Virus record (IMG/VR): IMGVR_UViG_3300029849_000005 | Span: 19,937-83,936 of that record | Strand: one strand, 5' to 3' | DNA: 64,000 nucleotides | Source: a virus | Lineage: Duplodnaviria; Heunggongvirae; Uroviricota; Caudoviricetes | Shown here: positions 1-64,000 of the stretch, piece after piece | How the letters are laid out: every line of letters starts with the position of its first letter | How positions within the stretch are numbered: the stretch's first letter is position 1 | Translations under genes and position numbers: made by a program | Notes under the pieces: model-generated | Database searches by the model: none | The model's input: only the letters and a program-made list of their open reading frames with translations | Told to the model about the DNA's origin: nothing

Positions 1-291
1 AAATGCTGCAACTGCCTTCGCATCCTCTATGTTAACAGAGGATGGAAGTAGCTTATAACCCTTATCTGTATACTTCTTTAGATGAGAATTGTACTCTAAC
101 TTAGCCTGTTCTGCAACAGTCCTTTTGGCTTTGCCTTGGAATATCCATATCTCTGGCTGCACAGTTACTTTGCCACCATACTGATAAGTCTTTCTTCTTA
201 TAACAAAGCCATGTTGGGCATCATCCCATTCGCAACTAATCTCGACTACTCTAGTTTTACCCTTGTTGTCTTTAGTTACTAATTTATCCAT
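1..291 (-). CDS. hypothetical protein, N-terminal part (ORF runs past the window start)
   Basis: ATG at 289-291 (rc) opens an unbroken minus-strand frame (MDKLVTKDNKGKTRVVEISCEWDDAQHGF...) down to position 1. It overlaps the upstream small ORF by 7 nt. Confidence 0.4.
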   Translation of the reverse strand, partial: MDKLVTKDNKGKTRVVEISCEWDDAQHGFVIRRKTYQYGGKVTVQPEIWIFQGKAKRTVAEQAKLEYNSHLKKYTDKGYKLLPSSVNIEDAKAVAAF

Positions 292-453
292 TTAAGATTT
301 CAAAAGCCCTCATTGCACCTTCGATGTAATCTGTGGCAATTGCTTCCACGGCATCGTCATGTTCATCTGCATCACACACGCAAGATTTAGCATACTGTTC
401 AGCGTCTTTCTCAATGGTTTCTACAAATTCTTCGTAATTCATAATTTGTTGTT

Positions 454-675
454 TTATACGTCAGTGTCTAAATCATCTACAGTTAAAGGCTTATTACACT
501 CTTGAATAAGGTTTCTAGCCAATTCATCCTGTTTAGCTTTCAATTCCTTAATCTTCTCCATAGTCTCACTCATCGCCTTCGCATGATTAGCATAGGCATT
601 ATTAAGTGTCTGGATTTCCAATCCTATATCGGATATGGCTTTACTCTTCTCGATTACTTCTACTGTACTTATCAT
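454..675 (-). CDS. small coiled-coil protein
   Basis: 73-aa ORF in the minus-strand array. Its stop/start overlaps the dUTPase gene. No recognisable motif. Confidence 0.4.
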
Positions 676-1208
676 TTCTCACCGGTATGCCCAAATCCAC
701 CTTTACGCTCTGTTTCATCTAATCTAGCAACTTCTTCCCATTCAGCCTTAGCTACAGTTGTGAATACCAATTGAGCTATACGTTCTTTATCCTCAATCCA
801 TACTGCTTCATGTCCTTGATTAATAAGAATAACGTGTATTTCATTCCTATAATCTGCATCTACAGTGCCAGGTGTATTTAATACAGTAATTCCCTTCTTT
901 AAAGCTAAGCCACTCCTAGGTCTTACTTGGCACTCATAAATAAACTCGCAATCTGAATCAGTAGTGGGGAGAGCAATCTTTAATCCAGTCGGGATAAGTG
1001 CTCTAGCTCCTGGGTCAAGACGCAGCATAGTTACTTTATTGCCGTCCATTTTAGGTGATACAAACACAACTTCGCAATCACCATAAGCTTTAATAGGATT
1101 GTCAACTGTTACTCTACTGAAGTCTGCACGTATATCCATACCTGCTGACATAGGAGTTTCATACTGGGGAAGTTTGTTATTCGATAGATTAATTACTTGA
1201 ACTTTCAT
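672..1208 (-). CDS. dut: dUTP diphosphatase (dUTPase)
   Basis: dUTPase motifs are visible: SAGMDIRA (AGxDL-like), [19 protein letters not shown] (GxIDxDYRG-like), RIAQLVF. Length 178 aa. Confidence 0.9.
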
Positions 1209-1713
1209 TGAACGTAAATGAATAAATTGAGTTTATAGTTGTGAATCTTTTATTCTCCCAGTCAATCTCAATTACATTAGATGTCTTGAACCATCTATCA
1301 TTCGAATTAAGTTCTAAAGGAGCACCTTCTATAAATGCTTTAGTATATCCAGACTCCTTATGACCTTCTTCAATTCTAACGTTATTGGTTCCCAACACTT
1401 TGGTGATAGTCATAAAGCCCTTCTTACCATTGGTAGCAAAGTAGTCTTGCAGCCAAGTATGTACATGATTTGCATTACATTCACCAGCTTCTGTATAGAA
1501 AGCTTTGATTAATGTATCGTTATCATCATATACAGCCAAGAAAGGATTCTCTCTAGCACTACAGCTCCCTTTAATCTTGAAAGCCTTCTTGCGTTCCTTA
1601 TAATGATTCACGTCATAAGTTTCAAAATTAAATACGTAACCGTTCATTGTTGATAGTGCGTCCTTAAATGCATCAGGACGTTGGCTATCATAAACATACT
1701 TAAATGTTAGCAT
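1189..1713 (-). CDS. hypothetical protein
   Basis: 174-aa ORF overlapping neighbours in an operon-like way. No recognisable motif. Confidence 0.45.
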
Positions 1714-2105
1714 TCAACAATATAGTATTTAGGAAATAATATTCCATCTAGTTCCAGCTCTACTTCTTGAACAACATCAAATACATCAAATATGTCATTA
1801 TAGTAAGCTGCTGCCATTTCCTCATCAGTGATTCTAGTAATGGCATTATCTATCGACTGGTCAGCTAATTTGCTAGCTAACATTCTACGATAGTTATCAA
1901 CGATTCTACATGCCTCGTGTTCAGTTAATATGTAGAATATCTTACCATTTATATGATATTCATATATTCCTGGCCATATGCTCTCTTCCTCTGTACAAAG
2001 AGTGTATACTTCTGGCATGTCTAGTTTATAAGCTACCATGTATAATCGTTCTGGATGTTCAAATCCTCTACATAGAGCTTCGTTTACAAAATCTGAGTAA
2101 TTCAT
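1707..2105 (-). CDS. hypothetical protein
   Basis: 132-aa ORF, tightly packed in the array. Confidence 0.45.
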   Translation of the reverse strand: MNYSDFVNEALCRGFEHPERLYMVAYKLDMPEVYTLCTEEESIWPGIYEYHINGKIFYILTEHEACRIVDNYRRMLASKLADQSIDNAITRITDEEMAAAYYNDIFDVFDVVQEVELELDGILFPKYYIVEC

Positions 2106-2110
2106 AGGTA

Positions 2111-3475
2111 TTAAGTCAATACATAAGCATCTGTTTTAGTTCTTGATAAAGATACATATTGAAGCTGTCGTAGTTCTAATAAGTCTCTATCCAACTTAAG
2201 ATTACCGGTATCTACAAACACATTATTGTAAGAGCTGCCTTGACTCCTATGTGCTGTTATAGCGTATCCATAATCAAAAGTTTGTGGCTTAATTACTCTA
2301 TTATCAAATAACAGTGGTACTGGGGTTGCAAAGGACTTAGTCATGTCAAAATACTTACCCCATAAATATCCAGATTTAGTTCTATTACCCCACCTTTTCG
2401 CCTGTATAGCATCTAGCCTTATAGACTCAATCTGTTGTGCCAAAGTTTGCAGGTAGTCTGGATTTATGTCTGTTGGGTCTATTATGAATACGTCTAATAG
2501 CCATCTATCAACGCTATCATATAATCCCAATTCGAACCCTGGAAGTCTAGTAAAATGAGGTACATTCCTAGTGGTTCTTCTAATGCTTGTAATTATATAG
2601 TCTGAAGAGTTAAAGAACATTTCTCCATTATATTCAAAGTTCTCACAGCCAGTTAGAAACTCGAATTTATGATAAGGTTCATTGTCATTGTATAGTATTC
2701 TGCGTATACAATCATTGAATCCTTTAACTCGCTTATTAGTATAAGCTATCAGCTTAGTATAATTTACATCATTATGCTTTATTCCATGATTAATCTTATT
2801 AGCTGCATCAACCATAAACTGCTTAGTGTCATTATAACAAATGAGAGAACCCTTCTCTCCCATTCGAGTTTCGAATTTAGATATAGGATTCTCTCTTAAT
2901 GTTAATAATATTGGTGCTAATGCTGTATTCTCGTCTTGCCTAAATATCTTGGTTAGACGGACAACATTTTCATGACTAAACACTTTACTAAGACCTCCGT
3001 TCTTAACTGGGGCAATCTGTGCAACATCCCCTATAAATAAGATTTTGCACTGATGTGTTTCACAATAGTCTACAAGTAAATCATAAAGTTCATCACTAAC
3101 CATAGATGCCTCATCAATGATTATTAGTCCTTTGTTTGGAATGTCTCCCATACCATCGGAATAGAACTTCAAGTCTTTATAGTCTAAATTAAATATATCC
3201 AGTTTAGGGGAAAGTGCTAGCAGTTTATGTAATGTAGTAGCTCTATAGCCAGTAGCCATTTCAAGTACTGCTTTGGCTTTATGAGTAGGAGCACACAACT
3301 TAAAGAATCTACAACCTCTAGTACTATCTAGATATTGTACAAATTCATTCATAACAGCTGTCTTACCTACTCCTGCATAGCCAGTAAGAACTAATATCCT
3401 ATCTGGACTATCTAAAAACCTAATCATTCTATCTATAGCATATAGCTGTTCGTCTGACCAAGCTATTGTACTCAT
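2111..3475 (-). CDS. SF1B DNA helicase (Dda/RecD-like)
   Basis: Walker A LTGYAGVGKT, Walker B-like IIIDEASM, C-terminal ITAHRSQGSSY motif typical of RecD/Dda family. 454 aa. Confidence 0.8.
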   Translation of the reverse strand: MSTIAWSDEQLYAIDRMIRFLDSPDRILVLTGYAGVGKTAVMNEFVQYLDSTRGCRFFKLCAPTHKAKAVLEMATGYRATTLHKLLALSPKLDIFNLDYKDLKFYSDGMGDIPNKGLIIIDEASMVSDELYDLLVDYCETHQCKILFIGDVAQIAPVKNGGLSKVFSHENVVRLTKIFRQDENTALAPILLTLRENPISKFETRMGEKGSLICYNDTKQFMVDAANKINHGIKHNDVNYTKLIAYTNKRVKGFNDCIRRILYNDNEPYHKFEFLTGCENFEYNGEMFFNSSDYIITSIRRTTRNVPHFTRLPGFELGLYDSVDRWLLDVFIIDPTDINPDYLQTLAQQIESIRLDAIQAKRWGNRTKSGYLWGKYFDMTKSFATPVPLLFDNRVIKPQTFDYGYAITAHRSQGSSYNNVFVDTGNLKLDRDLLELRQLQYVSLSRTKTDAYVLT

Positions 3476-4053
3476 AGTTCTCTATTCCAAAATCTAAAGG
3501 TAATATCCTTTAATTTAGGACCGTCATCAGTCATTATCGTTTTATATAATCTCTGATTGGTATTTGGATTATCAAGTGGTCCACATTCCTCTATGTAAGG
3601 TCCTAACTTGATGTAATCGAAATTGTGCAAATCAATTTCATCTGCCAATGTAACTCTACCACTATACCACCCAATCTTTATATCAAGTGGTACTGTTTGC
3701 TGCCATTCCATTTCTGTTTCGGCAGGAATGGTTACTTTGGGAAACCTAATTTCCTTATGAATAGTAAACTTATCAGCCGTTTTAGTGGTAGTTAACGTCC
3801 TTACTAATCCAGCATAGTGATTAATGAGCTTAGGGTCGTTATCGCCACCCATAAAGCAAATGGCAGTAATTCCCTTATTCTCATTAATAAGCTTCTCTAT
3901 TCTAGTAATAGTCAGGACTTCCCCAACGTCTCCTGCCAAGTAAGAGCTATGACAGCCGTTGCAGTGACATGGACAATTAGATATGTTTATGGCTAGTGTA
4001 GTCTCGTCAGGAATTTCCCTGAAGACTATATCGAAACCTACATATTTAAGCAT
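3472..4053 (-). CDS. nrdG: anaerobic ribonucleotide reductase activating protein (radical SAM)
   Basis: CxxxCxxC cluster (CPCHCNGCHS). 193 aa. Immediately downstream of and overlapping nrdD. Confidence 0.8.
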   Translation of the reverse strand: MLKYVGFDIVFREIPDETTLAINISNCPCHCNGCHSSYLAGDVGEVLTITRIEKLINENKGITAICFMGGDNDPKLINHYAGLVRTLTTTKTADKFTIHKEIRFPKVTIPAETEMEWQQTVPLDIKIGWYSGRVTLADEIDLHNFDYIKLGPYIEECGPLDNPNTNQRLYKTIMTDDGPKLKDITFRFWNREL

Positions 4054-6112
4054 GAGTATAAAATCTTCTACTAGCTTCCTCTTGCCTTGCTTGGCTAAAG
4101 TTACTAATACGTTTCAAATAACCAATAACTCTAGTAGCATAATCAACGTTCTTACTCCCACATTTTGGACATTCCTTAAGATACCTTTTATCAATATGTC
4201 CACAATCATTACAAATAGTATTTGGAATATTAAATGTGAAATAATTAGTACCATTGACTGCTGCCACTCTCAACAAGTTACGATACTGTTCCTTACTAAG
4301 ATGTTCATCGAGATTCATATGCAATGCACTACCTCCGTCTAAGTATTGTACATATTCCTTGCCATGTAATTTAAACTTGTCAAGTACGGTAAGAGATGTG
4401 TCTTCAACAGCATAGAAATAGCTATTATAGCAATCTCTAGGAACTACATAACCTGCTTTCCTGTCCCAATTAGCATGTTTAACCCCAAGGTTCTCTGCTG
4501 GAACAAATTCTGTGTTAAACATTAACTCCTTAGTTCTCGCTTTACGATTTTCATCACTGATAGTTTTAAGGATAGATTGCATAAACTCTCTATAAGTTGG
4601 ATTATCATTAACTGGGATTCCTAAGAACTCCGCAGCCTCAATAACTCCATTAACACCTATAGTCAAATACTGCTTCTTCATATCAATGAATCCAGCTGTA
4701 TATACAGTAAGCAACCCGTCTTTTAAATAGTCTTTAAGCAATTCATTATATGCTGTTTGGAACTTATGAACTTTCTTCACATTCTCACGCAAATACTCAA
4801 TCATATCATATCCATTATTAACTGCATCCTGAACTAACCTATTGATATTTAAGGTCATTACTGACTTGCTACCAGTAGCAATACCACCAGCTCCAAGAGA
4901 ATAACTGAATTGATTATCAGTAACCTCATTACGAAGTCTGCAACAAGAAGATAAGGAATCAGGACTATCGGACATATAAGTAAAGAACGAGTGTCCTTTG
5001 CTATACATCTCTGCTGTAAAGTCTGCATACTCCTCATCAACAACATCCTCCCCGTTAGTCAAAAGCGCCATAGTTTCAACAGGGAATGTAAGAATACACT
5101 TAGTACGTTCCTCATTAAACCACTTAGCAAATTTCTTCTGCAACCAACTAAGAGATTCCCATTGAGGTTGTGTACCGTCTGGGAAATAGAACTCTCCAAA
5201 GATACCTTCAAAGTAGTTCTTATCAAAGTAACTGATATTCCAGAATACTGATTGGAAGTTACGAGCAGCTGCTGGCTGATTGATTGAGTATACAATCTGC
5301 TGGAACTTCTGCTCTAACGTCTTGTCAATATTTCTGTGTTTGTCAACCATTTCCTCTGGACGTTTCCAATAATCATCACCCCACTCTTTACGAGCAAAGT
5401 AATCAAAGTACATCAGAAACTCTCCAGTGGCTACTGCACCTGCAAATTGAGAACTAATCGCAAATACCAGATTAACGAACATGCCACAGAAAGAATCCAG
5501 GTTCTTGGGTCTGGCAGACAAACCTCCAATTGGCTGTAACCCCTCCAATAGAAAGGGATACATAGTGATAGCCACGCAGTAGGGCATAATCGATGTTTCA
5601 TCATGCTTATAAAGTAAATGTTGTTCCAGCATACGGATATATTCCTTAGCTAACTCCTCTCCATACAATTCTCTGATTTTATCAGTAAGAATTGCACGAT
5701 TTACCTTAATAACATCACCTTTGAACAATTCTCCATTTAAGGTTACAATGTTCTTCTCGGTAACATTAGCATTAGCATCGTATTTACTACCAGTTGCAGC
5801 ATTCTTGGCTTTAGCATAGTCTTTAATGAATTGTTTCTTCTCATTTAAGGCTCTACTTTCGGCTCTTTTACGCCTATACAAGATGAATGCCTTAGCAACA
5901 TCATAATAATCACATGCCATAAGAGCTTTCTCTAACTGGTCTTGAAGCTCCTCAACTGAAACTATGTTGTTAATATACAACTCATCTTTAATATCCTGAA
6001 GAATATCAGAATCAATTGGCTCGTTAACAGCGTTAAATGCCTTAGTAATTGCAGCATCAATCTTATTAACGTCGAAAGGTTCTACTTTTTTGTCTCTCTT
6101 AATTACTAACAT
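4046..6112 (-). CDS. nrdD: anaerobic ribonucleoside-triphosphate reductase (class III)
   Basis: 688 aa. N-terminal ATP-cone-like start. C-terminal glycyl-radical motif (RVIGYL) preceded by a Zn ribbon (CNDCGH...CPKCGS). Paired with nrdG. Confidence 0.9.
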   Translation of the reverse strand: MLVIKRDKKVEPFDVNKIDAAITKAFNAVNEPIDSDILQDIKDELYINNIVSVEELQDQLEKALMACDYYDVAKAFILYRRKRAESRALNEKKQFIKDYAKAKNAATGSKYDANANVTEKNIVTLNGELFKGDVIKVNRAILTDKIRELYGEELAKEYIRMLEQHLLYKHDETSIMPYCVAITMYPFLLEGLQPIGGLSARPKNLDSFCGMFVNLVFAISSQFAGAVATGEFLMYFDYFARKEWGDDYWKRPEEMVDKHRNIDKTLEQKFQQIVYSINQPAAARNFQSVFWNISYFDKNYFEGIFGEFYFPDGTQPQWESLSWLQKKFAKWFNEERTKCILTFPVETMALLTNGEDVVDEEYADFTAEMYSKGHSFFTYMSDSPDSLSSCCRLRNEVTDNQFSYSLGAGGIATGSKSVMTLNINRLVQDAVNNGYDMIEYLRENVKKVHKFQTAYNELLKDYLKDGLLTVYTAGFIDMKKQYLTIGVNGVIEAAEFLGIPVNDNPTYREFMQSILKTISDENRKARTKELMFNTEFVPAENLGVKHANWDRKAGYVVPRDCYNSYFYAVEDTSLTVLDKFKLHGKEYVQYLDGGSALHMNLDEHLSKEQYRNLLRVAAVNGTNYFTFNIPNTICNDCGHIDKRYLKECPKCGSKNVDYATRVIGYLKRISNFSQARQEEASRRFYTHA

Positions 6113-6115
6113 TAA

Positions 6116-6895
6116 TTAGAAGTTTAATATGTTTCTTAGTAATAGAGTCTTCTCTGCTCTATTCATCAAATCTTTACCCTTGTCATTACTAATTAGCTGC
6201 GTAAATGCATTGTACACAGTAAACATATCCACCTCATTACCCACTCCAATATAATATGAAGAATCTGGGTCCTCAAACATAGAACTATACGCCTTAGTAA
6301 CAAGGTCTGTTCCTATCTTGACATCTCCATAACCTACATTATAAACCATATGCATAGCATTTCTTTGCCATTTGCCTAAGTTTAAACTTACTAAATCGTC
6401 TTCAGCTTTCCATGTAGTATTATGAAGATTCTCCAACATCAGCTTTATATCAGAAGTCTGACTTAATAAATACTCTACAGCTTTATAATTCAAGGCTTCT
6501 TCTGGATTAACTGGCTGCATTTGAAGAAATTCTGGGTCAAATACACAGAGATTTGTACATGCTCTGTTAAGTGCCCCTCTATAAATCTTGGCTACTGGCT
6601 TACGAACATCTAGTCCGTAGACCATGCCAATAACTTCATCATGATTGTCAAAGCTGCAACTCTCTGGCATTACAGCTTGAATCAATACACGATTATATGT
6701 AATATCATCTGCATTAACATCTCCATCGACTGTCCTAGTGACCTGTTTAGGCAATTCTACTTCAACTATAAAGTCTTTAGTAAACTTGGACATTCTTTCA
6801 ATAAAAGGCTCTACATAGGCAGCAGTTGGTAAATATGCTCTCTTACCTATTCTAGTAGCCTTACCATTCATGAGTTGGTCAATACTTATTTGCAT
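6116..6895 (-). CDS. hypothetical protein
   Basis: 259-aa ORF in the dense array. Confidence 0.45.
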   Translation of the reverse strand: MQISIDQLMNGKATRIGKRAYLPTAAYVEPFIERMSKFTKDFIVEVELPKQVTRTVDGDVNADDITYNRVLIQAVMPESCSFDNHDEVIGMVYGLDVRKPVAKIYRGALNRACTNLCVFDPEFLQMQPVNPEEALNYKAVEYLLSQTSDIKLMLENLHNTTWKAEDDLVSLNLGKWQRNAMHMVYNVGYGDVKIGTDLVTKAYSSMFEDPDSSYYIGVGNEVDMFTVYNAFTQLISNDKGKDLMNRAEKTLLLRNILNF

Positions 6896-6899
6896 TTAA

Positions 6900-7649
6900 T
6901 TACAAGTAATATATAGTCATTGTTTCTAATAACTTGACTGCTTCCGCAAGCTTAGCTATAATTCTAATAGCTGCTCCATTACCTCCTGCCAATATATCAG
7001 CAGCAGCTAATTCCTTCATTGTTAACTTTCCATTAGATGCATCATATAACGCCAATGCATTATGTAAGGCATCAGCATTATATATTCTGTCCTTGTTCTT
7101 CTTTAAGAGCTCAAGGTACGGGTGTAATATGGAATAGCCTATTGGTTTATAATCTTCTCCATAAAACACTTTCCCATCAAACTTTATTATCCTAACCTTT
7201 CTATTGGTAAAGGCACTTGAAAACAAACTAACGGACAAATCCAAGTGGTCAGCTGGTCTGAATTTCTCTAATGGAGTTTTAACTTTACCTTTAAGGTAAT
7301 ATACCTCATCTTCAGACACTACTATAATACCACCATCTTTACAAAGGAACTCTTCCTTAGAGGATGTTTCATCCTTAGAGAATACCTCATCTAGAAGAGA
7401 ATCAACACGTTGATTTATAGACTTGGCTTCTCCTTTACCAATAATTGGAATCTTTCCGATAGAAGTATCTATAGCTTTAGAGCAATCAATTTCTATGGTT
7501 AAACATTTCCTAAATTCCGATTCGGCTGCCTTCTGCTTAAGTCTTGCTTCCTGTAACAGACTGGTCAGTCTGTCTACTTCTAGAGTACATTCCTTATACT
7601 TGGAAGCAGAATCTATTACATGTTGGGCAAATTCCGGTGTTAAATCCAT
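6900..7649 (-). CDS. hypothetical protein
   Basis: 249-aa ORF in the dense array. Confidence 0.45.
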   Translation of the reverse strand: MDLTPEFAQHVIDSASKYKECTLEVDRLTSLLQEARLKQKAAESEFRKCLTIEIDCSKAIDTSIGKIPIIGKGEAKSINQRVDSLLDEVFSKDETSSKEEFLCKDGGIIVVSEDEVYYLKGKVKTPLEKFRPADHLDLSVSLFSSAFTNRKVRIIKFDGKVFYGEDYKPIGYSILHPYLELLKKNKDRIYNADALHNALALYDASNGKLTMKELAAADILAGGNGAAIRIIAKLAEAVKLLETMTIYYL

Positions 7650-7659
7650 AAATTATAGT

Positions 7660-9228
7660 TTATTGTAACACGATACGACCATCTGTAATGTTCTTTCCAT
7701 CTACAATACTATAATCACAACATGCAAGTGTATTTCCAAAATTCTTGTGAATCCATTCGGAACTTCCAAATAATGAACCAACTGACTTATAGGTAAATCT
7801 TCTACCATAAGTAGTGGCTGACTGATGTAAATCTCCTTTTACAAAGACTACATTACCAGTGATGCCCTTATTGTCCAAATATTCATTGATGAAATTCTCT
7901 GTCTTCACGTCAAGAGTTAATGGTAGATTCTTGAACATGTCTTTATTATCTTTACCATGACACATTACATAGGTAGTTTCATTAAGAGTAAACTCTCCTA
8001 TGAACTTGTCAAATACTTGACATTTAACATCAAACTGTTCTAATACAGCAGCTAATGCTAAGTTAGCAGCATAACCAAAATCACCATCATGATTGGACTC
8101 GCCAACACAATAATAATACATATTGGTATGCTTTACATTCTCTATCAGAGATTTAACAAAGCTAGTCATTAACTTAATATAAGTTTGCAATTGCTCCTTA
8201 TTGCTCATGTTTTGAGCCAGTTCATGACCACCTCTTGTAGTTTGTCCATTATATCCGTCAAGAGAATCTCCAAGATTGCAGATAACTATATTCTCAAACC
8301 CACCACCAATGTAATAAGCTTCAGTATATACTCTCTTTATAATCATGTCAAGTCTCTTCTTCATTTCTTCTTCGTTATAAGGATTCTGATAAATAGATAG
8401 AGGAGACACTGTGGCTCCAGTATGAATATCAGACAACCATATGATTAGGTCTTTGCCGTTAGAAATTGTCGGCATACGTCCCCAGTCATACAGATTATTG
8501 AAGTCTAGCCCTTCTATAAGAGCTTTGCCGTCAGCTATTTTAGCTTTCAGTTCGGCATTCTCTATGGCATACTTCTTAAGTAGTCGCTCGTTATTCTTGA
8601 TGCGTTCTGCTTCTATGTTCCTTAGGAAGTCATTCTCCTTCTCCCTTAGTTGCATATCTTTAAGCTCGTCAATAGTATTCTCCTCAATAACATGAGGAGC
8701 AAATGGTGCTGCGGCTTTAGTAATATTGAAGACTTTGAGAATCTTCTTAAACTCCTCTAGAGAATATTCAGGGAAGCTACGACTTACTTCTCTTTGTGTT
8801 ATGGATGAACCATAATAAGAGTAAAGTCTATGAATCATATTCATTTCATCCCTAGTAAGACTGCCAGTAAATGGTGCTTTGTCTCTTAGCGGGATAGTGA
8901 ATTGATACTTAACAATCTTACCTTCATCATTTCTGACCAATGTAATCTTGCCAGTACTAGTTTCCTCCTCTTCAGAAGATGTCACTTCTTCCGATTTAGA
9001 ACGACGTATAATACCTCTCTTGCTAACCTTGTCATACAGACTCATTATCATGTCGTAGGATTCCTTGTCGATACTGCCATCAGCTATATCTTTGTTTACT
9101 ACCTGTTTCTTTACCCAGAAGTAATTCTGTGGAAGACCTACTTGTTCTGCATATGCATTTAAACTAATGTTCTGTTTTAAAACTTCTTGTAAGTGATTGA
9201 TTAGCTTGGTAATTGTTGTTTCTCTCAT
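7660..9228 (-). CDS. calcineurin-like metallophosphoesterase with N-terminal extension
   Basis: Metallophosphatase motifs in order: DIH, GDSLD, GESNHD, CHGKD, GDLH. 522 aa. Confidence 0.65.
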   Translation of the reverse strand: MRETTITKLINHLQEVLKQNISLNAYAEQVGLPQNYFWVKKQVVNKDIADGSIDKESYDMIMSLYDKVSKRGIIRRSKSEEVTSSEEEETSTGKITLVRNDEGKIVKYQFTIPLRDKAPFTGSLTRDEMNMIHRLYSYYGSSITQREVSRSFPEYSLEEFKKILKVFNITKAAAPFAPHVIEENTIDELKDMQLREKENDFLRNIEAERIKNNERLLKKYAIENAELKAKIADGKALIEGLDFNNLYDWGRMPTISNGKDLIIWLSDIHTGATVSPLSIYQNPYNEEEMKKRLDMIIKRVYTEAYYIGGGFENIVICNLGDSLDGYNGQTTRGGHELAQNMSNKEQLQTYIKLMTSFVKSLIENVKHTNMYYYCVGESNHDGDFGYAANLALAAVLEQFDVKCQVFDKFIGEFTLNETTYVMCHGKDNKDMFKNLPLTLDVKTENFINEYLDNKGITGNVVFVKGDLHQSATTYGRRFTYKSVGSLFGSSEWIHKNFGNTLACCDYSIVDGKNITDGRIVLQ

Positions 9229-9299
9229 TTCTGAGTTAAAATTAGATAACCTTTCGGCGCTTATATAAAATCTAATCTCTTTTAGTTATGCACATCTGA

Positions 9300-9344
9300 A
9301 TAAAAAGAAAAGGGACTACCTTATTCACATAAGATAATCCCTTT
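9300..9344 (-). terminator. Rho-independent terminator-like hairpin after the 9373..9909 gene
   Basis: On the minus strand AAAGGGA-(22 nt)-TCCCTTT is followed by TCTTTTTA, about 30 nt after the stop. Confidence 0.5.
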
Positions 9345-9372
9345 GATATTTAAAGTCAATAGAAGTTAAATT

Positions 9373-9909
9373 TTATCCTTCGACCCCAAAGCAGATGTAT
9401 GTACCCATCTTAGCTGATTTTGACGGAGTGTGTTTTGCTTCAAAAGCACCGTCTTCGCCTTCAACTACAGCCTTGATGTACTTGCAATAGATATCGCCAG
9501 TATAACCTTTCTTAGTGTAAAGTTCCTTAGCGATTTCTTTGGCTTTAGTTTTAGTTTCAAAGTTCAAGAACAATACTTCACCAGTTGCAGGATTGATTCC
9601 CTGATAGCCAGTTTTGTATTTACGTTTACCTTTCTCGTTCTTGATGTCACGCATAGTATAAGGACGTTCACGAGTATCAGCAGAACCTGCTTCAAATGTG
9701 ATAGAACATCCGATGCCAGCAGCAAACTTAGTATGCTTAGCCAGATACTCTGCTTCAAATTCCTTCAAAGCTTTCTCTGAAATAGGTTTACCAGCTGTCT
9801 TCCATGCCTGAGTTGCATCACGAATTACTTGGAAAGGTGCTTGTGCGATTGCTTCTTGTTTAGTATAACCTTTTACTTCTACGTTCTTAAAATTTACTTG
9901 GTTTGTCAT
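9373..9909 (-). CDS. lysine-rich small protein, unknown function
   Basis: The ORF track extends to 10110 but the upstream part looks non-coding. Start chosen at MTNQVNFK (9909); an alternative ATG lies at 9930. Flanked by ~200 nt of non-coding sequence and a terminator, so it looks like a strongly expressed single-gene unit. Confidence 0.45.
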   Translation of the reverse strand: MTNQVNFKNVEVKGYTKQEAIAQAPFQVIRDATQAWKTAGKPISEKALKEFEAEYLAKHTKFAAGIGCSITFEAGSADTRERPYTMRDIKNEKGKRKYKTGYQGINPATGEVLFLNFETKTKAKEIAKELYTKKGYTGDIYCKYIKAVVEGEDGAFEAKHTPSKSAKMGTYICFGVEG

Positions 9910-10128
9910 AATTAATTGGAATTTAAACATTAGTTCATTGTCATATCTCTTTGTTATTGTATTACAAAGGTACTGCTTTAATAGTAAACTACCAAACAGT
10001 TCTAATGCAAAATAATCTAAATTTAATTCTATTAATCTGACTCTCCTTCGAGAGGAAAGCGTTACAAAGATACTACATTTCTTGTAACTACACAAGTAAA
10101 TTGCCAACAATTAGTGAGTTAATAAGAT

Positions 10129-10386
10129 TTAACTATTATCGTTTGGCGGAAAGCAAAATTCATTTTTAGTCATTTGCTCCCATGTGTCTCGACTTTCCTC
10201 GTAGAACTTGTCCACGATTTTGTCAGAGCGTTTCTCTATTAATCCTGCTGCCCATAACAGCTGGTGGAAACGCATATCGGGATGTTTCCTGGCTAATACT
10301 TCCAAACTATGAATTATAGCCATGTTCTTCAAATATCTGTCATGTACCATAATTAAAATGGCGTTTCTGGCGTAGTAGGTTCCCAA
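10129..10386 (-). CDS. hypothetical protein
   Basis: 85-aa ORF in the array. Confidence 0.35.
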   Translation of the reverse strand: MGTYYARNAILIMVHDRYLKNMAIIHSLEVLARKHPDMRFHQLLWAAGLIEKRSDKIVDKFYEESRDTWEQMTKNEFCFPPNDNS

Positions 10387-10745
10387 GGAAGCTCTTTATC
10401 AAGAATTTCATTAATCTTAGCAACCATATCTTTAGCCGATTTTAAATCAAATGTCAAGAACTCGGTAGTGTTTCTCATAAAATCATCACATATAACTGCG
10501 AGACCTTTAAGAAGACCCTCCGAATTATGACTTTCTTTGCCCTGTCTAATCTTCTGGATTACTTGCCAAGTAGTTGCGTTAGGAGTTTTGTTCCTAGCTT
10601 GCTTAGTAAGAAAGCATATTAGTGATATTAAAGCGAACTTAGTTCCTATATCACAGGCCAGACATCCTAAACTGAAGTACTGCTTGTAGTATTCCTTCAA
10701 ATCATTCATAGTAGGCTCATAGTATTCCATCAGCATCGTATCCAT
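10353..10745 (-). CDS. hypothetical protein
   Basis: 130-aa ORF overlapping neighbours. Confidence 0.4.
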   Translation of the reverse strand: MDTMLMEYYEPTMNDLKEYYKQYFSLGCLACDIGTKFALISLICFLTKQARNKTPNATTWQVIQKIRQGKESHNSEGLLKGLAVICDDFMRNTTEFLTFDLKSAKDMVAKINEILDKELPWEPTTPETPF

Positions 10746-11754
10746 AAAGCTCGTAATATGCTACACGCCTCAACAATGTAGTAAATTCAGTAAAACCCGA
10801 CAACATATGACCATTATTAACAGGAAACACTCCAGACCTAAAATCCGGAACTGTTGATACCACTAACATATTAGCCTTAAGTGTGGGCTTTGCCTTATAT
10901 TCATTCTCTATGTACAATTTCAGCATCCACATATACATAGCCATTTGCCTAGCATAGTGATACTTATCAAAGCTCTCATGAAACTTAGTGAGATAATGTC
11001 CACTAGTCTTCAAGTCATTGAGAACTAATTCATTCGACTCTGGACTGTATGTAAAATTATCCAACTTAGCTTTTAGTTTGAGAACCTTACTAAGACCATT
11101 ATGCTCAACAAGCACATCTATTAATAGTACAGACTCATTCTTGGAGATTGGCTTCTCTAATAAATAGTCTGGATTCAATAAGGATTGTATTTGTGGATTA
11201 CATTCAACTGATACAATACATTCTCGTAGTTTGTCTCTAGATTTAGCATCAAGATAAATTGGAACCTTATCTGCAACATATTTGCTGCCCCACTCATAAG
11301 CTGTGCGTTGAGCATAATAGTTCTCGCATTTTATGCGCAGAGCATCCATTTTGTCTTCATCCATTTTACCTTTATAATAGCTAATCTTGTCAGACGCTAC
11401 TACTATCTCATCCTTAGTAACAACACCATTAGCTATAAATAAAGGATACAGCTCATCAGCCATGAATCCGGCTTTAGCTGTTGGTCTATCTACAGACTCT
11501 ACAAGAATAAAAGACTCTGGTTGCAGTACTAATTCATGTACTGCCGAACCAAAGTACAGCGAATCGGAGTATCTTCCATCAGCACCCAGTCCTGCTAAAT
11601 AAGCTTCTGGGCTACCTCCTTGTTCTGGGTTTATAAGCTTCAATCTAGAATTACTAATGTAATCAGAATAAGCTTCACTGAAATACTCCTCATCACTTAT
11701 CTCAAGGAACTTGATAGTTTCAATTAGTGGTGTAATTTTAATGTCTTTAAGCAT
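10717..11754 (-). CDS. putative PD-(D/E)XK family nuclease (RecB/YqaJ-like exonuclease)
   Basis: Candidate catalytic triad elements GSAVHE ... IDVLVEH ... LNDLKT (D...D/ExK). 345 aa. Sits in the replication/recombination module. Confidence 0.45.
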   Translation of the reverse strand: MLKDIKITPLIETIKFLEISDEEYFSEAYSDYISNSRLKLINPEQGGSPEAYLAGLGADGRYSDSLYFGSAVHELVLQPESFILVESVDRPTAKAGFMADELYPLFIANGVVTKDEIVVASDKISYYKGKMDEDKMDALRIKCENYYAQRTAYEWGSKYVADKVPIYLDAKSRDKLRECIVSVECNPQIQSLLNPDYLLEKPISKNESVLLIDVLVEHNGLSKVLKLKAKLDNFTYSPESNELVLNDLKTSGHYLTKFHESFDKYHYARQMAMYMWMLKLYIENEYKAKPTLKANMLVVSTVPDFRSGVFPVNNGHMLSGFTEFTTLLRRVAYYELYGYDADGIL

Positions 11755-12250
11755 AACTCCTCATGAATTGATAAGCATCTATAATCTCATCTTTACATAA
11801 GGAGAATACTTTAAACATAGGAAAGTCAATAGTCCTTTCTGTATGCATTAATAATGCAGGCAGTCCAGAACGTTGACATTTTAGTACGTTACTTAAAGAA
11901 TCGTCAATAAAGACATCCACTTTACCTTTAATCATATCAGCCTTATTACCGTGTTGGTAATACATTTGATAGACTGGTCTATCTGGGAATCCATTTCGTC
12001 TTAGCCATTCTTTAGTCCAAGTTTTATTGTTTACACGTTTAGTGCAATATAATTCCGGAACAAAATCAGGTCTGTTAACTACTTTGAGATTTAACCAGAA
12101 GTCTCTGTCCTTATTAAGAATACGTTGTACATTCCTAGTAATCATGCTATCTTCAAGCATACGTGGATTACTAGCTGTATCGAAGTACTCACAGTAAGCA
12201 CCCCAAAAGTCAGCTAGACAATCGTCAATATCTAAACCTATTCTAAACAT
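11747..12250 (-). CDS. HAD-family 5'(3')-deoxyribonucleotidase-like
   Basis: N-terminal DxDxx motif (IGLDIDDCLADFWGAY), as in 5'(3')-deoxyribonucleotidases. 167 aa. Confidence 0.6.
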   Translation of the reverse strand: MFRIGLDIDDCLADFWGAYCEYFDTASNPRMLEDSMITRNVQRILNKDRDFWLNLKVVNRPDFVPELYCTKRVNNKTWTKEWLRRNGFPDRPVYQMYYQHGNKADMIKGKVDVFIDDSLSNVLKCQRSGLPALLMHTERTIDFPMFKVFSLCKDEIIDAYQFMRSYA

Positions 12251-12269
12251 TCATTGTCATCTTGTACGA

Positions 12270-12491
12270 CTAGAACTCTTCTATATCGTATATGTCACCA
12301 ATAATTATCTCTTTGTCTTTAGCCATAGTACCTGCCAGTTCATCATAATCACCTGGAGGGTCTATGTCATAATCTGTAATGAATAAGTCAATAAACTTAT
12401 CCTCAGCTTCTGTAAAGCTTCTAGCTCTTACCTTCTCTAGCCATAAATCACCGTCGTCCAGACTATAACAAGGCAGAATATAAGTGTTCAT
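12270..12491 (-). CDS. hypothetical acidic small protein
   Basis: 73-aa ORF. Confidence 0.35.
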   Translation of the reverse strand: MNTYILPCYSLDDGDLWLEKVRARSFTEAEDKFIDLFITDYDIDPPGDYDELAGTMAKDKEIIIGDIYDIEEF

Positions 12492-12602
12492 CAGCAGATA
12501 TAATAATTAAATGATTCAAGATTTAGTAAGTCAAGATGTGAATATATCAAATTTGCTATAGGATATTCTAATCAAGCATTACTAAACAAAGAAAGCCACA
12601 GA

Positions 12603-12998
12603 TTACTCCGTAGCCTTCTTAATAAGTTCATAAAAGAAATCTTTACTCATCATAACGTATTCTCCGTCAGAGCCCATGTTTACTCCCTTGTCAATCTGCT
12701 TGTTCCAGATTATTACTAAGGGTCTATCTTTACGACCACATGTTTTGATAATTTCAGCAATAGACGGTGTGTTCTTAGTACATTTACATTGTACGTAACA
12801 TGGCAATTTGTCCTCGGTTTCAGCTATGTCAATTTTAGCATCGTCCAGATTCTTGGACTCACTACGAGATGACTTTAGGCCTTTATAACCAAGTCCTATC
12901 AATTCCTTAATAATCTTAAGTTCATAATTATTACCTTTACGTTTAGCATATGCACCGTTACGTTTCTTCTTCGGTTTTACTTCTTCAGTGTTCTCCAT
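12603..12998 (-). CDS. putative endonuclease (restriction-endonuclease-like fold; Holliday-junction resolvase candidate)
   Basis: Basic N-terminus, then E...D...K-like arrangement (YELKI...ESKNLDDAKIDI...QCKC). Position next to the primase. Weak. Confidence 0.35.
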   Translation of the reverse strand: MENTEEVKPKKKRNGAYAKRKGNNYELKIIKELIGLGYKGLKSSRSESKNLDDAKIDIAETEDKLPCYVQCKCTKNTPSIAEIIKTCGRKDRPLVIIWNKQIDKGVNMGSDGEYVMMSKDFFYELIKKATE

Positions 12999-13981
12999 GC
13001 CCTTTCAATTAAATTAAGTGTCTTCTCTCTACCATATTTAGCATGAAAGTCAGATATATCTTTAGCTCCATAAGACCTAGGAATGAAGATGCAGTCTATG
13101 TTAAACTTCTTTCTTATCTGGTTCATGTTATGAATGCCAGGCAAGTCGTTATCATAGAATACAACTATCTTCTTAAATCTTTTACTCAACTTCTCGAATT
13201 GAGATTCAGTTAAGAATAAATTCTCTGAATTAGGAGCTATTGCAGTAATTCCTAAAGAATATAGACACATAACGTCTTTCATACTCTTAGTAACTACTAA
13301 CAAATCGCCTTCTGCCGGAAGCTGATGTGCTCCCTGTAACATGATAGACTTCCAGTTAGATAGAAACCGTGTAGTTCCTCTTTCTCTAAATGGAAAGTAG
13401 ATTCTCCATAACTCAACCCCTTTATCGTTCTTACCACGATAATAGCCAAACATGGGATTCTGTGGACCAGTAGTGGCATAATAACTGCCATTTAAATAGA
13501 CAGCCTTGCAAGAATAGACTCTGAATCTCTTCAGAATCTCCTTAGTAATGCCATATTGTGCCCACCACTGTAGTTCAGATTCAGTGAACTCTTGTACATC
13601 AGCTCTTATAATCGCAGGTCCATCGTCCTTAAATTCAGACTTACTTGCGACTACAGGCTTATTGTTCTTAGGTAACGTTTTATGAGTTATATAGCCAAAG
13701 TCGTTAGCAATTATTTGCAATGCCTTATAATAAGTACAACTATACTTATACATAACCACACTAATGAAATTACCATAGAACTGTCCGCTGAAGTCATTGA
13801 ATATGATGTCTCCAGACGCATTCCTATAAAAGGAACACGTAGGAGAATTATCATTTCTCAACGGAGATTTAAACAACCCTTTCTTAACTGGGATTCCTAG
13901 ATAGTACTCAAGATAAGTTTCCTGAGTCTGCCTTTCAAGTAAATACTTCTTAGTAATTTTAGGTTCATATTCCAATACCAT
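12977..13981 (-). CDS. DNA primase (DnaG-like, zinc-binding plus TOPRIM)
   Basis: TOPRIM-like LLVVTKSMKDV...VVFYDNDLPG (E...DxD). N-terminal Cys/His zinc-binding region (CSFY). 334 aa. Confidence 0.7.
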   Translation of the reverse strand: MVLEYEPKITKKYLLERQTQETYLEYYLGIPVKKGLFKSPLRNDNSPTCSFYRNASGDIIFNDFSGQFYGNFISVVMYKYSCTYYKALQIIANDFGYITHKTLPKNNKPVVASKSEFKDDGPAIIRADVQEFTESELQWWAQYGITKEILKRFRVYSCKAVYLNGSYYATTGPQNPMFGYYRGKNDKGVELWRIYFPFRERGTTRFLSNWKSIMLQGAHQLPAEGDLLVVTKSMKDVMCLYSLGITAIAPNSENLFLTESQFEKLSKRFKKIVVFYDNDLPGIHNMNQIRKKFNIDCIFIPRSYGAKDISDFHAKYGREKTLNLIERAWRTLKK

Positions 13982-14028
13982 ATTATTTCAATGTTTAATG
14001 TTTGAACCTCAAATTTACTAATTAATTA

Positions 14029-14712
14029 TTACACTTCAAAGTCAAGGTCTGCGTTATCTGTGGCTGCATCATTAGATGTTGCAAAATCGTCAGAACTTGT
14101 ACCAGGCATATCAGTAGGGCCGTTACTCTTCTGTTTATTCATCTGACTGATTTCATAGTCAGAGAAGAATACTTTGTCTCCTAACCAGTTGTTAGAGATA
14201 TATGCATCACCTGCTTTACTGATATTGACGAAATAAGGCAGACAAGGTTCGCCTTTCTTATTAGCAATCAGCTTCAGATTAGTATGCTTATTAACTGCAT
14301 CCTTAGTGATGTCGGCAAATGTCTTTACCAATTTCTCAAACTCTTCCGGAAGGGCAAAAGTTTTAGTTTTAAATGCTTCATATTTCTTAGGAGCAAGTTG
14401 TTCTCCAATATGAGCTAACATAAATTTAAACTTCTCAAAGTTGGACGGACTTTCACGTTCAACTCCATTGTTAGAGCTTACTTGTCTTACATCATCTCCC
14501 TCTTTAGGACAGAATACTGTTTCTTCATAAACACCATTCTCATTCTCGAATGAAATTCTCATGGTTTTGTACACTGCGTCAGGGTCTTTCTTACCCTTAA
14601 ACTCATTAAATGTTATTCCCTTGAAGATAACATTGTGGATTTCCCATGGTTTCAGTCTTGGTTTAATAGATGATGTACCGTTCGTGTTTGTTAAGTTGAA
14701 ATTCATTGACAT
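14029..14712 (-). CDS. putative ssDNA-binding protein
   Basis: 227 aa with a strongly acidic C-terminal tail ending DLDFEV, like SSB tails. Sits next to a Sak4-like ATPase. Confidence 0.4.
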   Translation of the reverse strand: MSMNFNLTNTNGTSSIKPRLKPWEIHNVIFKGITFNEFKGKKDPDAVYKTMRISFENENGVYEETVFCPKEGDDVRQVSSNNGVERESPSNFEKFKFMLAHIGEQLAPKKYEAFKTKTFALPEEFEKLVKTFADITKDAVNKHTNLKLIANKKGEPCLPYFVNISKAGDAYISNNWLGDKVFFSDYEISQMNKQKSNGPTDMPGTSSDDFATSNDAATDNADLDFEV

Positions 14713-14724
14713 AGTTTATAAGTA

Positions 14725-15285
14725 TTAAAGTTCAAAAGTTAATGGGTCAATCTCTTTAGCTGACTCATCTCCAATCTCTGTGTCTAACGGCAAATCAATG
14801 TTGTCGCTTTCATCTTCTAATACCTCTATGTTATCTACTTCAGGCTCTTCCGGCCTTTCAGCATTACCAACTAATACGAAGAGGTCGTCTTGACCTTTCA
14901 TCGTAGTTACTGTAAATGTATCTCCATACTGACGTAGCATGTCATTAGCTTTACCTCTACAGCTGACAGACAGACTCTTAGTAAGTTTGTTTCCACCTTT
15001 GGTTCCAAAGGCTTCATCAGTTCCTATAACGGGGAAAGTGATTCCGTCAATTTTCTGATATTTAATACTAAGTCTATCTTCCCAAGCAACTCCCATTAAT
15101 TGGGCAGCTGCTTTATTAAGTATGTACTTGTTAGGGTCTAGGGTAATTTGCGGTTCAGATGTCTCTGGAACCTCTTCCTTGACTGTTCTAGTCTTTACTT
15201 CTTCTTTGACAATTTCCTGCTTTAGAGATTTATACTCTCCAGTAGCTGGGTCAAAGTCCAAAGTTAACAGCATTTTAACTATCAT
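14725..15285 (-). CDS. hypothetical protein with acidic C-terminus
   Basis: 186-aa ORF. Acidic tail (DPLTFEL). Confidence 0.4.
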   Translation of the reverse strand: MIVKMLLTLDFDPATGEYKSLKQEIVKEEVKTRTVKEEVPETSEPQITLDPNKYILNKAAAQLMGVAWEDRLSIKYQKIDGITFPVIGTDEAFGTKGGNKLTKSLSVSCRGKANDMLRQYGDTFTVTTMKGQDDLFVLVGNAERPEEPEVDNIEVLEDESDNIDLPLDTEIGDESAKEIDPLTFEL

Positions 15286-15974
15286 TCTCCGTATTCAAAT
15301 TTATTGATTGTGTCAATCACCATCTTCATATTAGGTTCAACATATAAATCAGGGAAACATCCTGCGGTACTTCTACAAGTATCTGGACCAAGTGACCTTG
15401 TTCTGAATTTATAGTCAACCTCTTCATCATTTACAATCTTCTCTGCATACAGCAAATAATTAAACAGTCCATCTATATTAACAGACCTATCCAACATCTT
15501 TCCAGTAGTAAATAACTTATATTTAGGGTCATAGTCGTTACCGTCATTTACAATATGAGATATGAACACTACAATTAAATCCTCTCTAAGAGTCATAGCC
15601 TTCATTATTAAATCATAATAGTGCTTTGCAAAGTCAATATGCTTATCATATCCTTTCTCCGCACTTCTAGACATCACCTCTTGTGAAAGAAGATAATTAC
15701 TATCGTCAATTACTAAGACCTTAATCTCTGGCATTTTAACATTAACTACATTCATGATGTTCATCACTTTGGCAAATTCATTGCTGAAATACCAATTTCC
15801 AACATAGTTCTTGTCTTTGTCCTGAGTTAGCTTCTTGTAATTCTTCCTAAATCCTGGAATTGATAATTGTTTAGGAGTACAGCTAATGATAAATGTCTCC
15901 TTTGGGTTTAAATACTGTAGGGAACTAGACTTACCACTTCCCGAAAATCCTCCAAGTCCTATAATTTGGCTCAT
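15282..15974 (-). CDS. P-loop ATPase, Sak4-like (RecA-core recombination ATPase) candidate
   Basis: Walker A GGFSGSGKSS at the N-terminus; Walker B-like VLVIDD. ~230 aa, the size of phage Sak4 proteins. Adjacent to the SSB-like gene. Confidence 0.5.
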   Translation of the reverse strand: MSQIIGLGGFSGSGKSSSLQYLNPKETFIISCTPKQLSIPGFRKNYKKLTQDKDKNYVGNWYFSNEFAKVMNIMNVVNVKMPEIKVLVIDDSNYLLSQEVMSRSAEKGYDKHIDFAKHYYDLIMKAMTLREDLIVVFISHIVNDGNDYDPKYKLFTTGKMLDRSVNIDGLFNYLLYAEKIVNDEEVDYKFRTRSLGPDTCRSTAGCFPDLYVEPNMKMVIDTINKFEYGE

Positions 15975-15978
15975 TAAA

Positions 15979-17070
15979 TCATAATGTTATGGTTACGCGT
16001 AAATCATCTTTCTTAGTTCGTTCTATCTCGACTTCCCTGTCTGGGAAATCAATAATAGTCCAATCTGGATTCTTATACTTGTCATAATCATTGATTTCAG
16101 ACGCAGATGGAAGCTCTTTAAAGATACCACATCTACCATAAAATCCTACACCAATGGCTACGTCAGACGCACCAAATCTATTCTTAAGAACCAATAATGA
16201 CCTGAAACCATCCTTTAGCTCTTTAATGCAATATCCTCTATATGTAGACAATTTGCTTCTAAATGGATTAAATAATACCAATACTACATTGGCATCCTCA
16301 CTCGGAGAACCACTCTCTTTTAAATCTGACAAATCAGGTTCTTGCAAGCCTTGTTTTAGTCGTTCTGCATTATTAGCATTTCTATTGAACTGCATAATAT
16401 TGATTGGAGATATCTTACATTTATTTCTAAATGAGACACCATATGCCGATATGGTATCAATCTCCTCTTTCTTGCTACGACCCAACTGTGGTCTCACTAA
16501 GCCTAAGTGGTCAGTAATTACTGCGATAATTTGTTTCGGATTATTAAGTTCATAAGTATCTTCATCAACAAAGGTTCCAAATTTCTTTAAATCCTCTATG
16601 ATTAGAGACTTATACTTCTCTGAATTGAGAGTGCCGTCATGTATTATTAGTCTGTCCTCTATAGATTCTAGCCATGGAATACATTCCTGTACTAACTCAT
16701 AATCCTCATTAGAGAGTGTAGAGTCCTTGCCTCTAGACAATAACTCTTTAAAAGATATTTGTTTACCATATGTCTCATATATATGAAGAGAAAGCAATTT
16801 AGCAAGTAACTGCTCAGCACTCATCTCCAAAGAGAATATAATAAACTGAACATCCTTATCAGAATCAGAGTCCAGTAGAGCCTTATATATAAAGGAGTGA
16901 AGCACGAAACTAGTCTTACCGTTACCAGTTCCTGCGGCAATCAGGTAATAGGTCTCTTGAGTTAATCCGTCAATTATATGCTCCAGCTTAGGCATTCCAA
17001 GTGATAACCCTTGATTGTCACCTTCTCTACCTCTTTTGATAAGTTCGATTAGTCTGCTAGTATATGTCAT
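15979..17070 (-). CDS. DnaB-like replicative helicase (RecA-like C-terminal domain)
   Basis: Walker A AAGTGNGKTS, Walker B IAVITDHLG. 363 aa. Confidence 0.7.
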   Translation of the reverse strand: MTYTSRLIELIKRGREGDNQGLSLGMPKLEHIIDGLTQETYYLIAAGTGNGKTSFVLHSFIYKALLDSDSDKDVQFIIFSLEMSAEQLLAKLLSLHIYETYGKQISFKELLSRGKDSTLSNEDYELVQECIPWLESIEDRLIIHDGTLNSEKYKSLIIEDLKKFGTFVDEDTYELNNPKQIIAVITDHLGLVRPQLGRSKKEEIDTISAYGVSFRNKCKISPINIMQFNRNANNAERLKQGLQEPDLSDLKESGSPSEDANVVLVLFNPFRSKLSTYRGYCIKELKDGFRSLLVLKNRFGASDVAIGVGFYGRCGIFKELPSASEINDYDKYKNPDWTIIDFPDREVEIERTKKDDLRVTITL

Positions 17071-17690
17071 AGTTCCGTCATAGTATCAAACACTAATTCT
17101 TCATATGTTCCATCTTTAAACTTCTCGATGCCTTCCCAAGCCTTAGACATTATAAAGTCAGCAATGTTGACATTTATCAGATTACATTTATTCTGCTTAG
17201 CCCAATTGACTAACTCTATCACTCTTTTATGATTCTCAAGTTTCCACCCTATATTCTTGCCATATCTAAAGAACATATCTTCCAAAGTGTTAAACTTCTT
17301 AGACCAGTTCTTTAAGCTATACTCCCTGCCATTAATAATGACAATATCTGGGTATGCTTCCCAGAACTCTCCTCCCAGGTCTCCGGAATACTTTCTATAA
17401 TTCTTAATGAAGTTCTCATTAAAGATTACAGATTCAGGGTCAAACGTCTGACCCTCCGCGGGAATTTTATACTTCTTAGTAATGACCCCCTTCGCCTGTA
17501 GACTTAATAGTACATCTCTAAGGCGGGTTTTAGTTATTGGCATTCCCAGATAACGAACAAGAGAATCCTTATGTCCTTCTTCTGGTTGTGCCAAGAATAG
17601 CAACTCAATCATTAATAACTCCTCAGCAGTAAGCCTATACTGCTCCATTATTAACAACTGATTCTCTATTGTTAAACTTAATTTCTCCAA
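17067..17690 (-). CDS. hypothetical protein (possible helicase loader or replication initiator)
   Basis: 207 aa. Translationally coupled upstream of the DnaB-like gene. Function inferred from position only. Confidence 0.4.
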   Translation of the reverse strand: MEKLSLTIENQLLIMEQYRLTAEELLMIELLFLAQPEEGHKDSLVRYLGMPITKTRLRDVLLSLQAKGVITKKYKIPAEGQTFDPESVIFNENFIKNYRKYSGDLGGEFWEAYPDIVIINGREYSLKNWSKKFNTLEDMFFRYGKNIGWKLENHKRVIELVNWAKQNKCNLINVNIADFIMSKAWEGIEKFKDGTYEELVFDTMTEL

Positions 17691-17743
17691 GCGTACTGAT
17701 TAATAAGTAAATAACTTACTAATCTATCAGCTGTGATACTTTG

Positions 17744-17968
17744 TTATTCTGATTTCTCAGTGTCCTCAATCACATAAGCTTCGCCTGCTACTTCGTAAGG
17801 AGCTATAAACTCTTTAAAGAGTTCTGTCTGCCTTGCTACCATAGCTTTGACGTCATAGATTCCACCTTCAAATTCAATTTCACCGTTTTCGTTGACACCA
17901 CTAGCATGAATGATACTATCAAACGTGTTAGTAAGCATCACAAGTTCAAGCAATCTTTCAGTTGTCAT
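17744..17968 (-). CDS. hypothetical small protein
   Basis: 74-aa ORF. Confidence 0.3.
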   Translation of the reverse strand: MTTERLLELVMLTNTFDSIIHASGVNENGEIEFEGGIYDVKAMVARQTELFKEFIAPYEVAGEAYVIEDTEKSE

Positions 17969-18028
17969 GTAATTTTGACCGTTAAGGATTACAAAGATAC
18001 GATAATCTTGTTACATTTCAAAACGAAT

Positions 18029-18229
18029 CTACTTAAATTTCAGGCTCGTAATAAGACTCTGCACATCTAGAGGGCTACGCTCTAAATGCACAGACATCAT
18101 GCAAATACGATGCTCTGAATGCTTCTCTAACAGCTCTAATAGCTTAACAGCATTAACATCAGTAGATACTGTTGAAGTTCTATCAGGCTGCCCTTCAGCA
18201 CCTATGTTGCAATATAACACTCTAAACAT
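18029..18229 (-). CDS. hypothetical small protein
   Basis: 66-aa ORF abutting the helicase gene. Confidence 0.3.
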   Translation of the reverse strand: MFRVLYCNIGAEGQPDRTSTVSTDVNAVKLLELLEKHSEHRICMMSVHLERSPLDVQSLITSLKFK

Positions 18230-19503
18230 TAGAACCTAAATATCATTTTAGTTTCTTTGTTCTTCTTAGGAGTAAATTCTCGCTCTTCTAGTAGATTTAA
18301 TAAATCAGAATCGGCTATAGTGATATAATCCTTACTACCAGTACTCTTGCGAAACCATTCTTCTTCAACAGTTCCCTTGATTACTAAAGTAAAGACTTCC
18401 GCTACTTTATTCTCTGCCTTTCTAATAACTCTACCTATTCTCTGCGTTTTAGACGTAGGACTGGAATCATATCCAAGAATAACGGCTACTGACAGTCCTG
18501 GTATGTCAGCTCCTTCATCTAACATCTTAGAAGTATTAAGTACTCCCACAGATGCTGATTTAAACTCCTCTAAAGTCATCCTTCCCTTCTTCTTAGTTTC
18601 CTTACTAGATAGTACCTTACCATACTTGATTTGTTCGGCAATCTTGATTGTCTTACTAAAAGTAATACATTTCTTGTCTTGCCTATGCTCAAGTATCATA
18701 TTTGTAAGTTCTATCTTTTTAGGATGTTCATAAATGAACTTCTTCCTTGCCTGTAAAGTCCTATTGAAACCCATAGCATGAATTAGAATGGTCTTATTAA
18801 GAGCTTTCCATTCATCTGGTTTCTTGTCAAAGTCAGGAAGCATAATTTTAGCTAGCTCAATTCTCTTCTGCCATTTAGTAGCACAAGCCATAGCAAGTGT
18901 AAAATCATGACCGAAGAAAGCAAAATGCTCATAAAACTCTCTATTTAACTCATAGTATTTGTCTAGATTGTCTACTTCTACCATGACTTTGTATTCCCTA
19001 TAAGGAGATAACCAGCCTCTAGCAGTAGCTTCACTAACATCTACTCTATCAACTACTGGACAATACTTCTTGATATAACTATCCTTACCGTCTAGTCGTT
19101 CCATAGTTGCAGTTAAACCTAGAATTATTTTATACTTGACTACTTCAAATACCTTTCCAAACAAGTCGGAAGCATATTTATGACATTCATCAAGTACTAG
19201 CAAATCACATGTCCACTCATGTTTCACAACAGAGTTTATTATTAGTACCTCGTACACCATTGGGACTTGCTGCTCTGTTAAATCACTAAGCCATTGTCTC
19301 TGTAGTGCATCAGTAGGTACTACTATTATAATTCTTCTACCAGGATTCTTAGCCAAGAATCTTTTCATACACATAATGGCAGTTCTAGTCTTACCGAAAC
19401 CGGTACAATAGACTAAAGAACCACGCAACTTATTATCTACCCAACGTTGAACACCAATTGCTTGGCGTTCATCTCTGCTTACGTTTCCGAATAAGTCTGC
19501 CAC
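18229..19503 (-). CDS. SF2 DEXH-box DNA/RNA helicase
   Basis: Motif I CTGFGKTRTA, motif II VLDECHK, motif III LTAT, motif VI QRIGRVIRK. 424 aa. Confidence 0.8.
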   Translation of the reverse strand: MADLFGNVSRDERQAIGVQRWVDNKLRGSLVYCTGFGKTRTAIMCMKRFLAKNPGRRIIIVVPTDALQRQWLSDLTEQQVPMVYEVLIINSVVKHEWTCDLLVLDECHKYASDLFGKVFEVVKYKIILGLTATMERLDGKDSYIKKYCPVVDRVDVSEATARGWLSPYREYKVMVEVDNLDKYYELNREFYEHFAFFGHDFTLAMACATKWQKRIELAKIMLPDFDKKPDEWKALNKTILIHAMGFNRTLQARKKFIYEHPKKIELTNMILEHRQDKKCITFSKTIKIAEQIKYGKVLSSKETKKKGRMTLEEFKSASVGVLNTSKMLDEGADIPGLSVAVILGYDSSPTSKTQRIGRVIRKAENKVAEVFTLVIKGTVEEEWFRKSTGSKDYITIADSDLLNLLEEREFTPKKNKETKMIFRF

Positions 19504-19656
19504 TTGTTATAGGCTAAGCCCTTAATTAATAACTCATTTGAATCTATTACCTTGAACCCTATTATTTAATATTAGTAAATTCTCACAAGTTACGTTAAGC
19601 AGCTTATACCTACTACATAGTAATCTGGATTAACTGTGGTCAGCATCCAGAGTACA

Positions 19657-20499
19657 TTATAAAGTATAGCCTTTAGCATCACATACTAATTTAATTTGGT
19701 TCTTGCGAGTTTCCCACTGAGATATATGGAACTTCACTTCATCTTCCAAAGAATACAAGATTCTATTTCTAAGAACCTTTAATTGGTCAGTAGTTAGTTC
19801 TGTATACTTCTTACTCTTCAAATTAACCATAGAACGAAGCTGTGAATAGCTAAGTCCTTTAGGAGTAACATAAAGAGGCATTGTGGGCTTCAGACCTAGT
19901 CTTTCCTTCGCCACTTCAATCTTATCTCTTATCTGACCTGTCTTAGGGTCTTTCTCCACTAAGTCCTTGCTCTCTTGAGCAGTGAACCATAGACCTTGCT
20001 TGAGAATAAATGTAAGAGTAATGTGTTGTTTGTTGAACTTTCCCAGTCTGTCCAAACAACCTTCGCGTACTGTCTCTGTTGGAATGTCTCCAAACTCTTT
20101 AGGACAGCCGCACATAGTTCCTTCGATTGGATACTCTTTCGGGTCTATACCGTCCTTATTAATATCCAAGAAAGAGACTAAAGCCTCTAGGAACTTAAAC
20201 CTTGGCATATGCTGCTCCTGTTCTAACCAGCGCAAGAACAATTCTGCGTTACAACGCTGACGCTGGTCTTTAATAATGTCCAATAGAACATAACGACCAG
20301 GATAGTCCTTGTTAGTATTATAGAGCATAGAATCACAATGTGCATAGAAATTACGAAGTTCTTCTTCAGTACAATCAACCAAGCGTTTCTCCTCTTGTAC
20401 TAAAGCTCCATTTACTTCTTGCTTACGACCCTTCCAAATGAAAGAGTTGATGTCATTATTCTTTCTATCGATAGCTGATGCCAATTTCTCTCTGAACAT
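19657..20499 (-). CDS. hypothetical protein
   Basis: 280-aa ORF. Confidence 0.45.
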   Translation of the reverse strand: MFREKLASAIDRKNNDINSFIWKGRKQEVNGALVQEEKRLVDCTEEELRNFYAHCDSMLYNTNKDYPGRYVLLDIIKDQRQRCNAELFLRWLEQEQHMPRFKFLEALVSFLDINKDGIDPKEYPIEGTMCGCPKEFGDIPTETVREGCLDRLGKFNKQHITLTFILKQGLWFTAQESKDLVEKDPKTGQIRDKIEVAKERLGLKPTMPLYVTPKGLSYSQLRSMVNLKSKKYTELTTDQLKVLRNRILYSLEDEVKFHISQWETRKNQIKLVCDAKGYTL

Positions 20500-20555
20500 A
20501 GATATATCATATTAATTTTAGATAATGGTCTAATCTCGTTAATTTAGATAATCTT

Positions 20556-20861
20556 TTACAGTATAATCTCACCTTCTGGTGGTTTCTCATAAACAAAGTC
20601 TTCGAAATATATATCGGTATATTTATACTTCTCAAAGGAGTCAGTGATGGGATTATACCATGTGTCTTCCCCTGCATATACTTCCTTACATTTCAAATAC
20701 CCGATGTCACCAACTCTTAAGAATGGACCTTCCCAGTTAGGACATCGGGTACACATTTTATATGTGCCGTTTGACAAATCTTTGAATGCATAGACTATAT
20801 AACCACCAGCATCTTCCTTACTAGCTAGTAATTCAACGCGTATGGTATATTGAATCATCAT
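20556..20861 (-). CDS. hypothetical protein
   Basis: 101-aa ORF. 4-nt overlap with the upstream gene. Confidence 0.4.
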   Translation of the reverse strand: MMIQYTIRVELLASKEDAGGYIVYAFKDLSNGTYKMCTRCPNWEGPFLRVGDIGYLKCKEVYAGEDTWYNPITDSFEKYKYTDIYFEDFVYEKPPEGEIIL

Positions 20862-21064
20862 TCCGAGCCCACCAGCTCATTTTGTCGTTTATTAACCCCA
20901 CCGTCTTTATAATGCACACAACCATACTTGGCGAAATCACAAACACTGCGCTCAATACCTCCGAAACAGGGATATCTAGAACAGTCTTTGCAAGTTCTCT
21001 CGGGATATTTGTACTTTACTCCATCTCTGTCCTTATCAAAACTGTCAGATAGTTTGTTCGCCAT
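20858..21064 (-). CDS. Cys-rich small protein (zinc-ribbon-like)
   Basis: 68 aa with CKDCSRYPC...CDFAKYGC. Confidence 0.4.
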   Translation of the reverse strand: MANKLSDSFDKDRDGVKYKYPERTCKDCSRYPCFGGIERSVCDFAKYGCVHYKDGGVNKRQNELVGSE

Positions 21065-21093
21065 GTTCCGAATAGTAGTTTGCTAAGAATTTG

Positions 21094-21507
21094 CTATTTA
21101 ATCAGTAAGGCTAATAATAAGCCTACACTGATAGCAAATCCTCCTATTGACAATGTAGTTAATCTCTTGTTCTTTTTGTTCATCTTAGCTATCTGCTCCC
21201 GTTGCTTACTAATAGCTTCATCATACATCTGCATTTGCAATTCTGCTCGTGCTAGTTGTTGAAGTCTTATACTATCAGTTTTAGCATAGTTAGCAGTTAG
21301 TAATTCATAAGATGTAAGCTGTTTATTGAGTTCAAACCTCTCTAGCTTAAGCTTCTTATGCTCCAGAAATATAAGGTTACTAGCCTTTAATTGCTGTGGA
21401 GTAATCACAACTAAAGAGTCATCTACCAGCTTGGGATACATATTCTGCGAAGAAAGATGCATCAGCGGCAATAGACTGATTAGTAATATCAATAAGCTCC
21501 TTTTCAT
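21094..21507 (-). CDS. secreted/membrane-anchored protein
   Basis: N-terminal signal-like segment MKRSLLILLISLLPLMHLSS and a C-terminal hydrophobic segment. 137 aa. Confidence 0.4.
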   Translation of the reverse strand: MKRSLLILLISLLPLMHLSSQNMYPKLVDDSLVVITPQQLKASNLIFLEHKKLKLERFELNKQLTSYELLTANYAKTDSIRLQQLARAELQMQMYDEAISKQREQIAKMNKKNKRLTTLSIGGFAISVGLLLALLIK

Positions 21508-21736
21508 ACCAATTATTAATAGTGTCTATCTTACCTTTAGAATTGGTAATGACACTAATTAGACTGTCGTTAGTAATTTCTAACTTCCTTACTTCCTTAT
21601 TGAGCGAGTCTATAGCTTGCTCATATTTAATGTTGTCAGGAATAACTACTGTGTTTCTATCCTTACAAGCCCATGCTATACCAAGGCATATAGCAGCAGC
21701 AATCACACCTCCAACGAAAGCATCCTTAAATTTCAT
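21419..21736 (-). CDS. membrane protein
   Basis: N-terminal TM segment (VGGVIAAAICLGIAWA). 105 aa. Partially overlaps the next gene in another frame. Confidence 0.35.
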   Translation of the reverse strand: MKFKDAFVGGVIAAAICLGIAWACKDRNTVVIPDNIKYEQAIDSLNKEVRKLEITNDSLISVITNSKGKIDTINNWYEKELIDITNQSIAADASFFAEYVSQAGR

Positions 21737-22260
21737 TTCTGAGACTGATAGTAGTTATAGATATCATAGATAACATCCACTCTATCATTCTTAGAAGTTA
21801 ATAAGGTATCCAAGCATGTACGTTCTTCATCAGACAGTGATGCTTCCAGTTCAACCATTTTACGTCCTTCTTCATAGATAGCCTTAGCTGTATCATATCC
21901 TTTCAGATACTTGCCAGGGCATTGTTTGAAGAATGCTACTTCCTGGTCAAGAAGAGCATTAACTACACCACGGTTAATCAATCCGGGGTCAGTACTGTAC
22001 AGAGCATGATTATGTAGTTTACGAGCCTTACCAAAAGCTATTTGAACTCCCATATTCTCATCAAACTCATCTTCTGGTTGACATACAGATACGCCAATAG
22101 ACAGACATTTATCACTTAAGAGTGCATCTTCATCCCAGTTCTCTGTATCTGGGTCAATTTCAGCACATACTTCTTGTGACAATGCAACCATTACGAACTT
22201 ACGTTCCATGCCAGTAAAATCAACAAAACTGTCAACTCTATACTCAACTCTTTCTTTCAT
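21733..22260 (-). CDS. hypothetical protein
   Basis: 175-aa ORF. Confidence 0.45.
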   Translation of the reverse strand: MKERVEYRVDSFVDFTGMERKFVMVALSQEVCAEIDPDTENWDEDALLSDKCLSIGVSVCQPEDEFDENMGVQIAFGKARKLHNHALYSTDPGLINRGVVNALLDQEVAFFKQCPGKYLKGYDTAKAIYEEGRKMVELEASLSDEERTCLDTLLTSKNDRVDVIYDIYNYYQSQK

Positions 22261-22324
22261 AAACTTGTAGATTAAATGTTTCTAAATGTAATCTCTTTAG
22301 ATAAGTTAATCTGATTATAGGCAA

Positions 22325-22966
22325 TTACTTGCGACCTAGACCATTATAGAAATCAAGTATTGCATTCTCTTTACGAAGCCAAGTAGCCTGTTCTTTAGCC
22401 ATATCAAGAATAGTACGACTAATAGATTCTTCTTCTACTTGCTCTTTAACTAACATACCTTCATCCTCATCCTCTCCATTCAACCATTGGAATGTAGCCC
22501 AATCACTCTCTTTTTGAGCTTGGTCTACAATCTTATTAATACCACGAGTAGTCTCAATCTCCCTATCTACTGTGGCAGCAAAGGGCATGACTCTATCAGT
22601 GATTTCAACATTAATGGCTGGAACAGGCGGATATTGGAACAGAGCATCGTTAGTGGTTAGATATTCAAATATCCAAGAATGATGCAAATATTCTTCCTTA
22701 GCACGACCTCTCCAGTAAATACCTAGCTTTGGTAAACCCTCTACTTCAAAGTAATTGGCAAAGGTCATATACAGAGCATGGTTGGCAAGTTCGGCTGACA
22801 TCTGTTTTACCAACATCTCAACCATTACAGTTGATAGTGGGCAAACACGTCTAGACTTATCAATCACCTGCTCTGTATACTTCATAGTAGGTTCAGCGCC
22901 TACGGTTTGAACTCCTTCGCTTGTCTTCTCCTGTATTGGATTTCCGTCTTTGTCTAGCATTCTCAC
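22325..22966 (-). CDS. ferritin-like diiron-domain protein
   Basis: Helical ferritin-like E...EExxH pattern (ELANHALYMTFANYFE ... AKEEYLHH). 213 aa. Confidence 0.45.
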   Translation of the reverse strand: MRMLDKDGNPIQEKTSEGVQTVGAEPTMKYTEQVIDKSRRVCPLSTVMVEMLVKQMSAELANHALYMTFANYFEVEGLPKLGIYWRGRAKEEYLHHSWIFEYLTTNDALFQYPPVPAINVEITDRVMPFAATVDREIETTRGINKIVDQAQKESDWATFQWLNGEDEDEGMLVKEQVEEESISRTILDMAKEQATWLRKENAILDFYNGLGRK

Positions 22967-23237
22967 GTTCTAACACTTTAAAATTGTTGTTCATTAAATA
23001 ATCTAGGGGAGCTGCTAGCCAAGTAATATACTTAGCACATGTAATCTCATCGTCGACTTTAATAAACTGCGATTCCCTTACCTTAATAGGCTTATCAGTA
23101 GTATAGAACTTAGAACCTACACATTCTACCCTATCCTTCCTAATGAGGTATAGTTGTACTTCATATAGAAAGGAAGGATATACTGTTAGTTTAACGTCCC
23201 CAGAATGGTAGACAGTCGGGGGCGTAGGTTTTGCCAT
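22893..23237 (-). CDS. hypothetical protein
   Basis: 114-aa ORF overlapping its neighbours in different frames. Confidence 0.3.
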   Translation of the reverse strand: MAKPTPPTVYHSGDVKLTVYPSFLYEVQLYLIRKDRVECVGSKFYTTDKPIKVRESQFIKVDDEITCAKYITWLAAPLDYLMNNNFKVLERENARQRRKSNTGEDKRRSSNRRR

Positions 23238-23649
23238 TCCAAGAATATTTAGTAACCTGGGACTTCTCTGTCTTATATTTACTTAATAAGAAAGGGATGT
23301 CAGATTGAATACATTTATGGCTAAATGTGTTCTTTGGTATAGGTTTGTTGGTCTTTGGATTCATTTTACCAGTAGTAAAGTTACCACCCTTTACATACAC
23401 GACCAGAGTTCCAGGAATAGGAACAGATTTGGCAGGAGCCGGCCATTGATAACTTGGAGCGGGGAATCGTCTATAGCGTTTCCACAACTTACGTTCTTTA
23501 GGAGTTTTACTCCACACACTTGGGTCACGTGGTGTTACAGACGGCTGTCTTAAATGCTCTGCCACCATGAAAGCATCATCGGTCAAATCCTTGATTCTTA
23601 GTCTTTTGAATCTCTCCTCTGGAGTCTCTTTGATAGTTTCCTTCTTCAT
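23191..23649 (-). CDS. hypothetical basic protein
   Basis: 152 aa, rich in K/R/W/P. Confidence 0.4.
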   Translation of the reverse strand: MKKETIKETPEERFKRLRIKDLTDDAFMVAEHLRQPSVTPRDPSVWSKTPKERKLWKRYRRFPAPSYQWPAPAKSVPIPGTLVVYVKGGNFTTGKMNPKTNKPIPKNTFSHKCIQSDIPFLLSKYKTEKSQVTKYSWNGKTYAPDCLPFWGR

Positions 23650-23679
23650 TACTGATAAGTTTAATGAGTTAAATATTAG

Positions 23680-23856
23680 TTATTTACCACGTTTGGTATA
23701 AACTGCCCCACAGACATTACATTTATAAAGCCTGTTGTCATAATCGAACAGCGTGTGAGTAGTATCTCTACCACACCTTGCACAATTCATTAACTTAACA
23801 GATTCATACACCTTCTTCGGCTTATGAGGTGCCGTACCTTTCTTACGTGAAGCCAT
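23680..23856 (-). CDS. small zinc-ribbon protein (58 aa)
   Basis: Translated by hand. Not in the ORF track (shorter than 60 aa). Two CxxC pairs (NCARCG ... CNVCG). Directly follows the 23860 gene. Confidence 0.4.
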   Translation of the reverse strand: MASRKKGTAPHKPKKVYESVKLMNCARCGRDTTHTLFDYDNRLYKCNVCGAVYTKRGK

Positions 23857-23859
23857 AGC

Positions 23860-24132
23860 TTAAATTCCTTTAGTTAACTCTTCTAATCTAGTTACTTCTT
23901 GTTTGTAATCTTGAATATATTCTTTCAGAGACATGGCATCTGGGTGCTTACACTCTATTCTATAATCCGCTATTCTTTGAAGACATGCAGATATGGGAAG
24001 TCCATAACCAATTACTTTAAACTCCTGACGTTCTCCGTCCTTAGATTTAATAGTCTTTAGTATAGATAGGTCCCAGAAGTGTAAATTGTCACCTACAGAT
24101 TCCATTCTAAAGTCAGCTTCTTCAATAATCAT
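23860..24132 (-). CDS. hypothetical protein
   Basis: 90-aa ORF. Confidence 0.4.
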   Translation of the reverse strand: MIIEEADFRMESVGDNLHFWDLSILKTIKSKDGERQEFKVIGYGLPISACLQRIADYRIECKHPDAMSLKEYIQDYKQEVTRLEELTKGI

Positions 24133-24161
24133 ACTTGATTATCCGTAAAGTTAGTATTAGT

Positions 24162-24374
24162 TTAATCTGATTGTTCTTCTAATACCTTACCTATTAGCCA
24201 TAAGTATAAGAATGGTGATATGACTGGACATGTCATCCACCAACCTACATCCTCCTCTACGACTTCCCAGAAGTATTCTTCATCCAAGTCGTAGTATGCA
24301 AGCATGTAGTTCAGTACAATGTTTAGTAAGTAAGACACACCATACAGTGCGAGCACTATTAATATTACAATCAC
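24162..24374 (-). CDS. small membrane protein
   Basis: 70 aa with two hydrophobic segments. Confidence 0.35.
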   Translation of the reverse strand: MIVILIVLALYGVSYLLNIVLNYMLAYYDLDEEYFWEVVEEDVGWWMTCPVISPFLYLWLIGKVLEEQSD

Positions 24375-24847
24375 AATTTCTCTTTCTCTACTCTAAATTG
24401 ACAACATAGTTTCTGCAACTCGAGTATGACGGGTTCTAAGGTACTAACACCCTTAACCAACACTGCTCGTTGGTCTACCGTCCTTCTAGCTAAATGGGAT
24501 TGGACGCTGGAAACAGCATCTTCATATCTCTTCTTAATAAGGTCTCTATTCTCGAAATACTTGGGAATCTTACCATGTAGATATATTAAAGCATCTAATG
24601 CCTTAATAAGTTCCTTATGGCTCATAGAAGTAGATATTCTGTCATAAATAAATACATATCTATCAACTCCGTCTGGAATGATATTTATATATTTATCAGT
24701 TTCAGTTCCTTCTCTTCCTACATGGTCTGCTAACCTCACAGTAGCAGAGAATCCGTTCAATGTGTAGTACTCCGAATCTCCCTTATAATTAGTAGAAGTA
24801 AATCCCTTCCTCTTCAGCCATGCTTTTAGTTTGCTCAACCCTCTCAT
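24371..24847 (-). CDS. hypothetical protein
   Basis: 158-aa ORF. Confidence 0.45.
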   Translation of the reverse strand: MRGLSKLKAWLKRKGFTSTNYKGDSEYYTLNGFSATVRLADHVGREGTETDKYINIIPDGVDRYVFIYDRISTSMSHKELIKALDALIYLHGKIPKYFENRDLIKKRYEDAVSSVQSHLARRTVDQRAVLVKGVSTLEPVILELQKLCCQFRVEKEKL

Positions 24848-25100
24848 CTTGTTTAATCTTCTTTTCCACCTTTCGAAATATCAGGTTTTCGTAAAGTGGA
24901 CATCTACTCTCCATAATACAGTCATCATTCCTGTCACGAAAGTAACAACCAGCACATCCAGGGCCCCAGTCAATTACTTCCACGAGTTTGTCGTTTACAG
25001 TGATAAGGTCTCCTGCCTGTAAAATGGGTATTAGTTCATTGTCCTCGTATTTAAATCTCTGCATGTTTAAAGTTAAAAAAGAAGGGCCAAACCCAGACAA
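24789..25100 (-). CDS. hypothetical Cys-containing protein
   Basis: 103 aa. CAGCYF...DDC...RC. Confidence 0.4.
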   Translation of the reverse strand: MSGFGPSFLTLNMQRFKYEDNELIPILQAGDLITVNDKLVEVIDWGPGCAGCYFRDRNDDCIMESRCPLYENLIFRKVEKKIKQDERVEQTKSMAEEEGIYFY

Positions 25101-25371
25101 TCACTAGAGTAGACCTTACCTCATTAGAAGTAAAGAATAATCTAATAACTAATCTGAATTTGACCCTAAACGGCAGTACGAATATCGTTCTGCGCGATTA
25201 GCACTACATTAAATATAACGTAGCCTAAAGTCTGTTACCATAAACTGATAACAATAATGCCAATGCCTGGCATTAGGTGTGTTGCTAAAAGCAACGAAGA
25301 GGAGCCTACACCCCCCCTAGTGATATTCTGGCTGGAATGTCTATTCCATAACCTATCACCATACATAAGAA

Positions 25372-25740
25372 CTATTCAAAGTAGTCTGGGAACTTATCTT
25401 TTAATATTTCAGATATGTCCACGCCAGTCAGTTCAGCCATAGATAATTCTTCCAACATTGCGTCTTCAGAATCGTCCACACTACCGTCAGCGCTATCAAT
25501 AAGATTGAGCAGTAATTGAGCTTTCTCATCAGTCAGCCCGTCTTGCGCCCATTTACTTACTACTTCTGCAAAGAATTCATCGAACTCATAAGAAGTTTGC
25601 TCGTCTTCATCAGTGATTGCATTCTTCTTGGCAAACAGTTCTTTGATGTCTTCATCTGTAATAGTTCCGGCTTTATCATAAGCCGCGTTCAATGACTCTA
25701 TAAGAGAGTCTTGTTCATCGAATGTCATTGTTGTTAACAA
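25372..25740 (-). CDS. highly acidic small protein (possible DNA-mimic or anti-restriction candidate)
   Basis: 122 aa with very high D/E content. Preceded by a perfect 8-1-8 palindrome 17 nt upstream. Confidence 0.5.
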   Translation of the reverse strand: MLTTMTFDEQDSLIESLNAAYDKAGTITDEDIKELFAKKNAITDEDEQTSYEFDEFFAEVVSKWAQDGLTDEKAQLLLNLIDSADGSVDDSEDAMLEELSMAELTGVDISEILKDKFPDYFE

Positions 25741-25756
25741 TTAATGTTAAGAACAT

Positions 25757-25773
25757 GTGAATAGTCTATTCAC
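25757..25773. promoter_or_regulatory. perfect palindrome GTGAATAGtCTATTCAC (operator-like) upstream of the acidic-protein gene
   Basis: 17-nt perfect inverted repeat seen directly, 17 nt upstream of the start at 25740. Confidence 0.35.
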
Positions 25774-25893
25774 ACCAACCCTCAAGGGCTTAAGATAATG
25801 TATGGTAATCAAATCACCATTACAGCAGTGGGGACTGCTTAAACAGGCATTTCACTCTCAATTATGCCTGTGGTTATGTTAGAATAAAGAAAT

Positions 25894-26217
25894 TCACTTC
25901 TTCCAGGATATGAATAGATATTCTCCAACTAAGCCAGGATATCCTTCTTTATCAATAACCTTAACGAAGAATCGTTTATCTTCGTAGTATTTAAGGATTT
26001 CATCCTTGGCTTTAGCTACATCATCATTCAAATCCATAACAAGACTAAAGTAATTGTTCTCACTCTTAGCCTTAATAAGTTGGTCAGTAGTATCTAGAAA
26101 CCTCTTAACTAGAGTTTCTTGTGTCACCACTTCATTGTAAGTGGCAACTGAATATGCCTCGTCTGCATTCATAGATTCACCTTCCAACAATTTACCAAAA
26201 TTAAAGATATTCTTCAT
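25894..26217 (-). CDS. hypothetical protein
   Basis: 107-aa ORF. Confidence 0.45.
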   Translation of the reverse strand: MKNIFNFGKLLEGESMNADEAYSVATYNEVVTQETLVKRFLDTTDQLIKAKSENNYFSLVMDLNDDVAKAKDEILKYYEDKRFFVKVIDKEGYPGLVGEYLFISWKK

Positions 26218-26237
26218 AATAACTAATAATTGGTTTG

Positions 26238-26311
26238 TGACTCAGGTGGGGCTCTAACCCACAACCCTCTCCTTAGGACGGAGACGCTCTATACTATTGA
26301 GCTACTGAGCC
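26238..26311 (-). tRNA. tRNA-Arg (anticodon CCT)
   Basis: Hand fold: acceptor GGCTCAG/CTGAGTC, D arm GCTC..GAGC, anticodon stem TCTCC/GGAGA with loop GTCCTAA, T stem GTGGG/CCCAC. The T loop is atypical (TTAGAGC). Confidence 0.55.
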
Positions 26312-26318
26312 TTGAAAA

Positions 26319-26678
26319 CTATACGTTAATACTCCCAGTATGTCTGCCTTTTACTTTAACAGAATTAGCATCGATGTCTCCTTGTACATCACCGCCAACC
26401 TCAATACTGTTAGCTTCTATGGAACCTCCCACATTGCCTTTAACACTATTACCATGTATAGTAAATGCGTCTCCGTCAATATCACATGTGTTGCAGTTAA
26501 GCTCTTTTACATTACCAGTAAAACTGATGTGTACACTATCCTTATTAGTTTCAGATATTAACTTACCATTTACGTAAATTTTACGCTTGATTTGTGAGAT
26601 AGTGATATTGTCCTCTTCAATGTCATAGGACTCATTATCAATAAATAACTTATTCATGATTCTTTTTATCCAGTTCAT
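26319..26678 (-). CDS. bactofilin-like (DUF583-type) repeat protein
   Basis: C-terminal repeats G-x-V-x-G-x-I/V (GNVKELNCNTCDIDGDAFTIHGNSVKGNVGGSIEANSIEVGGDVQGDIDANSVKVKG). 119 aa. Confidence 0.5.
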   Translation of the reverse strand: MNWIKRIMNKLFIDNESYDIEEDNITISQIKRKIYVNGKLISETNKDSVHISFTGNVKELNCNTCDIDGDAFTIHGNSVKGNVGGSIEANSIEVGGDVQGDIDANSVKVKGRHTGSINV

Positions 26679-27277
26679 CTTCCTTCGTAATACTTAATCA
26701 GTTTATCAAATGCTTCAATCCTAGCATTGTGACCCTTCTCGTCATCGGGAGTCCACCAAAATGCCTTACCATACCTGTCTTTAGGTGCACCTAAGAACTC
26801 TCTATTGAACTCTGGAAACATAGCAACTACATCACGTTCATCATAGATGTTGATTCCTCTTTCTGTGCCAGCCATAGCATGTTCAATGCAGAAACACATT
26901 CCCCAGTATTCTGAATGGTCTTCAAACAGCTTCTTAGCTTTTAGTAAGATAGTGTGCTTATTGATTCTTTCTGTGTACCAATGGATGAGTTTATCGAAGG
27001 CTATAAGCCTGTGTTTCTTCTCATCTACGGGCCACCAAAAGACCAGCCTAGCTACTTCTTCTCGTTTGACATCACCTCCTAGAAACTCTGGGTTAAACTC
27101 CGGAATTAATGCCACTAATTCATTATAAGAGGGAGGTATTCCTTCTTTAAACACTCCGTTGAATGCTTGCTTCATATAGTGGCACATACCACCATTCTTA
27201 TCACTACCTGGCTTTGTATCTTTATCGTACAAGTCTTTAGCAGTCTTTAATCTTTTAATAATTTCTAAGTTAGTCAT
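26675..27277 (-). CDS. protein with an internally duplicated ~95-aa domain
   Basis: Two copies of GMC(H/F)...FNPEFLGG...FWW.P.DEK...AFDKLI..YY within 200 aa. Confidence 0.5.
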   Translation of the reverse strand: MTNLEIIKRLKTAKDLYDKDTKPGSDKNGGMCHYMKQAFNGVFKEGIPPSYNELVALIPEFNPEFLGGDVKREEVARLVFWWPVDEKKHRLIAFDKLIHWYTERINKHTILLKAKKLFEDHSEYWGMCFCIEHAMAGTERGINIYDERDVVAMFPEFNREFLGAPKDRYGKAFWWTPDDEKGHNARIEAFDKLIKYYEGR

Positions 27278-27297
27278 CTCTTTCCTTATTAAGTTAG

Positions 27298-27369
27298 TAG
27301 TCCCAGGCAGAGTCGAACTGCCATTTCAGGTTCCGTAGACCAGCGTTCTATCCATTGAACTATGGGACC
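27298..27369 (-). tRNA. tRNA-Arg (anticodon ACG)
   Basis: Hand fold: acceptor GGTCCCA/TGGGACT, D stem GTTC/GAAC, anticodon loop CTACGGA, T arm GGCAG-TTCGACT-CTGCC. 72 nt. Confidence 0.65.
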
Positions 27370-27516
27370 ATACAGGAAGCAATTCCGATTTAACGGCCGC
27401 CCTTGCCAGTATCACGTACTGGGCTTTTCACGTGGACGGTCTGTCAGCATAACTCACAGTATTACTTACATGCTTCCTTTAAAGTTTAGCCTCTTCCAGC
27501 GCAAGAGCACTTATAG

Positions 27517-27783
27517 TCACTCTTCGCCATAGTACATCAAGTATAGCACCTGCTGACGCAAACCATATCTACGTGTAACCACGTTAGCTTCCGCTCTCCT
27601 GGAAAGCGCAGCACTGATACTCCTCTTGAGTTTATCGGCATCAAATAGCAAACCAGTTACTCCTACTAATCCATTAGGCTCATCAGCGCAGATGTAATCT
27701 ACTGCTTCAAAGAGCTGGGCTTTAGTTTCAGAACTGTTCACCTTCTGCCATTTCTTTATTTCTTTCTCAAAGTCCATAATCAA
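27517..27783 (-). CDS. hypothetical protein
   Basis: 88-aa ORF. Confidence 0.4.
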   Translation of the reverse strand: MIMDFEKEIKKWQKVNSSETKAQLFEAVDYICADEPNGLVGVTGLLFDADKLKRSISAALSRRAEANVVTRRYGLRQQVLYLMYYGEE

Positions 27784-28154
27784 TTAAGTGCTTCAAGTTC
27801 TTTAGCTAATTCTTCCAGAGATTTGCCTTCGAGCTCAGCGTCTTGTTTCTTAGCCATAAGGTCAAGAATCTTCTGACGTTTAGCTTTCTTCTCACTTTCA
27901 AGTAGACGGTCTTCCTGTTCTTGCAACTTAACATCAATAATGTGTTTTGCAATATTGAATTTCAGTTCAAGTTCGGTAGTGTCTTTAGTCCGGGTTTTGA
28001 TGAAGCTTTCAGTTTTAGACTCTTGCAATTTCTTGTTAAGAGCAATTGCAATATTGTCAAGTTGAATTAAGGGTAAATCCCACAAGTCTTCAACAGAAAG
28101 AACTCCACGTTGCGTGTTAAAACGCAATTTCATTCTAGATGCTTTCTCAAACAT
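27780..28154 (-). CDS. coiled-coil protein
   Basis: 124 aa, rich in K/E/L heptads. Confidence 0.45.
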   Translation of the reverse strand: MFEKASRMKLRFNTQRGVLSVEDLWDLPLIQLDNIAIALNKKLQESKTESFIKTRTKDTTELELKFNIAKHIIDVKLQEQEDRLLESEKKAKRQKILDLMAKKQDAELEGKSLEELAKELEALN

Positions 28155-28156
28155 AA

Positions 28157-29095
28157 TTATAGCATTAAATTGTTAATACGTTTATATTCTTCAAACACTT
28201 TGTCCTCTGATTCTTCTCCCCACATACTGTGAATGAGAATACCATAAGCACAAGGCTGGTACACAATAGGGTCTACTGCCTTCTTAGTGATTGTAACCTC
28301 TGGATTGTTTAATTGACTAGGAGGGCAAGCTACAAATAGCTCATTTCTACCTATCTTAACAGCATCAAAGGAAACTATGTTAGGGTAGCTAAAAGCCTTT
28401 ACATCAGCAGGAAGGCCGGGATTCTTGTTAATTATACTAGACAGCCTGAGTGTGCCTTCTATATCAGGGCCAATAACTATGTGATTGTGTGATTCTATGT
28501 ATTTCTTCAGATTGTTCAACATAGTTTCACCGTCACTGTATCCGTAGTTAATACCTGTAACATAATAATACGCCCCATTAGCATACTCCAACCCTAAATC
28601 AGAGAACATTGGTCCTTCACCATTAAGTTTACGCTTAACTTCTAAGATTTCTCTAATATTACGGTCAGGAATCACTCCAGTGTACTGTTTTAGTAGACCT
28701 TTGACAAGTTTATACTTCTTACAAACATCATCAAATTGTTTAGAACCAACTAGAAGAGTACTCTCTCCGAATACCTCTCTTGCACGCTTTACGAAACTAA
28801 ACAAGTTCTTAGCGCGCATGGCATCCAGAGCTATCTGATTATATTCCGATATTTTAGCTTGCAATAACCTAGCATTCTTTGAGCTGCCCAGTCCAGCATC
28901 AACCAACGTGTTGTATTCTCTTACTAATGTATCTCTATTAGGAATATCAACTGATGTCTTGGAAACAGAACGTAGATATTCCTCCATACATAAAGCAAGA
29001 GCCATAGCTATGCTGGACTGAATAGTCATCACCGGCACGTCAACCACTTCTGGAGTTATAACTTCAGAATCATTGCGTTTTAGAAATCTAAACAT
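28157..29095 (-). CDS. paralogous family protein P1 (unknown function)
   Basis: Shares the C-terminal block DP(I/F)V(Y/F)...G(I/V)(L/M/V)I.S.WG.E..D..F and N-terminal GLG..KN with the 31112..31978 and 36718..37569 proteins. Confidence 0.55.
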   Translation of the reverse strand: MFRFLKRNDSEVITPEVVDVPVMTIQSSIAMALALCMEEYLRSVSKTSVDIPNRDTLVREYNTLVDAGLGSSKNARLLQAKISEYNQIALDAMRAKNLFSFVKRAREVFGESTLLVGSKQFDDVCKKYKLVKGLLKQYTGVIPDRNIREILEVKRKLNGEGPMFSDLGLEYANGAYYYVTGINYGYSDGETMLNNLKKYIESHNHIVIGPDIEGTLRLSSIINKNPGLPADVKAFSYPNIVSFDAVKIGRNELFVACPPSQLNNPEVTITKKAVDPIVYQPCAYGILIHSMWGEESEDKVFEEYKRINNLML

Positions 29096-31107
29096 CAGAA
29101 ATTGACTTTTAAAGTTCTACTAAATGTTCCGTCCACTTTAACAATAACGGAATTACGCATAGTAGATGAGAATCCTAACCCACTCAATTGATGTTCTTGG
29201 TAAGGAGTCTTCATCTTATCAGCTAGAATCTCAAATACCTTACGGTGAGGAGTTAGCTCACTGTTAAGATATTCGTTAAAGAATCCACGAACAGGCTCCG
29301 GATTCTTGCAATCATCCAACATAAAGAAGTAATGTTTATTGCCAATACCCTGCTCATCCCAATAATTGGGAGACAGCATCATCACGTTCACCTTATGGAA
29401 CTTGTTAGTATCAATATTCCATAGGCTTACTGACAAATTGCTAGTACTGGGTATTAGCTCTCTTATTTGGATGTCTTTAGATTTACTGTAAGTAATCTCG
29501 GCAACCATGACATTCTCTTTATGTTTAACGGGTTTGTCATAGACAAATTGTCGGACTTCTCCATTGTGTTCTATTTCCAATGTAAATCCTGTATCAACAG
29601 ATTCTCTACAATGAAAGTTATTAACATACACAACATACTTACCTTCAAGCATCTTGCGTTCGTTAACCCATATAATGTTCTCAACGGGTTTGCGAGTTTT
29701 GCCATATCCGGCATTTTCATCCACGTCTAGCTTACCACCACTTCTGCCAATTCTGTTGGAGTAATAAATTTCAAGATTATTAGGTTCAACGACATGCAAA
29801 TCCAAGTCATCATAGTTAGACCATGCCAACGAACATCTTAAGAAACCTTCAGTCTGACCACCAGCAGCTCTTACTTTCTCTTTAATAGAATCAGCTACCC
29901 CTCCATTATATGTCCAAGCAAAGTTGTTCGGCCATTTAAACAGATTCTTAGCATCCTTGTTAACAGGAGCTGTAAGAGTTACTAAGTTATTGGACAATCT
30001 ACTTTCCATTAACACTTCTATGTTAGTGGCAGTGGGTACCACATTAGCAATGAAATCATCAATGCTAATTTCAGTTAACTTGTCAAACTTCTTAGGATTA
30101 ACTTTAGTGTCTGCGGCCAGTTCTTCGAATATATTTCCAGCCATTACCTTCTTGGCATCACGATTAGCAAATATAACATTGTTGACTGTTATATCCTCTA
30201 AGGCAGCATGTCTACGAGGTAGAGAATCCATAAGACCTAGTTCCTGCACTTTCTTCTGTGCTTCCTCAATCATTCTTTTAGTAACAATTGACTTAGGTCT
30301 TTGATAGTTCTCTGGAGCCATGATACGTTCGTATGCAGTCACACAATCGTCCAGTTCAAGTCCTGATGATATATTTACCAACAATGTACCAATTGCCGTA
30401 TTACGAATGCGTGCACATCCTACACGATTGAAGTTTGCCCAACACCAGTTGTCTTTCTCTTCATCAGGTAATGAATCATAGTGTCTTTTATGACCCAGGA
30501 ATACACTTAAGTCATTTTTAAACTGTTCTCCTCTATATAAAGCATTCTGACCTATTAAGTCCAGAACTATTTCTATAGAATCGATAGTTAATTCCTCCAG
30601 TGCACGTTTGAACACTTCCTTAGTTGTGCGTAAAGTCCCCATTACAGCAGATACGGATTCAGTTCCTGTATACACCAATTGATTTGGCATATGATAGTAA
30701 AGATGATTCCAGGTAATTACTTTAGGACCTTGCAAACTGTCAATATAGGCATTGTTTCTATCAATTCCTAGTTCATAATCACGAGTGATAAAAACATCTA
30801 CAACTGGTTTTGATTTCACTAATGCATCGAGATTTCTAGCTACAGTAGCATAAGGTTCATCCAACTGTAGGTTCTCCCACATGGTTACTACTTTATTGTC
30901 TTTAATGGCGACAACTCTACCATAATGTCTGATATAATGTTTACAATTGTTGCAATTATGAGACTGTCTCTCTTCCTCCGGAAAGGAATTAAGATAACAA
31001 TCCCATAATGCGTCCTTGTCTACATTAGTCAGAAAGAGCATGTCTGCACCAGCGGCTAGTTGATTAAACTGCGCATGGACTGCTCTTTTAAACTTGACAA
31101 ATTCCAT
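29095..31107 (-). CDS. large hypothetical protein (670 aa)
   Basis: Long uninterrupted ORF between paralogs P2 and P1. N-terminal CNNCKHY. No recognisable catalytic motif. Confidence 0.55.
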   Translation of the reverse strand: MEFVKFKRAVHAQFNQLAAGADMLFLTNVDKDALWDCYLNSFPEEERQSHNCNNCKHYIRHYGRVVAIKDNKVVTMWENLQLDEPYATVARNLDALVKSKPVVDVFITRDYELGIDRNNAYIDSLQGPKVITWNHLYYHMPNQLVYTGTESVSAVMGTLRTTKEVFKRALEELTIDSIEIVLDLIGQNALYRGEQFKNDLSVFLGHKRHYDSLPDEEKDNWCWANFNRVGCARIRNTAIGTLLVNISSGLELDDCVTAYERIMAPENYQRPKSIVTKRMIEEAQKKVQELGLMDSLPRRHAALEDITVNNVIFANRDAKKVMAGNIFEELAADTKVNPKKFDKLTEISIDDFIANVVPTATNIEVLMESRLSNNLVTLTAPVNKDAKNLFKWPNNFAWTYNGGVADSIKEKVRAAGGQTEGFLRCSLAWSNYDDLDLHVVEPNNLEIYYSNRIGRSGGKLDVDENAGYGKTRKPVENIIWVNERKMLEGKYVVYVNNFHCRESVDTGFTLEIEHNGEVRQFVYDKPVKHKENVMVAEITYSKSKDIQIRELIPSTSNLSVSLWNIDTNKFHKVNVMMLSPNYWDEQGIGNKHYFFMLDDCKNPEPVRGFFNEYLNSELTPHRKVFEILADKMKTPYQEHQLSGLGFSSTMRNSVIVKVDGTFSRTLKVNF

Positions 31108-31111
31108 AATC

Positions 31112-31978
31112 TTATAAAGGTTTAATATTGTCGAATATATTGTCTTCGGCTTCTACTCCCCATTTAGAGTGAATCATTACCCCTATTGGAGTTACTTGAA
31201 ACACAAATGGGTCATTATTGATAGGAATAATCTTCCTTTCAGGAACTGTAAACTGCATCGTTTCATTCATTTCTTCAATAGGAGCGGCAATGAATAAGTC
31301 AGCACTGCTACATTCTTTTGAATCAGCAATGTTCACGTCATGTGCCTTGGCTTTATTAAGGATATGAAAGAATGGATATGCATTCATTCTAGCCTTATTT
31401 CTACTCAAATACATAAGTCCAATATGGGAAGGTTCCTGCCTAATGAAGTACCTTACAACCGGATAGGACATTCTATCAATAGGCATAGGGTGAGTAGCAA
31501 CTTGCATACCAGTAACATACCGTAAAGGTGAACCGTTTCCGCTATAGTTAACATACTCATTTGCTTCAAGTGCTTGAGCAGTGGCCATTACCTTAGAGAT
31601 TTCATCAATGTTCTCGTCAGGTACAGAACCTTTATAAGCTGATAGTCTTCCAACAACTAATCCATACTTAACATTCAGATTAATGAAATCCTCCTCCTTA
31701 AGTATCAATGAGCCAGGGAAATGTCTTTGCAAAAAGCTATAACATTTTAAGACTTTAAGGTCCTCTTCCGAAGTGATAGCATCACCTACTTCTTTAGAAT
31801 TAGTAAATCCTAAAGCTTTCAGTTTGACAGCCTTATCAACTAGTTGATGATTCGGATTCAGACCCTTAATAGTCTTCATGTACTCTACAGCCATTAGAGT
31901 ATAAGCTAATTGCACTTCTTGGGCTGTGAATCTCTTTGTGCCTACAGACGTATCTGTAGAAGGACTAAAATTGTTCAT
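31112..31978 (-). CDS. paralogous family protein P2 (unknown function)
   Basis: Same conserved blocks as P1 and P3 (…DPFVFQVTPIGVMIHSKWGVEAEDNIF). Confidence 0.55.
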   Translation of the reverse strand: MNNFSPSTDTSVGTKRFTAQEVQLAYTLMAVEYMKTIKGLNPNHQLVDKAVKLKALGFTNSKEVGDAITSEEDLKVLKCYSFLQRHFPGSLILKEEDFINLNVKYGLVVGRLSAYKGSVPDENIDEISKVMATAQALEANEYVNYSGNGSPLRYVTGMQVATHPMPIDRMSYPVVRYFIRQEPSHIGLMYLSRNKARMNAYPFFHILNKAKAHDVNIADSKECSSADLFIAAPIEEMNETMQFTVPERKIIPINNDPFVFQVTPIGVMIHSKWGVEAEDNIFDNIKPL

Positions 31979-32098
31979 AATTACTTTTGTTTAACTGAAC
32001 CTGGTCTGGTAGTAGCTCTCTTAAATGAATCAGATTGCTTATCCCACCAAGCCTGTCGGTCTTTAAGACGTTGTACTTTCTTCTTGTATTTCATAGGT

Positions 32099-32572
32099 TT
32101 ATCCTATTTCGTTACTAGCATTATAAGCAAGCTTGTCGGCTTCCTTATTATGTTCATCACTTGCGTGACCTTTACACCACTCAACAGACACTACTTTATG
32201 CCTGTTCACAGCCTTATCAAGACGTTCCCACAAATCAGTATTGGCTTTCCTCTTCCACCCTTTAGTAAGAGTTCCTACAATATACATAGAATCTGTTACT
32301 ATTGTAATTTCAGAAGGTTCCTTTATGGATTCCAGGGCAACTATGGCAGCCATTTGCTCCATTCGCTGATTGGTGCTGTTCTTATACATCTTACTGTATT
32401 GGAATATCTTCTTGTCATCCTCTAAAATGACAAAGCCTATTCCTCCTTGATTTCTCGCAGGAGAATAGGCACCATCACAGTATATTCTGTACTTATGCGT
32501 CGGCATTAGGATTCTCAACAAAATCCTCATCATCCTCATCTTCTTCGGTTTCGGATATGACATCTTCATCAA
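32099..32572 (-). CDS. rnhA: ribonuclease H
   Basis: RNase HI motifs: YCDGA...GGIG, MAAIVALE, IVTDSMY, WCKGHASDEHNKEADKLA. The true start may be an internal Met. Confidence 0.8.
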   Translation of the reverse strand: MMKMSYPKPKKMRMMRILLRILMPTHKYRIYCDGAYSPARNQGGIGFVILEDDKKIFQYSKMYKNSTNQRMEQMAAIVALESIKEPSEITIVTDSMYIVGTLTKGWKRKANTDLWERLDKAVNRHKVVSVEWCKGHASDEHNKEADKLAYNASNEIG

Positions 32573-33023
32573 TAAGATGCTTAACCCACATACCTAAGAT
32601 AAAGATGACATAGAATTTGTCTTCCTCCTGTTTGTAGTTAACCTTGTCAGAGACTTCATTAACTACATCTAACATTGTGAACTCCTCTTTAGCCATAGCA
32701 TCATCAGCTATAGCAGACATTTCTTCTACATAAGGTCTAGCCTTCTGCATCGCTTCGTCAAAACTCTTTACTAAGGCTATGCCTTCATCACCTCTAATTT
32801 GCATAGCAACAGATAGAGGTCGTTGCAATTCATCTCTAAAGAAGCCCAAATAGAAAGCTTTCTCTACATCTCCGTTTACGAAGTCATTGAAAGATTTAGC
32901 TTTCATTACTTCCTCCACTTTGAAATCAATTTCTGATACGTCTCTGATTTTGTCCATAATGTTATGATAGCAACCCACCAATCTTCTCGGCCATGACTGT
33001 TGCTTTGTTAGAAACTGCTTCAA
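32493..33023 (-). CDS. hypothetical protein with acidic C-terminus
   Basis: 176-aa ORF. Confidence 0.45.
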   Translation of the reverse strand: MKQFLTKQQSWPRRLVGCYHNIMDKIRDVSEIDFKVEEVMKAKSFNDFVNGDVEKAFYLGFFRDELQRPLSVAMQIRGDEGIALVKSFDEAMQKARPYVEEMSAIADDAMAKEEFTMLDVVNEVSDKVNYKQEEDKFYVIFILGMWVKHLIDEDVISETEEDEDDEDFVENPNADA

Positions 33024-33213
33024 GGTTTGCAGCTTCAGTTTGTAATTCGATAATCTCTTGTTCTCTAACCTCTTTCTCTGCTTGAGCTCTAGATGCTACC
33101 TCTTTAAGATTGGTAACAGCTTTCTCAAATACATCAATAATCTTAGCTGATTCCTCGGCTAGTGAGGTACTTGTTACTTTAGCCGGTTCGGCTGATTGTT
33201 TCTTTCCAAACAT
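32962..33213 (-). CDS. small coiled-coil protein
   Basis: 83-aa ORF. Confidence 0.35.
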   Translation of the reverse strand: MFGKKQSAEPAKVTSTSLAEESAKIIDVFEKAVTNLKEVASRAQAEKEVREQEIIELQTEAANLEAVSNKATVMAEKIGGLLS

Positions 33214-33244
33214 CTTATAGGATTAGAATTACAGGGTTCAGGGT

Positions 33245-33327
33245 GAGCGGCTGTCGGGAATCGAACCCAATCTATCACTTGTGCGCATACTAAAATTAGT
33301 GATGTGCCCTCCTTTACACTACAACCG
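33245..33327 (-). tRNA. tRNA-like gene with aberrant anticodon arm (identity undetermined; possibly a pseudo-tRNA)
   Basis: Canonical acceptor (GCGGTTG/CAGCCGC), D arm (GTGT..GCAC) and T arm (TTGGG-TTCGATT-CCCGA). The anticodon stem TCACT/AGTGA encloses an 18-nt loop instead of 7. Confidence 0.35.
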
Positions 33328-33595
33328 CATGGAGCAGTGGTTAGAATACTAATAGTCAAACACTAATAGTCATTCCTAAAGAGGTGTTCTGCAACCACCC
33401 CACAGTCAGCGCTAAACTGCACGTCTTATTACATACGCTCAACTCTGCTTTAGTTGTCATCGCTGGACTTTATTTAACCCAGATTCCAGCCTGGTCTATA
33501 CTCGTTTCCTTTTAAGCTTACCACACTTGGAACATACTAGTAAGTATCTGTTACAATCAGTATAGCTAGTTTTTGCTATTATAGTCCATTCATGC

Positions 33596-34789
33596 CTACA
33601 TGCTAGTTTCTCTAGCCATTTCTTGAATAGTTCTTTCATAATCAATTCGTTTTACTAATGGATATAATTGCCCATAGCCGTGATTAACTGTTATACACCT
33701 AGATGTTATAGACAGACGATAGTGAGCATTGTTAATTTCGTTAGTAAGATACTCCATAGTTACAGGAGTTACTCCGTCACTAAATGTAACAGTTATGCCC
33801 GCTTCTATATCTCCTACACTCTTAGTAAGAGCATCTAAGCTACTTTGAATTTCTGCATATCTAGGATTAGGAATCTGCTCCGTCTCTAAATGCATAAAAT
33901 GCTTAGATGTTTCACCTATATAACCTCCTTTGCTACATGGAATCGGAAGATAAACCCAGTTGTTATCAAACTTAACAGCTTGTTCATAAGCATGAGTTCC
34001 AGGTCTAAAGAGTTGCTGGTACGTATCGACTTTAACTACTTCTCTAGTCCCAGGAAGTCTGCCTTGCTTGCCGTCTAACCACCACCTTATATAGTCACGA
34101 GCATCACGCACATGATATACTGGCAACTCAACTGGAGTACCATTAACCATACACCAATAATGACCTAGCAACCTCGGTCTATAAAAGTCAGAGTCTGTTC
34201 CATTGGAGTCAGGATTAGAATTGGCAAATCCATAACAGTAATCATAATAGTCTGCTGCTTTATGAGGTTTAGCAATCTTACCAAACTTGGGCAAAGCATG
34301 ATTCCTGTTCTCCTTCCACTGCTTAGTACTAATGTTGTATCGACGACCTCTAGGAGTCTGCTCAACAGATTGTACTAATCCATTATCATCAACTCTAAAG
34401 AACGCCTGTCTCCACCTATAATCAGTAAAGTAGTCGTCTAGGTATTCAGTTTTGTCAGTATTCTTAATTGGCTTAATCCACTCATTCCAGGCTTTGGCTA
34501 GCTCTTTATAAGGCTTACCTACATACTTGGCTATGAATTTCACAATCCTAGATTCTTTAACGTATCCATAGCCGTGGTCCCAAGCTATATGACAACTTTT
34601 GTCTAATACCTTTCTACCATATCCTCTCTGCGCTGCCACTTCTTTAGATACTCTCAAATTGAAATCAGCATCAAAATCAGCTAGCGTCACTTTAGTAAGG
34701 TGTCTAGGATAGTAGCTTGGATTACGAGTATGCTTGCTTTTACGTTTATACTCTTTCCTATGACCAAGTTTAAGTCTTCGTTCACTCAT
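33596..34789 (-). CDS. hypothetical protein with basic N-terminus
   Basis: 397 aa. N-terminal K/R-rich stretch. W/Y-rich. Confidence 0.5.
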   Translation of the reverse strand: MSERRLKLGHRKEYKRKSKHTRNPSYYPRHLTKVTLADFDADFNLRVSKEVAAQRGYGRKVLDKSCHIAWDHGYGYVKESRIVKFIAKYVGKPYKELAKAWNEWIKPIKNTDKTEYLDDYFTDYRWRQAFFRVDDNGLVQSVEQTPRGRRYNISTKQWKENRNHALPKFGKIAKPHKAADYYDYCYGFANSNPDSNGTDSDFYRPRLLGHYWCMVNGTPVELPVYHVRDARDYIRWWLDGKQGRLPGTREVVKVDTYQQLFRPGTHAYEQAVKFDNNWVYLPIPCSKGGYIGETSKHFMHLETEQIPNPRYAEIQSSLDALTKSVGDIEAGITVTFSDGVTPVTMEYLTNEINNAHYRLSITSRCITVNHGYGQLYPLVKRIDYERTIQEMARETSM

Positions 34790-34790
34790 G

Positions 34791-35075
34791 TTATAGTATT
34801 TTAGTTACTTTACCAAATACGGATTTGGTCCACCCATTAATCTTACCATGATTGTTGCCTATAAGAACTCCTCTGTCTCCCTTAGCTTTGACTAAGTGAG
34901 TATAGTATCTACCTTTAACTTTGCAGAATACTATATCACCTACCTCTACATCGCTAAGATTTATAGGACTCAAGACATGCTCTTGGCCAGATTTGATTAG
35001 AGGAGTCATAGAGTTTCCCTTCTCTGAGGTTCTGAAGGATTTTCCTTCGGTCAATAGTCTCTCCTTGTAATGCAT
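34791..35075 (-). CDS. S24 (LexA/UmuD-like) peptidase-domain protein
   Basis: GNSMTP...VEVGDIVFCKVKGRYYTHLVKAK matches the Ser-Lys dyad region GxSM...K of the S24 family. 94 aa, no HTH domain. Confidence 0.45.
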   Translation of the reverse strand: MHYKERLLTEGKSFRTSEKGNSMTPLIKSGQEHVLSPINLSDVEVGDIVFCKVKGRYYTHLVKAKGDRGVLIGNNHGKINGWTKSVFGKVTKIL

Positions 35076-35445
35076 CGGCTTTAGACATTAAATATACAAA
35101 GTTTAATCTCTCTTCCATGGTAGAGCCATTACTTATCCTTTCAAACAAGGTTAACTCTTGCCCATTCTTGTAGTTATAGTAAGATATCAACTCATTATAT
35201 CTGACAGTTTTACTATTCAACGAAGCTATAGTCATTGGATATCTTCTTAGCACTACTCCCCTATATAAATCAACAAGTTCACCCAATGAGTTGGCAATCT
35301 TTAATAACCTAACTACATTGGGTGAACCGTGTTTCTTATACCTAATAGCATAATTCTCCAGAGCAGCATCCCAATCATGGAACACGTGTTGAGCTTGAGT
35401 TAAATCAATCTCAACTATTTTACGCAGGAACTCTTCTATAGTCAT
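34954..35445 (-). CDS. hypothetical protein
   Basis: 163-aa ORF. Confidence 0.4.
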   Translation of the reverse strand: MTIEEFLRKIVEIDLTQAQHVFHDWDAALENYAIRYKKHGSPNVVRLLKIANSLGELVDLYRGVVLRRYPMTIASLNSKTVRYNELISYYNYKNGQELTLFERISNGSTMEERLNFVYLMSKADALQGETIDRRKILQNLREGKLYDSSNQIWPRACLESYKS

Positions 35446-35648
35446 ATTAATTAGATATTGTAGGTGATGTTAACTTATCAATTAGATTCTTCATTGCTTC
35501 TTCACCAGCAGCAAAACCTTCAGAATACCCGATTTTATATGCCTTCTCTATAGATACAGCAACAGCTTCCATGACGCTATTGCCCTCATACTGTTTCTTT
35601 AATTCTTCTAATAGTTCTTTCATAAATCCTCCTTCCTTTAATTATTAG

Positions 35649-35734
35649 TAGCTTGAGTGGGATTCGAACCCACACGTCCATTTCTGGACACCAGAGCTTA
35701 AGTCTGGGGCGTCTACCAATTTCGCCATCAAGCC
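35649..35734 (-). tRNA. tRNA-Leu (anticodon TAA), type II
   Basis: Anticodon stem CCAGA/TCTGG with loop CTTAAGC. Long variable arm. T arm GTGGG-TTCGAAT-CCCAC. Confidence 0.7.
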
Positions 35735-35968
35735 ATACCCTTATACTGACATCATGACCTTGATTGTAACTACAATTATCATTCCTATAGTACTTATAGC
35801 AGCTATACTTAAGAATATCTTAACCCATTTAAAGTCACAATCCCATATAGTTAGTAACATAGCTATTAATGCAGCCACAAATGCAATGACTACAGTAATC
35901 ATTAATGCTGTTTCCATATCAATCTCTTACTAAGTCTATCCAATTAATTAGGATATGATACAACCACC

Positions 35969-36364
35969 TCATAATACGTAATCGCAATAAGTGTCAACAA
36001 AATCCTTAGCTTCTTTTAAACTACATTTAGCAGATTTTTTTACATGCTTAACTGCTTGCAGTTTGGAATCAGTCTGTACAAACTGTTTCATCTTAAAGAA
36101 GTCTTCACATGACAAATCAATTGTATTATTCCAACGCTTCCTGTATGCAAGCATTGCATCACTATACTCTTGAGGATGTTCTGTCCAGGTAGTTTGTTGG
36201 TCTAATATAACTGTACAAGTTCCATCAAGTATATCATATTCTCTAGATTCTACGGTGAATTTACCAGCTTCTAACACTACTATATCAGTAGGAAATGGAA
36301 TCATCTCTGATGAAATTGATACTTCCTCTATTGTCTTATCATCTTTTACAAATTTTACAAACAT
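35969..36364 (-). CDS. hypothetical protein with an L7/L12 C-terminal-like motif
   Basis: C-terminal KLQAVKHVKKSAKCSLKEAKDFVD resembles the ribosomal L7/L12 C-terminal-domain motif (…GLKEAKDLVE). Confidence 0.4.
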   Translation of the reverse strand: MFVKFVKDDKTIEEVSISSEMIPFPTDIVVLEAGKFTVESREYDILDGTCTVILDQQTTWTEHPQEYSDAMLAYRKRWNNTIDLSCEDFFKMKQFVQTDSKLQAVKHVKKSAKCSLKEAKDFVDTYCDYVL

Positions 36365-36388
36365 AATCTTTAAGTATTAATTAATAAC

Positions 36389-36463
36389 GTAGCGAGAAGG
36401 TGACTCGAACACCCAACCTTGCGATTATGAGTCACACGCTCTAGCCAGTTGAGCTATCTCGCC
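36389..36463 (-). tRNA. tRNA with CAT anticodon (Met/fMet/Ile2)
   Basis: D arm TAGCTCAACTGGCTAGAGC. Anticodon loop CTCATAA. T arm GGGTG-TTCGAGT-CACCT. G1:U72. Confidence 0.65.
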
Positions 36464-36717
36464 ATTAATAAGAACATAAAGCTCATCGTGTCTACATCGT
36501 TACCAATGCAACCTTAATACCTCCCGTTTGCTTCACTGCCGGCTAGTCTGGCTTTGTCTCCTTATGTTCTTATATATGAATAATCCGCCTGGCAGGGCTG
36601 CGAGCTGCCTTACCAATTATTGACGTCAGCTAATCTATGGAATAGCACGTCTGCTAAACTGAAATAGCCCTATAGTCATTTCTACACCTGCTCACATTTA
36701 AGTGGTGGATTACATGT

Positions 36718-37569
36718 TTATCGGTATTTATCGAACATGCTGTCTGATGCTTCTTCTCCCCACATAGACACGATAACAATACCTACTTTGGTAGCCCTAA
36801 ATACTATTGGGTCTTCTAACCTTCTTTTACGGTCTTCTTCAGCTTTAGAGAAGATTTCTATGCGAATATTATTCTCCATAGTATCATAAGGCGCTGCAAT
36901 TAGCCAAGTGTTATGGTCTAAATATGAGGTGCCAAGATGTAGGTAATCTTCCTCCTTATAACTCCCACCTATAGACCTCATGTACTGATAACCACGGTCA
37001 ATACCTTTGAATACAAATGGGAATCTAGAGAAATACTCAACAAGCCGTTTGGTCATGTCCTTAGACATTCTTGAATCTATTCTCGCAGCTTCAACCCAAC
37101 TGACGTAGTTAAGATTTAAAGAGTTCAAAGCGTTAGAAGCCTTTGCTATTTGTGACACATTCTCACTTGGAATGAATCCGCTGAAGGTCGATATTGGACC
37201 ACAATACAAATTGTACTTCTTCAGGATTGCAAAGAAATCCTCGTAAGTTACAACCAGTGCATCAGGATACGATTCTTTAATCCAGGATGTTATTTCGTTA
37301 ACCTTCTTCAGGTCTAATTTCTCTGGACCTAAAGCTGACTTATACTTCTTAGACTCGAGAATAGTCCTAAGGGTATCTGCATTCTTAGTTCCACCTAAAC
37401 CTGCTGCTTCCAACTTATCAAGCTCCTCTTTGATTTGCTCGGAATTGTCAAAGTCTTGATTGCCTTCTACGTACTTCTTATAGTACTCCATAGATGCTGT
37501 TACTAAGGCTAAACGTAACGCATCTGCACTCAATTTCTCCATACTATGATAAATGTTCTTTAATATCAA
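36718..37569 (-). CDS. paralogous family protein P3 (unknown function)
   Basis: Shares the conserved blocks with P1/P2 (…DPIVFRATKVGIVIVSMWGEEASDSMF). Confidence 0.55.
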   Translation of the reverse strand: MILKNIYHSMEKLSADALRLALVTASMEYYKKYVEGNQDFDNSEQIKEELDKLEAAGLGGTKNADTLRTILESKKYKSALGPEKLDLKKVNEITSWIKESYPDALVVTYEDFFAILKKYNLYCGPISTFSGFIPSENVSQIAKASNALNSLNLNYVSWVEAARIDSRMSKDMTKRLVEYFSRFPFVFKGIDRGYQYMRSIGGSYKEEDYLHLGTSYLDHNTWLIAAPYDTMENNIRIEIFSKAEEDRKRRLEDPIVFRATKVGIVIVSMWGEEASDSMFDKYR

Positions 37570-38002
37570 TCATGTATTTTATACCTTCAATTATCACACA
37601 TGCTAGCCCGCCAACGAGCATAATGAAGTATAATGCAACAATTAGTGGTTCCCAACCAGTCCCATAATCACTTCTATTAAGATTAAAGCTAAGCCTATTA
37701 GGCTTGTTATTAATAAAAGCTCTATCATAGGTTGGTTTGTCTACACGTAGTTTAAACTGATTGTCTCTACCGTCAGCTATTAGTGTAAGCTCATATACAG
37801 TATGCGTCTGTTGATTAACTGTTTCGGTATAACAGTCCTTAGCAACTACTGTAGTCCACACAGGTTTGTCAATACAGGTTTCTTTAACTAAGTTAGATTT
37901 ACATCCTCCTAGTCCTACTAAGCACACCACCAGCCATATTACTATCAAAGTTGCATGTCTGAAAGTGTTAGCTGGTGGTCTCATATCAACAATTGTCGGC
38001 AT
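37544..38002 (-). CDS. membrane protein
   Basis: 152 aa. N-terminal TM (LIVIWLVVCLVGLGG) and C-terminal TM. Confidence 0.4.
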   Translation of the reverse strand: MPTIVDMRPPANTFRHATLIVIWLVVCLVGLGGCKSNLVKETCIDKPVWTTVVAKDCYTETVNQQTHTVYELTLIADGRDNQFKLRVDKPTYDRAFINNKPNRLSFNLNRSDYGTGWEPLIVALYFIMLVGGLACVIIEGIKYMIDIKEHLS

Positions 38003-38181
38003 CTTCTGTCAATAATTTAGTTGCCTTATCCATTCCTAACTCGTAAGCTTCAGCAATTAATACTGCCGCACTTGCTATAGAAAGCTTACCACCGTTGTCC
38101 TCTGCTACGTTAGCTGCATTTTCAAGCAGCTCACTTAAAGTTTCTACCATAATTAAATACATTTAATAGTTAATAATCTAG

Positions 38182-38263
38182 TAGGGTAGGTGAGACTCGA
38201 ACTCACACGAGCTTAGCTCATTGGTTCCTAGGACCAACGCGGCTACCGTTACGCCACTACCCC
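38182..38263 (-). tRNA. tRNA-Leu (anticodon TAG), type II
   Basis: Anticodon stem TTGGT/ACCAA with loop CCTAGGA (C at position 33, atypical). Long variable arm GAGC-TAA-GCTC. T arm GTGAG-TTCGAGT-CTCAC. Confidence 0.55.
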
Positions 38264-38267
38264 ATTG

Positions 38268-38486
38268 TTACTTCATCAAATTGATAAATTCATCTTCATG
38301 TCCTCTATAGTATCGCTGAAGATATGCAATATACACGGCTTCGTCCTTAACTATTTGAGGGAATTTGGATTCAAATTGTTCTACTTTCTCTTCTCCTACT
38401 ATACTTACATGAAAGTCTCTAGGTGTGTTATCCACCTTAGTTGCAGACATTAATAAGACTAATAGGAATATCAATAAATGTTTCAT
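38268..38486 (-). CDS. small secreted protein
   Basis: 72 aa with an N-terminal signal-like segment MKHLLIFLLVLLMSATKV. Confidence 0.4.
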   Translation of the reverse strand: MKHLLIFLLVLLMSATKVDNTPRDFHVSIVGEEKVEQFESKFPQIVKDEAVYIAYLQRYYRGHEDEFINLMK

Positions 38487-38493
38487 TTAGTTG

Positions 38494-38528
38494 TTAATAA
38501 AAGGAGAGCGAGATTGCTCTCGCCCTCC
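38494..38528 (-). terminator. Rho-independent terminator after the AAA+ ATPase gene
   Basis: On the minus strand GGAGGGCGAGA-GCAA-TCTCGCTCTCC (11-bp stem, one mismatch) is followed by TTTTATT. Confidence 0.55.
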
Positions 38529-38533
38529 AAGGT

Positions 38534-39991
38534 TTATTTGTTGTCTTTCTTCTCCGTAGAATAGTCCTTACGGTCGAGTTCCCACTGATACTCACACATC
38601 TGAGTGATTGCTTCAAGCTTCTCTGTACCCAGAACGAGTTTGAGAGCATTTACCAATCTTTCAGCCGGAGTTTCCACAACAGCTTTCTTGGATGCAAGTC
38701 CAAGTTGACGTTGATAAGATTCAACGCTAGCTTTGATATGGAACGATGTTACATGGGTTTCTTCTGTAAAGATAAGTTTGGATTTGGTTGATTCAACGAT
38801 TTCAGCCATAAATGCCGGAGCAATTTCAGCTTCTTGAATGTAGTTACATACTTCACTCAAATCATCGTCGATTGTATATCCTTCTTCAGCGGTGAAGGTA
38901 GAACGGATGAATTTCTCCGCAGTTTCAGCGTCCAGACAGTCCATGGTAATCACAGAACCAATTCTCTTACCTCTCAAGAAGGTAGGTTCAATCAATTCAA
39001 TGTGATTAGTAGTGAACAAGGTGATTACGTTCATGTCTTTGGTATCACCACCGTCCAGAGTATTCAGGATGTCTTGCATAGCAGCATCTCTGTTACCTCT
39101 AGTTACTTGGTCAATATCTTCAACAAATACGACAACACCATGGCCCGAACGGTCAACAACTTTACACATGCGCAGAGTTTCTGCAAGAAGAGAAGGATTC
39201 TTCAAATACACGAATGACCAGCCGTTTGTCACAGCATCTTTAGCCAGCTTAAATGCCAGCAAGGTCTTACCTGTACCATATTTACCTTCCAGCAAACAAC
39301 CGTACTTCAATGGAATACCTTTAGCCAGACATTTCTCCGGATACAAGATTCTTGAACGTAGCGGTTGCAATTCAAATTCAGTCTTCTTAGAAAGAACCAT
39401 GAATTGTTTCTCAATGCCGGCAAGTGTCATGATAGTAGGTTCAGACAGATTGCTGATTTCCAGTGCTTGATTCTTGTAGATAGACTCCGATGCTAACAGC
39501 TCTTTAGTTCTGTCAACAATATCATCAATCAATGACTGGTATTTGAACTGGCATTGTCCTTTAATAAGGAGCAAATGACGGTCATTGTCATAGTTGATGT
39601 TGATTTCAGAATCTTCTCCCAATTCTTCAAGGCTGATTTTACCAAACGGAACCTTGGTACGAGAACCGTCTGCCAGAACAACGTCTACGGTATCAATATT
39701 GCTGTTTCCAGAAGGACTGTTATCCTCCTTACTAACGGCAGAACCGAAGATTTCATTGATTGCTCTGTTCAACTGATATACACCGTCCGGTTTCCAACAA
39801 AGCAGCGAGTATTTGAAACTTGCCATTTTCTTGGACTGTTTGATTTCACCTTCGATGAATCCCAGAGCATCAGCATACTTCACGTTGCTTTGGAGCACTT
39901 CAATCATTCTCTGTTTCTGAGTTTCCTCGTACTTGTTAACTCTCTGCTTAATAGCAGCTGTAGTTCCTTGCGGAATAATGTTCTTTGCCAT
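38534..39991 (-). CDS. AAA+ ATPase
   Basis: Walker A GKYGTGKT, Walker B VVVFVEDID, sensor TTN. 485 aa with an N-terminal domain of unknown function. Confidence 0.75.
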   Translation of the reverse strand: MAKNIIPQGTTAAIKQRVNKYEETQKQRMIEVLQSNVKYADALGFIEGEIKQSKKMASFKYSLLCWKPDGVYQLNRAINEIFGSAVSKEDNSPSGNSNIDTVDVVLADGSRTKVPFGKISLEELGEDSEININYDNDRHLLLIKGQCQFKYQSLIDDIVDRTKELLASESIYKNQALEISNLSEPTIMTLAGIEKQFMVLSKKTEFELQPLRSRILYPEKCLAKGIPLKYGCLLEGKYGTGKTLLAFKLAKDAVTNGWSFVYLKNPSLLAETLRMCKVVDRSGHGVVVFVEDIDQVTRGNRDAAMQDILNTLDGGDTKDMNVITLFTTNHIELIEPTFLRGKRIGSVITMDCLDAETAEKFIRSTFTAEEGYTIDDDLSEVCNYIQEAEIAPAFMAEIVESTKSKLIFTEETHVTSFHIKASVESYQRQLGLASKKAVVETPAERLVNALKLVLGTEKLEAITQMCEYQWELDRKDYSTEKKDNK

Positions 39992-39994
39992 TAC

Positions 39995-40267
39995 TTAATT
40001 AGGTTTATTAATCTTATTTACTTCTTTAATGATTGCCTCACAATTCTCTCTTGTTGTAGTTAAACAACCAAGTTGAATAATAGAACCGTCTTGAGTGATA
40101 GTCAGGTTCTTCTCTTCGATTGTTTCCCTACATAGACCTCCTCTGATAATTCTTTTAATGAGTGGAAAGGGTAATATAGTATTCTTACAGAATATCATAT
40201 TCTTGCCTTCCACATAAATGACATCGTAGCCGTCAATGCTACCTACTACCTTACTCATTCGATTCAA
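39995..40267 (-). CDS. hypothetical protein
   Basis: 90-aa ORF. Confidence 0.4.
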   Translation of the reverse strand: MNRMSKVVGSIDGYDVIYVEGKNMIFCKNTILPFPLIKRIIRGGLCRETIEEKNLTITQDGSIIQLGCLTTTRENCEAIIKEVNKINKPN

Positions 40268-40279
40268 CTATTAACTGTG

Positions 40280-40353
40280 TGGGCCCGGCCGGACTTGAAC
40301 CGACAACCTCCTGATTATGAGTCAGTTTCTCTAACCGATTGAGATACGGGCCC
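40280..40353 (-). tRNA. tRNA with CAT anticodon (Ile2-like T arm; Met/Ile2 undetermined)
   Basis: Acceptor GGGCCCG/CGGGCCC. Anticodon loop CTCATAA. T arm GTCGG-TTCAAGT-CCGGC. Confidence 0.7.
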
Positions 40354-40449
40354 CGAACGCCCATGTTTACTCACAATTAACAGTTCTCAAAGAGTAGTGT
40401 TGTTAGTGACTTCATGATAAATTCTATTTTAAACTGAAATAATTAGTAG

Positions 40450-40521
40450 TTGGGCTACCAGGATTCGAACCTGGGCTACAAGAGTCAAAACCTTGTGTGA
40501 CTACCACTACACCATAGCCCA
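40450..40521 (-). tRNA. tRNA-Gln (anticodon TTG)
   Basis: Acceptor TGGGCTA/TAGCCCA. Anticodon loop TTTTGAC. T arm CCAGG-TTCGAAT-CCTGG. Confidence 0.65.
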
Positions 40522-40523
40522 GT

Positions 40524-40543
40524 AAAAGGAGTCCGAAGACTCC
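40524..40543 (-). terminator. GGAGTC-TTCG-GACTCC hairpin plus U-run between the PurA-like gene and tRNA-Gln
   Basis: Perfect 6-bp stem with a UUCG tetraloop, followed by TTTT on the minus strand. Overlaps the TAG stop by 1 nt. Confidence 0.5.
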
Positions 40544-41610
40544 TAAACTAACTTATCGAATATCATGGGTTGTATTGACATCCATAAATTCGCTAGCATT
40601 TCTTGCTCTGCGTCAGATGCTTCATCCCAATGTGATACGTACAATTTCTCCGTTCGTTCATTCCTATAAGGAACTTTAAATGAACGGTTAATGCGTACAC
40701 TGTGTGCGAATAGGTCTTTGTCGAAATCAATAGCCCTAAGCGTCTTCTGGAAATCGTTGAACTTATTATTAGGGTCATCGACATCCCTAACAGACATTCC
40801 AGAAGGAAATGGGCCGTTACCATGCCTTGTTATATAAGGACGAGTTACATAACAAGTTTGGATTTCTTTACGTATGCCTGCTTTCCGCAACAGCTCGTAA
40901 GCGTTTTGTGAAGTTGTATTAGACGGAGTGCAATAAGGCATTATGCCGAATCTTTGGTCAAGCAATATTCCCTGTGAACCTTCAAACACTAGGTTGTCAT
41001 AGTTTAACAAGCAATCTTCATTAACCGTACCTGTATGTAAGAAATAAGCATGTGCTAACCTACACCAGTTGTCTAGGTCTATCGAGGGATATTTACTAGA
41101 CATGTTGTAATAGTTATCCACTATGGCATTTAATTTCTCACGTAGTATGTAAGGATTCATACAATCTACAACTGTTAAGCTGTATCCTGCCTTAACTCGG
41201 TCCAAACAAGCTTTAAACCCTGTACCTACAGTACCATGTCGTAAGTTCTCTTCGTTATTAACTTGGGAATAGACATCGAAGGGAATTACAACTTGGCAGT
41301 GAGGGTGATACTGAACAATGGGACGAACTCCCATTTTAGCTAAGTCTGCACCCTCTAACATAGAGGTAATTGGGTCTACAGTACAGTATTCGGACCAATA
41401 CGTCGGCACTCCAAGTAAGGTTCCGCTGCCAAAGTTACTAAAGGTGTGCATCATGTCTCCATGCTTTACAGTATGTCCTACTTGATGTCCACCACTAAAC
41501 CTGACTACTAATACAGACTCTCGCTTACCTATGTACTTGTTACATAAGTTGTGAACTGTCTGTCCCTTACCTTCGTCTCCAAAGAATGTTCCTAATACAA
41601 TACTAATCAT
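40543..41610 (-). CDS. adenylosuccinate synthetase (PurA) family protein, short form lacking the GTP-base-recognition region (PurZ-like candidate)
   Basis: PurA motifs: VLGTFFGDEGKGQ (P-loop), RFSGGHQVGHTV, GTVGTGFKA, FEGSQGILLD...YCTPSNTT, TRHGNGPFP. Only 355 aa. No TKLD/guanine-binding segment. Confidence 0.8.
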   Translation of the reverse strand: MISIVLGTFFGDEGKGQTVHNLCNKYIGKRESVLVVRFSGGHQVGHTVKHGDMMHTFSNFGSGTLLGVPTYWSEYCTVDPITSMLEGADLAKMGVRPIVQYHPHCQVVIPFDVYSQVNNEENLRHGTVGTGFKACLDRVKAGYSLTVVDCMNPYILREKLNAIVDNYYNMSSKYPSIDLDNWCRLAHAYFLHTGTVNEDCLLNYDNLVFEGSQGILLDQRFGIMPYCTPSNTTSQNAYELLRKAGIRKEIQTCYVTRPYITRHGNGPFPSGMSVRDVDDPNNKFNDFQKTLRAIDFDKDLFAHSVRINRSFKVPYRNERTEKLYVSHWDEASDAEQEMLANLWMSIQPMIFDKLV

Positions 41611-41616
41611 TTCAGT

Positions 41617-42549
41617 TTAATAAAATTTGTCATTACTATCAGATGGCACATCTTGCCATTCTTGACTAACAGAAGCACTAGGAGCTAAACCTTCAGCAGG
41701 CTCCTCATAGTTCTCTTTAATTGCGGTGACAATCACCTTGTCTACTTCTCCAGATGCACATGTTAATACATTCTGTCCAAGTAAAGTCTTCCAAGATTCA
41801 GCAACCCTTGAGCCATGACTGGCATTAGTAATGTGAATGTGGAATACATGGTACTGTTCCTTTGCTTTGTCAAGAGCTTCTTGACAAGTAATGGTTTTAG
41901 CACCTTTTTGATATCCTAGAACACGTTCTAAGTAACACCCCTCTACCTTATCGAGATTTGGTTCATCTCCAATAGTAAATAGGAATCCCTTAGTGTGTCT
42001 TTCAAACCAGGAATCAGTTTCAGTATGATAACCTGCCACAATATGAGCTAGTAGATAGCTTTCGCCTCTATTACCTCCTCCTCCACCTTCAATCACGAAC
42101 GATTGTAAAGTGTCAAGAATTTTAGCTGTATCAGACTCAAACTGCCCAATTTGAATTGGATATCGGTCATAAACGTGGTCCCCAACTGCCATAAACATGA
42201 TTTGTGGGTCACGTACACCTAGTTGAATGAGAGAGTCCATAATCTTAGGGAATTGGTCTCTAATCATTTCATAAGGTGTGTCCATCATTGAACCAGTAAC
42301 GTCTAGCGCAATGATTATCGGAGTAGAGAAAGGATGTTCTTTAGAATCACGAGATTCACGAACACCCACGTTAACCATTTCTTGCCTTATCTGCGTGTTA
42401 TACTGCCTAACATTGTTGTTAAGCGATGCAGCAGTATTACATGCATTAATGGCATGGCTACTAAAGAGTTCATCCCTAGTAGAGGTGTACAAACCTCTAC
42501 TGCTGGCCTCTACATCATAAGCAATTCTAGAATAACTACCTGCTCCCAT
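41617..42549 (-). CDS. von Willebrand factor A (vWA) domain protein
   Basis: MIDAS-like IIALDVTGSM (DxTGS), then later T and D elements. 310 aa. Confidence 0.6.
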   Translation of the reverse strand: MGAGSYSRIAYDVEASSRGLYTSTRDELFSSHAINACNTAASLNNNVRQYNTQIRQEMVNVGVRESRDSKEHPFSTPIIIALDVTGSMMDTPYEMIRDQFPKIMDSLIQLGVRDPQIMFMAVGDHVYDRYPIQIGQFESDTAKILDTLQSFVIEGGGGGNRGESYLLAHIVAGYHTETDSWFERHTKGFLFTIGDEPNLDKVEGCYLERVLGYQKGAKTITCQEALDKAKEQYHVFHIHITNASHGSRVAESWKTLLGQNVLTCASGEVDKVIVTAIKENYEEPAEGLAPSASVSQEWQDVPSDSNDKFY

Positions 42550-42552
42550 AAA

Positions 42553-42921
42553 TTACTCATTTACAATTGCAGCAGCGTCATCCAAATTAATGGATTCTGA
42601 TGCATCAGCGGGAAATTCTTCTGCATCGACTTGCATAGCTAGAGCAAGTTCAATCTTTGCAACACGCAGTTTACGTGCCAATTCATGTCTCGTTCTTACC
42701 CATTCAGCCGGATTCAGTCCTTCTCCCGGATTCAAAGAGTCTCTTGATTTAACAGCTAGGTCATTGTGTTTGTTGATTTCTCCCTGAATGCGAAGTACTT
42801 TCAACTTACAATCCTGAACAAATCTGTCTTCCTCGATTTTAGCCAATTCATACAGATTCTGCGCTCTTGCATCAAGTACACTTTGTCCACTCTTACTTAA
42901 TTTCTCTTTAAAACTGCTCAT
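42553..42921 (-). CDS. coiled-coil protein
   Basis: 122-aa ORF. Confidence 0.4.
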   Translation of the reverse strand: MSSFKEKLSKSGQSVLDARAQNLYELAKIEEDRFVQDCKLKVLRIQGEINKHNDLAVKSRDSLNPGEGLNPAEWVRTRHELARKLRVAKIELALAMQVDAEEFPADASESINLDDAAAIVNE

Positions 42922-43008
42922 TTACACTTACATTTAACATGTTAAATTCAATAAGCATCTCTGTGTGGTAATTTATAATCTAACTGTAATCATCTAGGAT
43001 TACAATCG

Positions 43009-43091
43009 AGCCGACTGTCAGATTCGAACTGACGTGGAGTTTCCTCTCGTGATTACAAGTCACGTGCAATCAACCACTATGCGAAGTCGGC
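43009..43091 (-). tRNA. type-II-like tRNA with anticodon TGT (Thr anticodon on a long-variable-arm scaffold; identity uncertain)
   Basis: Acceptor GCCGACT/AGTCGGC. 3-bp D stem. Anticodon stem CGTGA/TCACG with loop CTTGTAA. 14-nt variable arm GGA-AAC-TCC. T arm GTCAG-TTCGAAT-CTGAC. Confidence 0.5.
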
Positions 43092-43147
43092 ATAAACAGG
43101 AGACGATGTTACCAAGTGTGCTGACATCTCCTTCGTAAATCAAAGAA

Positions 43148-43219
43148 AGCGGTGCATACGGGATTCAAACCCGTGGTCTCCTCATAGACAGTGAGGCATC
43201 CTATCACTGAACGAATGCA
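43148..43219 (-). tRNA. tRNA-Asp (anticodon GTC)
   Basis: Acceptor GGTGCAT/ATGCACC. Anticodon stem CCTCA/TGAGG with loop CTGTCTA. T arm ACGGG-TTTGAAT-CCCGT. Confidence 0.7.
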
Positions 43220-43526
43220 CCATGAAGCTTGCTTAACCTACCCTCTAAACCTATGCTTGGACTTGCAGTCAGTTATTCAGATATTGTCCCTTCCCGCTAG
43301 CTGAGTCATTCTCTTACTGTAATCATGTGTCCAACTCACAATTACTATTCAGATGTGCCAAATGGGACATGGCAATTCATAGAAAGTGGGTGCTAGCCGT
43401 TTCTATCCCACCATTGCGTACTACAGTGCTAGCTACCGTCTAAGCTCCTATCCCTTACGTCGCCTTAGAGTGTACATGATTATTATTGCCTAACCAGTTA
43501 CCTGATTGGAAGGATTATGTACGAGG

Positions 43527-43598
43527 TACTGCCAACGGGATTCGAACCCGTATTTTCAGTGTGAGAGACTGATTACCTAACCCTTAGTAGATGGCAGT
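43527..43598 (-). tRNA. tRNA-Glu (anticodon CTC)
   Basis: Acceptor ACTGCCA/TGGCAGT (A1:U72). Anticodon stem TCAGT/ACTGA with loop CTCTCAC. T arm ACGGG-TTCGAAT-CCCGT. The D stem is weak. Confidence 0.5.
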
Positions 43599-43881
43599 GT
43601 GTTAAATAGTCGTGAGTAGTTAATTGCAACTATGACAAAATTAAGATTAAAGTCAAAGACCAGCCTATTGCTATCTAGGGCAAAGTCAAAGGAATTTTGT
43701 AACTTCGCAATAGACTGACAGGGTTTGAATTAATAATACTTAATTATGCTGGAAATCGTCCCTGTATGGAATACAGAACACGATTAATTTGTCGACAATG
43801 CATCGACTAGAGTCTTTGATGCAATTCATACTACTCACGCAAAGCTATGTTAGAATCCAATGAGATTCAAGACTATAGCAC

Positions 43882-44775
43882 CTATTTATCTGGATTGGAA
43901 ATCTTAGTTAGCAATTCATAAGTTGCTTGTAACTCATTAGGAATTACTATCTTAAGTTCCAATAGTTTCTTACGTTCTTCAACTTTCCAAGTTTCACATT
44001 GTTGAGACAGGGTTTTGGCATCCAAATTGAATCTATCAACAGCTTGTTTATAAGCCTGATTGACTTCATATTCAGAATCCTTTACCATTTTATCAATCTT
44101 GAACTTAATCTTATTAAGTCTAGCTGATATGTCTCTGTGTTTCTGCTGTAATGCAAAGAATGCATTCTCTACCTTATCGCTACTAACAGACGGGTCATAC
44201 GAGTACACGATTGTGTCAGTACCAGAACCTTTAACTTTAGTAGGATTAGTATAGGCATCCATTAAAGCTCTACGGGCGTTTGCAAACGGACGCATTGGAT
44301 GAATATACTTACCAATAGCAGATGCTTCTGCTTCTAGTCTGTAATATTCCATACGTTCTGCAATGCTCAATGAAGCAATTGCTTCCTCTTCGGTAAGGAT
44401 ATGACCCTTAATCGGGGTGTCCAACTTGAATCCAGCTACGTCTGTAGCATATAAATCCCATGTGTACCTGTTAATAATTTCAAGTTCTTCTTCTCTAGCC
44501 TTAATAGCTTCACGAATCCATGCACAGAAGGCATTCATATTAGCAACTTCTTGAAGTAATGTGGGCACATTATCAAGATATGCCTCATTTCTACCTGTCT
44601 TCACAGTCCTAGAGTTACCTCCACTTAGCAAGCTAATATTGACATTCACAAACCCTACAGAATCTAAAGCTTGTCTATTAGATTCTACTGTTTCCTTAGC
44701 TATATTAGCCAGGTGATTGGCAGAAGTTTGGGTTAGTCCCTTCTCGCCAAAGAATACTTTGTTACATTCTTTCAT
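43882..44775 (-). CDS. hypothetical protein
   Basis: 297-aa ORF. Confidence 0.45.
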   Translation of the reverse strand: MKECNKVFFGEKGLTQTSANHLANIAKETVESNRQALDSVGFVNVNISLLSGGNSRTVKTGRNEAYLDNVPTLLQEVANMNAFCAWIREAIKAREEELEIINRYTWDLYATDVAGFKLDTPIKGHILTEEEAIASLSIAERMEYYRLEAEASAIGKYIHPMRPFANARRALMDAYTNPTKVKGSGTDTIVYSYDPSVSSDKVENAFFALQQKHRDISARLNKIKFKIDKMVKDSEYEVNQAYKQAVDRFNLDAKTLSQQCETWKVEERKKLLELKIVIPNELQATYELLTKISNPDK

Positions 44776-44804
44776 AAGCTGTAATTATTAATTCATTACT
44801 AATG

Positions 44805-44877
44805 CACTGGATAGGGGATTCGAACCCCTGTTTACGCATAGAAAGTGCGTCGACCTAAACCACTAGTCGAATCCAGT
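44805..44877 (-). tRNA. tRNA-Glu (anticodon TTC)
   Basis: Acceptor ACTGGAT/ATCCAGT. D stem GACT/GGTC. Anticodon stem ACGCA/TGCGT with loop CTTTCTA. T arm AGGGG-TTCGAAT-CCCCT. Confidence 0.65.
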
Positions 44878-44885
44878 ATACCTTA

Positions 44886-45173
44886 TTAAGCCTTCCAGAA
44901 TACAAACTTATTGCCTTCTGGACATCTTATATACTTCACATCAAAACCATTCTCTCGATATAGAGGTTCTACATCTAACCAATGGTTCTTAATTACTTCT
45001 TCTTCAGTTAAACCTTCAGATGCTACATAGGCTATTACATCTGATTGCTTAAATTCAGAAGCTTTACCACTCCAGTTCTTAACTATTAAAGTATTAAAAG
45101 CTAAGATAACTGCATCAGGAATAGATTTTAAATCTATACTCCTCAATTCTCTTGAATTTAATACCTTCACCAT
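44886..45173 (-). CDS. hypothetical protein
   Basis: 95-aa ORF. Confidence 0.4.
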   Translation of the reverse strand: MVKVLNSRELRSIDLKSIPDAVILAFNTLIVKNWSGKASEFKQSDVIAYVASEGLTEEEVIKNHWLDVEPLYRENGFDVKYIRCPEGNKFVFWKA

Positions 45174-45225
45174 AATTCTAATAATTAGGTTAATAATGAT
45201 TTTCGCAAACTCTTATTAGCCAGCG

Positions 45226-45313
45226 CGGAGAGTGCTGGATTCGAACCAGCGGAACCCTTTTGAGGTTCGGTCCCTTAGCAGGGGACTGGTTTAAGCCACT
45301 CACCCAACTCTCC
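45226..45313 (-). tRNA. tRNA-Ser (anticodon GCT), type II
   Basis: Acceptor GGAGAGT/ACTCTCC. Anticodon stem GTCCC/GGGAC with loop CTGCTAA. Long variable arm. T arm GCTGG-TTCGAAT-CCAGC. Confidence 0.75.
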
Positions 45314-45400
45314 AATCCACAGAAGACTTATTTATGCTATATCAATCGCTTATGATTACCTTAGTGCTGTAAGTCTTCTTAGAAATTCACTGTAAAAGGA

Positions 45401-47362
45401 TTACTTTACAGGAGGAAAATTATCACCTTTAGCTGGTGATTCTTCCGGCTTCTTGCCAGTGATTATTTGCTTAAGCGAATCTGCAATAGGCAAATTACGG
45501 GCAATCTCCAAGCTAGGAGCAAGATTCTTAGCCATATTAGCCATGAACTGCCCAGCAGTATTGGAGTCACCATACACAGTAACATTACCAAGCTGGATAT
45601 GTTCAAACACCTTAGCGTTGGCTTCAGCAACTTCTTTCCACCTGTCGGTCATTGCATATTGAACGATTGCTTCAGGATGCATACCTGATTTAATCATATG
45701 TTCAACTGCAAGAGCCGGAGCCATTTCCATTGCCTGTTTCTGTTCAGCTTCTGCCATTAAAGATGCTTTCTTACCTTCAGCTTCGGCAAGAAGTTTCTTC
45801 TTAGTACCTTCAGCTTCTGCTTCCAGTTGCATCTTAGTAGCATTTGCTTTAGCTTCTGCTGCTTTCAAGATTTTAGCTGCTTCCGCTTCTGCTTCAAGAA
45901 TGGCTACACTCTTAACAGCTTCTGCTTCAATCTTAGCTTTCTCTTTGGCCTTCTCGGCAGGTATAATCACTTCGGCTTTAAGCTTAGCTTCTTCAGCTTT
46001 AGCTTTAGCTTCATTAACTTCTACCTGACGTTCCTGCTCTGTTTTAGCAACTGCCATTTGAGCTTCAACTTTGGAAGTACCAGCTACTCTTTCAGCTTCA
46101 GCTTTAGCTTTCTCTGCTTCTCCCTTAGCTTTGGAAACTTCAATAGTAGCTTTCTGTTCAGCTACTCCTGCTGCTTTCTCTGCTTCAGCTGCCTTTTGAC
46201 GGGCTTCTGATTCATACTGTGCAGTTTTAGCTTCTTTCTCCTGCTGTGCTTTAACAGTTTCAGCTTCTTGGTTTTGTGCTGCTACTGCCATACGAACTTC
46301 CTTCTCTGCTTCTGCTTCTGCCTTAGCGGCTTCAGCTTTGGCAGTAAATTCTGCTTCTTTAGCAGTTGCATAAGCTTGCTGCTCTGCAATCTTGGCAGCT
46401 CTCAATGCTTCTTGCTCGGCAACTTTGGAAGCTTCTTCAGTTTGGGCTGTAGCCACACCAATTTCACGTTCCTTTCTTTGCTCTGCAACAGCAATTTGTT
46501 GCTCCTTATGCTGCTCGGCCAATTGAGTTTCTTTCTCTTTAGTGGTCTTAGCAATAGCAACTTCTTTCTCCCTGTTAGTTTCAGCCACTATAGTTTCTTG
46601 CTCCTTAGTAGCTGCTGCAATTGCAATCTCCTTCTCTCTCGTAGTTTGAGCTATCTGGATTGCTCCTTTCTTCTCTTCTTCTGCGATATCAGCTTGTGAT
46701 TGCGCTCTTGCTTTAGTCTCTTCTTTCTTACCAAGATTATCAATATATTGAGCAGCATCTTGAATGTCACTGATATTGATATTCATCAGATAAAGACCAA
46801 GTTTGTTCAATTCTGTATTGATATTGTCTCTAGCTTGAGCTAGGAACTTGTCTCTGTCAGAGTTAAGCTCTTCAATAGTCATCGAAGCAATAACAAGCCT
46901 CATCTGACCATAAACAATATCTGAAATCAAACTTTCTTTAACGTCATCATCAGCACCTAGTAAGCGATTAGCAGCATTCTGCATAATCAGCGGTTCTTGG
47001 CTAATAGCAACAGTTACAGTGGTAGGGATAGTTACACGAATATTTTGAGCTGACAAAGCATTCTTCAATACAAGATTCAATTGAATCGGTTGCATTGACA
47101 TTACTTCATAACCCTGTATAATCGGCCATACAAAAGCTGCACCACCATGATAAACCTTGGCAGTTTTAATTTCAACTTCTCTGTCAACCAGATTACCTTT
47201 AGCGTCGCGTTCGCTAACTTTCTCTTTGTGAGAGCCTGTTTTACCATAAACTACCAACAATTCGTCAGATTTACATTTACGGTAGCGGGATAGAATCCCA
47301 ATGATAGTGATGATTGCAACTAGTACAACTACACCAACGATAATTAATGATGTCATTTCCAT
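45401..47362 (-). CDS. flotillin-like SPFH/band-7 protein
   Basis: N-terminal TM, SPFH-domain region, long Ala/Glu-rich coiled-coil (EA repeats) and a flotillin-type C-terminal segment. 653 aa. Confidence 0.8.
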   Translation of the reverse strand: MEMTSLIIVGVVVLVAIITIIGILSRYRKCKSDELLVVYGKTGSHKEKVSERDAKGNLVDREVEIKTAKVYHGGAAFVWPIIQGYEVMSMQPIQLNLVLKNALSAQNIRVTIPTTVTVAISQEPLIMQNAANRLLGADDDVKESLISDIVYGQMRLVIASMTIEELNSDRDKFLAQARDNINTELNKLGLYLMNINISDIQDAAQYIDNLGKKEETKARAQSQADIAEEEKKGAIQIAQTTREKEIAIAAATKEQETIVAETNREKEVAIAKTTKEKETQLAEQHKEQQIAVAEQRKEREIGVATAQTEEASKVAEQEALRAAKIAEQQAYATAKEAEFTAKAEAAKAEAEAEKEVRMAVAAQNQEAETVKAQQEKEAKTAQYESEARQKAAEAEKAAGVAEQKATIEVSKAKGEAEKAKAEAERVAGTSKVEAQMAVAKTEQERQVEVNEAKAKAEEAKLKAEVIIPAEKAKEKAKIEAEAVKSVAILEAEAEAAKILKAAEAKANATKMQLEAEAEGTKKKLLAEAEGKKASLMAEAEQKQAMEMAPALAVEHMIKSGMHPEAIVQYAMTDRWKEVAEANAKVFEHIQLGNVTVYGDSNTAGQFMANMAKNLAPSLEIARNLPIADSLKQIITGKKPEESPAKGDNFPPVK

Positions 47363-47375
47363 CTTGAAATTGGTA

Positions 47376-47897
47376 TTAATCTATGTATAATTTATTGTCT
47401 TCGTATTTACGAATCGTTACTGGCTCATTGACAGGATATATCTTCTTATTAAGAGATACAACTTCTACTTCTCTCAATGCTCCACTTATGTTCACGGATG
47501 CCAAATGGCGCCCTTCACCTAAATGTACATAGATAGTAGCAGTTCTGCCAACTAAGTTAGTCTTCGGTTCGTCTTTAGGAAGGTTCTGCAATTTCATACA
47601 GAACTTATATAAATGATACAGCATAAATACAAATACAAGACCTATAAAGAATCCTATTAACCAATCAATCCAGGTTACTTCATAACCTAATAATTGCTTA
47701 ATAGATGTCCATCCTCCGAATCCCATGAAGAAATGGATAAATCCTTTAAAGGATACAACATCACTGACATCAAAGTCAGCATCACCATCAAAGTCTACGT
47801 CGACATCGAACTCCCCAGCAACCCATGATATTATGAATTGTAGGATAAATATACCATAGGCGATGCCTCCTAAGATATAATACAAGTTATTGTCCAT
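47376..47897 (-). CDS. NfeD-like membrane protein (partner of SPFH proteins)
   Basis: Two or three N-terminal TM helices and a C-terminal soluble beta-rich segment (VGRTATIYVHLGEGRHLASVNISGALREVEVV). Sits immediately upstream of the flotillin-like gene, as in bacterial nfeD-floT operons. Confidence 0.6.
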   Translation of the reverse strand: MDNNLYYILGGIAYGIFILQFIISWVAGEFDVDVDFDGDADFDVSDVVSFKGFIHFFMGFGGWTSIKQLLGYEVTWIDWLIGFFIGLVFVFMLYHLYKFCMKLQNLPKDEPKTNLVGRTATIYVHLGEGRHLASVNISGALREVEVVSLNKKIYPVNEPVTIRKYEDNKLYID

Positions 47898-47926
47898 CTT
47901 ACTAATAATTATTTAATCTATTAAAG

Positions 47927-47998
47927 TGGGGCGAGGAGGAATCGAACCTCCAACGCCAGGCTCTTCAGACCTGCGCTCTACCATTGAGCTACCGCCCC
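47927..47998 (-). tRNA. tRNA-Phe (anticodon GAA)
   Basis: Acceptor GGGGCGG/TCGCCCC. D arm GCTC-AATGGTA-GAGC. Anticodon loop CTGAAGA. T arm GGAGG-TTCGATT-CCTCC. Confidence 0.75.
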
Positions 47999-48297
47999 AT
48001 ACTGCCTACACGTACGTCTTCACTGGATTTTATGCTTTATTACGCCAGTTGCTTTGGACAGTCTAAATCCTTCGGTGCTGTACAGCCATACATATATTAG
48101 TGAGGCCTCCACTTTAATTAAGCTGCCATCGCACCTACTCCCATTACTTCGTCACGCAACGTACCCTACATTCCACTTTAGGATTTTCACCTAACCACAT
48201 CCTCGGCATTCCGTTTCAAGATAAAATATAACTCTGCTGAATAAGTCAAACCAAACAGGAAGATTTATGATACGTTTATACCTAAACAGCAGAATTG

Positions 48298-48371
48298 GGT
48301 GACATACGAGACTTGAACTCGTAACCCTTAGAACCACAACCTAATGCTCTGCCAATTGAGCTAATGCCACC
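48298..48371 (-). tRNA. tRNA-His (anticodon GTG)
   Basis: G-1 plus C73 arrangement. Anticodon stem TTAGG/TCTAA with loop TTGTGGT. T arm ACGAG-TTCAAGT-CTCGT. Confidence 0.75.
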
Positions 48372-48379
48372 ATATTGAG

Positions 48380-48958
48380 TTATTGCAACTCTAATCCTTC
48401 TTTTAGTGCCCTAGTATATGCCATTCTAGCAAAGAATAGTTCAGCCACAGCCATAACTACTGGCTCTGCTAACTCTTCGGCTTCTTCGGCTCTTTCTTCT
48501 TTGGGCTTAGATTCTACATATTCTAGTAATTCCAACACAGCTCTATTAGCTTCGACCAGGTGACTATAAGCAATGCGAACTTGTTTATAATTCTTATATC
48601 TTTCTCGATATGGTCTTATTGCATTCCATGAATATGAAGCAGCTACTATTATTGATATGGCACATAGTACCATAAATCCGAAGGGTTCTCCTTTAGACCA
48701 TGCTGAATAGATTTGACACAATACAGCACCCAAACATAGATTCTGTCCTATAAAGAGGGACAATAAGAACCAATAAGCTGAAAAGGCTTTCTTTGCTTCA
48801 TCAAGTAATGATGCTGACTCCTTTAGCTTCTCTTGTTCAGCTTTTAATGAGTCAATTGACACTTCCATAGCTTCTCCTTCGTCTGAATCTTTAAGGCGTT
48901 CATATTCCTCTTCACTAATCTTGGTTATTTTCAAATCTTCTAATTCTTCTCGATTCAT
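48380..48958 (-). CDS. membrane protein with coiled-coil N-terminus
   Basis: 192 aa, two central TM helices. Adjacent to the NfeD/flotillin pair. Confidence 0.45.
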   Translation of the reverse strand: MNREELEDLKITKISEEEYERLKDSDEGEAMEVSIDSLKAEQEKLKESASLLDEAKKAFSAYWFLLSLFIGQNLCLGAVLCQIYSAWSKGEPFGFMVLCAISIIVAASYSWNAIRPYRERYKNYKQVRIAYSHLVEANRAVLELLEYVESKPKEERAEEAEELAEPVVMAVAELFFARMAYTRALKEGLELQ

Positions 48959-48986
48959 TACCTTTCAATTTAAGTTCAACAATCTG

Positions 48987-49061
48987 TGGACCTGATGAGA
49001 CTCGAACTCACAACCCTCTGCGTGCAAGGCAGATGCTCTAGCCAATCTGAGCTACAGGCCC
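48987..49061 (-). tRNA. tRNA-Ala (anticodon TGC)
   Basis: G3:U70 wobble in the acceptor (GGGCCTG/CAGGTCC). Anticodon stem TCTGC/GCAGA with loop CTTGCAC. T arm GTGAG-TTCGAGT-CTCAT. Confidence 0.8.
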
Positions 49062-49248
49062 ATATTTAGCCACACTATCGTAGGGCTATCAGCTCCCAAC
49101 GTCCGACTGATTACGGAAGATTACCTACCGGTCTGATAATCTATGAAATGCACAATTACTTAGTCATACCCCAACTGTTCTTGTCAGTCTCCGACTCCAA
49201 CCCATAGCATGTTGTAGAACTCTACATGCATACCCTCCTCATTGTGCA

Positions 49249-49560
49249 CTATTTTAAACCTATCATTTCAGCAATTTCTTCAAATGAATAATTCAGGAAT
49301 AGTCTATCCATATCTGCATCAGATTTAACCCATTTAGGTCTAGGATATATAAGAGTAGGAGAATGTCCTCTCTCATGTAATCCATACACTACTTCCTTCT
49401 TACCTTTAATAAGACGAAGGTCAATATGCTCTGACATAGAAGAATAAAATCCTATATTAGAATCTTCTACATATGTAGAACCCTTCTTAGACATTACCTT
49501 GCGATAAGGTTTATACCCTTTACTAATTAAATACTCTACGAACCCAATCATGTTAACCAC
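49249..49560 (-). CDS. hypothetical protein
   Basis: 103-aa ORF. Confidence 0.4.
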   Translation of the reverse strand: MVNMIGFVEYLISKGYKPYRKVMSKKGSTYVEDSNIGFYSSMSEHIDLRLIKGKKEVVYGLHERGHSPTLIYPRPKWVKSDADMDRLFLNYSFEEIAEMIGLK

Positions 49561-49585
49561 TATTAGTACTCCAAGTAGGATTCAA

Positions 49586-49658
<73 letters not shown>

Positions 49659-49709
49659 AACTACATGACACAGTAAAAGTGCTGATGCCTTCTTATATTA
49701 CCCATTCAG

Positions 49710-50060
49710 TTATTCTAGATTAAGTAATTCTCTTGTCTCTTTCTTAAACTGTCTCCTATTATAGCGTTCTCCTTTACATATAGGACAACTACAAGGAGTA
49801 CTGGTTGTTTTATAGGCAAACGTATATTTAGAATTATATAATTCTGTCCAATGTCTACCTCTTGCCGTTTTATCTGGATTATACCAGTAGGCAGCGTGGA
49901 GTTTAATCCTAGTAATATACTTCTGGTCTTTCTTTAGGTTCCTCCACCTTTTGTTTCTTTGGATTAGTGAATCCTTCAGTTTCTCCGTTCTTAGTTCTTC
50001 CATCGTCTCTACCATTAGTGTTAATAATGTCTTGAGACGGGTTGTAGCCAGTTCCAACAA
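49710..50060 (-). CDS. hypothetical protein with C-terminal zinc-finger-like CxCPxC
   Basis: 116 aa. TPCSCPICKG. Confidence 0.4.
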   Translation of the reverse strand: MLELATTRLKTLLTLMVETMEELRTEKLKDSLIQRNKRWRNLKKDQKYITRIKLHAAYWYNPDKTARGRHWTELYNSKYTFAYKTTSTPCSCPICKGERYNRRQFKKETRELLNLE

Positions 50061-50109
50061 ACTTCTTCATATCCAATCCTGTTAAATTAATTCCTTTCAT
50101 ACGATAATT

Positions 50110-50403
50110 TTACAATCTGTTAAATACTGCATGTTCCTTTAACCACTCTTGATAGAGCTTATCATCATAGTTCCCTGAATACTCCCAATGAAATCTACTA
50201 CATTCTATAGTCTTTAGTAAGAACTTCATCACAGACCTTGTATTAGCCTTCTTTGATATAGATGAAATGTAAAACTTCTCTTTATCAAAATCATAGTATC
50301 CTCGTAATACCACTCGGCGAGAATTTTGTCTATTTAAGTAAATTCTTGCCAACAACTTGGAGTTATTGTCTACATATCGAGTAGGTATGAATTTATAAGC
50401 CAT
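50110..50403 (-). CDS. hypothetical protein
   Basis: 97-aa ORF. Confidence 0.4.
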   Translation of the reverse strand: MAYKFIPTRYVDNNSKLLARIYLNRQNSRRVVLRGYYDFDKEKFYISSISKKANTRSVMKFLLKTIECSRFHWEYSGNYDDKLYQEWLKEHAVFNRL

Positions 50404-50716
50404 CTGATTCAGCTAGCAATAAAGTAATACCAACACAATAGGCATTATTAACTGCATTCAGCCTCTTCTTAAGTTCCTTCTTAGCCTTTCTGGGCAACTT
50501 AGGATACTCTGCATATAAATCCTGTTCAGCGGCTCTGCTTGCTTCACTTAATTGCTCAAGTAAAGCATTAACATCTTCGTTAGTTTTGTAATCCTTAAGA
50601 AGGACTCTAACTAATGTGGGACGTTTTACCATTTCTCGCATTCCAGATTCGTACACTCTACAAATCTGATTTCTACTTAACGTAGACACTCTCCTTAATT
50701 TCACTTTAAACTTCAT
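50393..50716 (-). CDS. hypothetical protein
   Basis: 107-aa ORF. Confidence 0.4.
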   Translation of the reverse strand: MKFKVKLRRVSTLSRNQICRVYESGMREMVKRPTLVRVLLKDYKTNEDVNALLEQLSEASRAAEQDLYAEYPKLPRKAKKELKKRLNAVNNAYCVGITLLLAESDGL

Positions 50717-50735
50717 AATACATTCAAATTAGTTG

Positions 50736-50821
50736 AGGAAGCAGAGGGATTCGAACCCCCGGACCCCGAAGGGTCTCTGGTTTTCAAGACCAGTGCAATC
50801 GACCAACTCTGCCATACTTCC
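50736..50821 (-). tRNA. tRNA-Ser (anticodon TGA), type II
   Basis: Anticodon stem CTGGT/ACCAG with loop CTTGAAA. Long variable arm. T arm GGGGG-TTCGAAT-CCCTC. Confidence 0.75.
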
Positions 50822-50831
50822 AATTAATAAG

Positions 50832-50904
50832 CACGCCCTGCACGACTCGAACATGCAACCCATGGTTTTGGAGACCATTGTTCTACCGATTGAACTAAGG
50901 ACGC
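50832..50904 (-). tRNA. tRNA-Trp (anticodon CCA)
   Basis: Full 73-nt layout fits. Anticodon stem ATGGT/ACCAT with loop CTCCAAA. T arm GCATG-TTCGAGT-CGTGC. 10 nt downstream of tRNA-Ser. Confidence 0.7.
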
Positions 50905-51018
50905 ATCAATTTTAGATTGTGGAATCTTTAAAGATGTAATACAATACTACTAGCACTATAGCTCCCACAATGTAAGCACCAAAACTATGCATAATCTTAT
51001 AATTTAATGTTAATAATG

Positions 51019-51092
51019 CGGTGAGTGCAGGGCTCGAACCTGCGACCTGAAAGTTAACAGCTTTCTGCTACTACCAACTGAGCTAACTCACC
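51019..51092 (-). tRNA. tRNA-Asn (anticodon GTT)
   Basis: Acceptor GGTGAGT/ACTCACC. Anticodon stem GAAAG/CTTTC with loop CTGTTAA. T arm GCAGG-TTCGAGC-CCTGC. Confidence 0.75.
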
Positions 51093-51336
51093 ATAATGTT
51101 TAATTGACCTATCCCGATTGCATCGGAGTTAATCCCTATGGTAAGGAACTACTCCTGTTGGTGTCCAAGCATAGCTATTTGCAGCTATTCTAAAATACCA
51201 ACGAACTGCTTTCTTAATTAACTTAAATAGTCTCATAATACATCAGTTTTAGTCAATAAATAAGTAATCTAAATAAACCACTCTATCTTCACAGACTGAG
51301 TGGTCAAACTCGTTCTTTGACATCATGTACAATCTT

Positions 51337-51410
51337 AGTACATATGTGACTCCGCTGCGATTCGAACGCAGGACCCCGATATTAAAAGTATCGTGCTCTA
51401 ACCAGCTGAG
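51337..51410 (-). tRNA. tRNA-Lys (anticodon TTT)
   Basis: Anticodon stem CGATA/TATCG with loop CTTTTAA. T arm CTGCG-TTCGAAT-CGCAG. Confidence 0.75.
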
Positions 51411-51503
51411 CTACGGAATCATCCGCGGAAGGCGCGTTATCAAAAACATGTAAACTGTACAATGATTAGTGCTGTACGCCTTCTTATGTTTCACTAAATC
51501 GAG

Positions 51504-51575
51504 AGTGGGCTGACGGAATCGAACCGTCCTAACTGGTTTTGCGGACCAGCCCCTAAACCTCTCGGGCAAGCCCAC
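51504..51575 (-). tRNA. tRNA-Cys (anticodon GCA)
   Basis: Acceptor GTGGGCT/AGCCCAC. Anticodon stem CTGGT/ACCAG with loop CCGCAAA (C33, atypical). T arm GACGG-TTCGATT-CCGTC. Confidence 0.6.
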
Positions 51576-51800
51576 GTATCAATACGACTTATGGGCTTAA
51601 CTATGAAACAGGTTAATCAAATCATAAATTAAAAGTTGTTGAGTTGGTTGTTGAGTTGATTTGATAATTGTTTAGTGAAACTATATATTATTGTGTTAAT
51701 TATGGTTCTTATTAAAACTACTCTATTCTCACGAACGGAGTAGTTGTTCACATTTATTATTATGGGACTATCAGCATCCTCTCTTGGATGCTACAGGGGG

Positions 51801-51873
51801 TCGGGATGACTGGATTCAAACCAGCGACCTCGTGGTCCCAAACCACGCATTCTATCTACTGAACTACATCCCG
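51801..51873 (-). tRNA. tRNA-Pro (anticodon TGG)
   Basis: Acceptor CGGGATG/CATCCCG. Anticodon stem CGTGG/CCACG with loop TTTGGGA. T arm GCTGG-TTTGAAT-CCAGT. Confidence 0.75.
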
Positions 51874-51975
51874 GACTACAGAAGTCTCTTAGTTTAATTA
51901 AAATCATAAAATATGAAACACTTTCTTTCGTGCCGTAAGACTTCTTATTCAAAGCTATTGAAAATTGTTGTATTG

Positions 51976-52049
51976 TGGGTGTGCCTGGAATTGAACCAGG
52001 GACCTCATCCTTATCAGAGATGTGCTCTAACCAACTGAGCTACACACCC
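51976..52049 (-). tRNA. tRNA-Ile (anticodon GAT)
   Basis: Acceptor GGGTGTG/CACACCC. Anticodon loop CTGATAA. T arm CCTGG-TTCAATT-CCAGG. Confidence 0.75.
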
Positions 52050-52150
52050 ATCATCAGAAGACAATAGATTCATTTACTTATGCCAACATACAGGAAATTG
52101 CTGTGTGTCTTCTTAACATTCTGAAAATGCAAATGTACAATGATTGTAGT

Positions 52151-52227
52151 TGCGGAGATGGGAGTCGAACCCAATATAACTAGCTTATGAGACTAGTATG
52201 ATTTATATATCCGTTTCATTCCTCCGC
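52151..52227 (-). tRNA. tRNA with CAT anticodon (third copy; atypical long D loop)
   Basis: Acceptor GCGGAGG/TCTCCGC. Anticodon stem CTAGT/GCTAG with loop CTCATAA. T arm TTGGG-TTCGACT-CCCAT. D loop 14 nt. Confidence 0.5.
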
Positions 52228-52230
52228 AAG

Positions 52231-52302
52231 TGCCCCATGTTGGACTCGAACCAACGCCATACAAGTTTAGAATTTGCTCTTCTACCACTGAAGTAATGGG
52301 GC
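52231..52302 (-). tRNA. candidate amber-suppressor tRNA (anticodon CTA, reads UAG)
   Basis: Exact 73-nt canonical layout: acceptor GCCCCAT/ATGGGGC, D arm CTTC-AGTGGTA-GAAG, anticodon loop TTCTAAA (U33, A37), T arm GTTGG-TTCGAGT-CCAAC. The anticodon stem has only 3 Watson-Crick pairs plus G·U. Confidence 0.55.
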
Positions 52303-52339
52303 GACAGAGGGTTTTACGAGATTACCCACAACTCATCAA

Positions 52340-52657
52340 CTATTCGATAATTTGATTCCACTGTTCAAGTGTAAGTTCCTTGACTACTATGCCATTTAGT
52401 TCAAATGGAGTATATTGGTTTCCATTCTCTTCTACAAGGATTAACCATTCGTAGCCACGTTGCTTGCTATGAGTTCTAATAATCTCCTTAATGGTTTCGA
52501 TGCCAAAAGGAGTTAGAATCTTCTGCCCTTCTCTGTAAAGATACCTCTTGTTGAGGTCTTCTAAATCCTCTAATGTGGTTAAATGAGGATTAGGGTTCTT
52601 AGTGATAACTACATGGTCATCTCCTACACTAACATAATAATCTCGATTGTATATCAT
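52340..52657 (-). CDS. hypothetical protein
   Basis: 105-aa ORF. Confidence 0.4.
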   Translation of the reverse strand: MIYNRDYYVSVGDDHVVITKNPNPHLTTLEDLEDLNKRYLYREGQKILTPFGIETIKEIIRTHSKQRGYEWLILVEENGNQYTPFELNGIVVKELTLEQWNQIIE

Positions 52658-52956
52658 TCTCTTACTAATTTAAGTTTCTTGAACATGCGACCGTCATCTT
52701 GTAATGCGATTGCTGTTAATTGATTGCCAAGGTCTGGTTCATAGAATGAAGAATAGTCCTTATTAACTAAGTCCAGTCTTACTTTCCATTTGTCCAAGTC
52801 AGCATATAAGTAGATTAAGTAGTTATTATTCCAATCCTGCTTAGGATGTTCTAATAACCACTGCGCTACTGCATGACCTCCTTGTACACAACCATAAACT
52901 GCATCAAGCTTCTGGTCTATCAGCACATACAATCTCTTCATCAGAATATGTATCAA
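52654..52956 (-). CDS. hypothetical protein
   Basis: 100-aa ORF, start/stop-coupled. Confidence 0.4.
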   Translation of the reverse strand: MIHILMKRLYVLIDQKLDAVYGCVQGGHAVAQWLLEHPKQDWNNNYLIYLYADLDKWKVRLDLVNKDYSSFYEPDLGNQLTAIALQDDGRMFKKLKLVRE

Positions 52957-53242
52957 TCAGTGAATCAACTCTTTCTCGGAAATACTTCTCTCCACTATAC
53001 ATCTTAGAATAACCACACCAACCTTGAGTTTCAAGTGATTTCCATTCTTTGATAACTTTAGCGAGATACTCATCCATAGCTTCTCCGATTAGTTTATGCT
53101 TTAATATGTAATAAGCTACATACATTGCATGTAATCTTCCTCTGTTGTAATAAACTGATGAGCAGTCATTAATATTCTTAGCTGCTTTCTGTGCTTTTAC
53201 TAAATTCGCGATTTCTTGTTTAAATTGTTTAATTGTTGCCAT
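52904..53242 (-). CDS. hypothetical protein
   Basis: 112-aa ORF. Confidence 0.4.
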   Translation of the reverse strand: MATIKQFKQEIANLVKAQKAAKNINDCSSVYYNRGRLHAMYVAYYILKHKLIGEAMDEYLAKVIKEWKSLETQGWCGYSKMYSGEKYFRERVDSLIDTYSDEEIVCADRPEA

Positions 53243-53331
53243 GATAGTTAATTGTTAATAAGTTAATAAATAAATTGCCTTAATTAATAATCAACTATCT
53301 TATGGTGGCTTGTAAGTAATCTACCGCATAA

Positions 53332-53628
53332 TCATTTCCCTTTAATTTGTTTACACATGTTAATAAACTCATCATCCGATTCACATATAATCGGATTCGT
53401 TTCCTTGAGATACATCTCCAGATAGGCTTCTTTAGACAAATCGTCCACGTCATCCGGATACACACCATGTACATCATATGACATATGAGAACCCCAGCAA
53501 CTAAGCCAATCAGCATCCTCAAATGTAGTACATATACACACACTTAACCCAGCATCCTCTAGTTTCTTACGAAGTTCTGGAGTATTCTTCTTAATAAGAC
53601 AGTGTTCACTCATGGATTTAATACACAT
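53332..53628 (-). CDS. hypothetical protein
   Basis: 98-aa ORF. Preferred over the overlapping 53295..53543 frame. Confidence 0.35.
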   Translation of the reverse strand: MCIKSMSEHCLIKKNTPELRKKLEDAGLSVCICTTFEDADWLSCWGSHMSYDVHGVYPDDVDDLSKEAYLEMYLKETNPIICESDDEFINMCKQIKGK

Positions 53629-53851
53629 AAACCACCTTTCTCGGAATCTCTAAGCACATACCTGGAATACCAGGACCTGATACCTTATAAATGGTTAGTT
53701 CGTTAATAAATTCATACTGCACTCTGTTGATTTTATAATCTCCATTAGTAGCAGCAGACTCATTAATTGATGCTTTACTTGTGGTTGCAAATAATGCCAA
53801 GAAGGTAAATACTCCACCAATAACACCTGCCTTAAATGATGTCTCTTTCAT
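53618..53851 (-). CDS. small membrane/secreted protein
   Basis: The track ORF runs to 53932 but would overlap tRNA-Gly. Start moved to the internal Met MKETSFKAGVIGGVFTFLALF (hydrophobic N-terminus). Confidence 0.35.
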   Translation of the reverse strand: MKETSFKAGVIGGVFTFLALFATTSKASINESAATNGDYKINRVQYEFINELTIYKVSGPGIPGMCLEIPRKVVYVY

Positions 53852-53874
53852 AATCTCATCTATTATTAATAATG

Positions 53875-53946
53875 AGCGGGATAACAGAATCGAACTGTCA
53901 TCTTCAGCTTGGAAGGCTGTTATAATAACCATTATACGAATCCCGC
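53875..53946 (-). tRNA. tRNA-Gly (anticodon TCC)
   Basis: Acceptor GCGGGAT/ATCCCGC. Anticodon stem ACAGC/GCTGA with loop CTTCCAA. T arm GACAG-TTCGATT-CTGTT. The D arm is AT-rich and irregular. Confidence 0.55.
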
Positions 53947-54033
53947 AGTTTACTTCTACTATTCTCTCGAACCATAGAAGGGTTTGTCGAGTTTGACCTC
54001 AACAGATATTGTATTTAATTATCGCAGTGTGAG

Positions 54034-54116
54034 TGGGCATGGTAGGATTCGAACCTACTCAGCCATAGGCAACGGTTTTACAGACCGCCCCAGCTCTCCA
54101 ACTCTGGCGCATACCC
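54034..54116 (-). tRNA. tRNA-Tyr (anticodon GTA), type II
   Basis: Acceptor GGGTATG/CATGCCC. D arm CCAG-AGTTGGAGAG-CTGG. Anticodon loop CTGTAAA. Long variable arm. T arm GTAGG-TTCGAAT-CCTAC. Confidence 0.75.
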
Positions 54117-54366
54117 GAATCACACAATCCATATTAACTGTGAATTGTGAGTGCAAAGGTAATGAATCTTCCCCACATGTAAAAGTTAATATGTATTAAA
54201 TACGATAGAAGTTTGCTCGGTATTAAACTAAGCTCACATATTCTCTCGAACCGATGAGCTTAGTAGTTATTCAACAATTGCAGATACTTTAACTCGTAAT
54301 AATGACTATGAGTCGAGATAGAAATGACACTGCATATGTTGAAAGAATCATATTAATAAAATGGTG

Positions 54367-54440
54367 TAGAGATAACCAGATTCGAACTGATGTTCTTCTA
54401 AAGATTGACTTTAGCTGTTCTACCACTGAACTATATCTCT
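54367..54440 (-). tRNA. tRNA, identity undetermined (anticodon arm irregular; possible CAA)
   Basis: Canonical acceptor AGAGATA/TATCTCT, D arm GTTC-AGTGGTA-GAAC and T arm ATCAG-TTCGAAT-CTGGT. The anticodon region folds best as CTAAA/TTTAG with loop GTCAATC, but the spacing is off by 2 nt. Confidence 0.4.
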
Positions 54441-54603
54441 ATCCAGTCCCTATGGAATCATCCAATAAATTCCCACCTAGTGTTACTAGATATGCACAAA
54501 GATTACTATACCAAATATGCGCTCTTCTCCATGCATAATGAAATCTATCTTCTATCCAATCAGAACATTAATTCAACTATTAAATAAACGGTGCGCGAAA
54601 TAC

Positions 54604-56298
54604 TTAGACCTTCACAGGCTTCTTCTGCACGCTTGCATTCTTCTTGACAACATCCTTCTCTAGAATCATCATATTAAGCAACTCTTGATTCATAGCATGC
54701 TTAAAGATGTCTCTAGTGGTTTTAGGCACCTGGAACCTCTTCTCTCCAGTAATAAATGAGGATGTTGAATTATTAAGTCCATTTACTAAGAAGCAATTTG
54801 ACACTCCTGGAACCAAAGCCACATTAGGTCTTCCCTTATATGCTAAAGGAACTCTCCAAATGATAACTTTGAATGCTCTTACAAATTCCTTACTGAAATT
54901 TGCTTTAAGCAGTCTTTGCTTAAATTCCACGAATGCTTGGTTGTTCAACTTGGTAAAATATGTATGGTTAGTAATTACCACACAGCCTCTAGGGAACTCT
55001 CCTTCATCCACACCATAATCTTCTTTCATTTTACACAGCATTTCTGCTATATTAATAATAGAAGGATTCTGGCATAATGCTTCTTCTTTGTCAGATTTCC
55101 ATTTCTCAATGACATTCTGACCTTTGAACTTACGTAGAACCATGTTATCCTCTAACACGGCATAGGAGTTCTTGAATATTGTAGGAAGTAATTCAGAATG
55201 ATATAAAGCATATGCTTTACCCAAACTGTAAGCAGATGTTTCGCTATTCTCTATCTCACCATTAGCAGAATGACTTATATCTCTTACTACCAACAACGGA
55301 GCTACTCTATTGCGTTTAGCATTATCAACAAATACGTTGAAACTTGCATTAATAGAAGTTTCCATAAATTCTGGAATCTCTTCGGCAATTTTATCCAATC
55401 CGTATGGTTTGAACAGAGTATGTAGAAATCCGCTATTAGAGGGCTTCTTACGGTTCTTTAACCAGTTCCGATACTTCTCTTTAAGACCTTGATGTTTGAG
55501 GAATTTAGAGCCTACTAGCTGTGCCAGCGCCTTTCCAGTAACAGTGTCAAAATCGATTTCCAAGAATTTCTTTTGACTGATTAACTGCTGCCATTGGGCT
55601 GCTTTCCCGCTATTCTTCATCTTCCTATATTTACGATAGGTTGAATAGTCTCCTTCATCCTTAGGTTTACCATAAAGGCCTTCCGCCAAGAATTTGGCTA
55701 CTGTGTTACGTGCTTTTGCCTCATCTGTCTTACATGCAACACTGGAACGAACACGAGGAAGATACTTCTTTACTAAATCACATGTCTGACCGTTGGCAAG
55801 ACCTGCGAATATGACTTTCTTGAAGAAGTCCCAATCCAATCTGTGCTTAAAGCCATGGAGTTGAACATCTAAAGCCATCATAGTAATGAAATCTTTCCAG
55901 CATCCAGCTGCTGCAAAATAAGCAATGTTGGCATGGAATGTGGGTTTGTGATAGATTGCCAACCACAACATTCTCATTATACCTTCATTCTTCAAACCTT
56001 CTCCTTGCTGTGTATCAAGTTGTATAACTCCTTCCGGGGTAGTTATTCTACATTTACGAGTTATCATTCTCGTATATGCAGTAAACTTAGTACATAGTAA
56101 TGGATTAGCTTTCCATAAAGGATACATATCTTTAGCCACTTGCACGTAGGTACGTGGCTGAAGACATTTCTTAAGATTAACAAACTGGTCTATGAATAAC
56201 TGATTATTATCCACAAACTTAGGTTTATTCTCATCCCGCCTTTGACGTGCGGCATTAGGGTAAGGCCTCCTTGGCCTTTGTGCTCCTTTCATTTCCAT
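54604..56298 (-). CDS. large protein with possible C-terminal vWA-like region (TROVE/Ro60-like architecture is a weak possibility)
   Basis: 564 aa. DxSxS (VVRDISHSANG) about two-thirds of the way in, then a TN-containing strand (VVITNHTYF). Helical, K-rich N-terminal ~330 aa. Confidence 0.5.
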   Translation of the reverse strand: MEMKGAQRPRRPYPNAARQRRDENKPKFVDNNQLFIDQFVNLKKCLQPRTYVQVAKDMYPLWKANPLLCTKFTAYTRMITRKCRITTPEGVIQLDTQQGEGLKNEGIMRMLWLAIYHKPTFHANIAYFAAAGCWKDFITMMALDVQLHGFKHRLDWDFFKKVIFAGLANGQTCDLVKKYLPRVRSSVACKTDEAKARNTVAKFLAEGLYGKPKDEGDYSTYRKYRKMKNSGKAAQWQQLISQKKFLEIDFDTVTGKALAQLVGSKFLKHQGLKEKYRNWLKNRKKPSNSGFLHTLFKPYGLDKIAEEIPEFMETSINASFNVFVDNAKRNRVAPLLVVRDISHSANGEIENSETSAYSLGKAYALYHSELLPTIFKNSYAVLEDNMVLRKFKGQNVIEKWKSDKEEALCQNPSIINIAEMLCKMKEDYGVDEGEFPRGCVVITNHTYFTKLNNQAFVEFKQRLLKANFSKEFVRAFKVIIWRVPLAYKGRPNVALVPGVSNCFLVNGLNNSTSSFITGEKRFQVPKTTRDIFKHAMNQELLNMMILEKDVVKKNASVQKKPVKV

Positions 56299-56678
56299 CT
56301 CTTTGTTTAAATTTATTGTTATGAGAGTCTTTCTTTATTCTAAACAATAAACAAGCGGCATTACGGCAATTGGACATACGTTAACCCGCTCGCCACTTAC
56401 AGACCGTAATGCACACTTGACCAGGCAGGAAAGAGGTTTGCTTGGTGACCTATCTGCATGCTGATTATATAATGCAGACCGTGTAGATTCTCTCTTACAC
56501 AATATCTATAGTAGATTTGCACTACTGTTTTCTGATGCTTAATCAGGTGAACTTCTACTGTTCGAATAGATACAGGTTTCAACTCTTTGATATAGCCTTT
56601 AAGTCATAGACACACTCCGGAGTATGTCTACTGGTTCTTCAGACCAAGTTTTGCTACCACTATTCGTCAATAGTGGAT

Positions 56679-57374
56679 TTACGGTATTAGATAGTCCACA
56701 CGAAGGTCTACTGTCTCTTCGTTTGCTTCTAACACCACAGTCGTCGAAAGAATGTCAGGATTGTCAGCTGTAGTTATCATACTCACAATATCATGTGGGG
56801 ATTCTAAGTATAAATAACCTCTACCGTCCCAAGCTGGAACATATCCACCTCGTAGAATGTTTCGAGACGGAATAGACTTATAATAATAGTGTGCTGGCCG
56901 GTAGTGAGCGAATGATACATTAATAGCTGATTGGTGTGTGCCTATGGTAAAACCACCCAGGACTGTTGCCAGTCTCATCACCTTACTAACGTATTTTGAA
57001 TCGCCTACTACATCTAGTCTTATGTTCAAGCCTGGATAGTAGAATTTAGCAACTCTCCTGCTTATATCCTTCAACGTTTGAAGAGATTGAAATTCAGCAA
57101 CATCAACATAGTCTTTCTCCGATTCAGAACTACCGAAGATACAATTAATTGGTATTGGCTGATTGGCTTCAATACATTCTTCCAAAATAGTGATTGCTTC
57201 GGACGGAATAGCTTCATTACCAAGTCTGATTCTCTTAGTCCCATATAAGATATGAGCTATAATCTGACTAAGTGGCAATGATAATTTCTCCTTGGCAAAG
57301 TTGCTTTCCAAATCATATAGATATTGGCAAATATGTGCACTGAATGGCGTGTTCCCTTGTACTGTAAACTTCAT
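56679..57374 (-). CDS. hypothetical protein
   Basis: 231-aa ORF. A GSS...DYVD segment is weakly nucleotidyltransferase-like. Not assignable. Confidence 0.45.
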   Translation of the reverse strand: MKFTVQGNTPFSAHICQYLYDLESNFAKEKLSLPLSQIIAHILYGTKRIRLGNEAIPSEAITILEECIEANQPIPINCIFGSSESEKDYVDVAEFQSLQTLKDISRRVAKFYYPGLNIRLDVVGDSKYVSKVMRLATVLGGFTIGTHQSAINVSFAHYRPAHYYYKSIPSRNILRGGYVPAWDGRGYLYLESPHDIVSMITTADNPDILSTTVVLEANEETVDLRVDYLIP

Positions 57375-57868
57375 ACTATCTGTTCAACTGTTATTAATTT
57401 AGTGATTCTATAACCTCTCGATTTCAGGAATTTGATTGCTTCCATTTCAGCTTGTGTAATAGGAATCAGATGTTTGTCTTCTTCCGCTTCTGTAACAGCT
57501 TCCATTTCAGCTTGTGGCTTAGGTTTGGGAGGTGCTACATAAGTGCCAGCTTTAATAGCCATTCTCTTAGCATATGCATCTCTCTGTATCTTAGCCATTT
57601 CTTTCCTGCTGATAGTTATCAATTCAATGACTCTAGTCTCATACAAAGGGCCATGTTCTTTCCACATAAATCCTTTAGTATAGATAGCACTGTCAGGTTC
57701 AATCACTCCCTGCTTACGCAAAACAGCCATGAAGTTCTCTGGCCTTGGGAAGCCATTCTTCTTTAAATCCCTGACTACATCTGTAATCTTAAAAGGCCCA
57801 GGATTCATTGCCTTTACCGTGTTAAAAATCCGAACGATGTCATCGTCGGATATTGACCTCTTTCCCAT
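57371..57868 (-). CDS. hypothetical protein
   Basis: 165-aa ORF, coupled to the downstream gene. Confidence 0.4.
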   Translation of the reverse strand: MGKRSISDDDIVRIFNTVKAMNPGPFKITDVVRDLKKNGFPRPENFMAVLRKQGVIEPDSAIYTKGFMWKEHGPLYETRVIELITISRKEMAKIQRDAYAKRMAIKAGTYVAPPKPKPQAEMEAVTEAEEDKHLIPITQAEMEAIKFLKSRGYRITKLITVEQIV

Positions 57869-57894
57869 AATTTCAATAACTTTTAGTGAAACAA

Positions 57895-58176
57895 TTACTC
57901 TTTATATATTCTAATTCGAGATTTACGTAGATGTACACGCATTCGTTTAACCTCGGACAGAATCCAATTACGTTTGCATTGATGTAACCATGCAATTACA
58001 TCTTCGTCAAATAATAATTCTTGACCACAGTAGTATGTGCCACTGTAGTAAGTATCAAGCTTTGGTCTTAATATGTCATGAGGACTATCAGTAACTATGT
58101 ATTGATAATCCTCACCTCTTATTAATTTCAGCTTCTTTGACTCCTTGCGAAGTTTCTTTAATAACCTTGCTTTCAT
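57895..58176 (-). CDS. hypothetical basic protein
   Basis: 93-aa ORF. Confidence 0.4.
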   Translation of the reverse strand: MKARLLKKLRKESKKLKLIRGEDYQYIVTDSPHDILRPKLDTYYSGTYYCGQELLFDEDVIAWLHQCKRNWILSEVKRMRVHLRKSRIRIYKE

Positions 58177-58580
58177 TTTAATAGTTCCAATTTAGCTACG
58201 TCCTTATCATACCATATCCCAATCCAGAAGTTGTCTACAAAGTTCCTATGATTCATGATGGTATAATTAAGCCTTAAGATATCACTAGATATAAGATAGT
58301 AATTCTTCCTATCAGTAGCCTCCAATGTTTCTTTGAGCACTGCGTGCTTGCCAATAATTTGAATATTCCTTGTAATAGCGAATGGTAATGAAATCGCTGC
58401 CCCAACTGTTGCTATTGAGAATACAACCTCAACTGCCACTGCAACTCCTCTTAGGTCTTCAGACCCTACTCGCGAAAGACATACACAAATAAGTAAAACA
58501 ATCACTGCAATAATCCCATAAAATTGATATTTAAACGTTAATAATAGTGGACCATCGCGGACTCGAACCGCGGTCTTCAC
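58173..58580 (-). CDS. membrane protein (two TM helices)
   Basis: 135 aa. Its 5' end overlaps a tRNA 3'-fragment-like sequence, so the true start is uncertain. Confidence 0.4.
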   Translation of the reverse strand: MKTAVRVRDGPLLLTFKYQFYGIIAVIVLLICVCLSRVGSEDLRGVAVAVEVVFSIATVGAAISLPFAITRNIQIIGKHAVLKETLEATDRKNYYLISSDILRLNYTIMNHRNFVDNFWIGIWYDKDVAKLELLK

Positions 58581-58590
58581 AACTCTAAAT
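58545..58590 (-). pseudogene. isolated tRNA 3'-half-like fragment (T arm plus acceptor 3' strand)
   Basis: Minus strand reads CCGCGG-TTCGAGT-CCGCGA-TGGTCCA. No matching 5' half within ~200 nt. Confidence 0.3.
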
Positions 58591-59131
58591 AATAAGATTA
58601 CGTGTGTCTCTATTTTATTACATCAGCTGTTGAGTTCAGCATGTAGGTAGTTTTACTAAGAAGCCGAGTGTTAATTCACCAATTACGTCTCCCTCGTAGG
58701 GCTACGACTTAGTTGTTCACAAACTACCAAACTGGGCTTGACCGAACGGTCGCTCCACCACTCCATTTACGTTGGAGAACGTTTCTATTTGTAACCCATA
58801 GATAGGTAGTGGAGATTTCAGCTTTACTAACCTTTGGCTTTCAAGTTAAGTGGGCTGCCCTATATGCTTCTTCCCACACCTCTTCTGTTTCTAGGTCTCT
58901 CCAATTAACCCGACTTAATCAATGACGTCCACTAATTAAGCCAGCAGCTTAGGCTGCCATTCTGTAAGTAGTGTTTCCACTTAAATTGCCGTATCATTAT
59001 TAAAGAGTTGGTACGAACTCTACACGTCTTACTACCCAGTCATCATGAATCAATTCCATGTATGGCCCATAAGTGGCATGATTATACTCTCATGCCAGGA
59101 GTCTCATTTAAAATAATGAATATAGCAGCCA

Positions 59132-59171
59132 GTATCCTCCTGTGCCACATTAAGTGGCGTACCCATTATGG
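59132..59171. repeat. non-coding repeat copy A (TCCTGTGCCACA ... GGCGTACCCATTATGG)
   Basis: The 16-mer GGCGTACCCATTATGG and the 12-mer TCCTGTGCCACA recur identically at 63728..63814. Confidence 0.6.
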
Positions 59172-59201
59172 ACTTGGCAGCTTACGAGTTATTTGTTCCA
59201 T

Positions 59202-59555
59202 TTAAAATGGTAAGTTTCCTTCATGTTTCATCCAACTATAAACTACAATTTCATAATCTGGGAAATCGTTGGCAAGTTTAATACAACTGTCAAACGATAA
59301 CTCTGTTATGCATATAAGAGGGTAATCATTGTCAAGCCATTCTCTAATTACATCCTTATCAGGAATATGCTCATCCAATGACCATTTAAGCTCACGTTCA
59401 AGTCTTTCACATATCGTATTTAATTTAATATGGTCATGTGTTCCATATATAACATTTAATATGTAATACAATAAATGGCTATTGAACTTATCAACATCGC
59501 TAATAAGAATATGCCTCTTGGCATTCCTTAAAGAATTAACTGCATTCTGATTCAT
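59202..59555 (-). CDS. hypothetical protein
   Basis: 117-aa ORF. Confidence 0.4.
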   Translation of the reverse strand: MNQNAVNSLRNAKRHILISDVDKFNSHLLYYILNVIYGTHDHIKLNTICERLERELKWSLDEHIPDKDVIREWLDNDYPLICITELSFDSCIKLANDFPDYEIVVYSWMKHEGNLPF

Positions 59556-59717
59556 ACACTTATTAATTAAAAGCCCAAGTGTGTTTCACAACATGGCTGG
59601 GCAAACTCAAAATACAAAACAAAACTTTAAAATGATTGGAGAGGATGGGAGATTCGAACTCCCTCCGCCAGTTCGCAACTAGCCTTCTACCATTAAACTA
59701 ATCCTCTCTTGGCATTA

Positions 59718-60332
59718 TTAACGCTTCACAGCTTCTTCAAAGTTCTTTACAATCTTCTCTGCCTTCTCACGGGAACAGTCAAGCATGTGCATAGTAAGAT
59801 GAATGCGTTGTTCACGCGTCAAATCTTCTATGGCTCCTTCATTGCCTTCTTCTCTAGCCTTGAGAGTTTTTAATAGCTCTTCTGGCGTTTCAACATCAGC
59901 ACCGATAGCCTTAGATATATCCTTCAGAAACTCAAACAAAGCTTTTTTGCCTTCTTCGACTTTAAATGTAGAGCCTTGTCTTTGGTCTCTCATTTTCATA
60001 AGAATGTCAAAGATTTCACGGGCAGAAGCTTCGTCATCCTCATTCAGAGTGACAGCATGACGTTCATGAGGTTGAACACGAATAGATTCGTCTTTAACTT
60101 CCATAACGAGCAAGTCTTCACCGTCACCACGAACAATGACGATTTCACGGTCTTTCCTTTCGTCATAACCGCCACCAACAGTGAAGTTCTTGTAAGGAAC
60201 TTCTTTGCCTTCAGCGGCATCGAGCACATGCCCAAGAATAGTTTCAGCTTCTTCTACGATAGAATCATAGCATGGGTCTTTCTTTGGATTGAAATCAATA
60301 CCAGCTTTCAGGCGTTCTTGTAATTTCTTCAT
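59718..60332 (-). CDS. hypothetical acidic protein
   Basis: 204-aa ORF. Confidence 0.45.
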   Translation of the reverse strand: MKKLQERLKAGIDFNPKKDPCYDSIVEEAETILGHVLDAAEGKEVPYKNFTVGGGYDERKDREIVIVRGDGEDLLVMEVKDESIRVQPHERHAVTLNEDDEASAREIFDILMKMRDQRQGSTFKVEEGKKALFEFLKDISKAIGADVETPEELLKTLKAREEGNEGAIEDLTREQRIHLTMHMLDCSREKAEKIVKNFEEAVKR

Positions 60333-60644
60333 TTCCTTCTAAATTTAAAGAGTTTGATTTATTAATTATTTGATTAGTCTGGTAAGAACCAGACTCCTAT
60401 GGCCGCAACAATACCTATAGCTTCGACTACATATGTAAAATCGCCAGCTGTAGGCAACATGATATTAATAATTACTAATGCTCCAATGGCAGAACTAATT
60501 ATTATATTGTCTTTCTTATTCTTAGTGAGTTTCATAATTACTAATATTGGTTAAGAGTGACTCCACTGTGACGTGCCAAATCACAGTGAAGTTTCGTCGT
60601 AATTTTCAACGACTCATCAGACTCTCTTTTAGACGGAAAGGAGA

Positions 60645-60887
60645 TTATGATATATAATTATCAATAGAATCTCCAGTTGCTGTCCTAATCTGTTCCCATG
60701 GAATGTTCTCTTCTTCGCAAAGCTGTTTGGAGGACTGTATCCACTCCTTGGCGAAGTCTATAAAATCACCGCATTCTCTCTTAGCCATTACCATAGCTTC
60801 TTTGCAGCTGTAAGCGATGATTCCGGGAAGAAGAGATTTGTCATTGTTAATTGCATGTTTAACTATAGGGCTGTTCTTTATATCCAT
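60645..60887 (-). CDS. hypothetical protein
   Basis: 80-aa ORF. Confidence 0.35.
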   Translation of the reverse strand: MDIKNSPIVKHAINNDKSLLPGIIAYSCKEAMVMAKRECGDFIDFAKEWIQSSKQLCEEENIPWEQIRTATGDSIDNYIS

Positions 60888-60897
60888 TGTTTAAAGG

Positions 60898-61131
60898 TTA
60901 GATTGTTGTTACACTGCTGATAATAGAATAATCGATAATGATTGAAAGCATGCCGTTTAAATCAGATGTCTCATAAGGAACCTGATGTTTAGCAATTTGT
61001 CTTTCGGCTTGCTGCATCATGGGCTGGTTAGTTCCAAACCCAAGAAGCAATTTACCTTCACGAGAAGTAACAGATTGATGATTGAGAGTACATGGTATTC
61101 TCTGTTTCCTAAATTGTATCTGCGATAACAT
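60898..61131 (-). CDS. hypothetical protein
   Basis: 77-aa ORF. Confidence 0.35.
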   Translation of the reverse strand: MLSQIQFRKQRIPCTLNHQSVTSREGKLLLGFGTNQPMMQQAERQIAKHQVPYETSDLNGMLSIIIDYSIISSVTTI

Positions 61132-61133
61132 TG

Positions 61134-61478
61134 TTACTTAGTTAATAAGTTAGCAAATCCTTTCCAGAAGTAGCGAGGGAAGTGTCCAGTCAGTTGTACA
61201 TAATTAACTCCTGCTGACACCTTATGTCTAGCTGTAACCTTATGTCCGTCAATGGACATCGTGATTAAGCTGCCAGAAACTGTCACATCACTATCTGACA
61301 TATCATACAAATCTCCTAAGTCCTTAATAGGAATCCACTTAGATGTAGTTTCATCTTTGTAGCTATTAAGACGAGATTGTAGTTTGGCATCAGAAGGCTG
61401 GCCAGTTCTCATATCAATAACCTCACCCTCACAATCTGCAAGGATGAAGTTCTGTGTATAGTTAAAATATAGTTTCAT
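61134..61478 (-). CDS. hypothetical protein
   Basis: 114-aa ORF. Confidence 0.4.
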   Translation of the reverse strand: MKLYFNYTQNFILADCEGEVIDMRTGQPSDAKLQSRLNSYKDETTSKWIPIKDLGDLYDMSDSDVTVSGSLITMSIDGHKVTARHKVSAGVNYVQLTGHFPRYFWKGFANLLTK

Positions 61479-62308
61479 TCAAACGTTACATTATAATCGT
61501 GAATAGCCATAGTACGAGTGTGTAACTCATGGACTTCTACAGCACTTTTCTTGATATATAACTTAAATCTAGTACTAAATTCAGTTATTATATCACCATT
61601 TTGCAAACCTCTAAATTTGGATGCAGACATGGTTTTGTCTGCAAATTTGGCCTTAGTAGTAAGTATATATTGCCCAGTTTTGCATGACATGAGATAGTCT
61701 AAGTAATAGTCTTCTTTGGCTCTCTTTACTTCATAATAATCATTACTTGGGTCAGTGATAAATGTCTCAATGTCAGCAACGTCAGAGATTGGTACCTCCT
61801 TGACAATTACAATCTTCCTGCCCGTAGGATTAACTATCTCGAACTTGAGAGTCTTTCCAATAATCTCAGATAGAATAACCATAACTTGTCTGTTGAACTT
61901 AGTTATTCCTAATACTCTCAAAGCCTGATAGTTTATATTCCTAACATCAGATTTCCATTGGGGTTCTTTGTAGATTCCATTATTAACAATGAATGCCATA
62001 CCTATCCACAACAATCCCTTTTCAGCTGTGGCATGATTGCAGTTATTAGTAGCAATGGATGCCATTTCTGCTCCACTAATTACTAAAGTTCTAGTGTTGC
62101 CAGAACCTTTGACAGTCATATCATGTCCATGTCGCAAATACAATTTACCTTCGTCTGAAGTTAAGGTGTCTCTACCAGCCAGCTCGTTAACTGTTTTAAT
62201 AAACATCTCATCCACAGCTTTCCAGGCTCTCGGATTTGCTAGTATAGCTTTAAGGGCTTCCACATTCTGTGGGATAGTATATCTGTTAGATATTTCTTCT
62301 AAAGTCAT
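61475..62308 (-). CDS. hypothetical protein
   Basis: 277-aa ORF. Confidence 0.45.
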   Translation of the reverse strand: MTLEEISNRYTIPQNVEALKAILANPRAWKAVDEMFIKTVNELAGRDTLTSDEGKLYLRHGHDMTVKGSGNTRTLVISGAEMASIATNNCNHATAEKGLLWIGMAFIVNNGIYKEPQWKSDVRNINYQALRVLGITKFNRQVMVILSEIIGKTLKFEIVNPTGRKIVIVKEVPISDVADIETFITDPSNDYYEVKRAKEDYYLDYLMSCKTGQYILTTKAKFADKTMSASKFRGLQNGDIITEFSTRFKLYIKKSAVEVHELHTRTMAIHDYNVTFE

Positions 62309-62371
62309 AAAATAAGTTGGCAGTTGACCTACTCACTGCCAGGTTCTAAAAATATGGAAATGTAATACTCC

Positions 62372-63199
62372 TTAGCGTTTTAACGATGCCACTTCTATGT
62401 AAGAATTGAACCAATTCTTTTCTGAAGGTTCTTCCCACCTACCGGAATCGACTCTACGCTTCAACCGATTCATGAACTGGTCTACAGAAATATTCATAAT
62501 ATCTCTGGCTCGTATCCAATCCTTGATTCTATATCTCCTAAACGGAGACAAGTCAGTCTCTCCTGTACCTCTTCTAGCACCAAGGATTTCGCCAATAAGT
62601 TTCAGTTGATTAAGCGTAGGCATAGCTTTCTTCACCATTTCTTCCGTAATAACCAAGGTGCCGTCTCTGAATGCAGCTTCAGCATTATTAGAAGACAGAG
62701 GACTTAGAAGTGCTAGAGCTGCCGTCACACTATACATTGTACCTTTCATGAAATACTTAGAATGCTTCTCCATGAAGGATTTCAGTATTATGTATGAGCT
62801 CTTCTTTTGCTTGACATATGATATGAGTCTGTCATTTGCCTTCCAACTCTTCTGTGTGTTATTGATGAGCATGCACGTTTCTGTTGCTTCAACATCCTTT
62901 ACCAAGTACAACTTCATAGTAAAGGGAATACCTCTGCGCAAACATTCTCTATATGCAGATGTTCTGTGAGCACCTTCGATGACAGTGAATGTTCCAGCAG
63001 ACACAATGATAGGAGGAATGAAGAGCCCTTCTTGAATAGCCTTAACTAGGTCGTTTACCTTGTTAGGCTTAATTTCCCTGTTTGTCTCAAGAAGATGAAG
63101 GCCGTTCAATATGTCGGCATTCTTCTCTGTAACCACGTAAGTCGGTTCGATTGGTAATTGTTTCAGTTTGTTAACAAGTGATAATTCCATAATCTTCAT
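62372..63199 (-). CDS. ParB-like nuclease-domain protein
   Basis: PPIIVSAGTFTVIEGAHRTSAY resembles the ParB/Srx-fold GxHR motif. 275 aa. Confidence 0.5.
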   Translation of the reverse strand: MKIMELSLVNKLKQLPIEPTYVVTEKNADILNGLHLLETNREIKPNKVNDLVKAIQEGLFIPPIIVSAGTFTVIEGAHRTSAYRECLRRGIPFTMKLYLVKDVEATETCMLINNTQKSWKANDRLISYVKQKKSSYIILKSFMEKHSKYFMKGTMYSVTAALALLSPLSSNNAEAAFRDGTLVITEEMVKKAMPTLNQLKLIGEILGARRGTGETDLSPFRRYRIKDWIRARDIMNISVDQFMNRLKRRVDSGRWEEPSEKNWFNSYIEVASLKR

Positions 63200-63255
63200 G
63201 CATTTTACCTATACAATGCAAGGTTTTAGTGAAACGTTAATTATTAATGATGTAA

Positions 63256-63480
63256 TCAAGATTTACGGTCAATAAGCATGTTGTTATCAGCAAGGATATC
63301 AAGCATTACCTCCTCTTCCGCTTCAATCATGTCTGGTTCTACCTGATTCCAAGGATATAGATTACATATCCAAGTAATGTCTGCACTGTTAGATATTACT
63401 TGTTTGTGTAAACCTACTAAAGCATATGGGTGTTTAGTAGCGTAATTTCTTCCAAATCTAATGGCTAGCTTATATTGCAA
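63256..63480 (-). CDS. hypothetical small protein (non-ATG start in the track)
   Basis: 74-aa ORF. The codon at 63478-63480 is TTG on the minus strand, so the start is uncertain. A 7-1-7 palindrome sits ~35 nt upstream. Confidence 0.3.
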   Translation of the reverse strand: MQYKLAIRFGRNYATKHPYALVGLHKQVISNSADITWICNLYPWNQVEPDMIEAEEEVMLDILADNNMLIDRKS

Positions 63481-63514
63481 AAAGATTCTAAGTGGAGTCA
63501 GTTTCCATTTACTA

Positions 63515-63529
63515 ATTTAGTCACTAAAT
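63515..63529. promoter_or_regulatory. perfect palindrome ATTTAGTcACTAAAT upstream of the 63480 gene
   Basis: 15-nt perfect inverted repeat seen directly. Confidence 0.3.
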
Positions 63530-63727
63530 AAAAATACTGTTTCATGATTTAATACAACTTACCTATACGTTGTGAGGTCTTTAATGGTTAATTACGACTA
63601 ATTAGTTTCAGTCTATTGACTTACTTATAGCATCGCCACGTAAAGGCTTAGTCATGATGCCACTCCCGTCACGGGAGGATATGCTGTAATAAAATGAACA
63701 AAAATATTGTCACAATAAAAGACCCCA

Positions 63728-63814
63728 CCTTCCTGTGCCACACTCCTTTGCCTTATCTCACGATAAGACATCTCTCCAGTATTAGGAGATGCTCTGCATT
63801 AGTCTCCGGGCGTA
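63728..63814. repeat. non-coding repeat copy B (TCCTGTGCCACA ... GGCGTACCCATTATGG)
   Basis: Same 12-mer and 16-mer as copy A, separated here by ~55 extra nt. Confidence 0.6.
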
Positions 63815-64000
63815 CCCATTATGGTGGTAGATTATATTATTTCTACGAAAGTAATCACGCAATAGTTTTACATTTACTCACCTTTAAGATGAGTTCTTGG
63901 TCTTCAGGGTCTTTCTCTAACTGACGTTCGTAGCTAGTAAGACTGAATCCTTGCCAGTTCTCTAGACACCATGCTACATAGAATGGATTGAAGTAACAGA

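Follow-up and report, generated by a model that had tools for sequence, protein, structure and literature searches.

In a gut-phage fragment, six tRNAs (Ile-GAU, Pro-UGG, Lys-UUU, Arg-UCU, Ser-GCU, and Thr-UGU) were each preceded, 5–6 nt upstream on the minus strand, by one copy of a small RNA module. Comparison of orthologous leaders supports the view that the helix of this module is a selected structure. Our tentative reading, held with somewhat less than even confidence, is that the module is a widespread phage RNA that would act as a stand-alone, stable small-RNA handle freed by RNase P.

Six module copies in the leaders of window tRNAs

We searched the window, that is, the whole 64-kb stretch of DNA analysed, with a covariance model whose seed comprised 51 diverse phage copies. 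Only six matches were obtained, each adjoining a tRNA (26.3–48.6 bits, E<=4e-4), and the next-best match scored 15.3 bits (Table 1). All tRNAs and leaders of the window lie on the minus strand. The first-pass annotation had assigned the same leader to at least eight tRNAs, eight of them named; the model recovered six of those named, and the leaders of tRNA-Met(CAU) and tRNA-Arg(ACG) had neither the box nor a model match. The layout UAAGAAG-N3/4-(U)ACAGCA-loop-N3/4-CUUCUG-5/6 nt-tRNA occurred literally in the Ile, Pro, Lys, Arg-UCU, and Ser-GCU leaders, while the Thr-UGU stem departed from the annotated UAAGAAG...CUUCUG form. The complementary cores quoted earlier were correct, and the ACAGCAC box was present, as variants, in all six copies (UACAGCAC in both Ser and Lys, UCAGCAC in Arg and Thr). 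The spacer between CUG and the tRNA, given previously as 2–6 nt, was a constant 5–6 nt.

Of 35 minus-strand TAAGAAG sites, only those of the five literal leaders were matched by the GAAGNNN reverse complement no more than 140 nt away (~0.26 expected), and each of the five adjoined a tRNA. The Pro box, which differs in this phage, read UACAGCAC in most sister strains, and the A.C mismatch in the Lys helix of the window was an A-U pair in sister strains. The Thr-UGU copy had a 19-nt loop and a non-canonical stem, and its orthologues in lineages B and C carried the canonical GAAG.../...CUUC. The Arg-UCU module started 14 nt past the stop of the preceding ORF, and the Ser-GCU module 18 nt past the stop of a 653-aa Band7/flotillin-like gene. 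All six copies were of a short form lacking any tRNA-like domain, and they were predicted to fold independently of their tRNAs. RAGATH-34 was also present in the window.

Table 1. Leader elements of the window, with their pairing strands and adjoining tRNAs
Feature	Position	Strand	Helix (5'/3' strand)	Box	Spacer	tRNA position	Score
Module before tRNA-Ile(GAU)	52052..52116	-	AAGAAGACA/UGUCUUCU+G	CACAGCAA	AUGAU	51975-52049	covariance model 42.2 bits
Module before tRNA-Pro(UGG)	51876..51948	-	AAGAAGUCU/AGACUUCU+G	UACGGCAC	UAGUC	51799-51873	covariance model 35.6 bits
Module before tRNA-Lys(UUU)	51423..51487	-	(A)AGAAGGCG/CGCCUUC(C)+G	UACAGCAC	CGGAU	51346-51420	covariance model 30.2 bits
Module before tRNA-Arg(UCU)	49642..49696	-	AAGAAGGCA/UGCCUUCU+G	UCAGCAC	AUGAU	49566-49639	covariance model 40.0 bits
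Module before tRNA-Ser(GCU)	45317..45382	-	AAGAAGACUU(A)/(U)AAGUCUUCU+G	(U)ACAGCAC	UGGAUU	45225-45313	covariance model 48.6 bits
Short module before type-II tRNA, UGU anticodon (Thr)	43094..43135	-	AGGAGAUG/CGUCUCCU+G	UCAGCAC	UUUAU	43008-43091	covariance model 26.3 bits
tRNA-Met(CAU) leader, non-member	36468..36573	-	AUAAGAACAUAAGG/GCUUUAUGUUCUUAU		4 nt	36389-36463	z = -3.25; no covariance-model match
tRNA-Arg(ACG) leader, non-member	27374..27478	-	AGGAAGCA/UGCUUCCU+G		UAU	27297-27369	z = -3.48; no covariance-model match

The Met-CAU and Arg-ACG leaders were considered as members and rejected. The former is a conserved multi-branch structure of ~105 nt closed by a 14-bp helix, with double changes at seven pairs among four lineage variants; it contained no ACAGCA box and matched no Rfam family. 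The Arg-ACG leader, also multi-branched, shares the AG...CUG ends of the module yet lacks the box; in lineage C only a simple hairpin is left of it (GGAAGUGU/ACACUUCC), and the hairpin of lineage B is another one. Both leaders have a closing helix 4–5 nt from the tRNA, but they are separate elements, and the number of leaders of the same kind is therefore six rather than eight.

Conservation of the helix and the box

Among the phage copies collected, the module measured about 45–75 nt, with a median of 59. Its ends are joined by a helix of 8–10 bp that opens with A-G and closes with C-U-G in every copy. Directly 3' of the 5' strand lies the box, (C)(U)UACAGCA(A/C), which is predicted to be unpaired; its CAGCA core was 100% conserved, and the flanking A residues reached.81 and.76. 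The rest of the loop varied freely in sequence and length and could not be aligned between copies. In total, the model gave 186 matches in 100 sources, a biased sample mostly retrieved with motif-derived patterns and built on a seed selected for the helix; a further 400 kb taken from other phage loci gave no matches. As a family, the module was absent from Rfam at the gathering score and from the searchable literature.

Compensatory changes supported the earlier proposal that the helix is a selected structure. Pairing was kept through GGCA/UGCC, GACAU/AUGUC, and GCCA/UGGC in the Arg-UCU leaders of sister lineages, and by a double change from ACA/UGU to ACG/CGU in the Ile leaders. Orthologous Pro leaders changed from UAAGAAG/CUUCUG to UAGGAAG/CUUCCG, and Thr leaders from AGGAGAUG/CGUCUCCU to GAAGACU/AGUCUUC. 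When the database was scanned without demanding complementarity at the two free stem positions, these positions were perfectly complementary in 37 of the 49 unique tRNA-adjacent matches, compared with 1/16 expected. In the seed alignment, itself selected for the helix, pairing reached 97%, and double-sided changes numbered 83, compared with 21 after shuffling. Helix positions 1–2 were AU/GC in 83/83 copies, and G.U outnumbered A.C in the module helices by only four to two, which is not proof of a fold on the RNA strand.

Occurrence outside tRNA leaders and likeness to known RNAs

In other phage contigs, the module also occurred in arrays free of tRNAs. In these contigs, four to nine units stand in tandem, separated by constant 4-nt linkers. 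In a long form of the module, the helix encloses a circularly permuted tRNA-like domain made up of T arm, acceptor (CCA present or absent), and D arm, as the terminal stem of bacterial Y RNA (YrlA) does; a T-loop motif was detected in 43 of the 49 units longer than 80 nt but in none of the 128 short units. In three long units (L185, L177, and L220), the permuted tRNA had a 7-bp acceptor and its CCA was encoded, whereas most had short, loop-closed acceptors like those of YrlA. The tRNA-like stretches gave sub-threshold matches to YrlA and permuted tmRNA. A hatchet ribozyme and a group I intron were also present on array-bearing contigs, together with a sub-threshold match to twister-P1. Because the module recurs in tRNA-free arrays and around permuted tRNA-like domains, this comparison shows that it is not a tRNA-specific processing signal, contrary to the idea of a device peculiar to tRNA leaders.

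The only Rfam family that repeatedly matched the units was RF01414, the Dictyostelium Class I RNA, although all matches fell below the gathering score (best, 34.1 vs 41.5 bits; 17.1 bits for the Ile module). Class I RNAs, which measure 42–65 nt in Dictyostelium, are reportedly confined to Dictyostelia (Kjellin et al. 2021, PMC7919456). Their published definition agrees with the phage module feature by feature (PMC7919456), reflecting either homology or convergence: a size of ~60 nt, a short stem that joins the two ends and shows compensatory changes, an invariant first G paired to the C in a 3'-terminal CUG(U), and a single-stranded box followed by a variable remaining loop. The CUUACAGCAA box is common to both and directly follows the 5' strand; it reads CCUUACAGCAA in Dictyostelium and C-U-U/A-A-CAGCA-A in the phage majority, and in most window copies its last residue is C rather than A. 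The phage genes differ in being non-eukaryotic and lacking a DUSE promoter, in a longer helix with an additional A-U pair outside the G-C, and in probably being co-transcribed in arrays or with tRNAs, whereas Class I RNAs come from single genes.

YrlA, a Y RNA-like RNA of bacteria and phages (RF02553; Chen et al. 2014, PMC4201824), is likewise modular, with a terminal stem formed by the RNA ends that bears a conserved handle. In the long form of the phage module, the stem surrounds a permuted tRNA-like part whose elements follow the same order (T arm, then acceptor-like stem, then D arm). Sub-threshold YrlA matches fall inside long units (38 vs a gathering score of 69), and some of these units share the 7-bp acceptor of M. 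smegmatis YrlA. However, the phage handle, AAG-stem-UACAGCAA...CUG, differs from the Rsr site GNCGAAN0-1G, and the six window copies are of the short form. Pfam scans of 50 window ORFs detected no Ro/TROVE gene, no RRM or RNA ligase, and no RNase except RNase H.

Possible roles of the module

Since the module occurs in tRNA-free arrays and encloses tRNA-like domains, its helix and box are most likely a binding handle. Under the handle reading, the module would be transcribed together with the tRNA, 5–6 nt ahead of it, and RNase P cleavage at tRNA +1 would free it. The closed helix, with a 3' tail that is too short to load 3' exonucleases, would leave a stable hairpin; alternatively, an upstream mRNA ending in the module may become stabilised. 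The helix and box could then serve a putative partner, as in Y RNAs or Class I RNAs, with the loop or tRNA-like insert as a variable effector part. The absence of a candidate partner gene among the scanned ORFs and the difference between the box and the Rsr site of YrlA count against this reading. RNase P plausibly enters only through the cut that would set the 3' end of the module at tRNA +1. Comparable logic is seen in MALAT1/MEN-beta with mascRNA and in tRNA-punctuated transcripts, where a structured element stands directly upstream of a tRNA and one RNase P cleavage both matures the tRNA and leaves a protected 3' end. The phage module, however, has no triple helix and no sequence relation to these RNAs, and its processing would only be analogous. 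A further parallel is the T4 tRNA cluster, which encodes extra small stable RNAs, species 1 and 2. Coupling to RNase P is supported indirectly by the constant spacer, by the independent folding of module and tRNA, by the pairing pattern before 14 of 29 window tRNAs described below, and by M. smegmatis YrlA, which is an RNase P substrate (PMC4201824).

A purely cis-acting leader is a less probable reading, and we consider it unlikely. Here, a closed hairpin 5–6 nt before the tRNA would prevent leader–tRNA pairing and offer RNase P a minimal single-stranded leader, and after cleavage it would cap the 3' end of the upstream RNA against exonucleases, as in tRNA-punctuated processing at MALAT1-mascRNA; the shared sequence would be only a legacy of duplication. 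Pairing at -12..-7 with unpaired -5..-1 was found for 14 of 29 window tRNAs, as against 15% of controls (p = 4e-4), including those with unrelated hairpins (Gln, Gly, His, Met, and Arg-ACG). As unrelated hairpins occupy the same site, a cis structural role fits too, and in the Arg-ACG leader a hairpin, though not its sequence, persists from lineage to lineage. The constant spacer, the independent folding of module and tRNA, and the two units directly after ORF stops also agree with it. Against this, the box and the AG/CUG ends are invariant despite full stem and loop turnover between paralogues and phage lineages, and the tRNA-free arrays and wrapped tRNA-like domains fall outside such a role.

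The permuted tRNAs of the three CCA-encoding long units raise another reading, in which the AG...CUG helix is an extended anticodon stem for an endonuclease and ligase (BHB-like logic) and the short units are empty or remnant versions. A similar helix closes the ends of algal and archaeal permuted pre-tRNAs (bioRxiv 10.1101/312249). We nevertheless regard this as improbable: bulge-helix-bulge geometry was absent, no reconstituted anticodon stem-loop was identified in the long units, whose acceptors are mostly short and loop-closed, and 128 of 177 units had no tRNA part at all. No splicing endonuclease is known from bacteria. A new small self-cleaving ribozyme excising itself from tRNA or array transcripts is very improbable, even with RAGATH-34 in the window, with hatchet, sub-threshold twister-P1, and a group I intron on array-bearing contigs, and with a CUGAUGA end in two copies. 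That end is variable (CUGUGGA, CUGCGGA, CUGUAGU, and others) and has no GAAA/UH partner; only ~10 nucleotides and one helix are conserved, the remaining loop being unconserved in sequence and length, and no ribozyme family matched even at E<=10.

We give equally little credence to a DNA-level element, whether a promoter, terminator, single-strand hairpin origin, or recombination site. Bacteroidota-type -7 boxes precede the Pro (TAGCUUUG) and Ile (UACAUUUG) units, the L199 and L210 arrays start ~30 nt past TATCTTTG, and a U run follows the last unit in some arrays; however, the -7 box is missing before four of the six window copies. The promoter/terminator module suggested earlier also failed to find support, as sigma-70 promoters and intrinsic terminators were not enriched and none coincided with a unit. 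An intrinsic terminator is excluded for the six window copies because their loops span 20–60 nt without a U tract. Also against a DNA-level element, all 52 unique tRNA-adjoining matches lay on the strand of the tRNA, immediately 5' of it and at a fixed distance (opposite-strand adjacency was left unscored), and the tRNA-like domains embedded in long units fold at the RNA level and share the orientation of the module.

Six leader hairpins in the window

We read the 160 nt upstream of every tRNA in the window. Five leaders, those of tRNA-Ile, Pro, Lys, Arg-UCU and Ser-GCU, share one layout: UAAGAAG, 3-4 variable nucleotides, the box (U)ACAGCA(C/A), a loop of 19-50 nt, the complement of the variable nucleotides, CUUCUG, and 5-6 nt before the tRNA. 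TAAGAAG occurs 35 times on the minus strand, and a reverse complement of GAAGNNN lies within 140 nt at only 5 of these sites, compared with ~0.26 expected (35 x 120 / 4^7); each of the five stops 5-6 nt short of a tRNA. For ACAGCAC on its own there was no enrichment in the window (7 sites, 6.1 expected), so that the signal lies in the features combined.

We built a covariance model (R1) on 51 diverse phage copies and set its single 8-bp helix by hand. With filters off, R1 matched the 64-kb window at the Ser (48.6 bits), Ile (42.2), Arg-UCU (40.0), Pro (35.6), Lys (30.2) and Thr (26.3) leaders, and the next-best match scored 15.3 bits. Because copies of the window-like lineage A were in the seed, these six matches arise partly by construction; the informative part of the search is the absence of any further match. 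No match was obtained in 400 kb of other phage loci. The stem of the Thr-UGU leader is aberrant in the window (AGGAGAUG/CGUCUCCU) and canonical in the sister lineages B (GAAGACU/AGUCUUC) and C (GAAGGC/GCCUUC). Box variants among the window copies were ACAGCAC, UCAGCAC and ACGGCAC.

The first-pass annotation had assigned the layout to at least eight leaders, that of Thr-UGU included. The five named here retain it and Thr stays with them through its R1 match, giving a total of six, while those of tRNA-Met(CAU) at 36389 and Arg-ACG are not members of the family: neither contains the box, an R1 match or an Rfam match. The Met-CAU leader forms a fold of its own (see table), with covarying internal and terminal pairs, including a hairpin, in four lineage variants, and with the invariant blocks AAGGAGACAA, ACGGGAG, GUAAGG and CACGAUGAGC. 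In the Arg-ACG leader, AGGAAGCA/UGCUUCCU-G closes a fold of 105 nt (z = -3.48); this fold is reduced to a plain 8-bp hairpin (GGAAGUGU/ACACUUCC) in lineage C, and lineage B has a different hairpin.

Across the window, positions -12 to -7 were paired and -5 to -1 unpaired at 14 of 29 tRNAs, versus 15% of 300 control positions (Mann-Whitney p = 4e-4), showing that this phage commonly has a hairpin ending ~6 nt before its tRNAs, unrelated hairpins included. The hairpin at tRNA-Gln is one of these unrelated cases. The leaders of tRNA-Phe, Ala and Asp are strongly conserved across lineages A-C and may be further structured leader RNAs; that of Phe contains UGUACAGCAC without a closing helix fitting the model.

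The window is AT-rich (36-40% GC), its proteins are mostly ORFan, and all genes and all 28-29 tRNAs lie on the minus strand. No close relative was found among deposited phages (INPHARED). Near-identical and sister contigs are numerous in IMG/VR. Lineage A does not differ from the window, and a flotillin-like protein shares 69% identity with the window in lineage B and 75% in lineage C. TAG terminates 10 of the 67 window ORFs with a length of 100 aa or more, which makes stop-codon recoding in part of the genome possible. The adenylosuccinate-synthetase homologue has the size and type usual for phage PurZ, and the phage genome might contain 2-aminoadenine. The window RAGATH-34 RNA belongs to a motif class that takes its name from its occurrence near twister and hammerhead ribozymes; its sequence is unrelated to that of the hairpin module.

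Coordinates of features in the window and in other phage contigs (L numbers)
Feature	Sequence	Positions	Strand	Score or remark
tRNA-Met(CAU) leader	window	36468-36573	-	separate conserved ~105-nt multi-branch fold, 14-bp closing helix, z = -3.25
tRNA-Asp leader	window	43222-43330	-	
tRNA-Phe leader	window	47999-48110	-	
tRNA-Ala leader	window	49062-49150	-	
Terminator-like hairpin AGGAGUCUUCGGACUCCUUUU	window	40522-40545	-	5 nt upstream of tRNA-Gln, right behind PurZ-like gene
Adenylosuccinate-synthetase homologue, 355 aa	window	40543-41610	-	Pfam E = 9e-35
Extra tRNA	window	33246-33328	-	Rfam 38.5 bits; missed by ARAGORN
Called tRNA-Arg(tcg)	window	45210-45286	+	antisense of tRNA-Ser(GCU); probably an artefact
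tRNA with anticodon CUA	window	52230-52302	-	amber suppressor type; ARAGORN label 'Pyl'
Degenerate tRNA-like stretch after CUA tRNA	window	52156-52223	-	20.8 bits; tRNA-Met there in sister strains
RAGATH-34 RNA, full length	window	56569-56676	-	121.5 bits; gathering 60.7
tRNA bodies differing behind the same leader	window	51346-51420, 51799-51873		compared with near-identical strains L003, L047, L028, L034, L021
Permuted tRNA, perfect 7-bp acceptor, encoded CCA, 10-18 nt linker	L185	5350-5509		
Same	L177	1971-2128		
Same	L220	5213-5360		
Array, related phages	L199	3795-4197		flanks and first unit common with L210
Array, related phages	L210	2018-2352		flanks and first unit common with L199
Hatchet ribozyme	L151	1620-1705		68.6 bits; array-bearing contig
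Twister-P1-like element	L148	2047-2112		59.5 bits, just under gathering; array-bearing contig
Group I intron	L165	363-650		92 bits; array-bearing contig
Module, 5' part of tRNA-Ser(GCU), ORF with HNH-like Cys motifs (MKVCSRCKQEKDE...)	L146	12084-12400		

Selection on the helix

Orthologous leaders were picked solely by the tRNA that they precede, and they stay paired through double changes. The stem core reads GGCA/UGCC, GACAU/AUGUC or GCCA/UGGC before Arg-UCU; GACA/UGUC, GACG/CGUC or GACC/GGUC before Ile; GGCG/CGCC, GACG/CGUC (or with a G.U pair) or GGCAU/AUGCC before Lys; and GACUU/AAGUC or GACAU/AUGUC before Ser. Before Pro it is GUCU/AGAC or GCCU/AGGC, and the outer strands also change together, from UAAGAAG...CUUCUG to UAGGAAG...CUUCCG. 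The module is thus a real, selected RNA structure, as had been proposed from the window alone.

We also scanned the collection with the pattern TAAGAAGNCN{1,4}CAGCAN{18,48}CTTCTG, which does not demand complementarity at two free stem positions. These positions were perfectly complementary in 37 of 49 unique tRNA-adjacent matches, versus an expected 1/16; most matches in coding sequence were not complementary. In the seed alignment, 97% of the cells of the 8-bp helix were paired, 6 of the 8 pairs showed double changes, and double-sided changes numbered 83 versus 21 +/- 3 in shuffles, with slid registers pairing at 42-48%; these figures are supportive only, since a helix filter had been applied in choosing the seed. 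Helix positions 1 and 2 were always A-U and G-C in 83 unique model matches, which had been selected (83 of 88) for AG/CUG ends, and positions 3-7 were always paired, with at most four pair types. The G-C pair at position 2 was invariant in set A1 as well. Non-Watson-Crick pairs (4 G.U vs 2 A.C) were too few to assign the strand. An RNA-level function is argued instead from the 52 tRNA-adjacent matches, which lie on the strand of the tRNA (adjacency was scored on that strand), from their fixed distance to it and from the tRNA-like folds embedded in some units.

Arrays, long units and tRNA neighbours

Tandem units were found in several other phage contigs (L199, 6-7 units; L165, 9; L210, 5; L151, 4; L474, 6; L432, 8), separated by a constant gap of 4 nt, usually GAUA. 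Their stems are mutually unrelated (AGAGUAGU, AGGUUAGA, AGGACGG, AGGGGGCAA and others), and the family is therefore defined as A-G, a 7-10 bp stem of any sequence, (U)ACAGCAA(AU), a variable loop, the return stem and C-U-G. GAAG/CUUC belongs to the habits of a lineage and is no requirement of the family. Over 99 unique copies, the median unit length was 59 nt and the box read C(.72) U(.53) U/A A(.81) C A G C A (1.0 each) A(.76); members were retrieved largely with motif-derived patterns, which biases retrieval. Among the 88 unique sequences from the 150 best-scoring model matches, 52 adjoin a tRNA called by ARAGORN (Pro, Ile, Arg-UCU, Lys, Cys, Ser-GCU, Val, Thr, Ala or Lys-CUU), and the remainder either belong to arrays or precede aberrant or mini tRNAs. 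In the related phages L199 and L210, all array units after the first differ in stem and loop, so array content turns over quickly.

Inside the loop, long units of 81-160 nt carry a T arm, an acceptor-like stem and a D arm, in this order. The acceptor-like stem is either loop-closed or has the full 7 bp with CCA and a 10-18 nt linker; CCA is not encoded in the ordinary window tRNAs. The insert is a circularly permuted tRNA-like domain. Among 177 unique units, the T-loop motif was present in 43 of 49 longer than 80 nt and in none of 128 short ones, and the inner parts of long units gave sub-threshold Rfam matches to YrlA and permuted tmRNA. By analogy with YrlA of M. smegmatis, the three long units with a perfect acceptor could be processed into two-piece tRNA-like RNAs.

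The tRNAs behind the modules vary in their own right. Near-identical strains have Lys bodies with GAUUCCGUAGCUCAG or GAUUCCGGAGCAUGUAUGG and Pro bodies with CGGGAUGUAGUUCAG, CGAGAUGUUCGGGAG or AUGGGUGUAAUUCAG, which suggests cassette-like replacement or rapid diversification behind a constant leader. The ORF in L146 is possibly an intron or endonuclease insertion in tRNA-Ser(GCU). HNH-like ORFs adjoin several tRNAs in sister strains, and in L116, L070 and L128 they lie near Asn/Ser-UGA.

In 185,579 bacterial species genomes, the array pattern gave 101 matches, almost all by chance, and only 4 of these loci matched the model. One is a 163-kb contig binned with an uncultured Bacteroides MAG; together with Bacteroidota-type -7 boxes seen by eye in related loci, it hints at Bacteroidota as hosts.

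Relation to known RNAs and possible role

No unit reached any Rfam family at gathering, and the leaders at E<=10 gave only tRNAs and one weak Class I match. RF01414, the Dictyostelium Class I RNA, was the only family to recur on units. Its full-length matches scored 34.1 (L199), 28.9, 28.7, 28.2, 26.1 and lower, down to 17.1 bits for the window Ile leader, all below the gathering threshold of 41.5. It recurs because the Class I consensus, GaUcuC-CUUACAGCAAU...GagAuC-UG, aligns with the phage unit, GAAGU-CAUACAGCAAAU...CGACUUC-UG. [quoted passage not shown] The phage units agree with this definition on every point, size included: they have an end-joining stem kept by compensatory changes and a box (majority C-U-U/A-A-CAGCA-A) beside the 5' strand that is unpaired in MFE folds, and their 5'-most G pairs with the C of CUG in 83 of 88 unique matches, the 83 having been selected for AG/CUG ends. 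They differ in taxon, in scoring below the curated threshold and in arrangement: Class I genes are individually transcribed, with a DUSE ~60 nt upstream, whereas phage units stand in 4-nt-spaced arrays or 5-6 nt before a tRNA. That both are the same kind of RNA, by descent or by convergence on one conserved partner, is a rather unlikely proposition. Descent would involve transfer between bacteriophage or bacterial prey and an amoeba lineage. On this view the AG/CUG-closed stem with its UACAGCAA box would be a portable handle for a protein, to which phages would add free loops or tRNA-like modules in the manner of Y RNAs.

The long units resemble YrlA, in which a terminal stem formed by the RNA ends carries a permuted tRNA mimic (PMC4201824; bioRxiv 10.1101/312249); the six short window copies lack such a module. 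The handle also differs, the Rsr site being GNCGAAN0-1G and the phage handle AAG-stem-UACAGCAA. The best YrlA (RF02553) score was 38.3, versus a gathering threshold of 69, and Pfam detected no Ro/TROVE domain in 50 window ORFs. The same search for a partner protein returned nothing RNA-related but RNase H and a DEAD helicase. RbpB, a Bacteroides RRM protein, was set aside as a partner, its published ligands being FopS sRNAs with no ACAGCAA motif reported. Repeat-array RNAs (CRISPR repeats, ToxI-type antitoxin arrays) consist of near-identical repeats, with spacers in CRISPR, and were rejected since array units share only the AG/CUG ends and the box and differ in every stem and loop. An ACAG/CUGU pseudoknot fails because the helix already takes up the CU of CUG and because the nucleotide that follows varies. 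UGAU was inconsistent between copies, both as a conserved motif of the loop and as a box C/D-like element, and the loops, considered as antisense guides, had only chance-level blastn-short matches to the window.

The fold is conserved, compact, end-closed and independent of the tRNA, and the box is predicted to be single-stranded. A tentative but quite conceivable reading is that the module is a stand-alone small RNA. RNase P requires few single-stranded leader nucleotides, so the hairpin would be placed as close as cleavage allows, and a cut at +1 would leave it with a 5-6-nt tail. PNPase, RNase II and RNase R need roughly 7 nt or more to engage, which puts this tail at their limit or under it; the upstream product, whether a free module or an mRNA ending in one, should therefore be stable. 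In analogy to Class I and Y RNAs, the AG/CUG-closed stem and the box would form a binding handle for a factor, and the loop or tRNA-like insert would be the variable part.

Other roles appear less probable. A purely structural role in cis, which we consider doubtful, would accord with the fixed 5-6 nt between CUG and tRNA; the occurrence of the same module in arrays without tRNAs and around tRNA-like domains speaks against a tRNA-leader device as such, one of the functions first suggested. A signal for processing permuted tRNAs would suit the long units and is improbable given the many short units without a T-loop motif. A promoter or terminator module, also suggested initially, was not borne out, as sigma-70 promoter and terminator scans were at chance level; an intrinsic terminator was rejected from the loops of 19-50 nt (vs 3-8), the tails (AUGAU, UGGAUU, UAGUC, CGGAU, UUUAU) in place of a U tract and the lack of terminator calls at units. 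We give very little weight to a ribozyme: CUGAUGA could be read as hammerhead but occurs in 2 of 6 copies, is not conserved and has no GAAA/UH partner, and no small self-cleaving family (hammerhead, twister, twister-sister, pistol, hatchet, HDV-like/theta, hairpin) matched the leaders at E<=10. An element acting at the DNA level is equally remote, given the shared orientation with tRNAs and the embedded folds.

We conclude that these hairpins are a modular family of putative phage small RNAs resembling Dictyostelium Class I RNAs and bacterial Y RNAs. It is a sizeable structured-RNA family of tRNA-rich gut phages; at least 177 distinct copies are counted, some short and others long with a tRNA-like insert. 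It has no Rfam match at threshold, and the searchable literature yielded no paper on it, nor any that connects these phages with the box, with Class I RNAs or with permuted tRNA-like RNAs. The units are the first look-alikes outside Dictyostelia of Class I RNAs, which have had no assigned function since 2004. Should the two prove to be one kind of RNA, Class I RNAs would no longer be peculiar to Dictyostelia, and a phage-Bacteroides system would offer a way to test what they do. The tRNA clusters of these phages encode more than tRNAs, and the Y RNA-like architecture gains a second, different handle. Should a host or phage factor bind this handle, one from tRNA metabolism or defence evasion for instance, the arrays would serve it as sponges or scaffolds.

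Follow-up and report, generated by a model that had tools for sequence, protein, structure and literature searches.

Results

Gene organization of the locus

The PurA-like gene lies at positions 40543–41610, on the minus strand, of the window, by which we mean the whole 64-kb stretch of DNA analysed here. It starts with ATG and encodes 355 residues, the length given in an earlier note on this DNA, and its product belongs to a phage-restricted clade of the PF00709 superfamily. Upstream on the same strand, 6 nt from this ATG, is the gene for a vWA/MIDAS-fold protein of 310 residues (41617–42549, minus strand), which matches PHROG 2971 (E 4.5e-41) and no Pfam family; we refer to its product as the partner. 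Further upstream, a gene for a 122-residue protein (42553–42921, minus strand) ends with its stop codon 3 nt before the ATG of the partner gene. On the downstream side, a terminator-like hairpin read from the sequence (GGAGTC-TTCG-GACTCC followed by TTTT; 40524–40543, minus strand) overlaps the stop codon of the PurA-like gene, and a tRNA-Gln (40449–40521) comes after it. The hairpin and its TTTT tail suggest that the PurA-like gene is the last gene of a small operon.

The gene for the 122-residue protein is probably co-transcribed with the pair. Only 12 of 26 diverse loci have it beside the pair, among relatives it persists down to ~45% identity of the PurA-like protein, and its product has no match in Pfam, PHROG, or PADLOC; it is a lineage-specific accessory gene outside the universal core. 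Two other candidates for additional roles were rejected. An AAA ATPase (38534–39991), considered as a third component by the logic of vWA–AAA systems, is confined to close relatives, its gene being kept at 7 of 12 loci with 60–95% identity, at 1 of 26 with 50–60%, and at none of 26 below 50%. A defence or anti-defence component was set aside with no PADLOC match for the PurA-like, partner, or 122-residue protein.

Nucleotide metabolism is represented elsewhere in the window, where the dUTPase (672–1208) and the anaerobic ribonucleotide reductase (NrdD with an ATP-cone, 4046–6112) described previously were both recovered. The supposed HAD-type 5'-deoxyribonucleotidase (11747–12250) comes down to a weak, sub-threshold NT5C match (E 0.016; 15.5 bits against 24.8).

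The PurA-like protein keeps the fold and catalytic core of PurA

The protein is a member of the PurA superfamily and has its fold. Pfam PF00709 matches it with E 8.8e-35 and 120.7 bits (gathering threshold 27), over profile positions 1–277 of 416 only. The AF2 model (pLDDT 92, pTM 0.91) has bacterial PurA structures as its top Foldseek matches, with E 1e-22, a TM-score of 0.73, and 24–26% identity. The motifs GDEGKGQ (P-loop, residues 11–17), GGHQVGH, GTVGTG, FEGSQG, and TRHGNGPFP are present as reported in the earlier note, whereas the block given there as SSNTT reads PSNTT. With 355 residues against 432 in Escherichia coli PurA, the protein is 77 residues shorter, close to the C-terminal shortfall of about 80 noted before, and the missing stretch aligns mostly between the TKLD motif and the C-terminal S414–P417 guanine element.

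Residues D12, K15, H46, Q213, and T228 correspond to D13, K16, H41, Q224, and T239 of E. coli PurA, and in the alignment D13, K16, G40, H41, and Q224 are conserved across the query and its family. In PurA, Asp13, Lys16, Gly40/His41, Gln224, and Thr239 presumably serve in NTP–Mg2+ binding and in O6 phosphorylation of the 6-oxopurine nucleotide. The best explanation of the open reading frame is a strongly diverged member of the PurA superfamily that is predicted to be catalytically intact.

Remodelling of the predicted substrate site and guanine pocket

By alignment with E. coli PurA, the predicted ribose/aspartate site and guanine pocket of the PurA-like enzyme are remodelled. The query carries N38Q, T129V, V273H, and K331H, has Phe-Gln in place of T300-T301, and has lost R303 (R303T). 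The R143 column, which sits in a variable region, holds Gly and no Arg; a clade-conserved Arg (R138 of the query) lies 4–5 residues upstream of this column and might stand in for Arg143. Of N38, T129, T239, R143, V273, and R303, T239 is the only residue retained. We take N38, T129, T239, R143 (in trans), and V273 to be ligands of the IMP 5'-phosphate and ribose in E. coli PurA, and V273 and T300-T301 to be among the residues that touch the ribose 2'-OH and L-aspartate. The L-aspartate loop (G298–R305, TTGRxRR) reads NDFQKTLR in the query and retains R305 alone; throughout the clade it follows a specific motif, N-x-[FYW]-N-[DE]-[FY]-Q-[KG]-x-[FLM]-R, which is devoid of T300, T301, and R303. V273H and the loss of R303 are the two changes that are universal in the clade, while TRHG (118 of 120 sequences), N282, N285, Q288, and R292 are conserved across the family.

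Guanine recognition in PurA is, we assume, the task of K331 and D333 (in TKLD) and S414–P417. The absence of a TKLD-type GTP-base motif, as claimed in the earlier note, is essentially right: the query has SHWD at this position, and the family has (S/T)HxDE in the C-terminal strand that occupies the E. coli TKLD column. The query and 30 of 50 family members nevertheless keep an Asp equivalent to D333; His or Cys takes the place of Lys331, and the query has no S414–P417 element.

The enzyme is almost certainly not PurZ

PurZ or PurZ0 would condense dGMP with aspartate toward dZTP, and the phage DNA would then contain 2-aminoadenine in place of adenine. This identity, put forward in the earlier note as a candidate, has several features in its favour: the protein is about as long as PurZ (355 against 343–359 residues), PHROG 1211 bears a name of the PurZ type, "2-aminooxy adenylosuccinate synthetase", the residue ahead of the P-loop Gly is Phe, like F12 in phiVC8 PurZ, and there are nucleotide-metabolism genes in the window. 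It nonetheless fails on the PurZ profile, on the residue at position 13, on the tree, on the fold ranking, and in tblastn.

On the NCBIfam PurZ model NF038379 the query reaches 22.2 bits, where the cut-off is 300, compared with 349.8 for S-2L PurZ, 397.2 for phiVC8 PurZ, and 126.7 for E. coli PurA. Ser takes the place of the catalytic Asp13 in all 147 (100%) phage PurZ/PurZ0 sequences (PMC12884076), and an S14D substitution abolishes substrate selectivity (cited via bioRxiv 10.1101/2025.10.22.683976). At this position, where PurZ would have Ser, Asp stands in the query and in each of the 110 family members whose P-loop is recognizable, and it is also kept in relatives from Mycobacterium, Rhizobium, Vibrio, and gut phages. 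In phiVC8 PurZ, F12, S14, and T262 make room for dGMP's 2-amino group, and F295 and Y298 stack on the adenine of ATP (bioRxiv 10.1101/2025.10.22.683976); among the pocket residues compared, F12 alone is matched (F10 of the query) and S14 is Asp. The VFLNFxxY-type motif of PurZ was not found in the query, whose C-terminal alignment is less certain than its N-terminal one.

In a small neighbour-joining tree without archaeal PurA and PurZ0, both of which were compared at the structure level with Foldseek, the family groups with PurZ in 0 of 200 bootstrap replicates, and 192 of 200 replicates split the family plus other phage PurA-like proteins from E. coli PurA and PurZ together. Foldseek places PurZ0 17th, S-2L PurZ 30th, and phiVC8 PurZ 36th or lower (17th–42nd overall; 12–17% identity), with some 29 PurA chains from bacteria and eukaryotes ahead of the solved PurZ structures. 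True PurZ queries barely detect the open reading frame by tblastn (E 0.027 and 0.19). The short length, which had prompted the comparison with PurZ, is a parallel loss, because full-length members of 442 and 416 residues fall within the same clade, and the PHROG 1211 label also spans PurA-like proteins of Mycobacterium cluster C phages that have Asp13.

PurZ co-occurs with DatZ/MazZ/DpoZ or DutZ/DmtZ (PMC12884076). As the earlier note had observed, no DatZ or MazZ is evident here: Pfam finds no HD or MazG domain among the 51 distinct open reading frames of the window, and tblastn with DatZ, MazZ, DpoZ, and PrimPol of S-2L/phiVC8 finds none in these 64 kb, which make up ~1/3 of the ~180-kb genome. 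The partner gene, in turn, does not occur in the genuine Z-phages S-2L and phiVC8. At the level of sequence, the PurZ reading is already refuted and we give it a negligible probability; we found no evidence that the phage carries 2-aminoadenine DNA.

Nor does the enzyme score as a canonical or archaeal PurA

Judged by its profile scores, the protein is not a canonical PurA either. It reaches 92.7 bits on the equivalog TIGR00184 (cut-off 395.55) and 100.7 on NF002223 (cut-off 402), whereas E. coli PurA reaches 697 and 688 bits. An archaeal-type short PurA was also considered and rejected. Short archaeal PurA is a bona fide GTP/IMP/Asp enzyme, and the earlier note had named such a protein, with its GTP-binding residues conserved, as the finding that would speak against its proposal. 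The query scores 61.8 bits on the archaeal model NF003295 against a cut-off of 368 and shares 16–17% identity with archaeal structures, which rank 26th–35th by fold.

A vWA/MIDAS protein is the constant partner of the PurA-like enzyme

In three sets of loci, 62 of 64, 26 of 26, and 61 of 61 PurA-like loci carry the PHROG 2971 vWA gene. A partner of ~300 residues is found at every assessable locus, and wherever the geometry was checked its gene lies upstream on the same strand. The PurA-like and vWA genes very probably form a two-gene functional module; their conserved adjacency shows that they are functionally linked, although the two proteins need not bind each other.

The partner family comprises 1,835 clusters at 50% identity and has a unique, conserved N-terminal arm of ~60 residues. 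It begins with Met-Gly in 100 of 101 close homologues and in 126 of 135 diverse ones, followed by Gly4 (98%), an aromatic residue at position 6, and Tyr11; in ~5% of partners extra residues precede the Gly (MAKGDW, MIKGGY, MSKTSY). No fusion to the PurA-like protein occurs among the 150 best partner representatives. A single sequence, P0209, fuses the upstream 122-residue gene to the vWA core of the partner at a microhomology and is probably a deletion or a chimera. Searching BFVD with the partner returned generic vWA proteins and one uncharacterized Mycobacterium phage protein, and nothing else.

Does the PurA-like enzyme need the partner at all? An ordinary auxiliary metabolic PurA could act alone, converting IMP, L-aspartate, and GTP to adenylosuccinate and thereby supplying AMP for an AT-rich genome, next to an unrelated vWA gene. 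The conserved catalytic core, the bacterial PurA proteins as best sequence and structure matches, the A+T content of 60–65%, and the full-length clade members of Mycobacterium phages, which keep D333 and the SWGP element, are all compatible with such an enzyme. However, the scores of the protein come to about one-fourth of each PurA equivalog cut-off; T300, T301, R303, N38, T129, K331, and S414–P417 are replaced or absent, and there is no Arg at R143. Moreover, whereas all other neighbours turn over, the vWA gene stays with it at each assessable locus in phage groups that are unrelated, a pattern not expected of an unrelated neighbour. We therefore consider a solitary PurA improbable, at roughly one chance in eight.

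The module is spread over large phages

Homologues of the PurA-like protein number 5,217 in the database at E≤1e-5 and lie on contigs of 160–400 kb. The clade includes PurA-like genes of Mycobacterium cluster C, Rhizobium, Vibrio, and gut phages, separate from E. coli PurA and PurZ, and its phages infect Actinobacteria, Alphaproteobacteria, and Vibrio and are also present in human gut samples. Genome contigs of 185,579 species, scanned for the partner with narrow search patterns, yielded a single MAG, in which the pair is intact; more distant cellular homologues may exist. No close annotated relative turned up when 10 kb was compared by megablast with 50,697 phage records, and in the literature we found nothing on the pairing of PurA-like and vWA proteins or on the function of phage PurA-like proteins.

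Discussion

The interpretation given in the earlier note, a PurZ or an unusual adenylosuccinate synthetase, is partly supported as a whole. Its second alternative is right but understated, as the protein falls below the PurA cut-offs, its site is remodelled, and the vWA partner had been overlooked. Our best explanation, which we hold at about even chances, is that the diverged PurA-like enzyme is one half of a phage-specific two-gene module together with the vWA/MIDAS protein, and the unit is likely a two-component PurA-type nucleotide ligase.

How might such a ligase work? Our view of its substrates derives solely from the pattern of retained and missing residues. The enzyme would form a 6-phosphoryl-purine nucleotide from IMP (or dIMP) and an NTP, which need not be GTP, and an amine would then take the place of the phosphate, yielding an N6-substituted adenine nucleotide. 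In the simplest case the product would be (deoxy)adenylosuccinate, which host PurB could convert to (d)AMP. The vWA partner may be an obligate subunit that replaces lost functions, namely those of the second protomer and of the aspartate loop, or alternatively it may position or deliver the amine substrate. Within this scheme, PurA-type phosphoryl transfer and amination are more probable than not; free L-aspartate as the amine is plausible at somewhat below even chances. The changes in the loop do not exclude aspartate, since R305 is kept and PurZ uses aspartate despite the loss of R303 and T300.

The activation chemistry of PurA could also be kept with an amine other than free L-aspartate. 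The amine might be the alpha-amine of the N-terminal glycine of the partner, which would yield a protein–purine-nucleotide conjugate, or a different small amine, which would yield a novel N6-substituted nucleotide. The remodelled aspartate loop, with T300, T301, and R303 missing, would suit such a reaction; the extreme N-terminus of the partner is unusually conserved, a Gly at position 2 favours removal of the Met and hence a free glycine amine, and the order of the genes and the 6 nt between them point to stoichiometric co-expression. On the other hand, residues precede the Gly in ~5% of partners, R305 is retained, and aspartate-using PurZ likewise lacks R303 and T300. To our knowledge, N6-linked protein purinylation has no precedent. 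We regard a different amine as unlikely, and give an equally low probability to a full nucleotide-conjugating system, in which the purine C6 would be N-linked to the partner glycine or to another amine and the MIDAS site would position the substrate.

Less probable still is a deoxynucleotide-specific enzyme, which would convert dIMP via succinyl-dAMP to dAMP and so restore the supply of dATP, for example when a host defence deaminates or depletes (d)ATP. V273H and the loss of R303 affect positions that in PurA touch C2'/O2' of the ribose. In PurZ, whose substrate is a deoxynucleotide, the R303 equivalent is displaced and the R303–O2' contact is likewise missing (PMC8342488). The module is also phage-restricted, and some of the phages have neighbours reminiscent of nucleotide-pool or counter-defence functions, such as the NAD-salvage genes that adjoin it in Rhizobium phage TM61. 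The idea is purely inferential, however, and would leave the vWA partner unexplained; we found no link to it in PADLOC or in the anti-defence literature.

These findings have consequences beyond this phage. If "short phage PurA homologue" is read as "Z-genome" in genome scans, 2-aminoadenine phages will be over-called; in RefSeq, the PurZ name attached to PHROG 1211 is already found on Mycobacterium cluster C genes with Asp13. Thousands of large phages carry this gene pair, for which no function has been described. A conserved core, a rebuilt pocket, and a metal-binding partner would be expected of new nucleotide chemistry, and equally of a way to make adenine nucleotides that is independent of the host and under different regulation. 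The module is directly testable in the mycobacteriophage system.

The enzyme's clade-mates from Mycobacterium cluster C (for example, Blubba gp250), Rhizobium phage RHph_TM61 (EVB64_019), and Vibrio phage phiKT1024 (UOK16855), at 30–33% identity, share with it TRHG, the aromatic-Gln loop, the loss of R303, the lack of an Arg at R143, and the PHROG 2971 vWA partner upstream. The Mycobacterium form, with 442 residues, keeps D333 and SWGP and is full length, as is the Rhizobium form (416 residues); the Vibrio form keeps N38 and T129, unlike the query. Canonical PurA (E. coli 1CG0/1ADE; Helicobacter pylori 6ZXQ/9F17) has the fold, the GDEGKG P-loop, and the catalytic core in common with the query, which differs by its shorter length, its remodelled site residues, the lack of the guanine element, and its pairing with a vWA gene. 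Archaeal PurA (Pyrococcus horikoshii 5K7X/2D7U) is similarly short (~340 residues) and is also missing part of the C-terminal region. PurZ and PurZ0 (phiVC8 6FM1, S-2L 7ODX, Gordonia phage 7VF6) are, like the query, short, phage-encoded members of the PurA superfamily without the guanine-specific TKLD motif and the R303 contact, the loss of R303 being a parallel between PurZ and our enzyme; PurZ differs in having Ser13, in keeping N38, T129, V273, and T301, and in forming a separate clade. Finally, vWA/MIDAS adaptors such as BchD of Mg-chelatase, NorD, CbbO, and BatB act together with AAA+ ATPases; the one neighbour found universally beside the partner described here is instead a PurA-like enzyme.

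Results

Pairing of the PurA-like gene with a vWA/MIDAS gene

The PurA-like ORF at 40543-41610 stands as the earlier note had called it, on the minus strand with an ATG start and encoding 355 aa. When neighbour retention is traced through increasingly divergent relatives (80 IMG/VR loci and others), a single window neighbour persists: the 310-aa ORF directly upstream (41617-42549, minus), a vWA/MIDAS protein that we call the partner. Of 64 non-identical loci, 62 carry its homologue upstream in the same orientation and the other two are cut by contig ends. Unbiased all-against-all ORF clustering across 26 diverse loci returned exactly two universal families, PurA-like and partner; the next most frequent, that of a 122-aa ORF at 42553-42921, occurs in 12 of these loci. 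Viewed from the partner's side, a PurA-like gene is present in all 61 viral loci and was scored downstream on the same strand in 60, the remaining case probably reflecting a partner match near the locus start. Across 185,579 prokaryotic species genomes the single partner match is a MAG with the pair intact, and no partner was found in the Z-genome phages S-2L and phiVC8. Named phages also carry the homologue upstream, as Blubba gp249 (E 8e-35), RHph_TM61 EVB64_018 (E 5e-35) and phiKT1024 UOK16853 (E 5e-47), all annotated 'hypothetical' and all in PHROG 2971 (function unknown). In the window, 3 nt separate the 122-aa ORF from the partner and 6 nt the partner from the PurA-like gene, whose stop codon is followed by a hairpin and T-run. 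These surveys show a predicted MIDAS protein to be invariably co-encoded with the PurA-like protein.

The pair varies in form and surroundings. In a 399-kb contig of a jumbo-phage lineage (L005, 7891-9396), the partner variant has 501 aa, with a tblastn match limited to the first ~154 residues, and a 161-aa gene lies between it and the PurA-like gene. In P0209, a 320-aa metagenomic protein, the opening ~100 residues of the 122-aa upstream protein are fused at 'ALDVTGSM' to the vWA core of the partner, whose conserved N-terminal arm is missing; either a natural deletion or chimeric assembly at a microhomology would account for this single sequence. In cluster C mycobacteriophages, represented by Blubba (L008, 1-411), a Ser/Thr kinase gene, gp248, directly precedes gp249 (partner) and gp250 (PurA-like), an arrangement that recalls by analogy the vWA-kinase-phosphatase triads of Ter systems. 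In Rhizobium phage RHph_TM61 (L009, 1-2230), phosphoribosyltransferase-like, NMN adenylyltransferase/NUDIX and HAD hydrolase genes lie ~4 kb from the pair, a NAD-salvage-like cluster that is possibly a nucleotide-pool or counter-defence neighbourhood.

The PurA-like protein is distinct from PurZ

The earlier note had offered two readings of this ORF, an unusual adenylosuccinate synthetase or a candidate PurZ, the phage enzyme that marks 2-aminoadenine genomes. The PurZ reading fails in profile, P-loop, tree, structure and translated search alike, and we consider it very improbable. On the NCBIfam PurZ model, whose cut-off is 300 bits, the protein scores 22.2; among the controls, the S-2L and phiVC8 PurZ reach 350 and 397 bits and E. 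coli PurA 127. Among the 767 PurA-superfamily proteins of a published tree, 99% of those in the bona fide PurA group retain the essential Asp13 (E. coli PurA numbering throughout), and Ser takes its place in all 147 phage PurZ/PurZ0 sequences (PMC12884076). Asp, not Ser, stands at this P-loop position in our ORF and in 110 of 110 family members with a recognisable motif, and a small neighbour-joining tree grouped the family with PurZ in 0 of 200 bootstraps. The closest structures to its AF2 model (pLDDT 92, pTM 0.91) in a fold search are bacterial PurA (E 1e-22, 24-26% identity); PurZ0 ranks 17th, S-2L PurZ 30th and phiVC8 PurZ 36th-42nd, at 12-17% identity. True PurZ as tblastn queries barely find the ORF (E 0.027 and 0.19). 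The same method gave no match to DatZ, MazZ, DpoZ or PrimPol in the 64-kb window, about one third of the phage genome, which bears out the earlier observation that DatZ and MazZ are not evident there.

A conserved core and a rebuilt pocket

The roles of E. coli PurA residues other than D13 and R303 are those we take to hold from the PurA structural literature. The motifs listed earlier are all present (GDEGKGQ, GGHQVGH, GTVGTG, FEGSQG...PSNTT, with PSNTT where the earlier note gave SSNTT, and TRHGNGPFP), and residue mapping finds G12, D13, K16, G17, G40, H41, Q224 and T239 of the phosphoryl-transfer core kept, showing a PurA-type core predicted to be catalytically competent. The match to PF00709 (adenylosuccinate synthetase; E 8.8e-35) covers only profile positions 1-277 of 416. 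The protein is indeed short, 77 residues below E. coli PurA; most of what is missing would lie after TKLD and before the S414-P417 guanine-binding element at the C-terminus, itself absent. In the pocket, N38 is replaced by Q, T129 by V, T300-T301 by Phe-Gln and K331 by His, R303 is lost, and V273 becomes H, giving the TRHG found in 118 of 120 family members. The trans-subunit R143 column, less securely aligned than the N-terminal 280 residues, holds no Arg, and the TKLD Asp is kept in only 30 of 50 members, in a similarly less secure C-terminal alignment. On this mapping, the residues with which PurA specifically recognises L-aspartate, the 2'-OH of ribose and guanine are shown as lost or replaced, with a second-protomer Arg column devoid of Arg.

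Because R303 touches the IMP O2' as well as the substrate aspartate, and the V273 equivalent adjoins C2' (PMC8342488), the universally shared changes converge on the part of the active site that faces ribose 2' and aspartate. A deoxy-specific enzyme converting dIMP to dAMP is a reading to which we give little credence. A nucleophile other than aspartate, possibly the partner's own N-terminal glycine, would agree with the conserved partner N-terminus, but ~5% of partners are exceptions and PurZ uses aspartate though it lacks R303 and T300; we regard this as unlikely. A stand-alone metabolic PurA is improbable as well, given these pocket changes, the pairing with the partner gene, and scores of 100.7 bits against 402 and 92.7 against 395.55, about a quarter of each equivalog cut-off.

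A clade of phage PurA-like proteins

The signature (retention of Asp13, TRHG and an aromatic-Gln loop, with R303 lost and no Arg in the R143 column) recurs in four other phage protein groups at 30-33% identity: a 442-aa protein of Mycobacterium cluster C phages annotated 'PurA-like adenylosuccinate synthetase', a 416-aa Rhizobium phage PurA, a 378-aa Vibrio phiKT1024-group protein and a 365-aa human-gut phage protein. Of 200 bootstraps of the small neighbour-joining tree, 192 set this clade apart from E. coli PurA together with PurZ, and 199 recover the short family that includes our ORF as monophyletic. Since basal members of the clade are full length, the shortness is a secondary, parallel loss rather than a mark of PurZ kinship. 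RefSeq records of cluster C phages (NC_023733, NC_041901, NC_054716, NC_023737, NC_067270 and others) name the gene '2-aminooxy adenylosuccinate synthetase', which is the PurZ name and also the label of PHROG 1211; the original GenBank entries have 'PurA-like adenylosuccinate synthetase'. The PurZ-type name is probably a misannotation, because Blubba gp250, the only cluster C member aligned, carries Asp13.

Genomic setting

The window is part of the genome of a large, uncultivated phage. Its genes all lie on one strand, at 35-40% GC, and a majority of the 51 scanned ORFs match no Pfam family. No close relative of the phage was found among 50,697 annotated phage records; in IMG/VR near-identical copies are common, on contigs of up to 270 kb. 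Of the nucleotide enzymes named earlier, dUTPase (672-1208) and anaerobic RNR (NrdD with ATP-cone, 4046-6112) are real, a weak 4Fe-4S (NrdG-like) match adjoining the latter (3472-4053, minus); the HAD 5'-nucleotidase drew a sub-threshold NT5C match (11747-12250, minus) and nothing above threshold. Further minus-strand genes encode a ferritin-like protein (22325-22966), RNase H (32099-32572) and a 653-aa SPFH/Band-7 protein (45401-47362). A related 188-kb contig (L004, 19274-21080) has Band-7 and two TerD-domain genes ~9 kb from its own pair, and Ter-like stress-response genes seem to be a recurrent feature of these phages. A classical 485-aa AAA ATPase (38534-39991, minus; PF00004; PHROG 10440, unknown function), encoded two genes downstream of the PurA-like one, weakly resembles the defence protein IetA (PADLOC); we place it outside the core module because it is conserved in close relatives only. 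The 29 predicted tRNA genes, in a dense array at 26237-59707, cover most amino acids. One (52230-52302, minus) has a CTA anticodon, that of an amber suppressor, labelled 'Pyl' by ARAGORN and hinting that TAG may be reassigned or suppressed in some of this phage's genes. Of the overlapping calls at 45210-45286 (plus, Arg) and 45225-45313 (minus, Ser), one is probably a true gene and the other an artefact.

Discussion

How might such a pair work? The reading we find most likely, at about even odds, is that the PurA-like protein and its partner form a two-subunit enzyme for 6-oxopurine activation followed by amine displacement. Using GTP or another NTP, it would phosphorylate O6 of IMP or dIMP, and an amine would then displace the phosphate; in the simplest case the product would be (deoxy)adenylosuccinate, passed to host PurB. 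The partner may make up for functions that the enzyme has lost, or hold the amine in place. If so, these phages would possess a route of adenine-nucleotide supply built and regulated unlike the host's.

Annotations of phage genes as 'PurA-like' go back years, and PurZ and PurZ0 have been characterised in detail; a practical consequence of our analysis concerns the probable misannotation of cluster C mycobacteriophage PurA-like genes under a PurZ-type name. A 2026 NAR census counted 481 viral PF00709 proteins and assigned just 147 of them to PurZ/PurZ0, leaving the others without discussion (PMC12884076). As full-text literature searches gave no account of the vWA pairing or of any function for this clade, we class the pair as a known superfamily with new features: the superfamily is familiar, and what sets these proteins apart, judged from gene content and alignment, is a remodelled pocket and an obligate partner that had escaped notice.

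Follow-up and report, generated by a model that had tools for sequence, protein, structure and literature searches.

A flotillin gene and its NfeD-like partner in a large crAss-like gut phage: a probable acquisition from Bacteroidales

A gene for a flotillin and, 13 nt upstream of it, a gene for a short NfeD-like protein lie on the minus strand within the tRNA array of a large crAss-like gut phage. They were found in a window of 64,000 nucleotides, positions 19,937 to 83,936 of the IMG/VR record IMGVR_UViG_3300029849_000005, where they occupy a tRNA-rich early/replication region. The identities of the two genes, their adjacency, their homology to a host operon and the strong purifying selection on them were observed directly; their role in infection is inferred. 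We lean towards the view that the pair is a host-derived operon, captured from Bacteroidales, that acts as an auxiliary membrane-homeostasis module.

Operons of the SPFH2/NfeD2 kind, namely yuaF-yuaG of B. subtilis (NfeD2-FloT) and yqiJ-yqiK of E. coli, were described by Hinderhofer et al. in 2009 (PMC2636767). FloA and NfeD cooperate in S. aureus, and the flotillins of eukaryotes lack an NfeD partner (PMC11222466). The gene identities reported here are already present in databases: the labels 'flotillin', 'DUF1449' and 'NfeD-like' are attached to these proteins or their relatives in GenBank and UniProt. SPFH genes have been listed in phages since 2006. The ORFs of the T4-like phages 44RR, Aeh1 and RB43 (PMC1524935), the 'flotillin family protein' of Vibrio phage KIT04 (LC487410) and phrog_200 resemble the protein described below in being SPFH membrane proteins of large lytic phages, although the KIT04 protein is only 31% identical to it. 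KIT04 was considered as a second phage NfeD-flotillin operon and rejected; the upstream gene encodes an 82-aa TM-only protein that lacks an OB domain.

The flotillin

The flotillin-like gene (45401..47362, minus strand) encodes a protein of 653 aa of the SPFH2, or p-flotillin, type. The architecture given for it in a preliminary description of this DNA is upheld by the sequence, by alignment and by a structural model, which together show a transmembrane helix, an SPFH domain, a long helical region rich in Ala, Glu and Lys and a conserved C-terminal region. The N-terminal anchor spans residues 5-25 (47288..47350, minus strand), corresponds to a model helix at 3-29, and is followed by RYRKCK, in which R26, Y27 and C30 are invariant in alignment A4. 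By the positive-inside rule the SPFH domain would face the cytoplasm.

The SPFH/Band 7 domain (residues 67-231; 46670..47164, minus strand) matches Pfam PF01145 (E 1e-24; 88 bits, cut-off 23.6). The monomer model is of low confidence overall (pLDDT 58.8), with values of about 80-89 over residues 90-200, and its SPFH fold resembles those of 1win (TMt 0.76) and 3bk6 (TMt 0.72). The top five Foldseek matches are all flotillin, with prohibitin, stomatin and HflK/C ranked below, and in a phmmer search of the PDB flotillin-1/2 were the only matches. The flotillin-1/2 cage (PDB 9bq2, 9l3g) is thus the best solved relative in both sequence and fold, at an identity of about 20%, and the phage protein can be aligned end to end with bacterial flotillins. 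These results group its SPFH domain with the flotillins rather than with stomatin, prohibitin or HflK/C. The sole match in NCBIfam was FloT (NF058507) at 123.6 bits; the curated whole-protein cut-off of this equivalog is 700 bits, so the protein belongs to the flotillin family and is not a FloT equivalog. That cut-off is likewise missed by the homologues from Bacteroidota, at 146-192 bits, and by YqiK of E. coli, at 86 bits.

Beyond the SPFH domain lies a helical region of about thirty 11-residue repeats (residues 226-546; 45725..46687, minus strand), composed of 25% Ala, 20% Glu and 15% Lys. The hendecads are evident from rows of 11 residues and from self-similarity at lags of 11, 22 and 33, and neither a heptad nor a 3.67-residue hydrophobic periodicity rose above shuffled sequences in this region. 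Long helices were modeled at 206-295, 302-426 and 432-546. The conserved C-terminal region (residues 547-635; 45458..45724, minus strand) aligns in A4 with the C-termini of the two bacterial flotillins included, with which it has P563, V596, F606 and P616 in common as invariant residues. The Flot model PF15975 has no direct match in the phage protein at E <= 0.1; in the B. finegoldii homologue the corresponding region reaches 30.6 bits (cut-off 27).

The phage protein also differs from its bacterial homologues in size. It is some 100 residues longer than the Bacteroides flotillin, mainly through added hendecads, and the repeat region exceeds that of bacterial homologues by some 100-150 residues; it is also much longer than in flotillin-1/2. 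Relative to the host protein, the repeat region is roughly half as long again. In addition, about 20 residues (approximately 44-66) are inserted just N-terminal to the SPFH domain in the phage sequences of alignment A4 except that of crAssE-Sib; this phage and both bacterial homologues lack them. These features, roughly 30 hendecads and the insertion, could be taken to mark an enlarged, phage-specific flotillin cage on the inner membrane of the host, with a function of its own, rather than a spare copy of the host's system, a proposal that we regard as quite doubtful. If it were true, such a cage might sequester host membrane proteins or defence effectors, exclude rival phages, or form a membrane-bound infection compartment. 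A viral SPFH 'organelle' would then be known for the first time, in phages that are among the most abundant in the human gut.

The NfeD-like partner

The partner gene (47376..47897, minus strand) encodes 173 aa, and its place immediately upstream of the flotillin gene was borne out by the ORFs. In line with the preliminary description, which gave it N-terminal TM helices and a beta-rich C-terminal domain, the model of the protein has three helices at the N-terminus and a beta domain of five strands at the C-terminus. The membrane part (residues 5-103; 47589..47885, minus strand) comprises hydrophobic helices at 5-26, 50-69 and 76-103, which are taken from the AF2 model and coincide with hydrophobic blocks conserved in alignments A1 and A6. 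Between helices 1 and 2 is an acidic loop (residues 29-45; 47763..47813, minus strand), EFDVDVDFDGDADFDVS, with a DxDxDG-type motif. D33, D37, G38 and D41 are invariant in alignment A2, and D35 and D37 are invariant when bacterial homologues are added. The loop, modeled with low pLDDT, might bind a metal.

The C-terminal domain (residues 112-173; 47379..47564, minus strand) forms in the AF2 model a five-stranded OB-fold beta-barrel, as in solved NfeD domains, and its best structural match is NfeD. YbbJ, from the SPFH-NfeD complex QmcA-YbbJ of E. coli (8z5g), aligns with the model of the whole protein across 132 residues. No ClpP-type protease domain was matched, and 173 aa leave no room for one. 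Short forms of NfeD have about three N-terminal hydrophobic helices and lack the ClpP protease domain (PMC2636767), and the phage protein fits this description as a short, NfeD2-type partner of a flotillin.

Direct profile searches were less favorable. Of the three Pfam models that the preliminary description had named for checking the pair, PF01145 was recovered; PF15975 and the NfeD model PF01957 were not. PF01957 matched neither the 173-aa protein nor its 21 closest relatives, and was found in only three of 48 distant family members (best E 4.4e-6). When the protein and its close relatives were scanned directly with HMMs, neither NfeD nor DUF1449 was detected, and Pfam gave no match to YqiJ/DUF1449 even among distant relatives. 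A profile search of PDB sequences with the alignment of close relatives yielded a spurious TM match only, and succeeded only after distant members were added. When the family profile A3 was compared with E. coli YqiJ by hhalign, the probability was 1.45%, which is not significant. The phage operon differs from yuaF-yuaG and yqiJ-yqiK in that its flotillin is far under the FloT cut-off and the partner lacks a significant profile match to E. coli YqiJ. GenBank labels the exact 173-aa protein 'DUF1449', a label not reproduced with current Pfam. Because there is no direct match to PF01957 or PF15975, the NfeD and Flot assignments are drawn from structures, from profiles and from homologues. The NfeD partners of Bacteroidota constitute a large family, with 1443 cluster representatives, that is mostly missed by current Pfam and NCBIfam models.

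Genomic setting, conservation and origin

The sequence of the 13-nt spacer between the genes (47363..47375, minus strand) was read and contains no terminator-like site. Co-transcription of the pair is favored by this short distance and by the absence of a terminator; a promoter and terminator scan of the locus gave a result no better than shuffled sequence. Upstream of the pair in the direction of transcription are tRNA-Phe (47926-47998), tRNA-His (48297-48370) and an ORF of 192 aa (48380-48958, minus strand). Replication and nucleotide-metabolism genes adjoin the flotillin gene, and expression of the pair is probably early. This setting has a bearing on the proposal that the pair is a scaffold for some phage-specific membrane process, for example one that times lysis by holins or tethers replication or assembly to the membrane. 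We see very little likelihood of this. Flotillins are known to scaffold membrane machineries (PMC5718613, PMC7360373) and the adjoining replication genes are suggestive, but genes for lysis or assembly are absent beside the pair, both in the window and in relatives, and the neighbors change between lineages while the pair remains constant.

The 192-aa protein had been described as a third membrane coiled-coil protein that follows the pair after tRNA-His. The ORF is present beyond that tRNA; it does not follow the pair, since it lies upstream in transcription. It was rejected as a third component of the module: it occurs in 25 of 80 viral loci, lacks a counterpart at the corresponding position of the lineage of 57% identity, and has relatives only at identities of at least 80%. 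Pfam and PADLOC gave no matches for it, and its SLATT_1 score of 17.7 bits (E 0.0027) is below the cut-off of 41. It is a lineage-specific ORFan.

The pair itself is found in hundreds of genomes. A survey of related phages, which the preliminary description had called for, placed the NfeD-like gene directly upstream of the flotillin gene in all 80 viral loci examined. The two genes were also adjacent in 76 of 80 bacterial loci, nearly all from Bacteroidota, with the NfeD-like gene again upstream, so the earlier claim that the order is that of bacterial nfeD-flotillin operons holds. The spacing is similarly tight in related loci. Within the strain population, codon differences in the flotillin gene were 437 synonymous and 11 non-synonymous; the corresponding counts were 45 and 7 for the nfeD-like gene, and 83 and 35 for the neighboring 192-aa gene. 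The flotillin and nfeD-like genes are under strong purifying selection. The occurrence of the pair in hundreds of genomes and the large excess of synonymous changes exclude chance as an explanation.

The same recurrence, together with the domain and fold evidence, refutes the reading, to which we give practically no chance, that the pair is not a flotillin and its partner at all. The larger protein would then be a generic coiled-coil, tail or tape-measure protein beside an unrelated small membrane protein, or the DNA would be bacterial and mis-assembled. In its favor are the missed PF15975 and PF01957 models and the low complexity of the long repeat region. Against it, the SPFH domain is significant with flotillins as the best matches, which upholds the earlier assignment to a phage-borne flotillin, and the OB domain is closest to NfeD. 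Mis-assembly is contradicted by the position of the pair between phage tRNAs, by its presence in every viral locus examined, on viral contigs that reach about 190 kb, and by the occurrence of the exact flotillin sequence in 7259 blocks of an assembly collection. A DNA-level search of a phage collection gave no match.

Selection of this kind also weighs on the proposal that the pair serves superinfection exclusion or competition between phages, with a phage cage that alters or occupies the inner membrane and so blocks the DNA of a second phage or sequesters receptors or channels. The module is membrane-located, probably expressed early and situated in the tRNA/replication block; it is conserved in all 80 viral loci examined from an abundant group of gut phages in which co-infection is plausible; and for an SPFH lipoprotein of another phage a part in entry was suggested, as speculation, in 2026 (PMC13239085). 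The pair is, however, closely homologous to a chromosomal housekeeping operon, it is matched by no defence-type model, and such strong purifying selection is unlike that of fast-evolving exclusion or arms-race genes. We consider exclusion unlikely. PADLOC defence models gave no matches on five proteins, and the defence-system reading was therefore dropped.

The nearest cellular flotillins, 43-46% identical to that of the phage, are those of Bacteroides, Parabacteroides, Prevotella and Phocaeicola; those of other Bacteroidota are 30-38% identical. The NfeD-like protein is 39% identical to the Bacteroides protein. In Bacteroides the pair is chromosomal and lies among truA, EamA, DUF5715 and PhoH genes, that is, among housekeeping genes and not in a tRNA array as in the phage. 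The chromosomal operons of B. finegoldii JCM 13345 (locus L121) and B. salyersiae (L097) have the same gene order and tight spacing as the phage operon, and their proteins share the acidic DxDxD loop and the three helices with an OB domain and, in the flotillin, have a C-terminal region that aligns with that of the phage. In a neighbor-joining tree, built without support values, phage and Bacteroidales sequences are interleaved; any number or direction of transfers read from it is provisional. Taken together, the sequence comparisons indicate that the pair was most likely captured from Bacteroidales hosts.

The epsilon crAss-like phage crAssE-Sib (OR575929; PMC11054128) carries the same pair in the same order, annotated as 'transmembrane protein' and 'flotillin family protein'. 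Its flotillin is 55% and its partner 28-31% identical to the proteins of the window; unlike them, the flotillin is shorter (566 aa), lacks the pre-SPFH insertion, and has no tRNAs nearby. The text of the crAssE-Sib paper does not mention the pair, and flotillin, SPFH and NfeD are unmentioned in the crAss-like genome papers examined, that one among them.

A proposed role in the infected cell

A mechanism for the pair can be proposed by analogy with the solved SPFH complexes (9bq2/9l3g and 8z5g) and with the work on FloA and NfeD in S. aureus (PMC11222466). The N-terminal helix would anchor the flotillin with its SPFH domain in the cytoplasm, and oligomerization through the hendecad helices and the C-terminal region would produce a cage enclosing part of the inner membrane as a patch. 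The NfeD-like protein would sit within this patch by its three helices, and its OB domain may bind and stabilize the flotillin oligomer. Expressed alongside the tRNA and replication genes, the pair would supplement or replace the host flotillin-NfeD system, and membrane fluidity and the membrane proteins of respiration, transport and envelope synthesis would be kept working in the infected cell until lysis. Membrane and membrane-protein homeostasis would be the most likely role of the pair. The longer repeats and the insertion of some 20 residues in the compared phage proteins are not explained by a plain replacement of host function.

The SPFH proteins HflK/C modulate FtsH, which in turn controls lambda CII. 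With this precedent by analogy, the phage flotillin might instead co-assemble with that of the host and poison or re-program the host system, along with its bound protease or clients, or might shield the membrane from pore-forming abortive-infection effectors. An identity of 43-46% could permit mixed oligomers, and the longer repeats and insertion, seen in the compared phage proteins and not in bacterial homologues, suggest an altered function. PADLOC, however, returned no match, no recognizable anti-defence gene is linked to the pair, and the conservation of the NfeD partner favors a self-sufficient complex over a poison subunit. We regard such counter-defence, or a takeover of host microdomains, as quite unlikely.

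The surprise is limited: the identities are in database labels, phage SPFH genes have been known since 2006, and no new mechanism is revealed. A complete, probably host-derived flotillin-NfeD copy is nevertheless carried in all the viral loci examined, which come from very abundant large crAss-like gut phages. The conservation of this copy under strong selection suggests that the maintenance or reshaping of membrane microdomains is important for infection of Bacteroidales. Bacteria widely possess flotillin-NfeD operons, the physiological role of which is just beginning to emerge; the phage pair offers a natural, minimal two-gene system in which to probe flotillin-NfeD function.

The flotillin and its repeat region

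The 653-aa protein encoded on the minus strand at 47362-45401 is, on sequence and modelled structure, a flotillin-family SPFH protein, as proposed in the preliminary description, whose coordinates and lengths were exact. It matches Pfam Band_7 with 88 bits (E 1e-24), where the cut-off is 23.6, and FloT (E 1e-35) is the sole model that it matches in NCBIfam, at 123.6 bits, far short of the 700-bit equivalog cut-off. The PDB sequence search returned only flotillin-1 and flotillin-2. The AF2 monomer has a low overall pLDDT of 58.8, with 80-89 in the SPFH core; the best five Foldseek matches of this low-confidence model were all flotillin, above prohibitin, stomatin and HflK/C. The alignment with Bacteroidota flotillins runs end to end and includes a conserved C-terminal region in which P563, V596, F606 and P616 are invariant. 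The flotillin C-terminal region claimed earlier has this alignment in its favour; the phage protein itself gave no match to PF15975 (Flot), a model that the B. finegoldii homologue, 43-46% identical, passes above threshold.

Residues 226-546 (window 45725-46687, minus strand) form a helical region of about 30 eleven-residue (hendecad) repeats, for example IAQTTREKEIA, IAAATKEQETI and VAETNREKEVA. Self-similarity is strong at lags of 11, 22 and 33, and no heptad signal above shuffles was found in this region. Other near-identical forms, of 642, 631 and 620 aa, are shorter than the 653-aa one by 11, 22 and 33 residues, suggesting gain and loss of repeat units with the helical register kept, though some single-contig variants could be assembly collapses. 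Bacterial homologues have about 500-550 aa, whereas the phage protein is about 100-150 residues longer in the repeat region and carries, just before the SPFH core, an insertion of about 20 residues absent from the bacterial homologues compared. Coil expansion is a known variation in p-flotillins (PMC2636767).

The NfeD-type partner

The 173-aa protein (47897-47376, minus strand) and 21 close relatives had no match in Pfam, NCBIfam or PHROGs. Its AF2 model, built with 17 homologues (pLDDT 77; C-terminal domain 85-90), has helices at 5-26, 50-69 and 76-103 and a five-stranded beta domain. Among 1.84 billion representatives, a profile search identified 1443 family members. The profile of 48 diverse members matches the YuaF soluble domain (E 0.0015) over the entire OB domain, and three of the 48 match PF01957. 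The best BFVD match, 43% identical, is named 'NfeD-like C-terminal domain-containing protein' in UniProt. In GenBank the exact sequence is called 'protein of unknown function (DUF1449)', the YqiJ family, a label that was not reproduced in searches with the protein, its relatives and the family profile. The NfeD-like identity proposed earlier is thus borne out by the predicted fold and the YuaF match, but not by a direct Pfam match; by these comparisons the protein is a short NfeD-type partner, seen by sensitive methods only. Chromosomal partners of Bacteroidota flotillins (e.g., 1967-2464 in the B. finegoldii JCM 13345 locus and 286-861 in another bacterial locus, L010) likewise gave no Pfam or NCBIfam match to NfeD or DUF1449. 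For a family with 1443 cluster representatives, this looks like a gap in current domain libraries.

An acidic loop with a DxDxDG-type motif, DVDVDFDGDADFD, lies between helices 1 and 2 (window 47763-47813, minus strand). It is conserved in the family, chromosomal homologues in Bacteroidota included, and may be a divalent-cation site. We know of no description of such a loop in NfeD proteins.

Conservation, constraint and origin of the pair

The pair recurs throughout the related phages surveyed: an NfeD-like ORF lies directly upstream of the flotillin relative in 80 of 80 IMG/VR loci examined (45-100% flotillin identity, mostly on contigs of ~75-190 kb), and also in crAssE-Sib, an epsilon crAss-like phage, and in a viral lineage at 57% identity. 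The likeness to bacterial operon order, remarked on earlier, also held. In a bacterial scan using one genome per species, 76 of 80 loci, nearly all of them from Bacteroidota, have the NfeD-like gene upstream of flotillin; the upstream sequence is too short in two of the remaining four. Distant members of the small-protein family in bacterial chromosomes lie directly upstream of a ~510-aa Band_7 gene, with asd, ligA, rpoN and ribF among the neighbours.

The closest cellular flotillins, at 43-46% identity, are those of Bacteroides, Parabacteroides, Phocaeicola and Prevotella/Leyella; those of other Bacteroidota are at 30-38%. The operon setting in B. finegoldii and B. salyersiae is chromosomal, since truA, EamA, DUF5715 and PhoH genes surround it. 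In a neighbor-joining tree without support values, phage clades and Bacteroidales are interleaved. Taken together, these comparisons indicate that the phage pair was most likely derived from a Bacteroidales chromosomal operon. Contigs L096 and L130 (140 kb and 153 kb), from MAGs labelled Gastranaerophilales and Clostridium sp., carry the phage-type pair at 55-56% identity and are probably phage mis-binned into bacterial MAGs. An exact copy of the flotillin sequence is present in 7259 blocks of the assembly collection.

Codon differences were counted over 21 distinct nucleotide variants of one strain-level population and are not independent events; synonymous and non-synonymous differences number 437 and 11 in the flotillin gene and 45 and 7 in the nfeD-like gene, compared to 83 and 35, 173 and 44, and 16 and 6 in the neighbouring genes for 192, 297 and 95 aa. 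The contrast between the pair and its neighbours is large. Judged by these variants, both genes are functional and under strong constraint.

The 192-aa protein (48958-48380, minus strand), previously placed after the pair as a third membrane coiled-coil protein, is in fact encoded upstream in the direction of transcription. It was rejected as part of the module, having no homologue at the corresponding place in the 57%-identity lineage; it was found in only 25 of the 80 viral loci, and weakly in a 69%-identity lineage. An N-terminal acidic coil is followed by two hydrophobic helices; no domains were found in it or its database relatives, and its similarity to SLATT_1 is weak and below threshold (17.7 vs. 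41 bits). None of these relatives is below 80% identity, and they show numerous small indels; many variants are at 90-98% identity, with lengths of 180-193 aa and indels, and the gene has a larger non-synonymous share than neighbouring genes. By these comparisons it is a lineage-specific ORFan.

Genomic setting and possible role

Every gene around the pair is on the minus strand. The 192-aa ORF comes first in transcription, followed by tRNA-His (48370-48297), ~300 nt lacking any convincing ORF or Rfam match, and tRNA-Phe (47998-47926), directly upstream of the NfeD-like ORF; a 13-nt spacer separates the latter from the flotillin ORF, after which comes tRNA-Ser (45313-45225). A plus-strand tRNA-Arg called by ARAGORN (45210-45286) overlaps this tRNA-Ser and is probably an antisense artefact, because Rfam backs only the minus-strand tRNA. 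The pair sits inside an array of 29 tRNA genes (26237-59707, essentially all minus strand, small ORFs between), the full number in the window. One with a CTA anticodon (52230-52302, minus strand; 'Pyl' in ARAGORN; Rfam tRNA, 62.7 bits) is a candidate amber suppressor; suppressor-type tRNAs are known from crAss-like phages recoding TAG (PMC7886860).

Nucleotide-metabolism and replication genes, among them NrdD, helicase and exonuclease, are also present. A 355-aa protein (40543-41610, minus strand) matches phrog_1211, PurZ-type adenylosuccinate-synthetase-like (E 2e-46), and an identical gene on other contigs is recorded with Pfam Adenylsucc_synt; the PurZ-type match raises the possibility of 2-aminoadenine (Z-base) in the phage DNA. 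A 670-aa protein (29095-31107, minus strand) matches phrog_1735 (E 1.7e-260), which has no assigned function. Bacillus, Serratia and Salmonella phages of 141-162 kb have proteins that match it along the full length at 47% identity, an unusual degree of conservation for phage groups so different.

The closest GenBank genome with the pair is that of crAssE-Sib (OR575929; PMC11054128). We infer that the window phage belongs to the Zeta group of crAss-like phages, whose published features (PMC7886860, PMC12386605) fit its ~160-190 kb relatives, its many tRNAs, including one of amber-suppressor type, and its rich nucleotide-metabolism block. Flotillin, SPFH and NfeD are unmentioned in these three papers. 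Lists of phage SPFH genes go back to 2006 (PMC1524935), and a paper of 2026 still described such genes as unexplained (PMC13239085); operons of NfeD and flotillin are already known (PMC2636767), and partial labels for these or related proteins already stand in GenBank and UniProt. The result is a sound, moderately interesting annotation, and no new kind of system. The present analysis adds the small protein as NfeD-type partner, the presence of the pair in every related viral locus examined and its strong constraint, a Bacteroidales chromosomal operon as its most likely source, and the enlargement of the flotillin coil in hendecad units.

The stretches RYRKCK, after the flotillin TM helix, and KLQNLPKDEPK, before the NfeD OB domain, predict by the positive-inside rule that the SPFH and OB domains are cytoplasmic. 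The solved cages of flotillin and of QmcA-YbbJ, together with work on S. aureus FloA-NfeD (PMC11222466), suggest by analogy that the flotillin would oligomerise into a cage around a membrane patch, in which the NfeD partner would be embedded and stabilise the oligomer. Roles in exclusion, counter-defence or as a scaffold are conceivable but less likely and have no direct support, and PADLOC gave no match. Since the pair copies a housekeeping operon of the host and is both conserved and strongly constrained, we favor a role in maintenance: it would keep the membrane and membrane-protein function going in infected cells. The phage flotillin may nevertheless have a modified function, given its expanded repeats and its insertion, which the phage proteins have and the bacterial homologues in the comparison do not.
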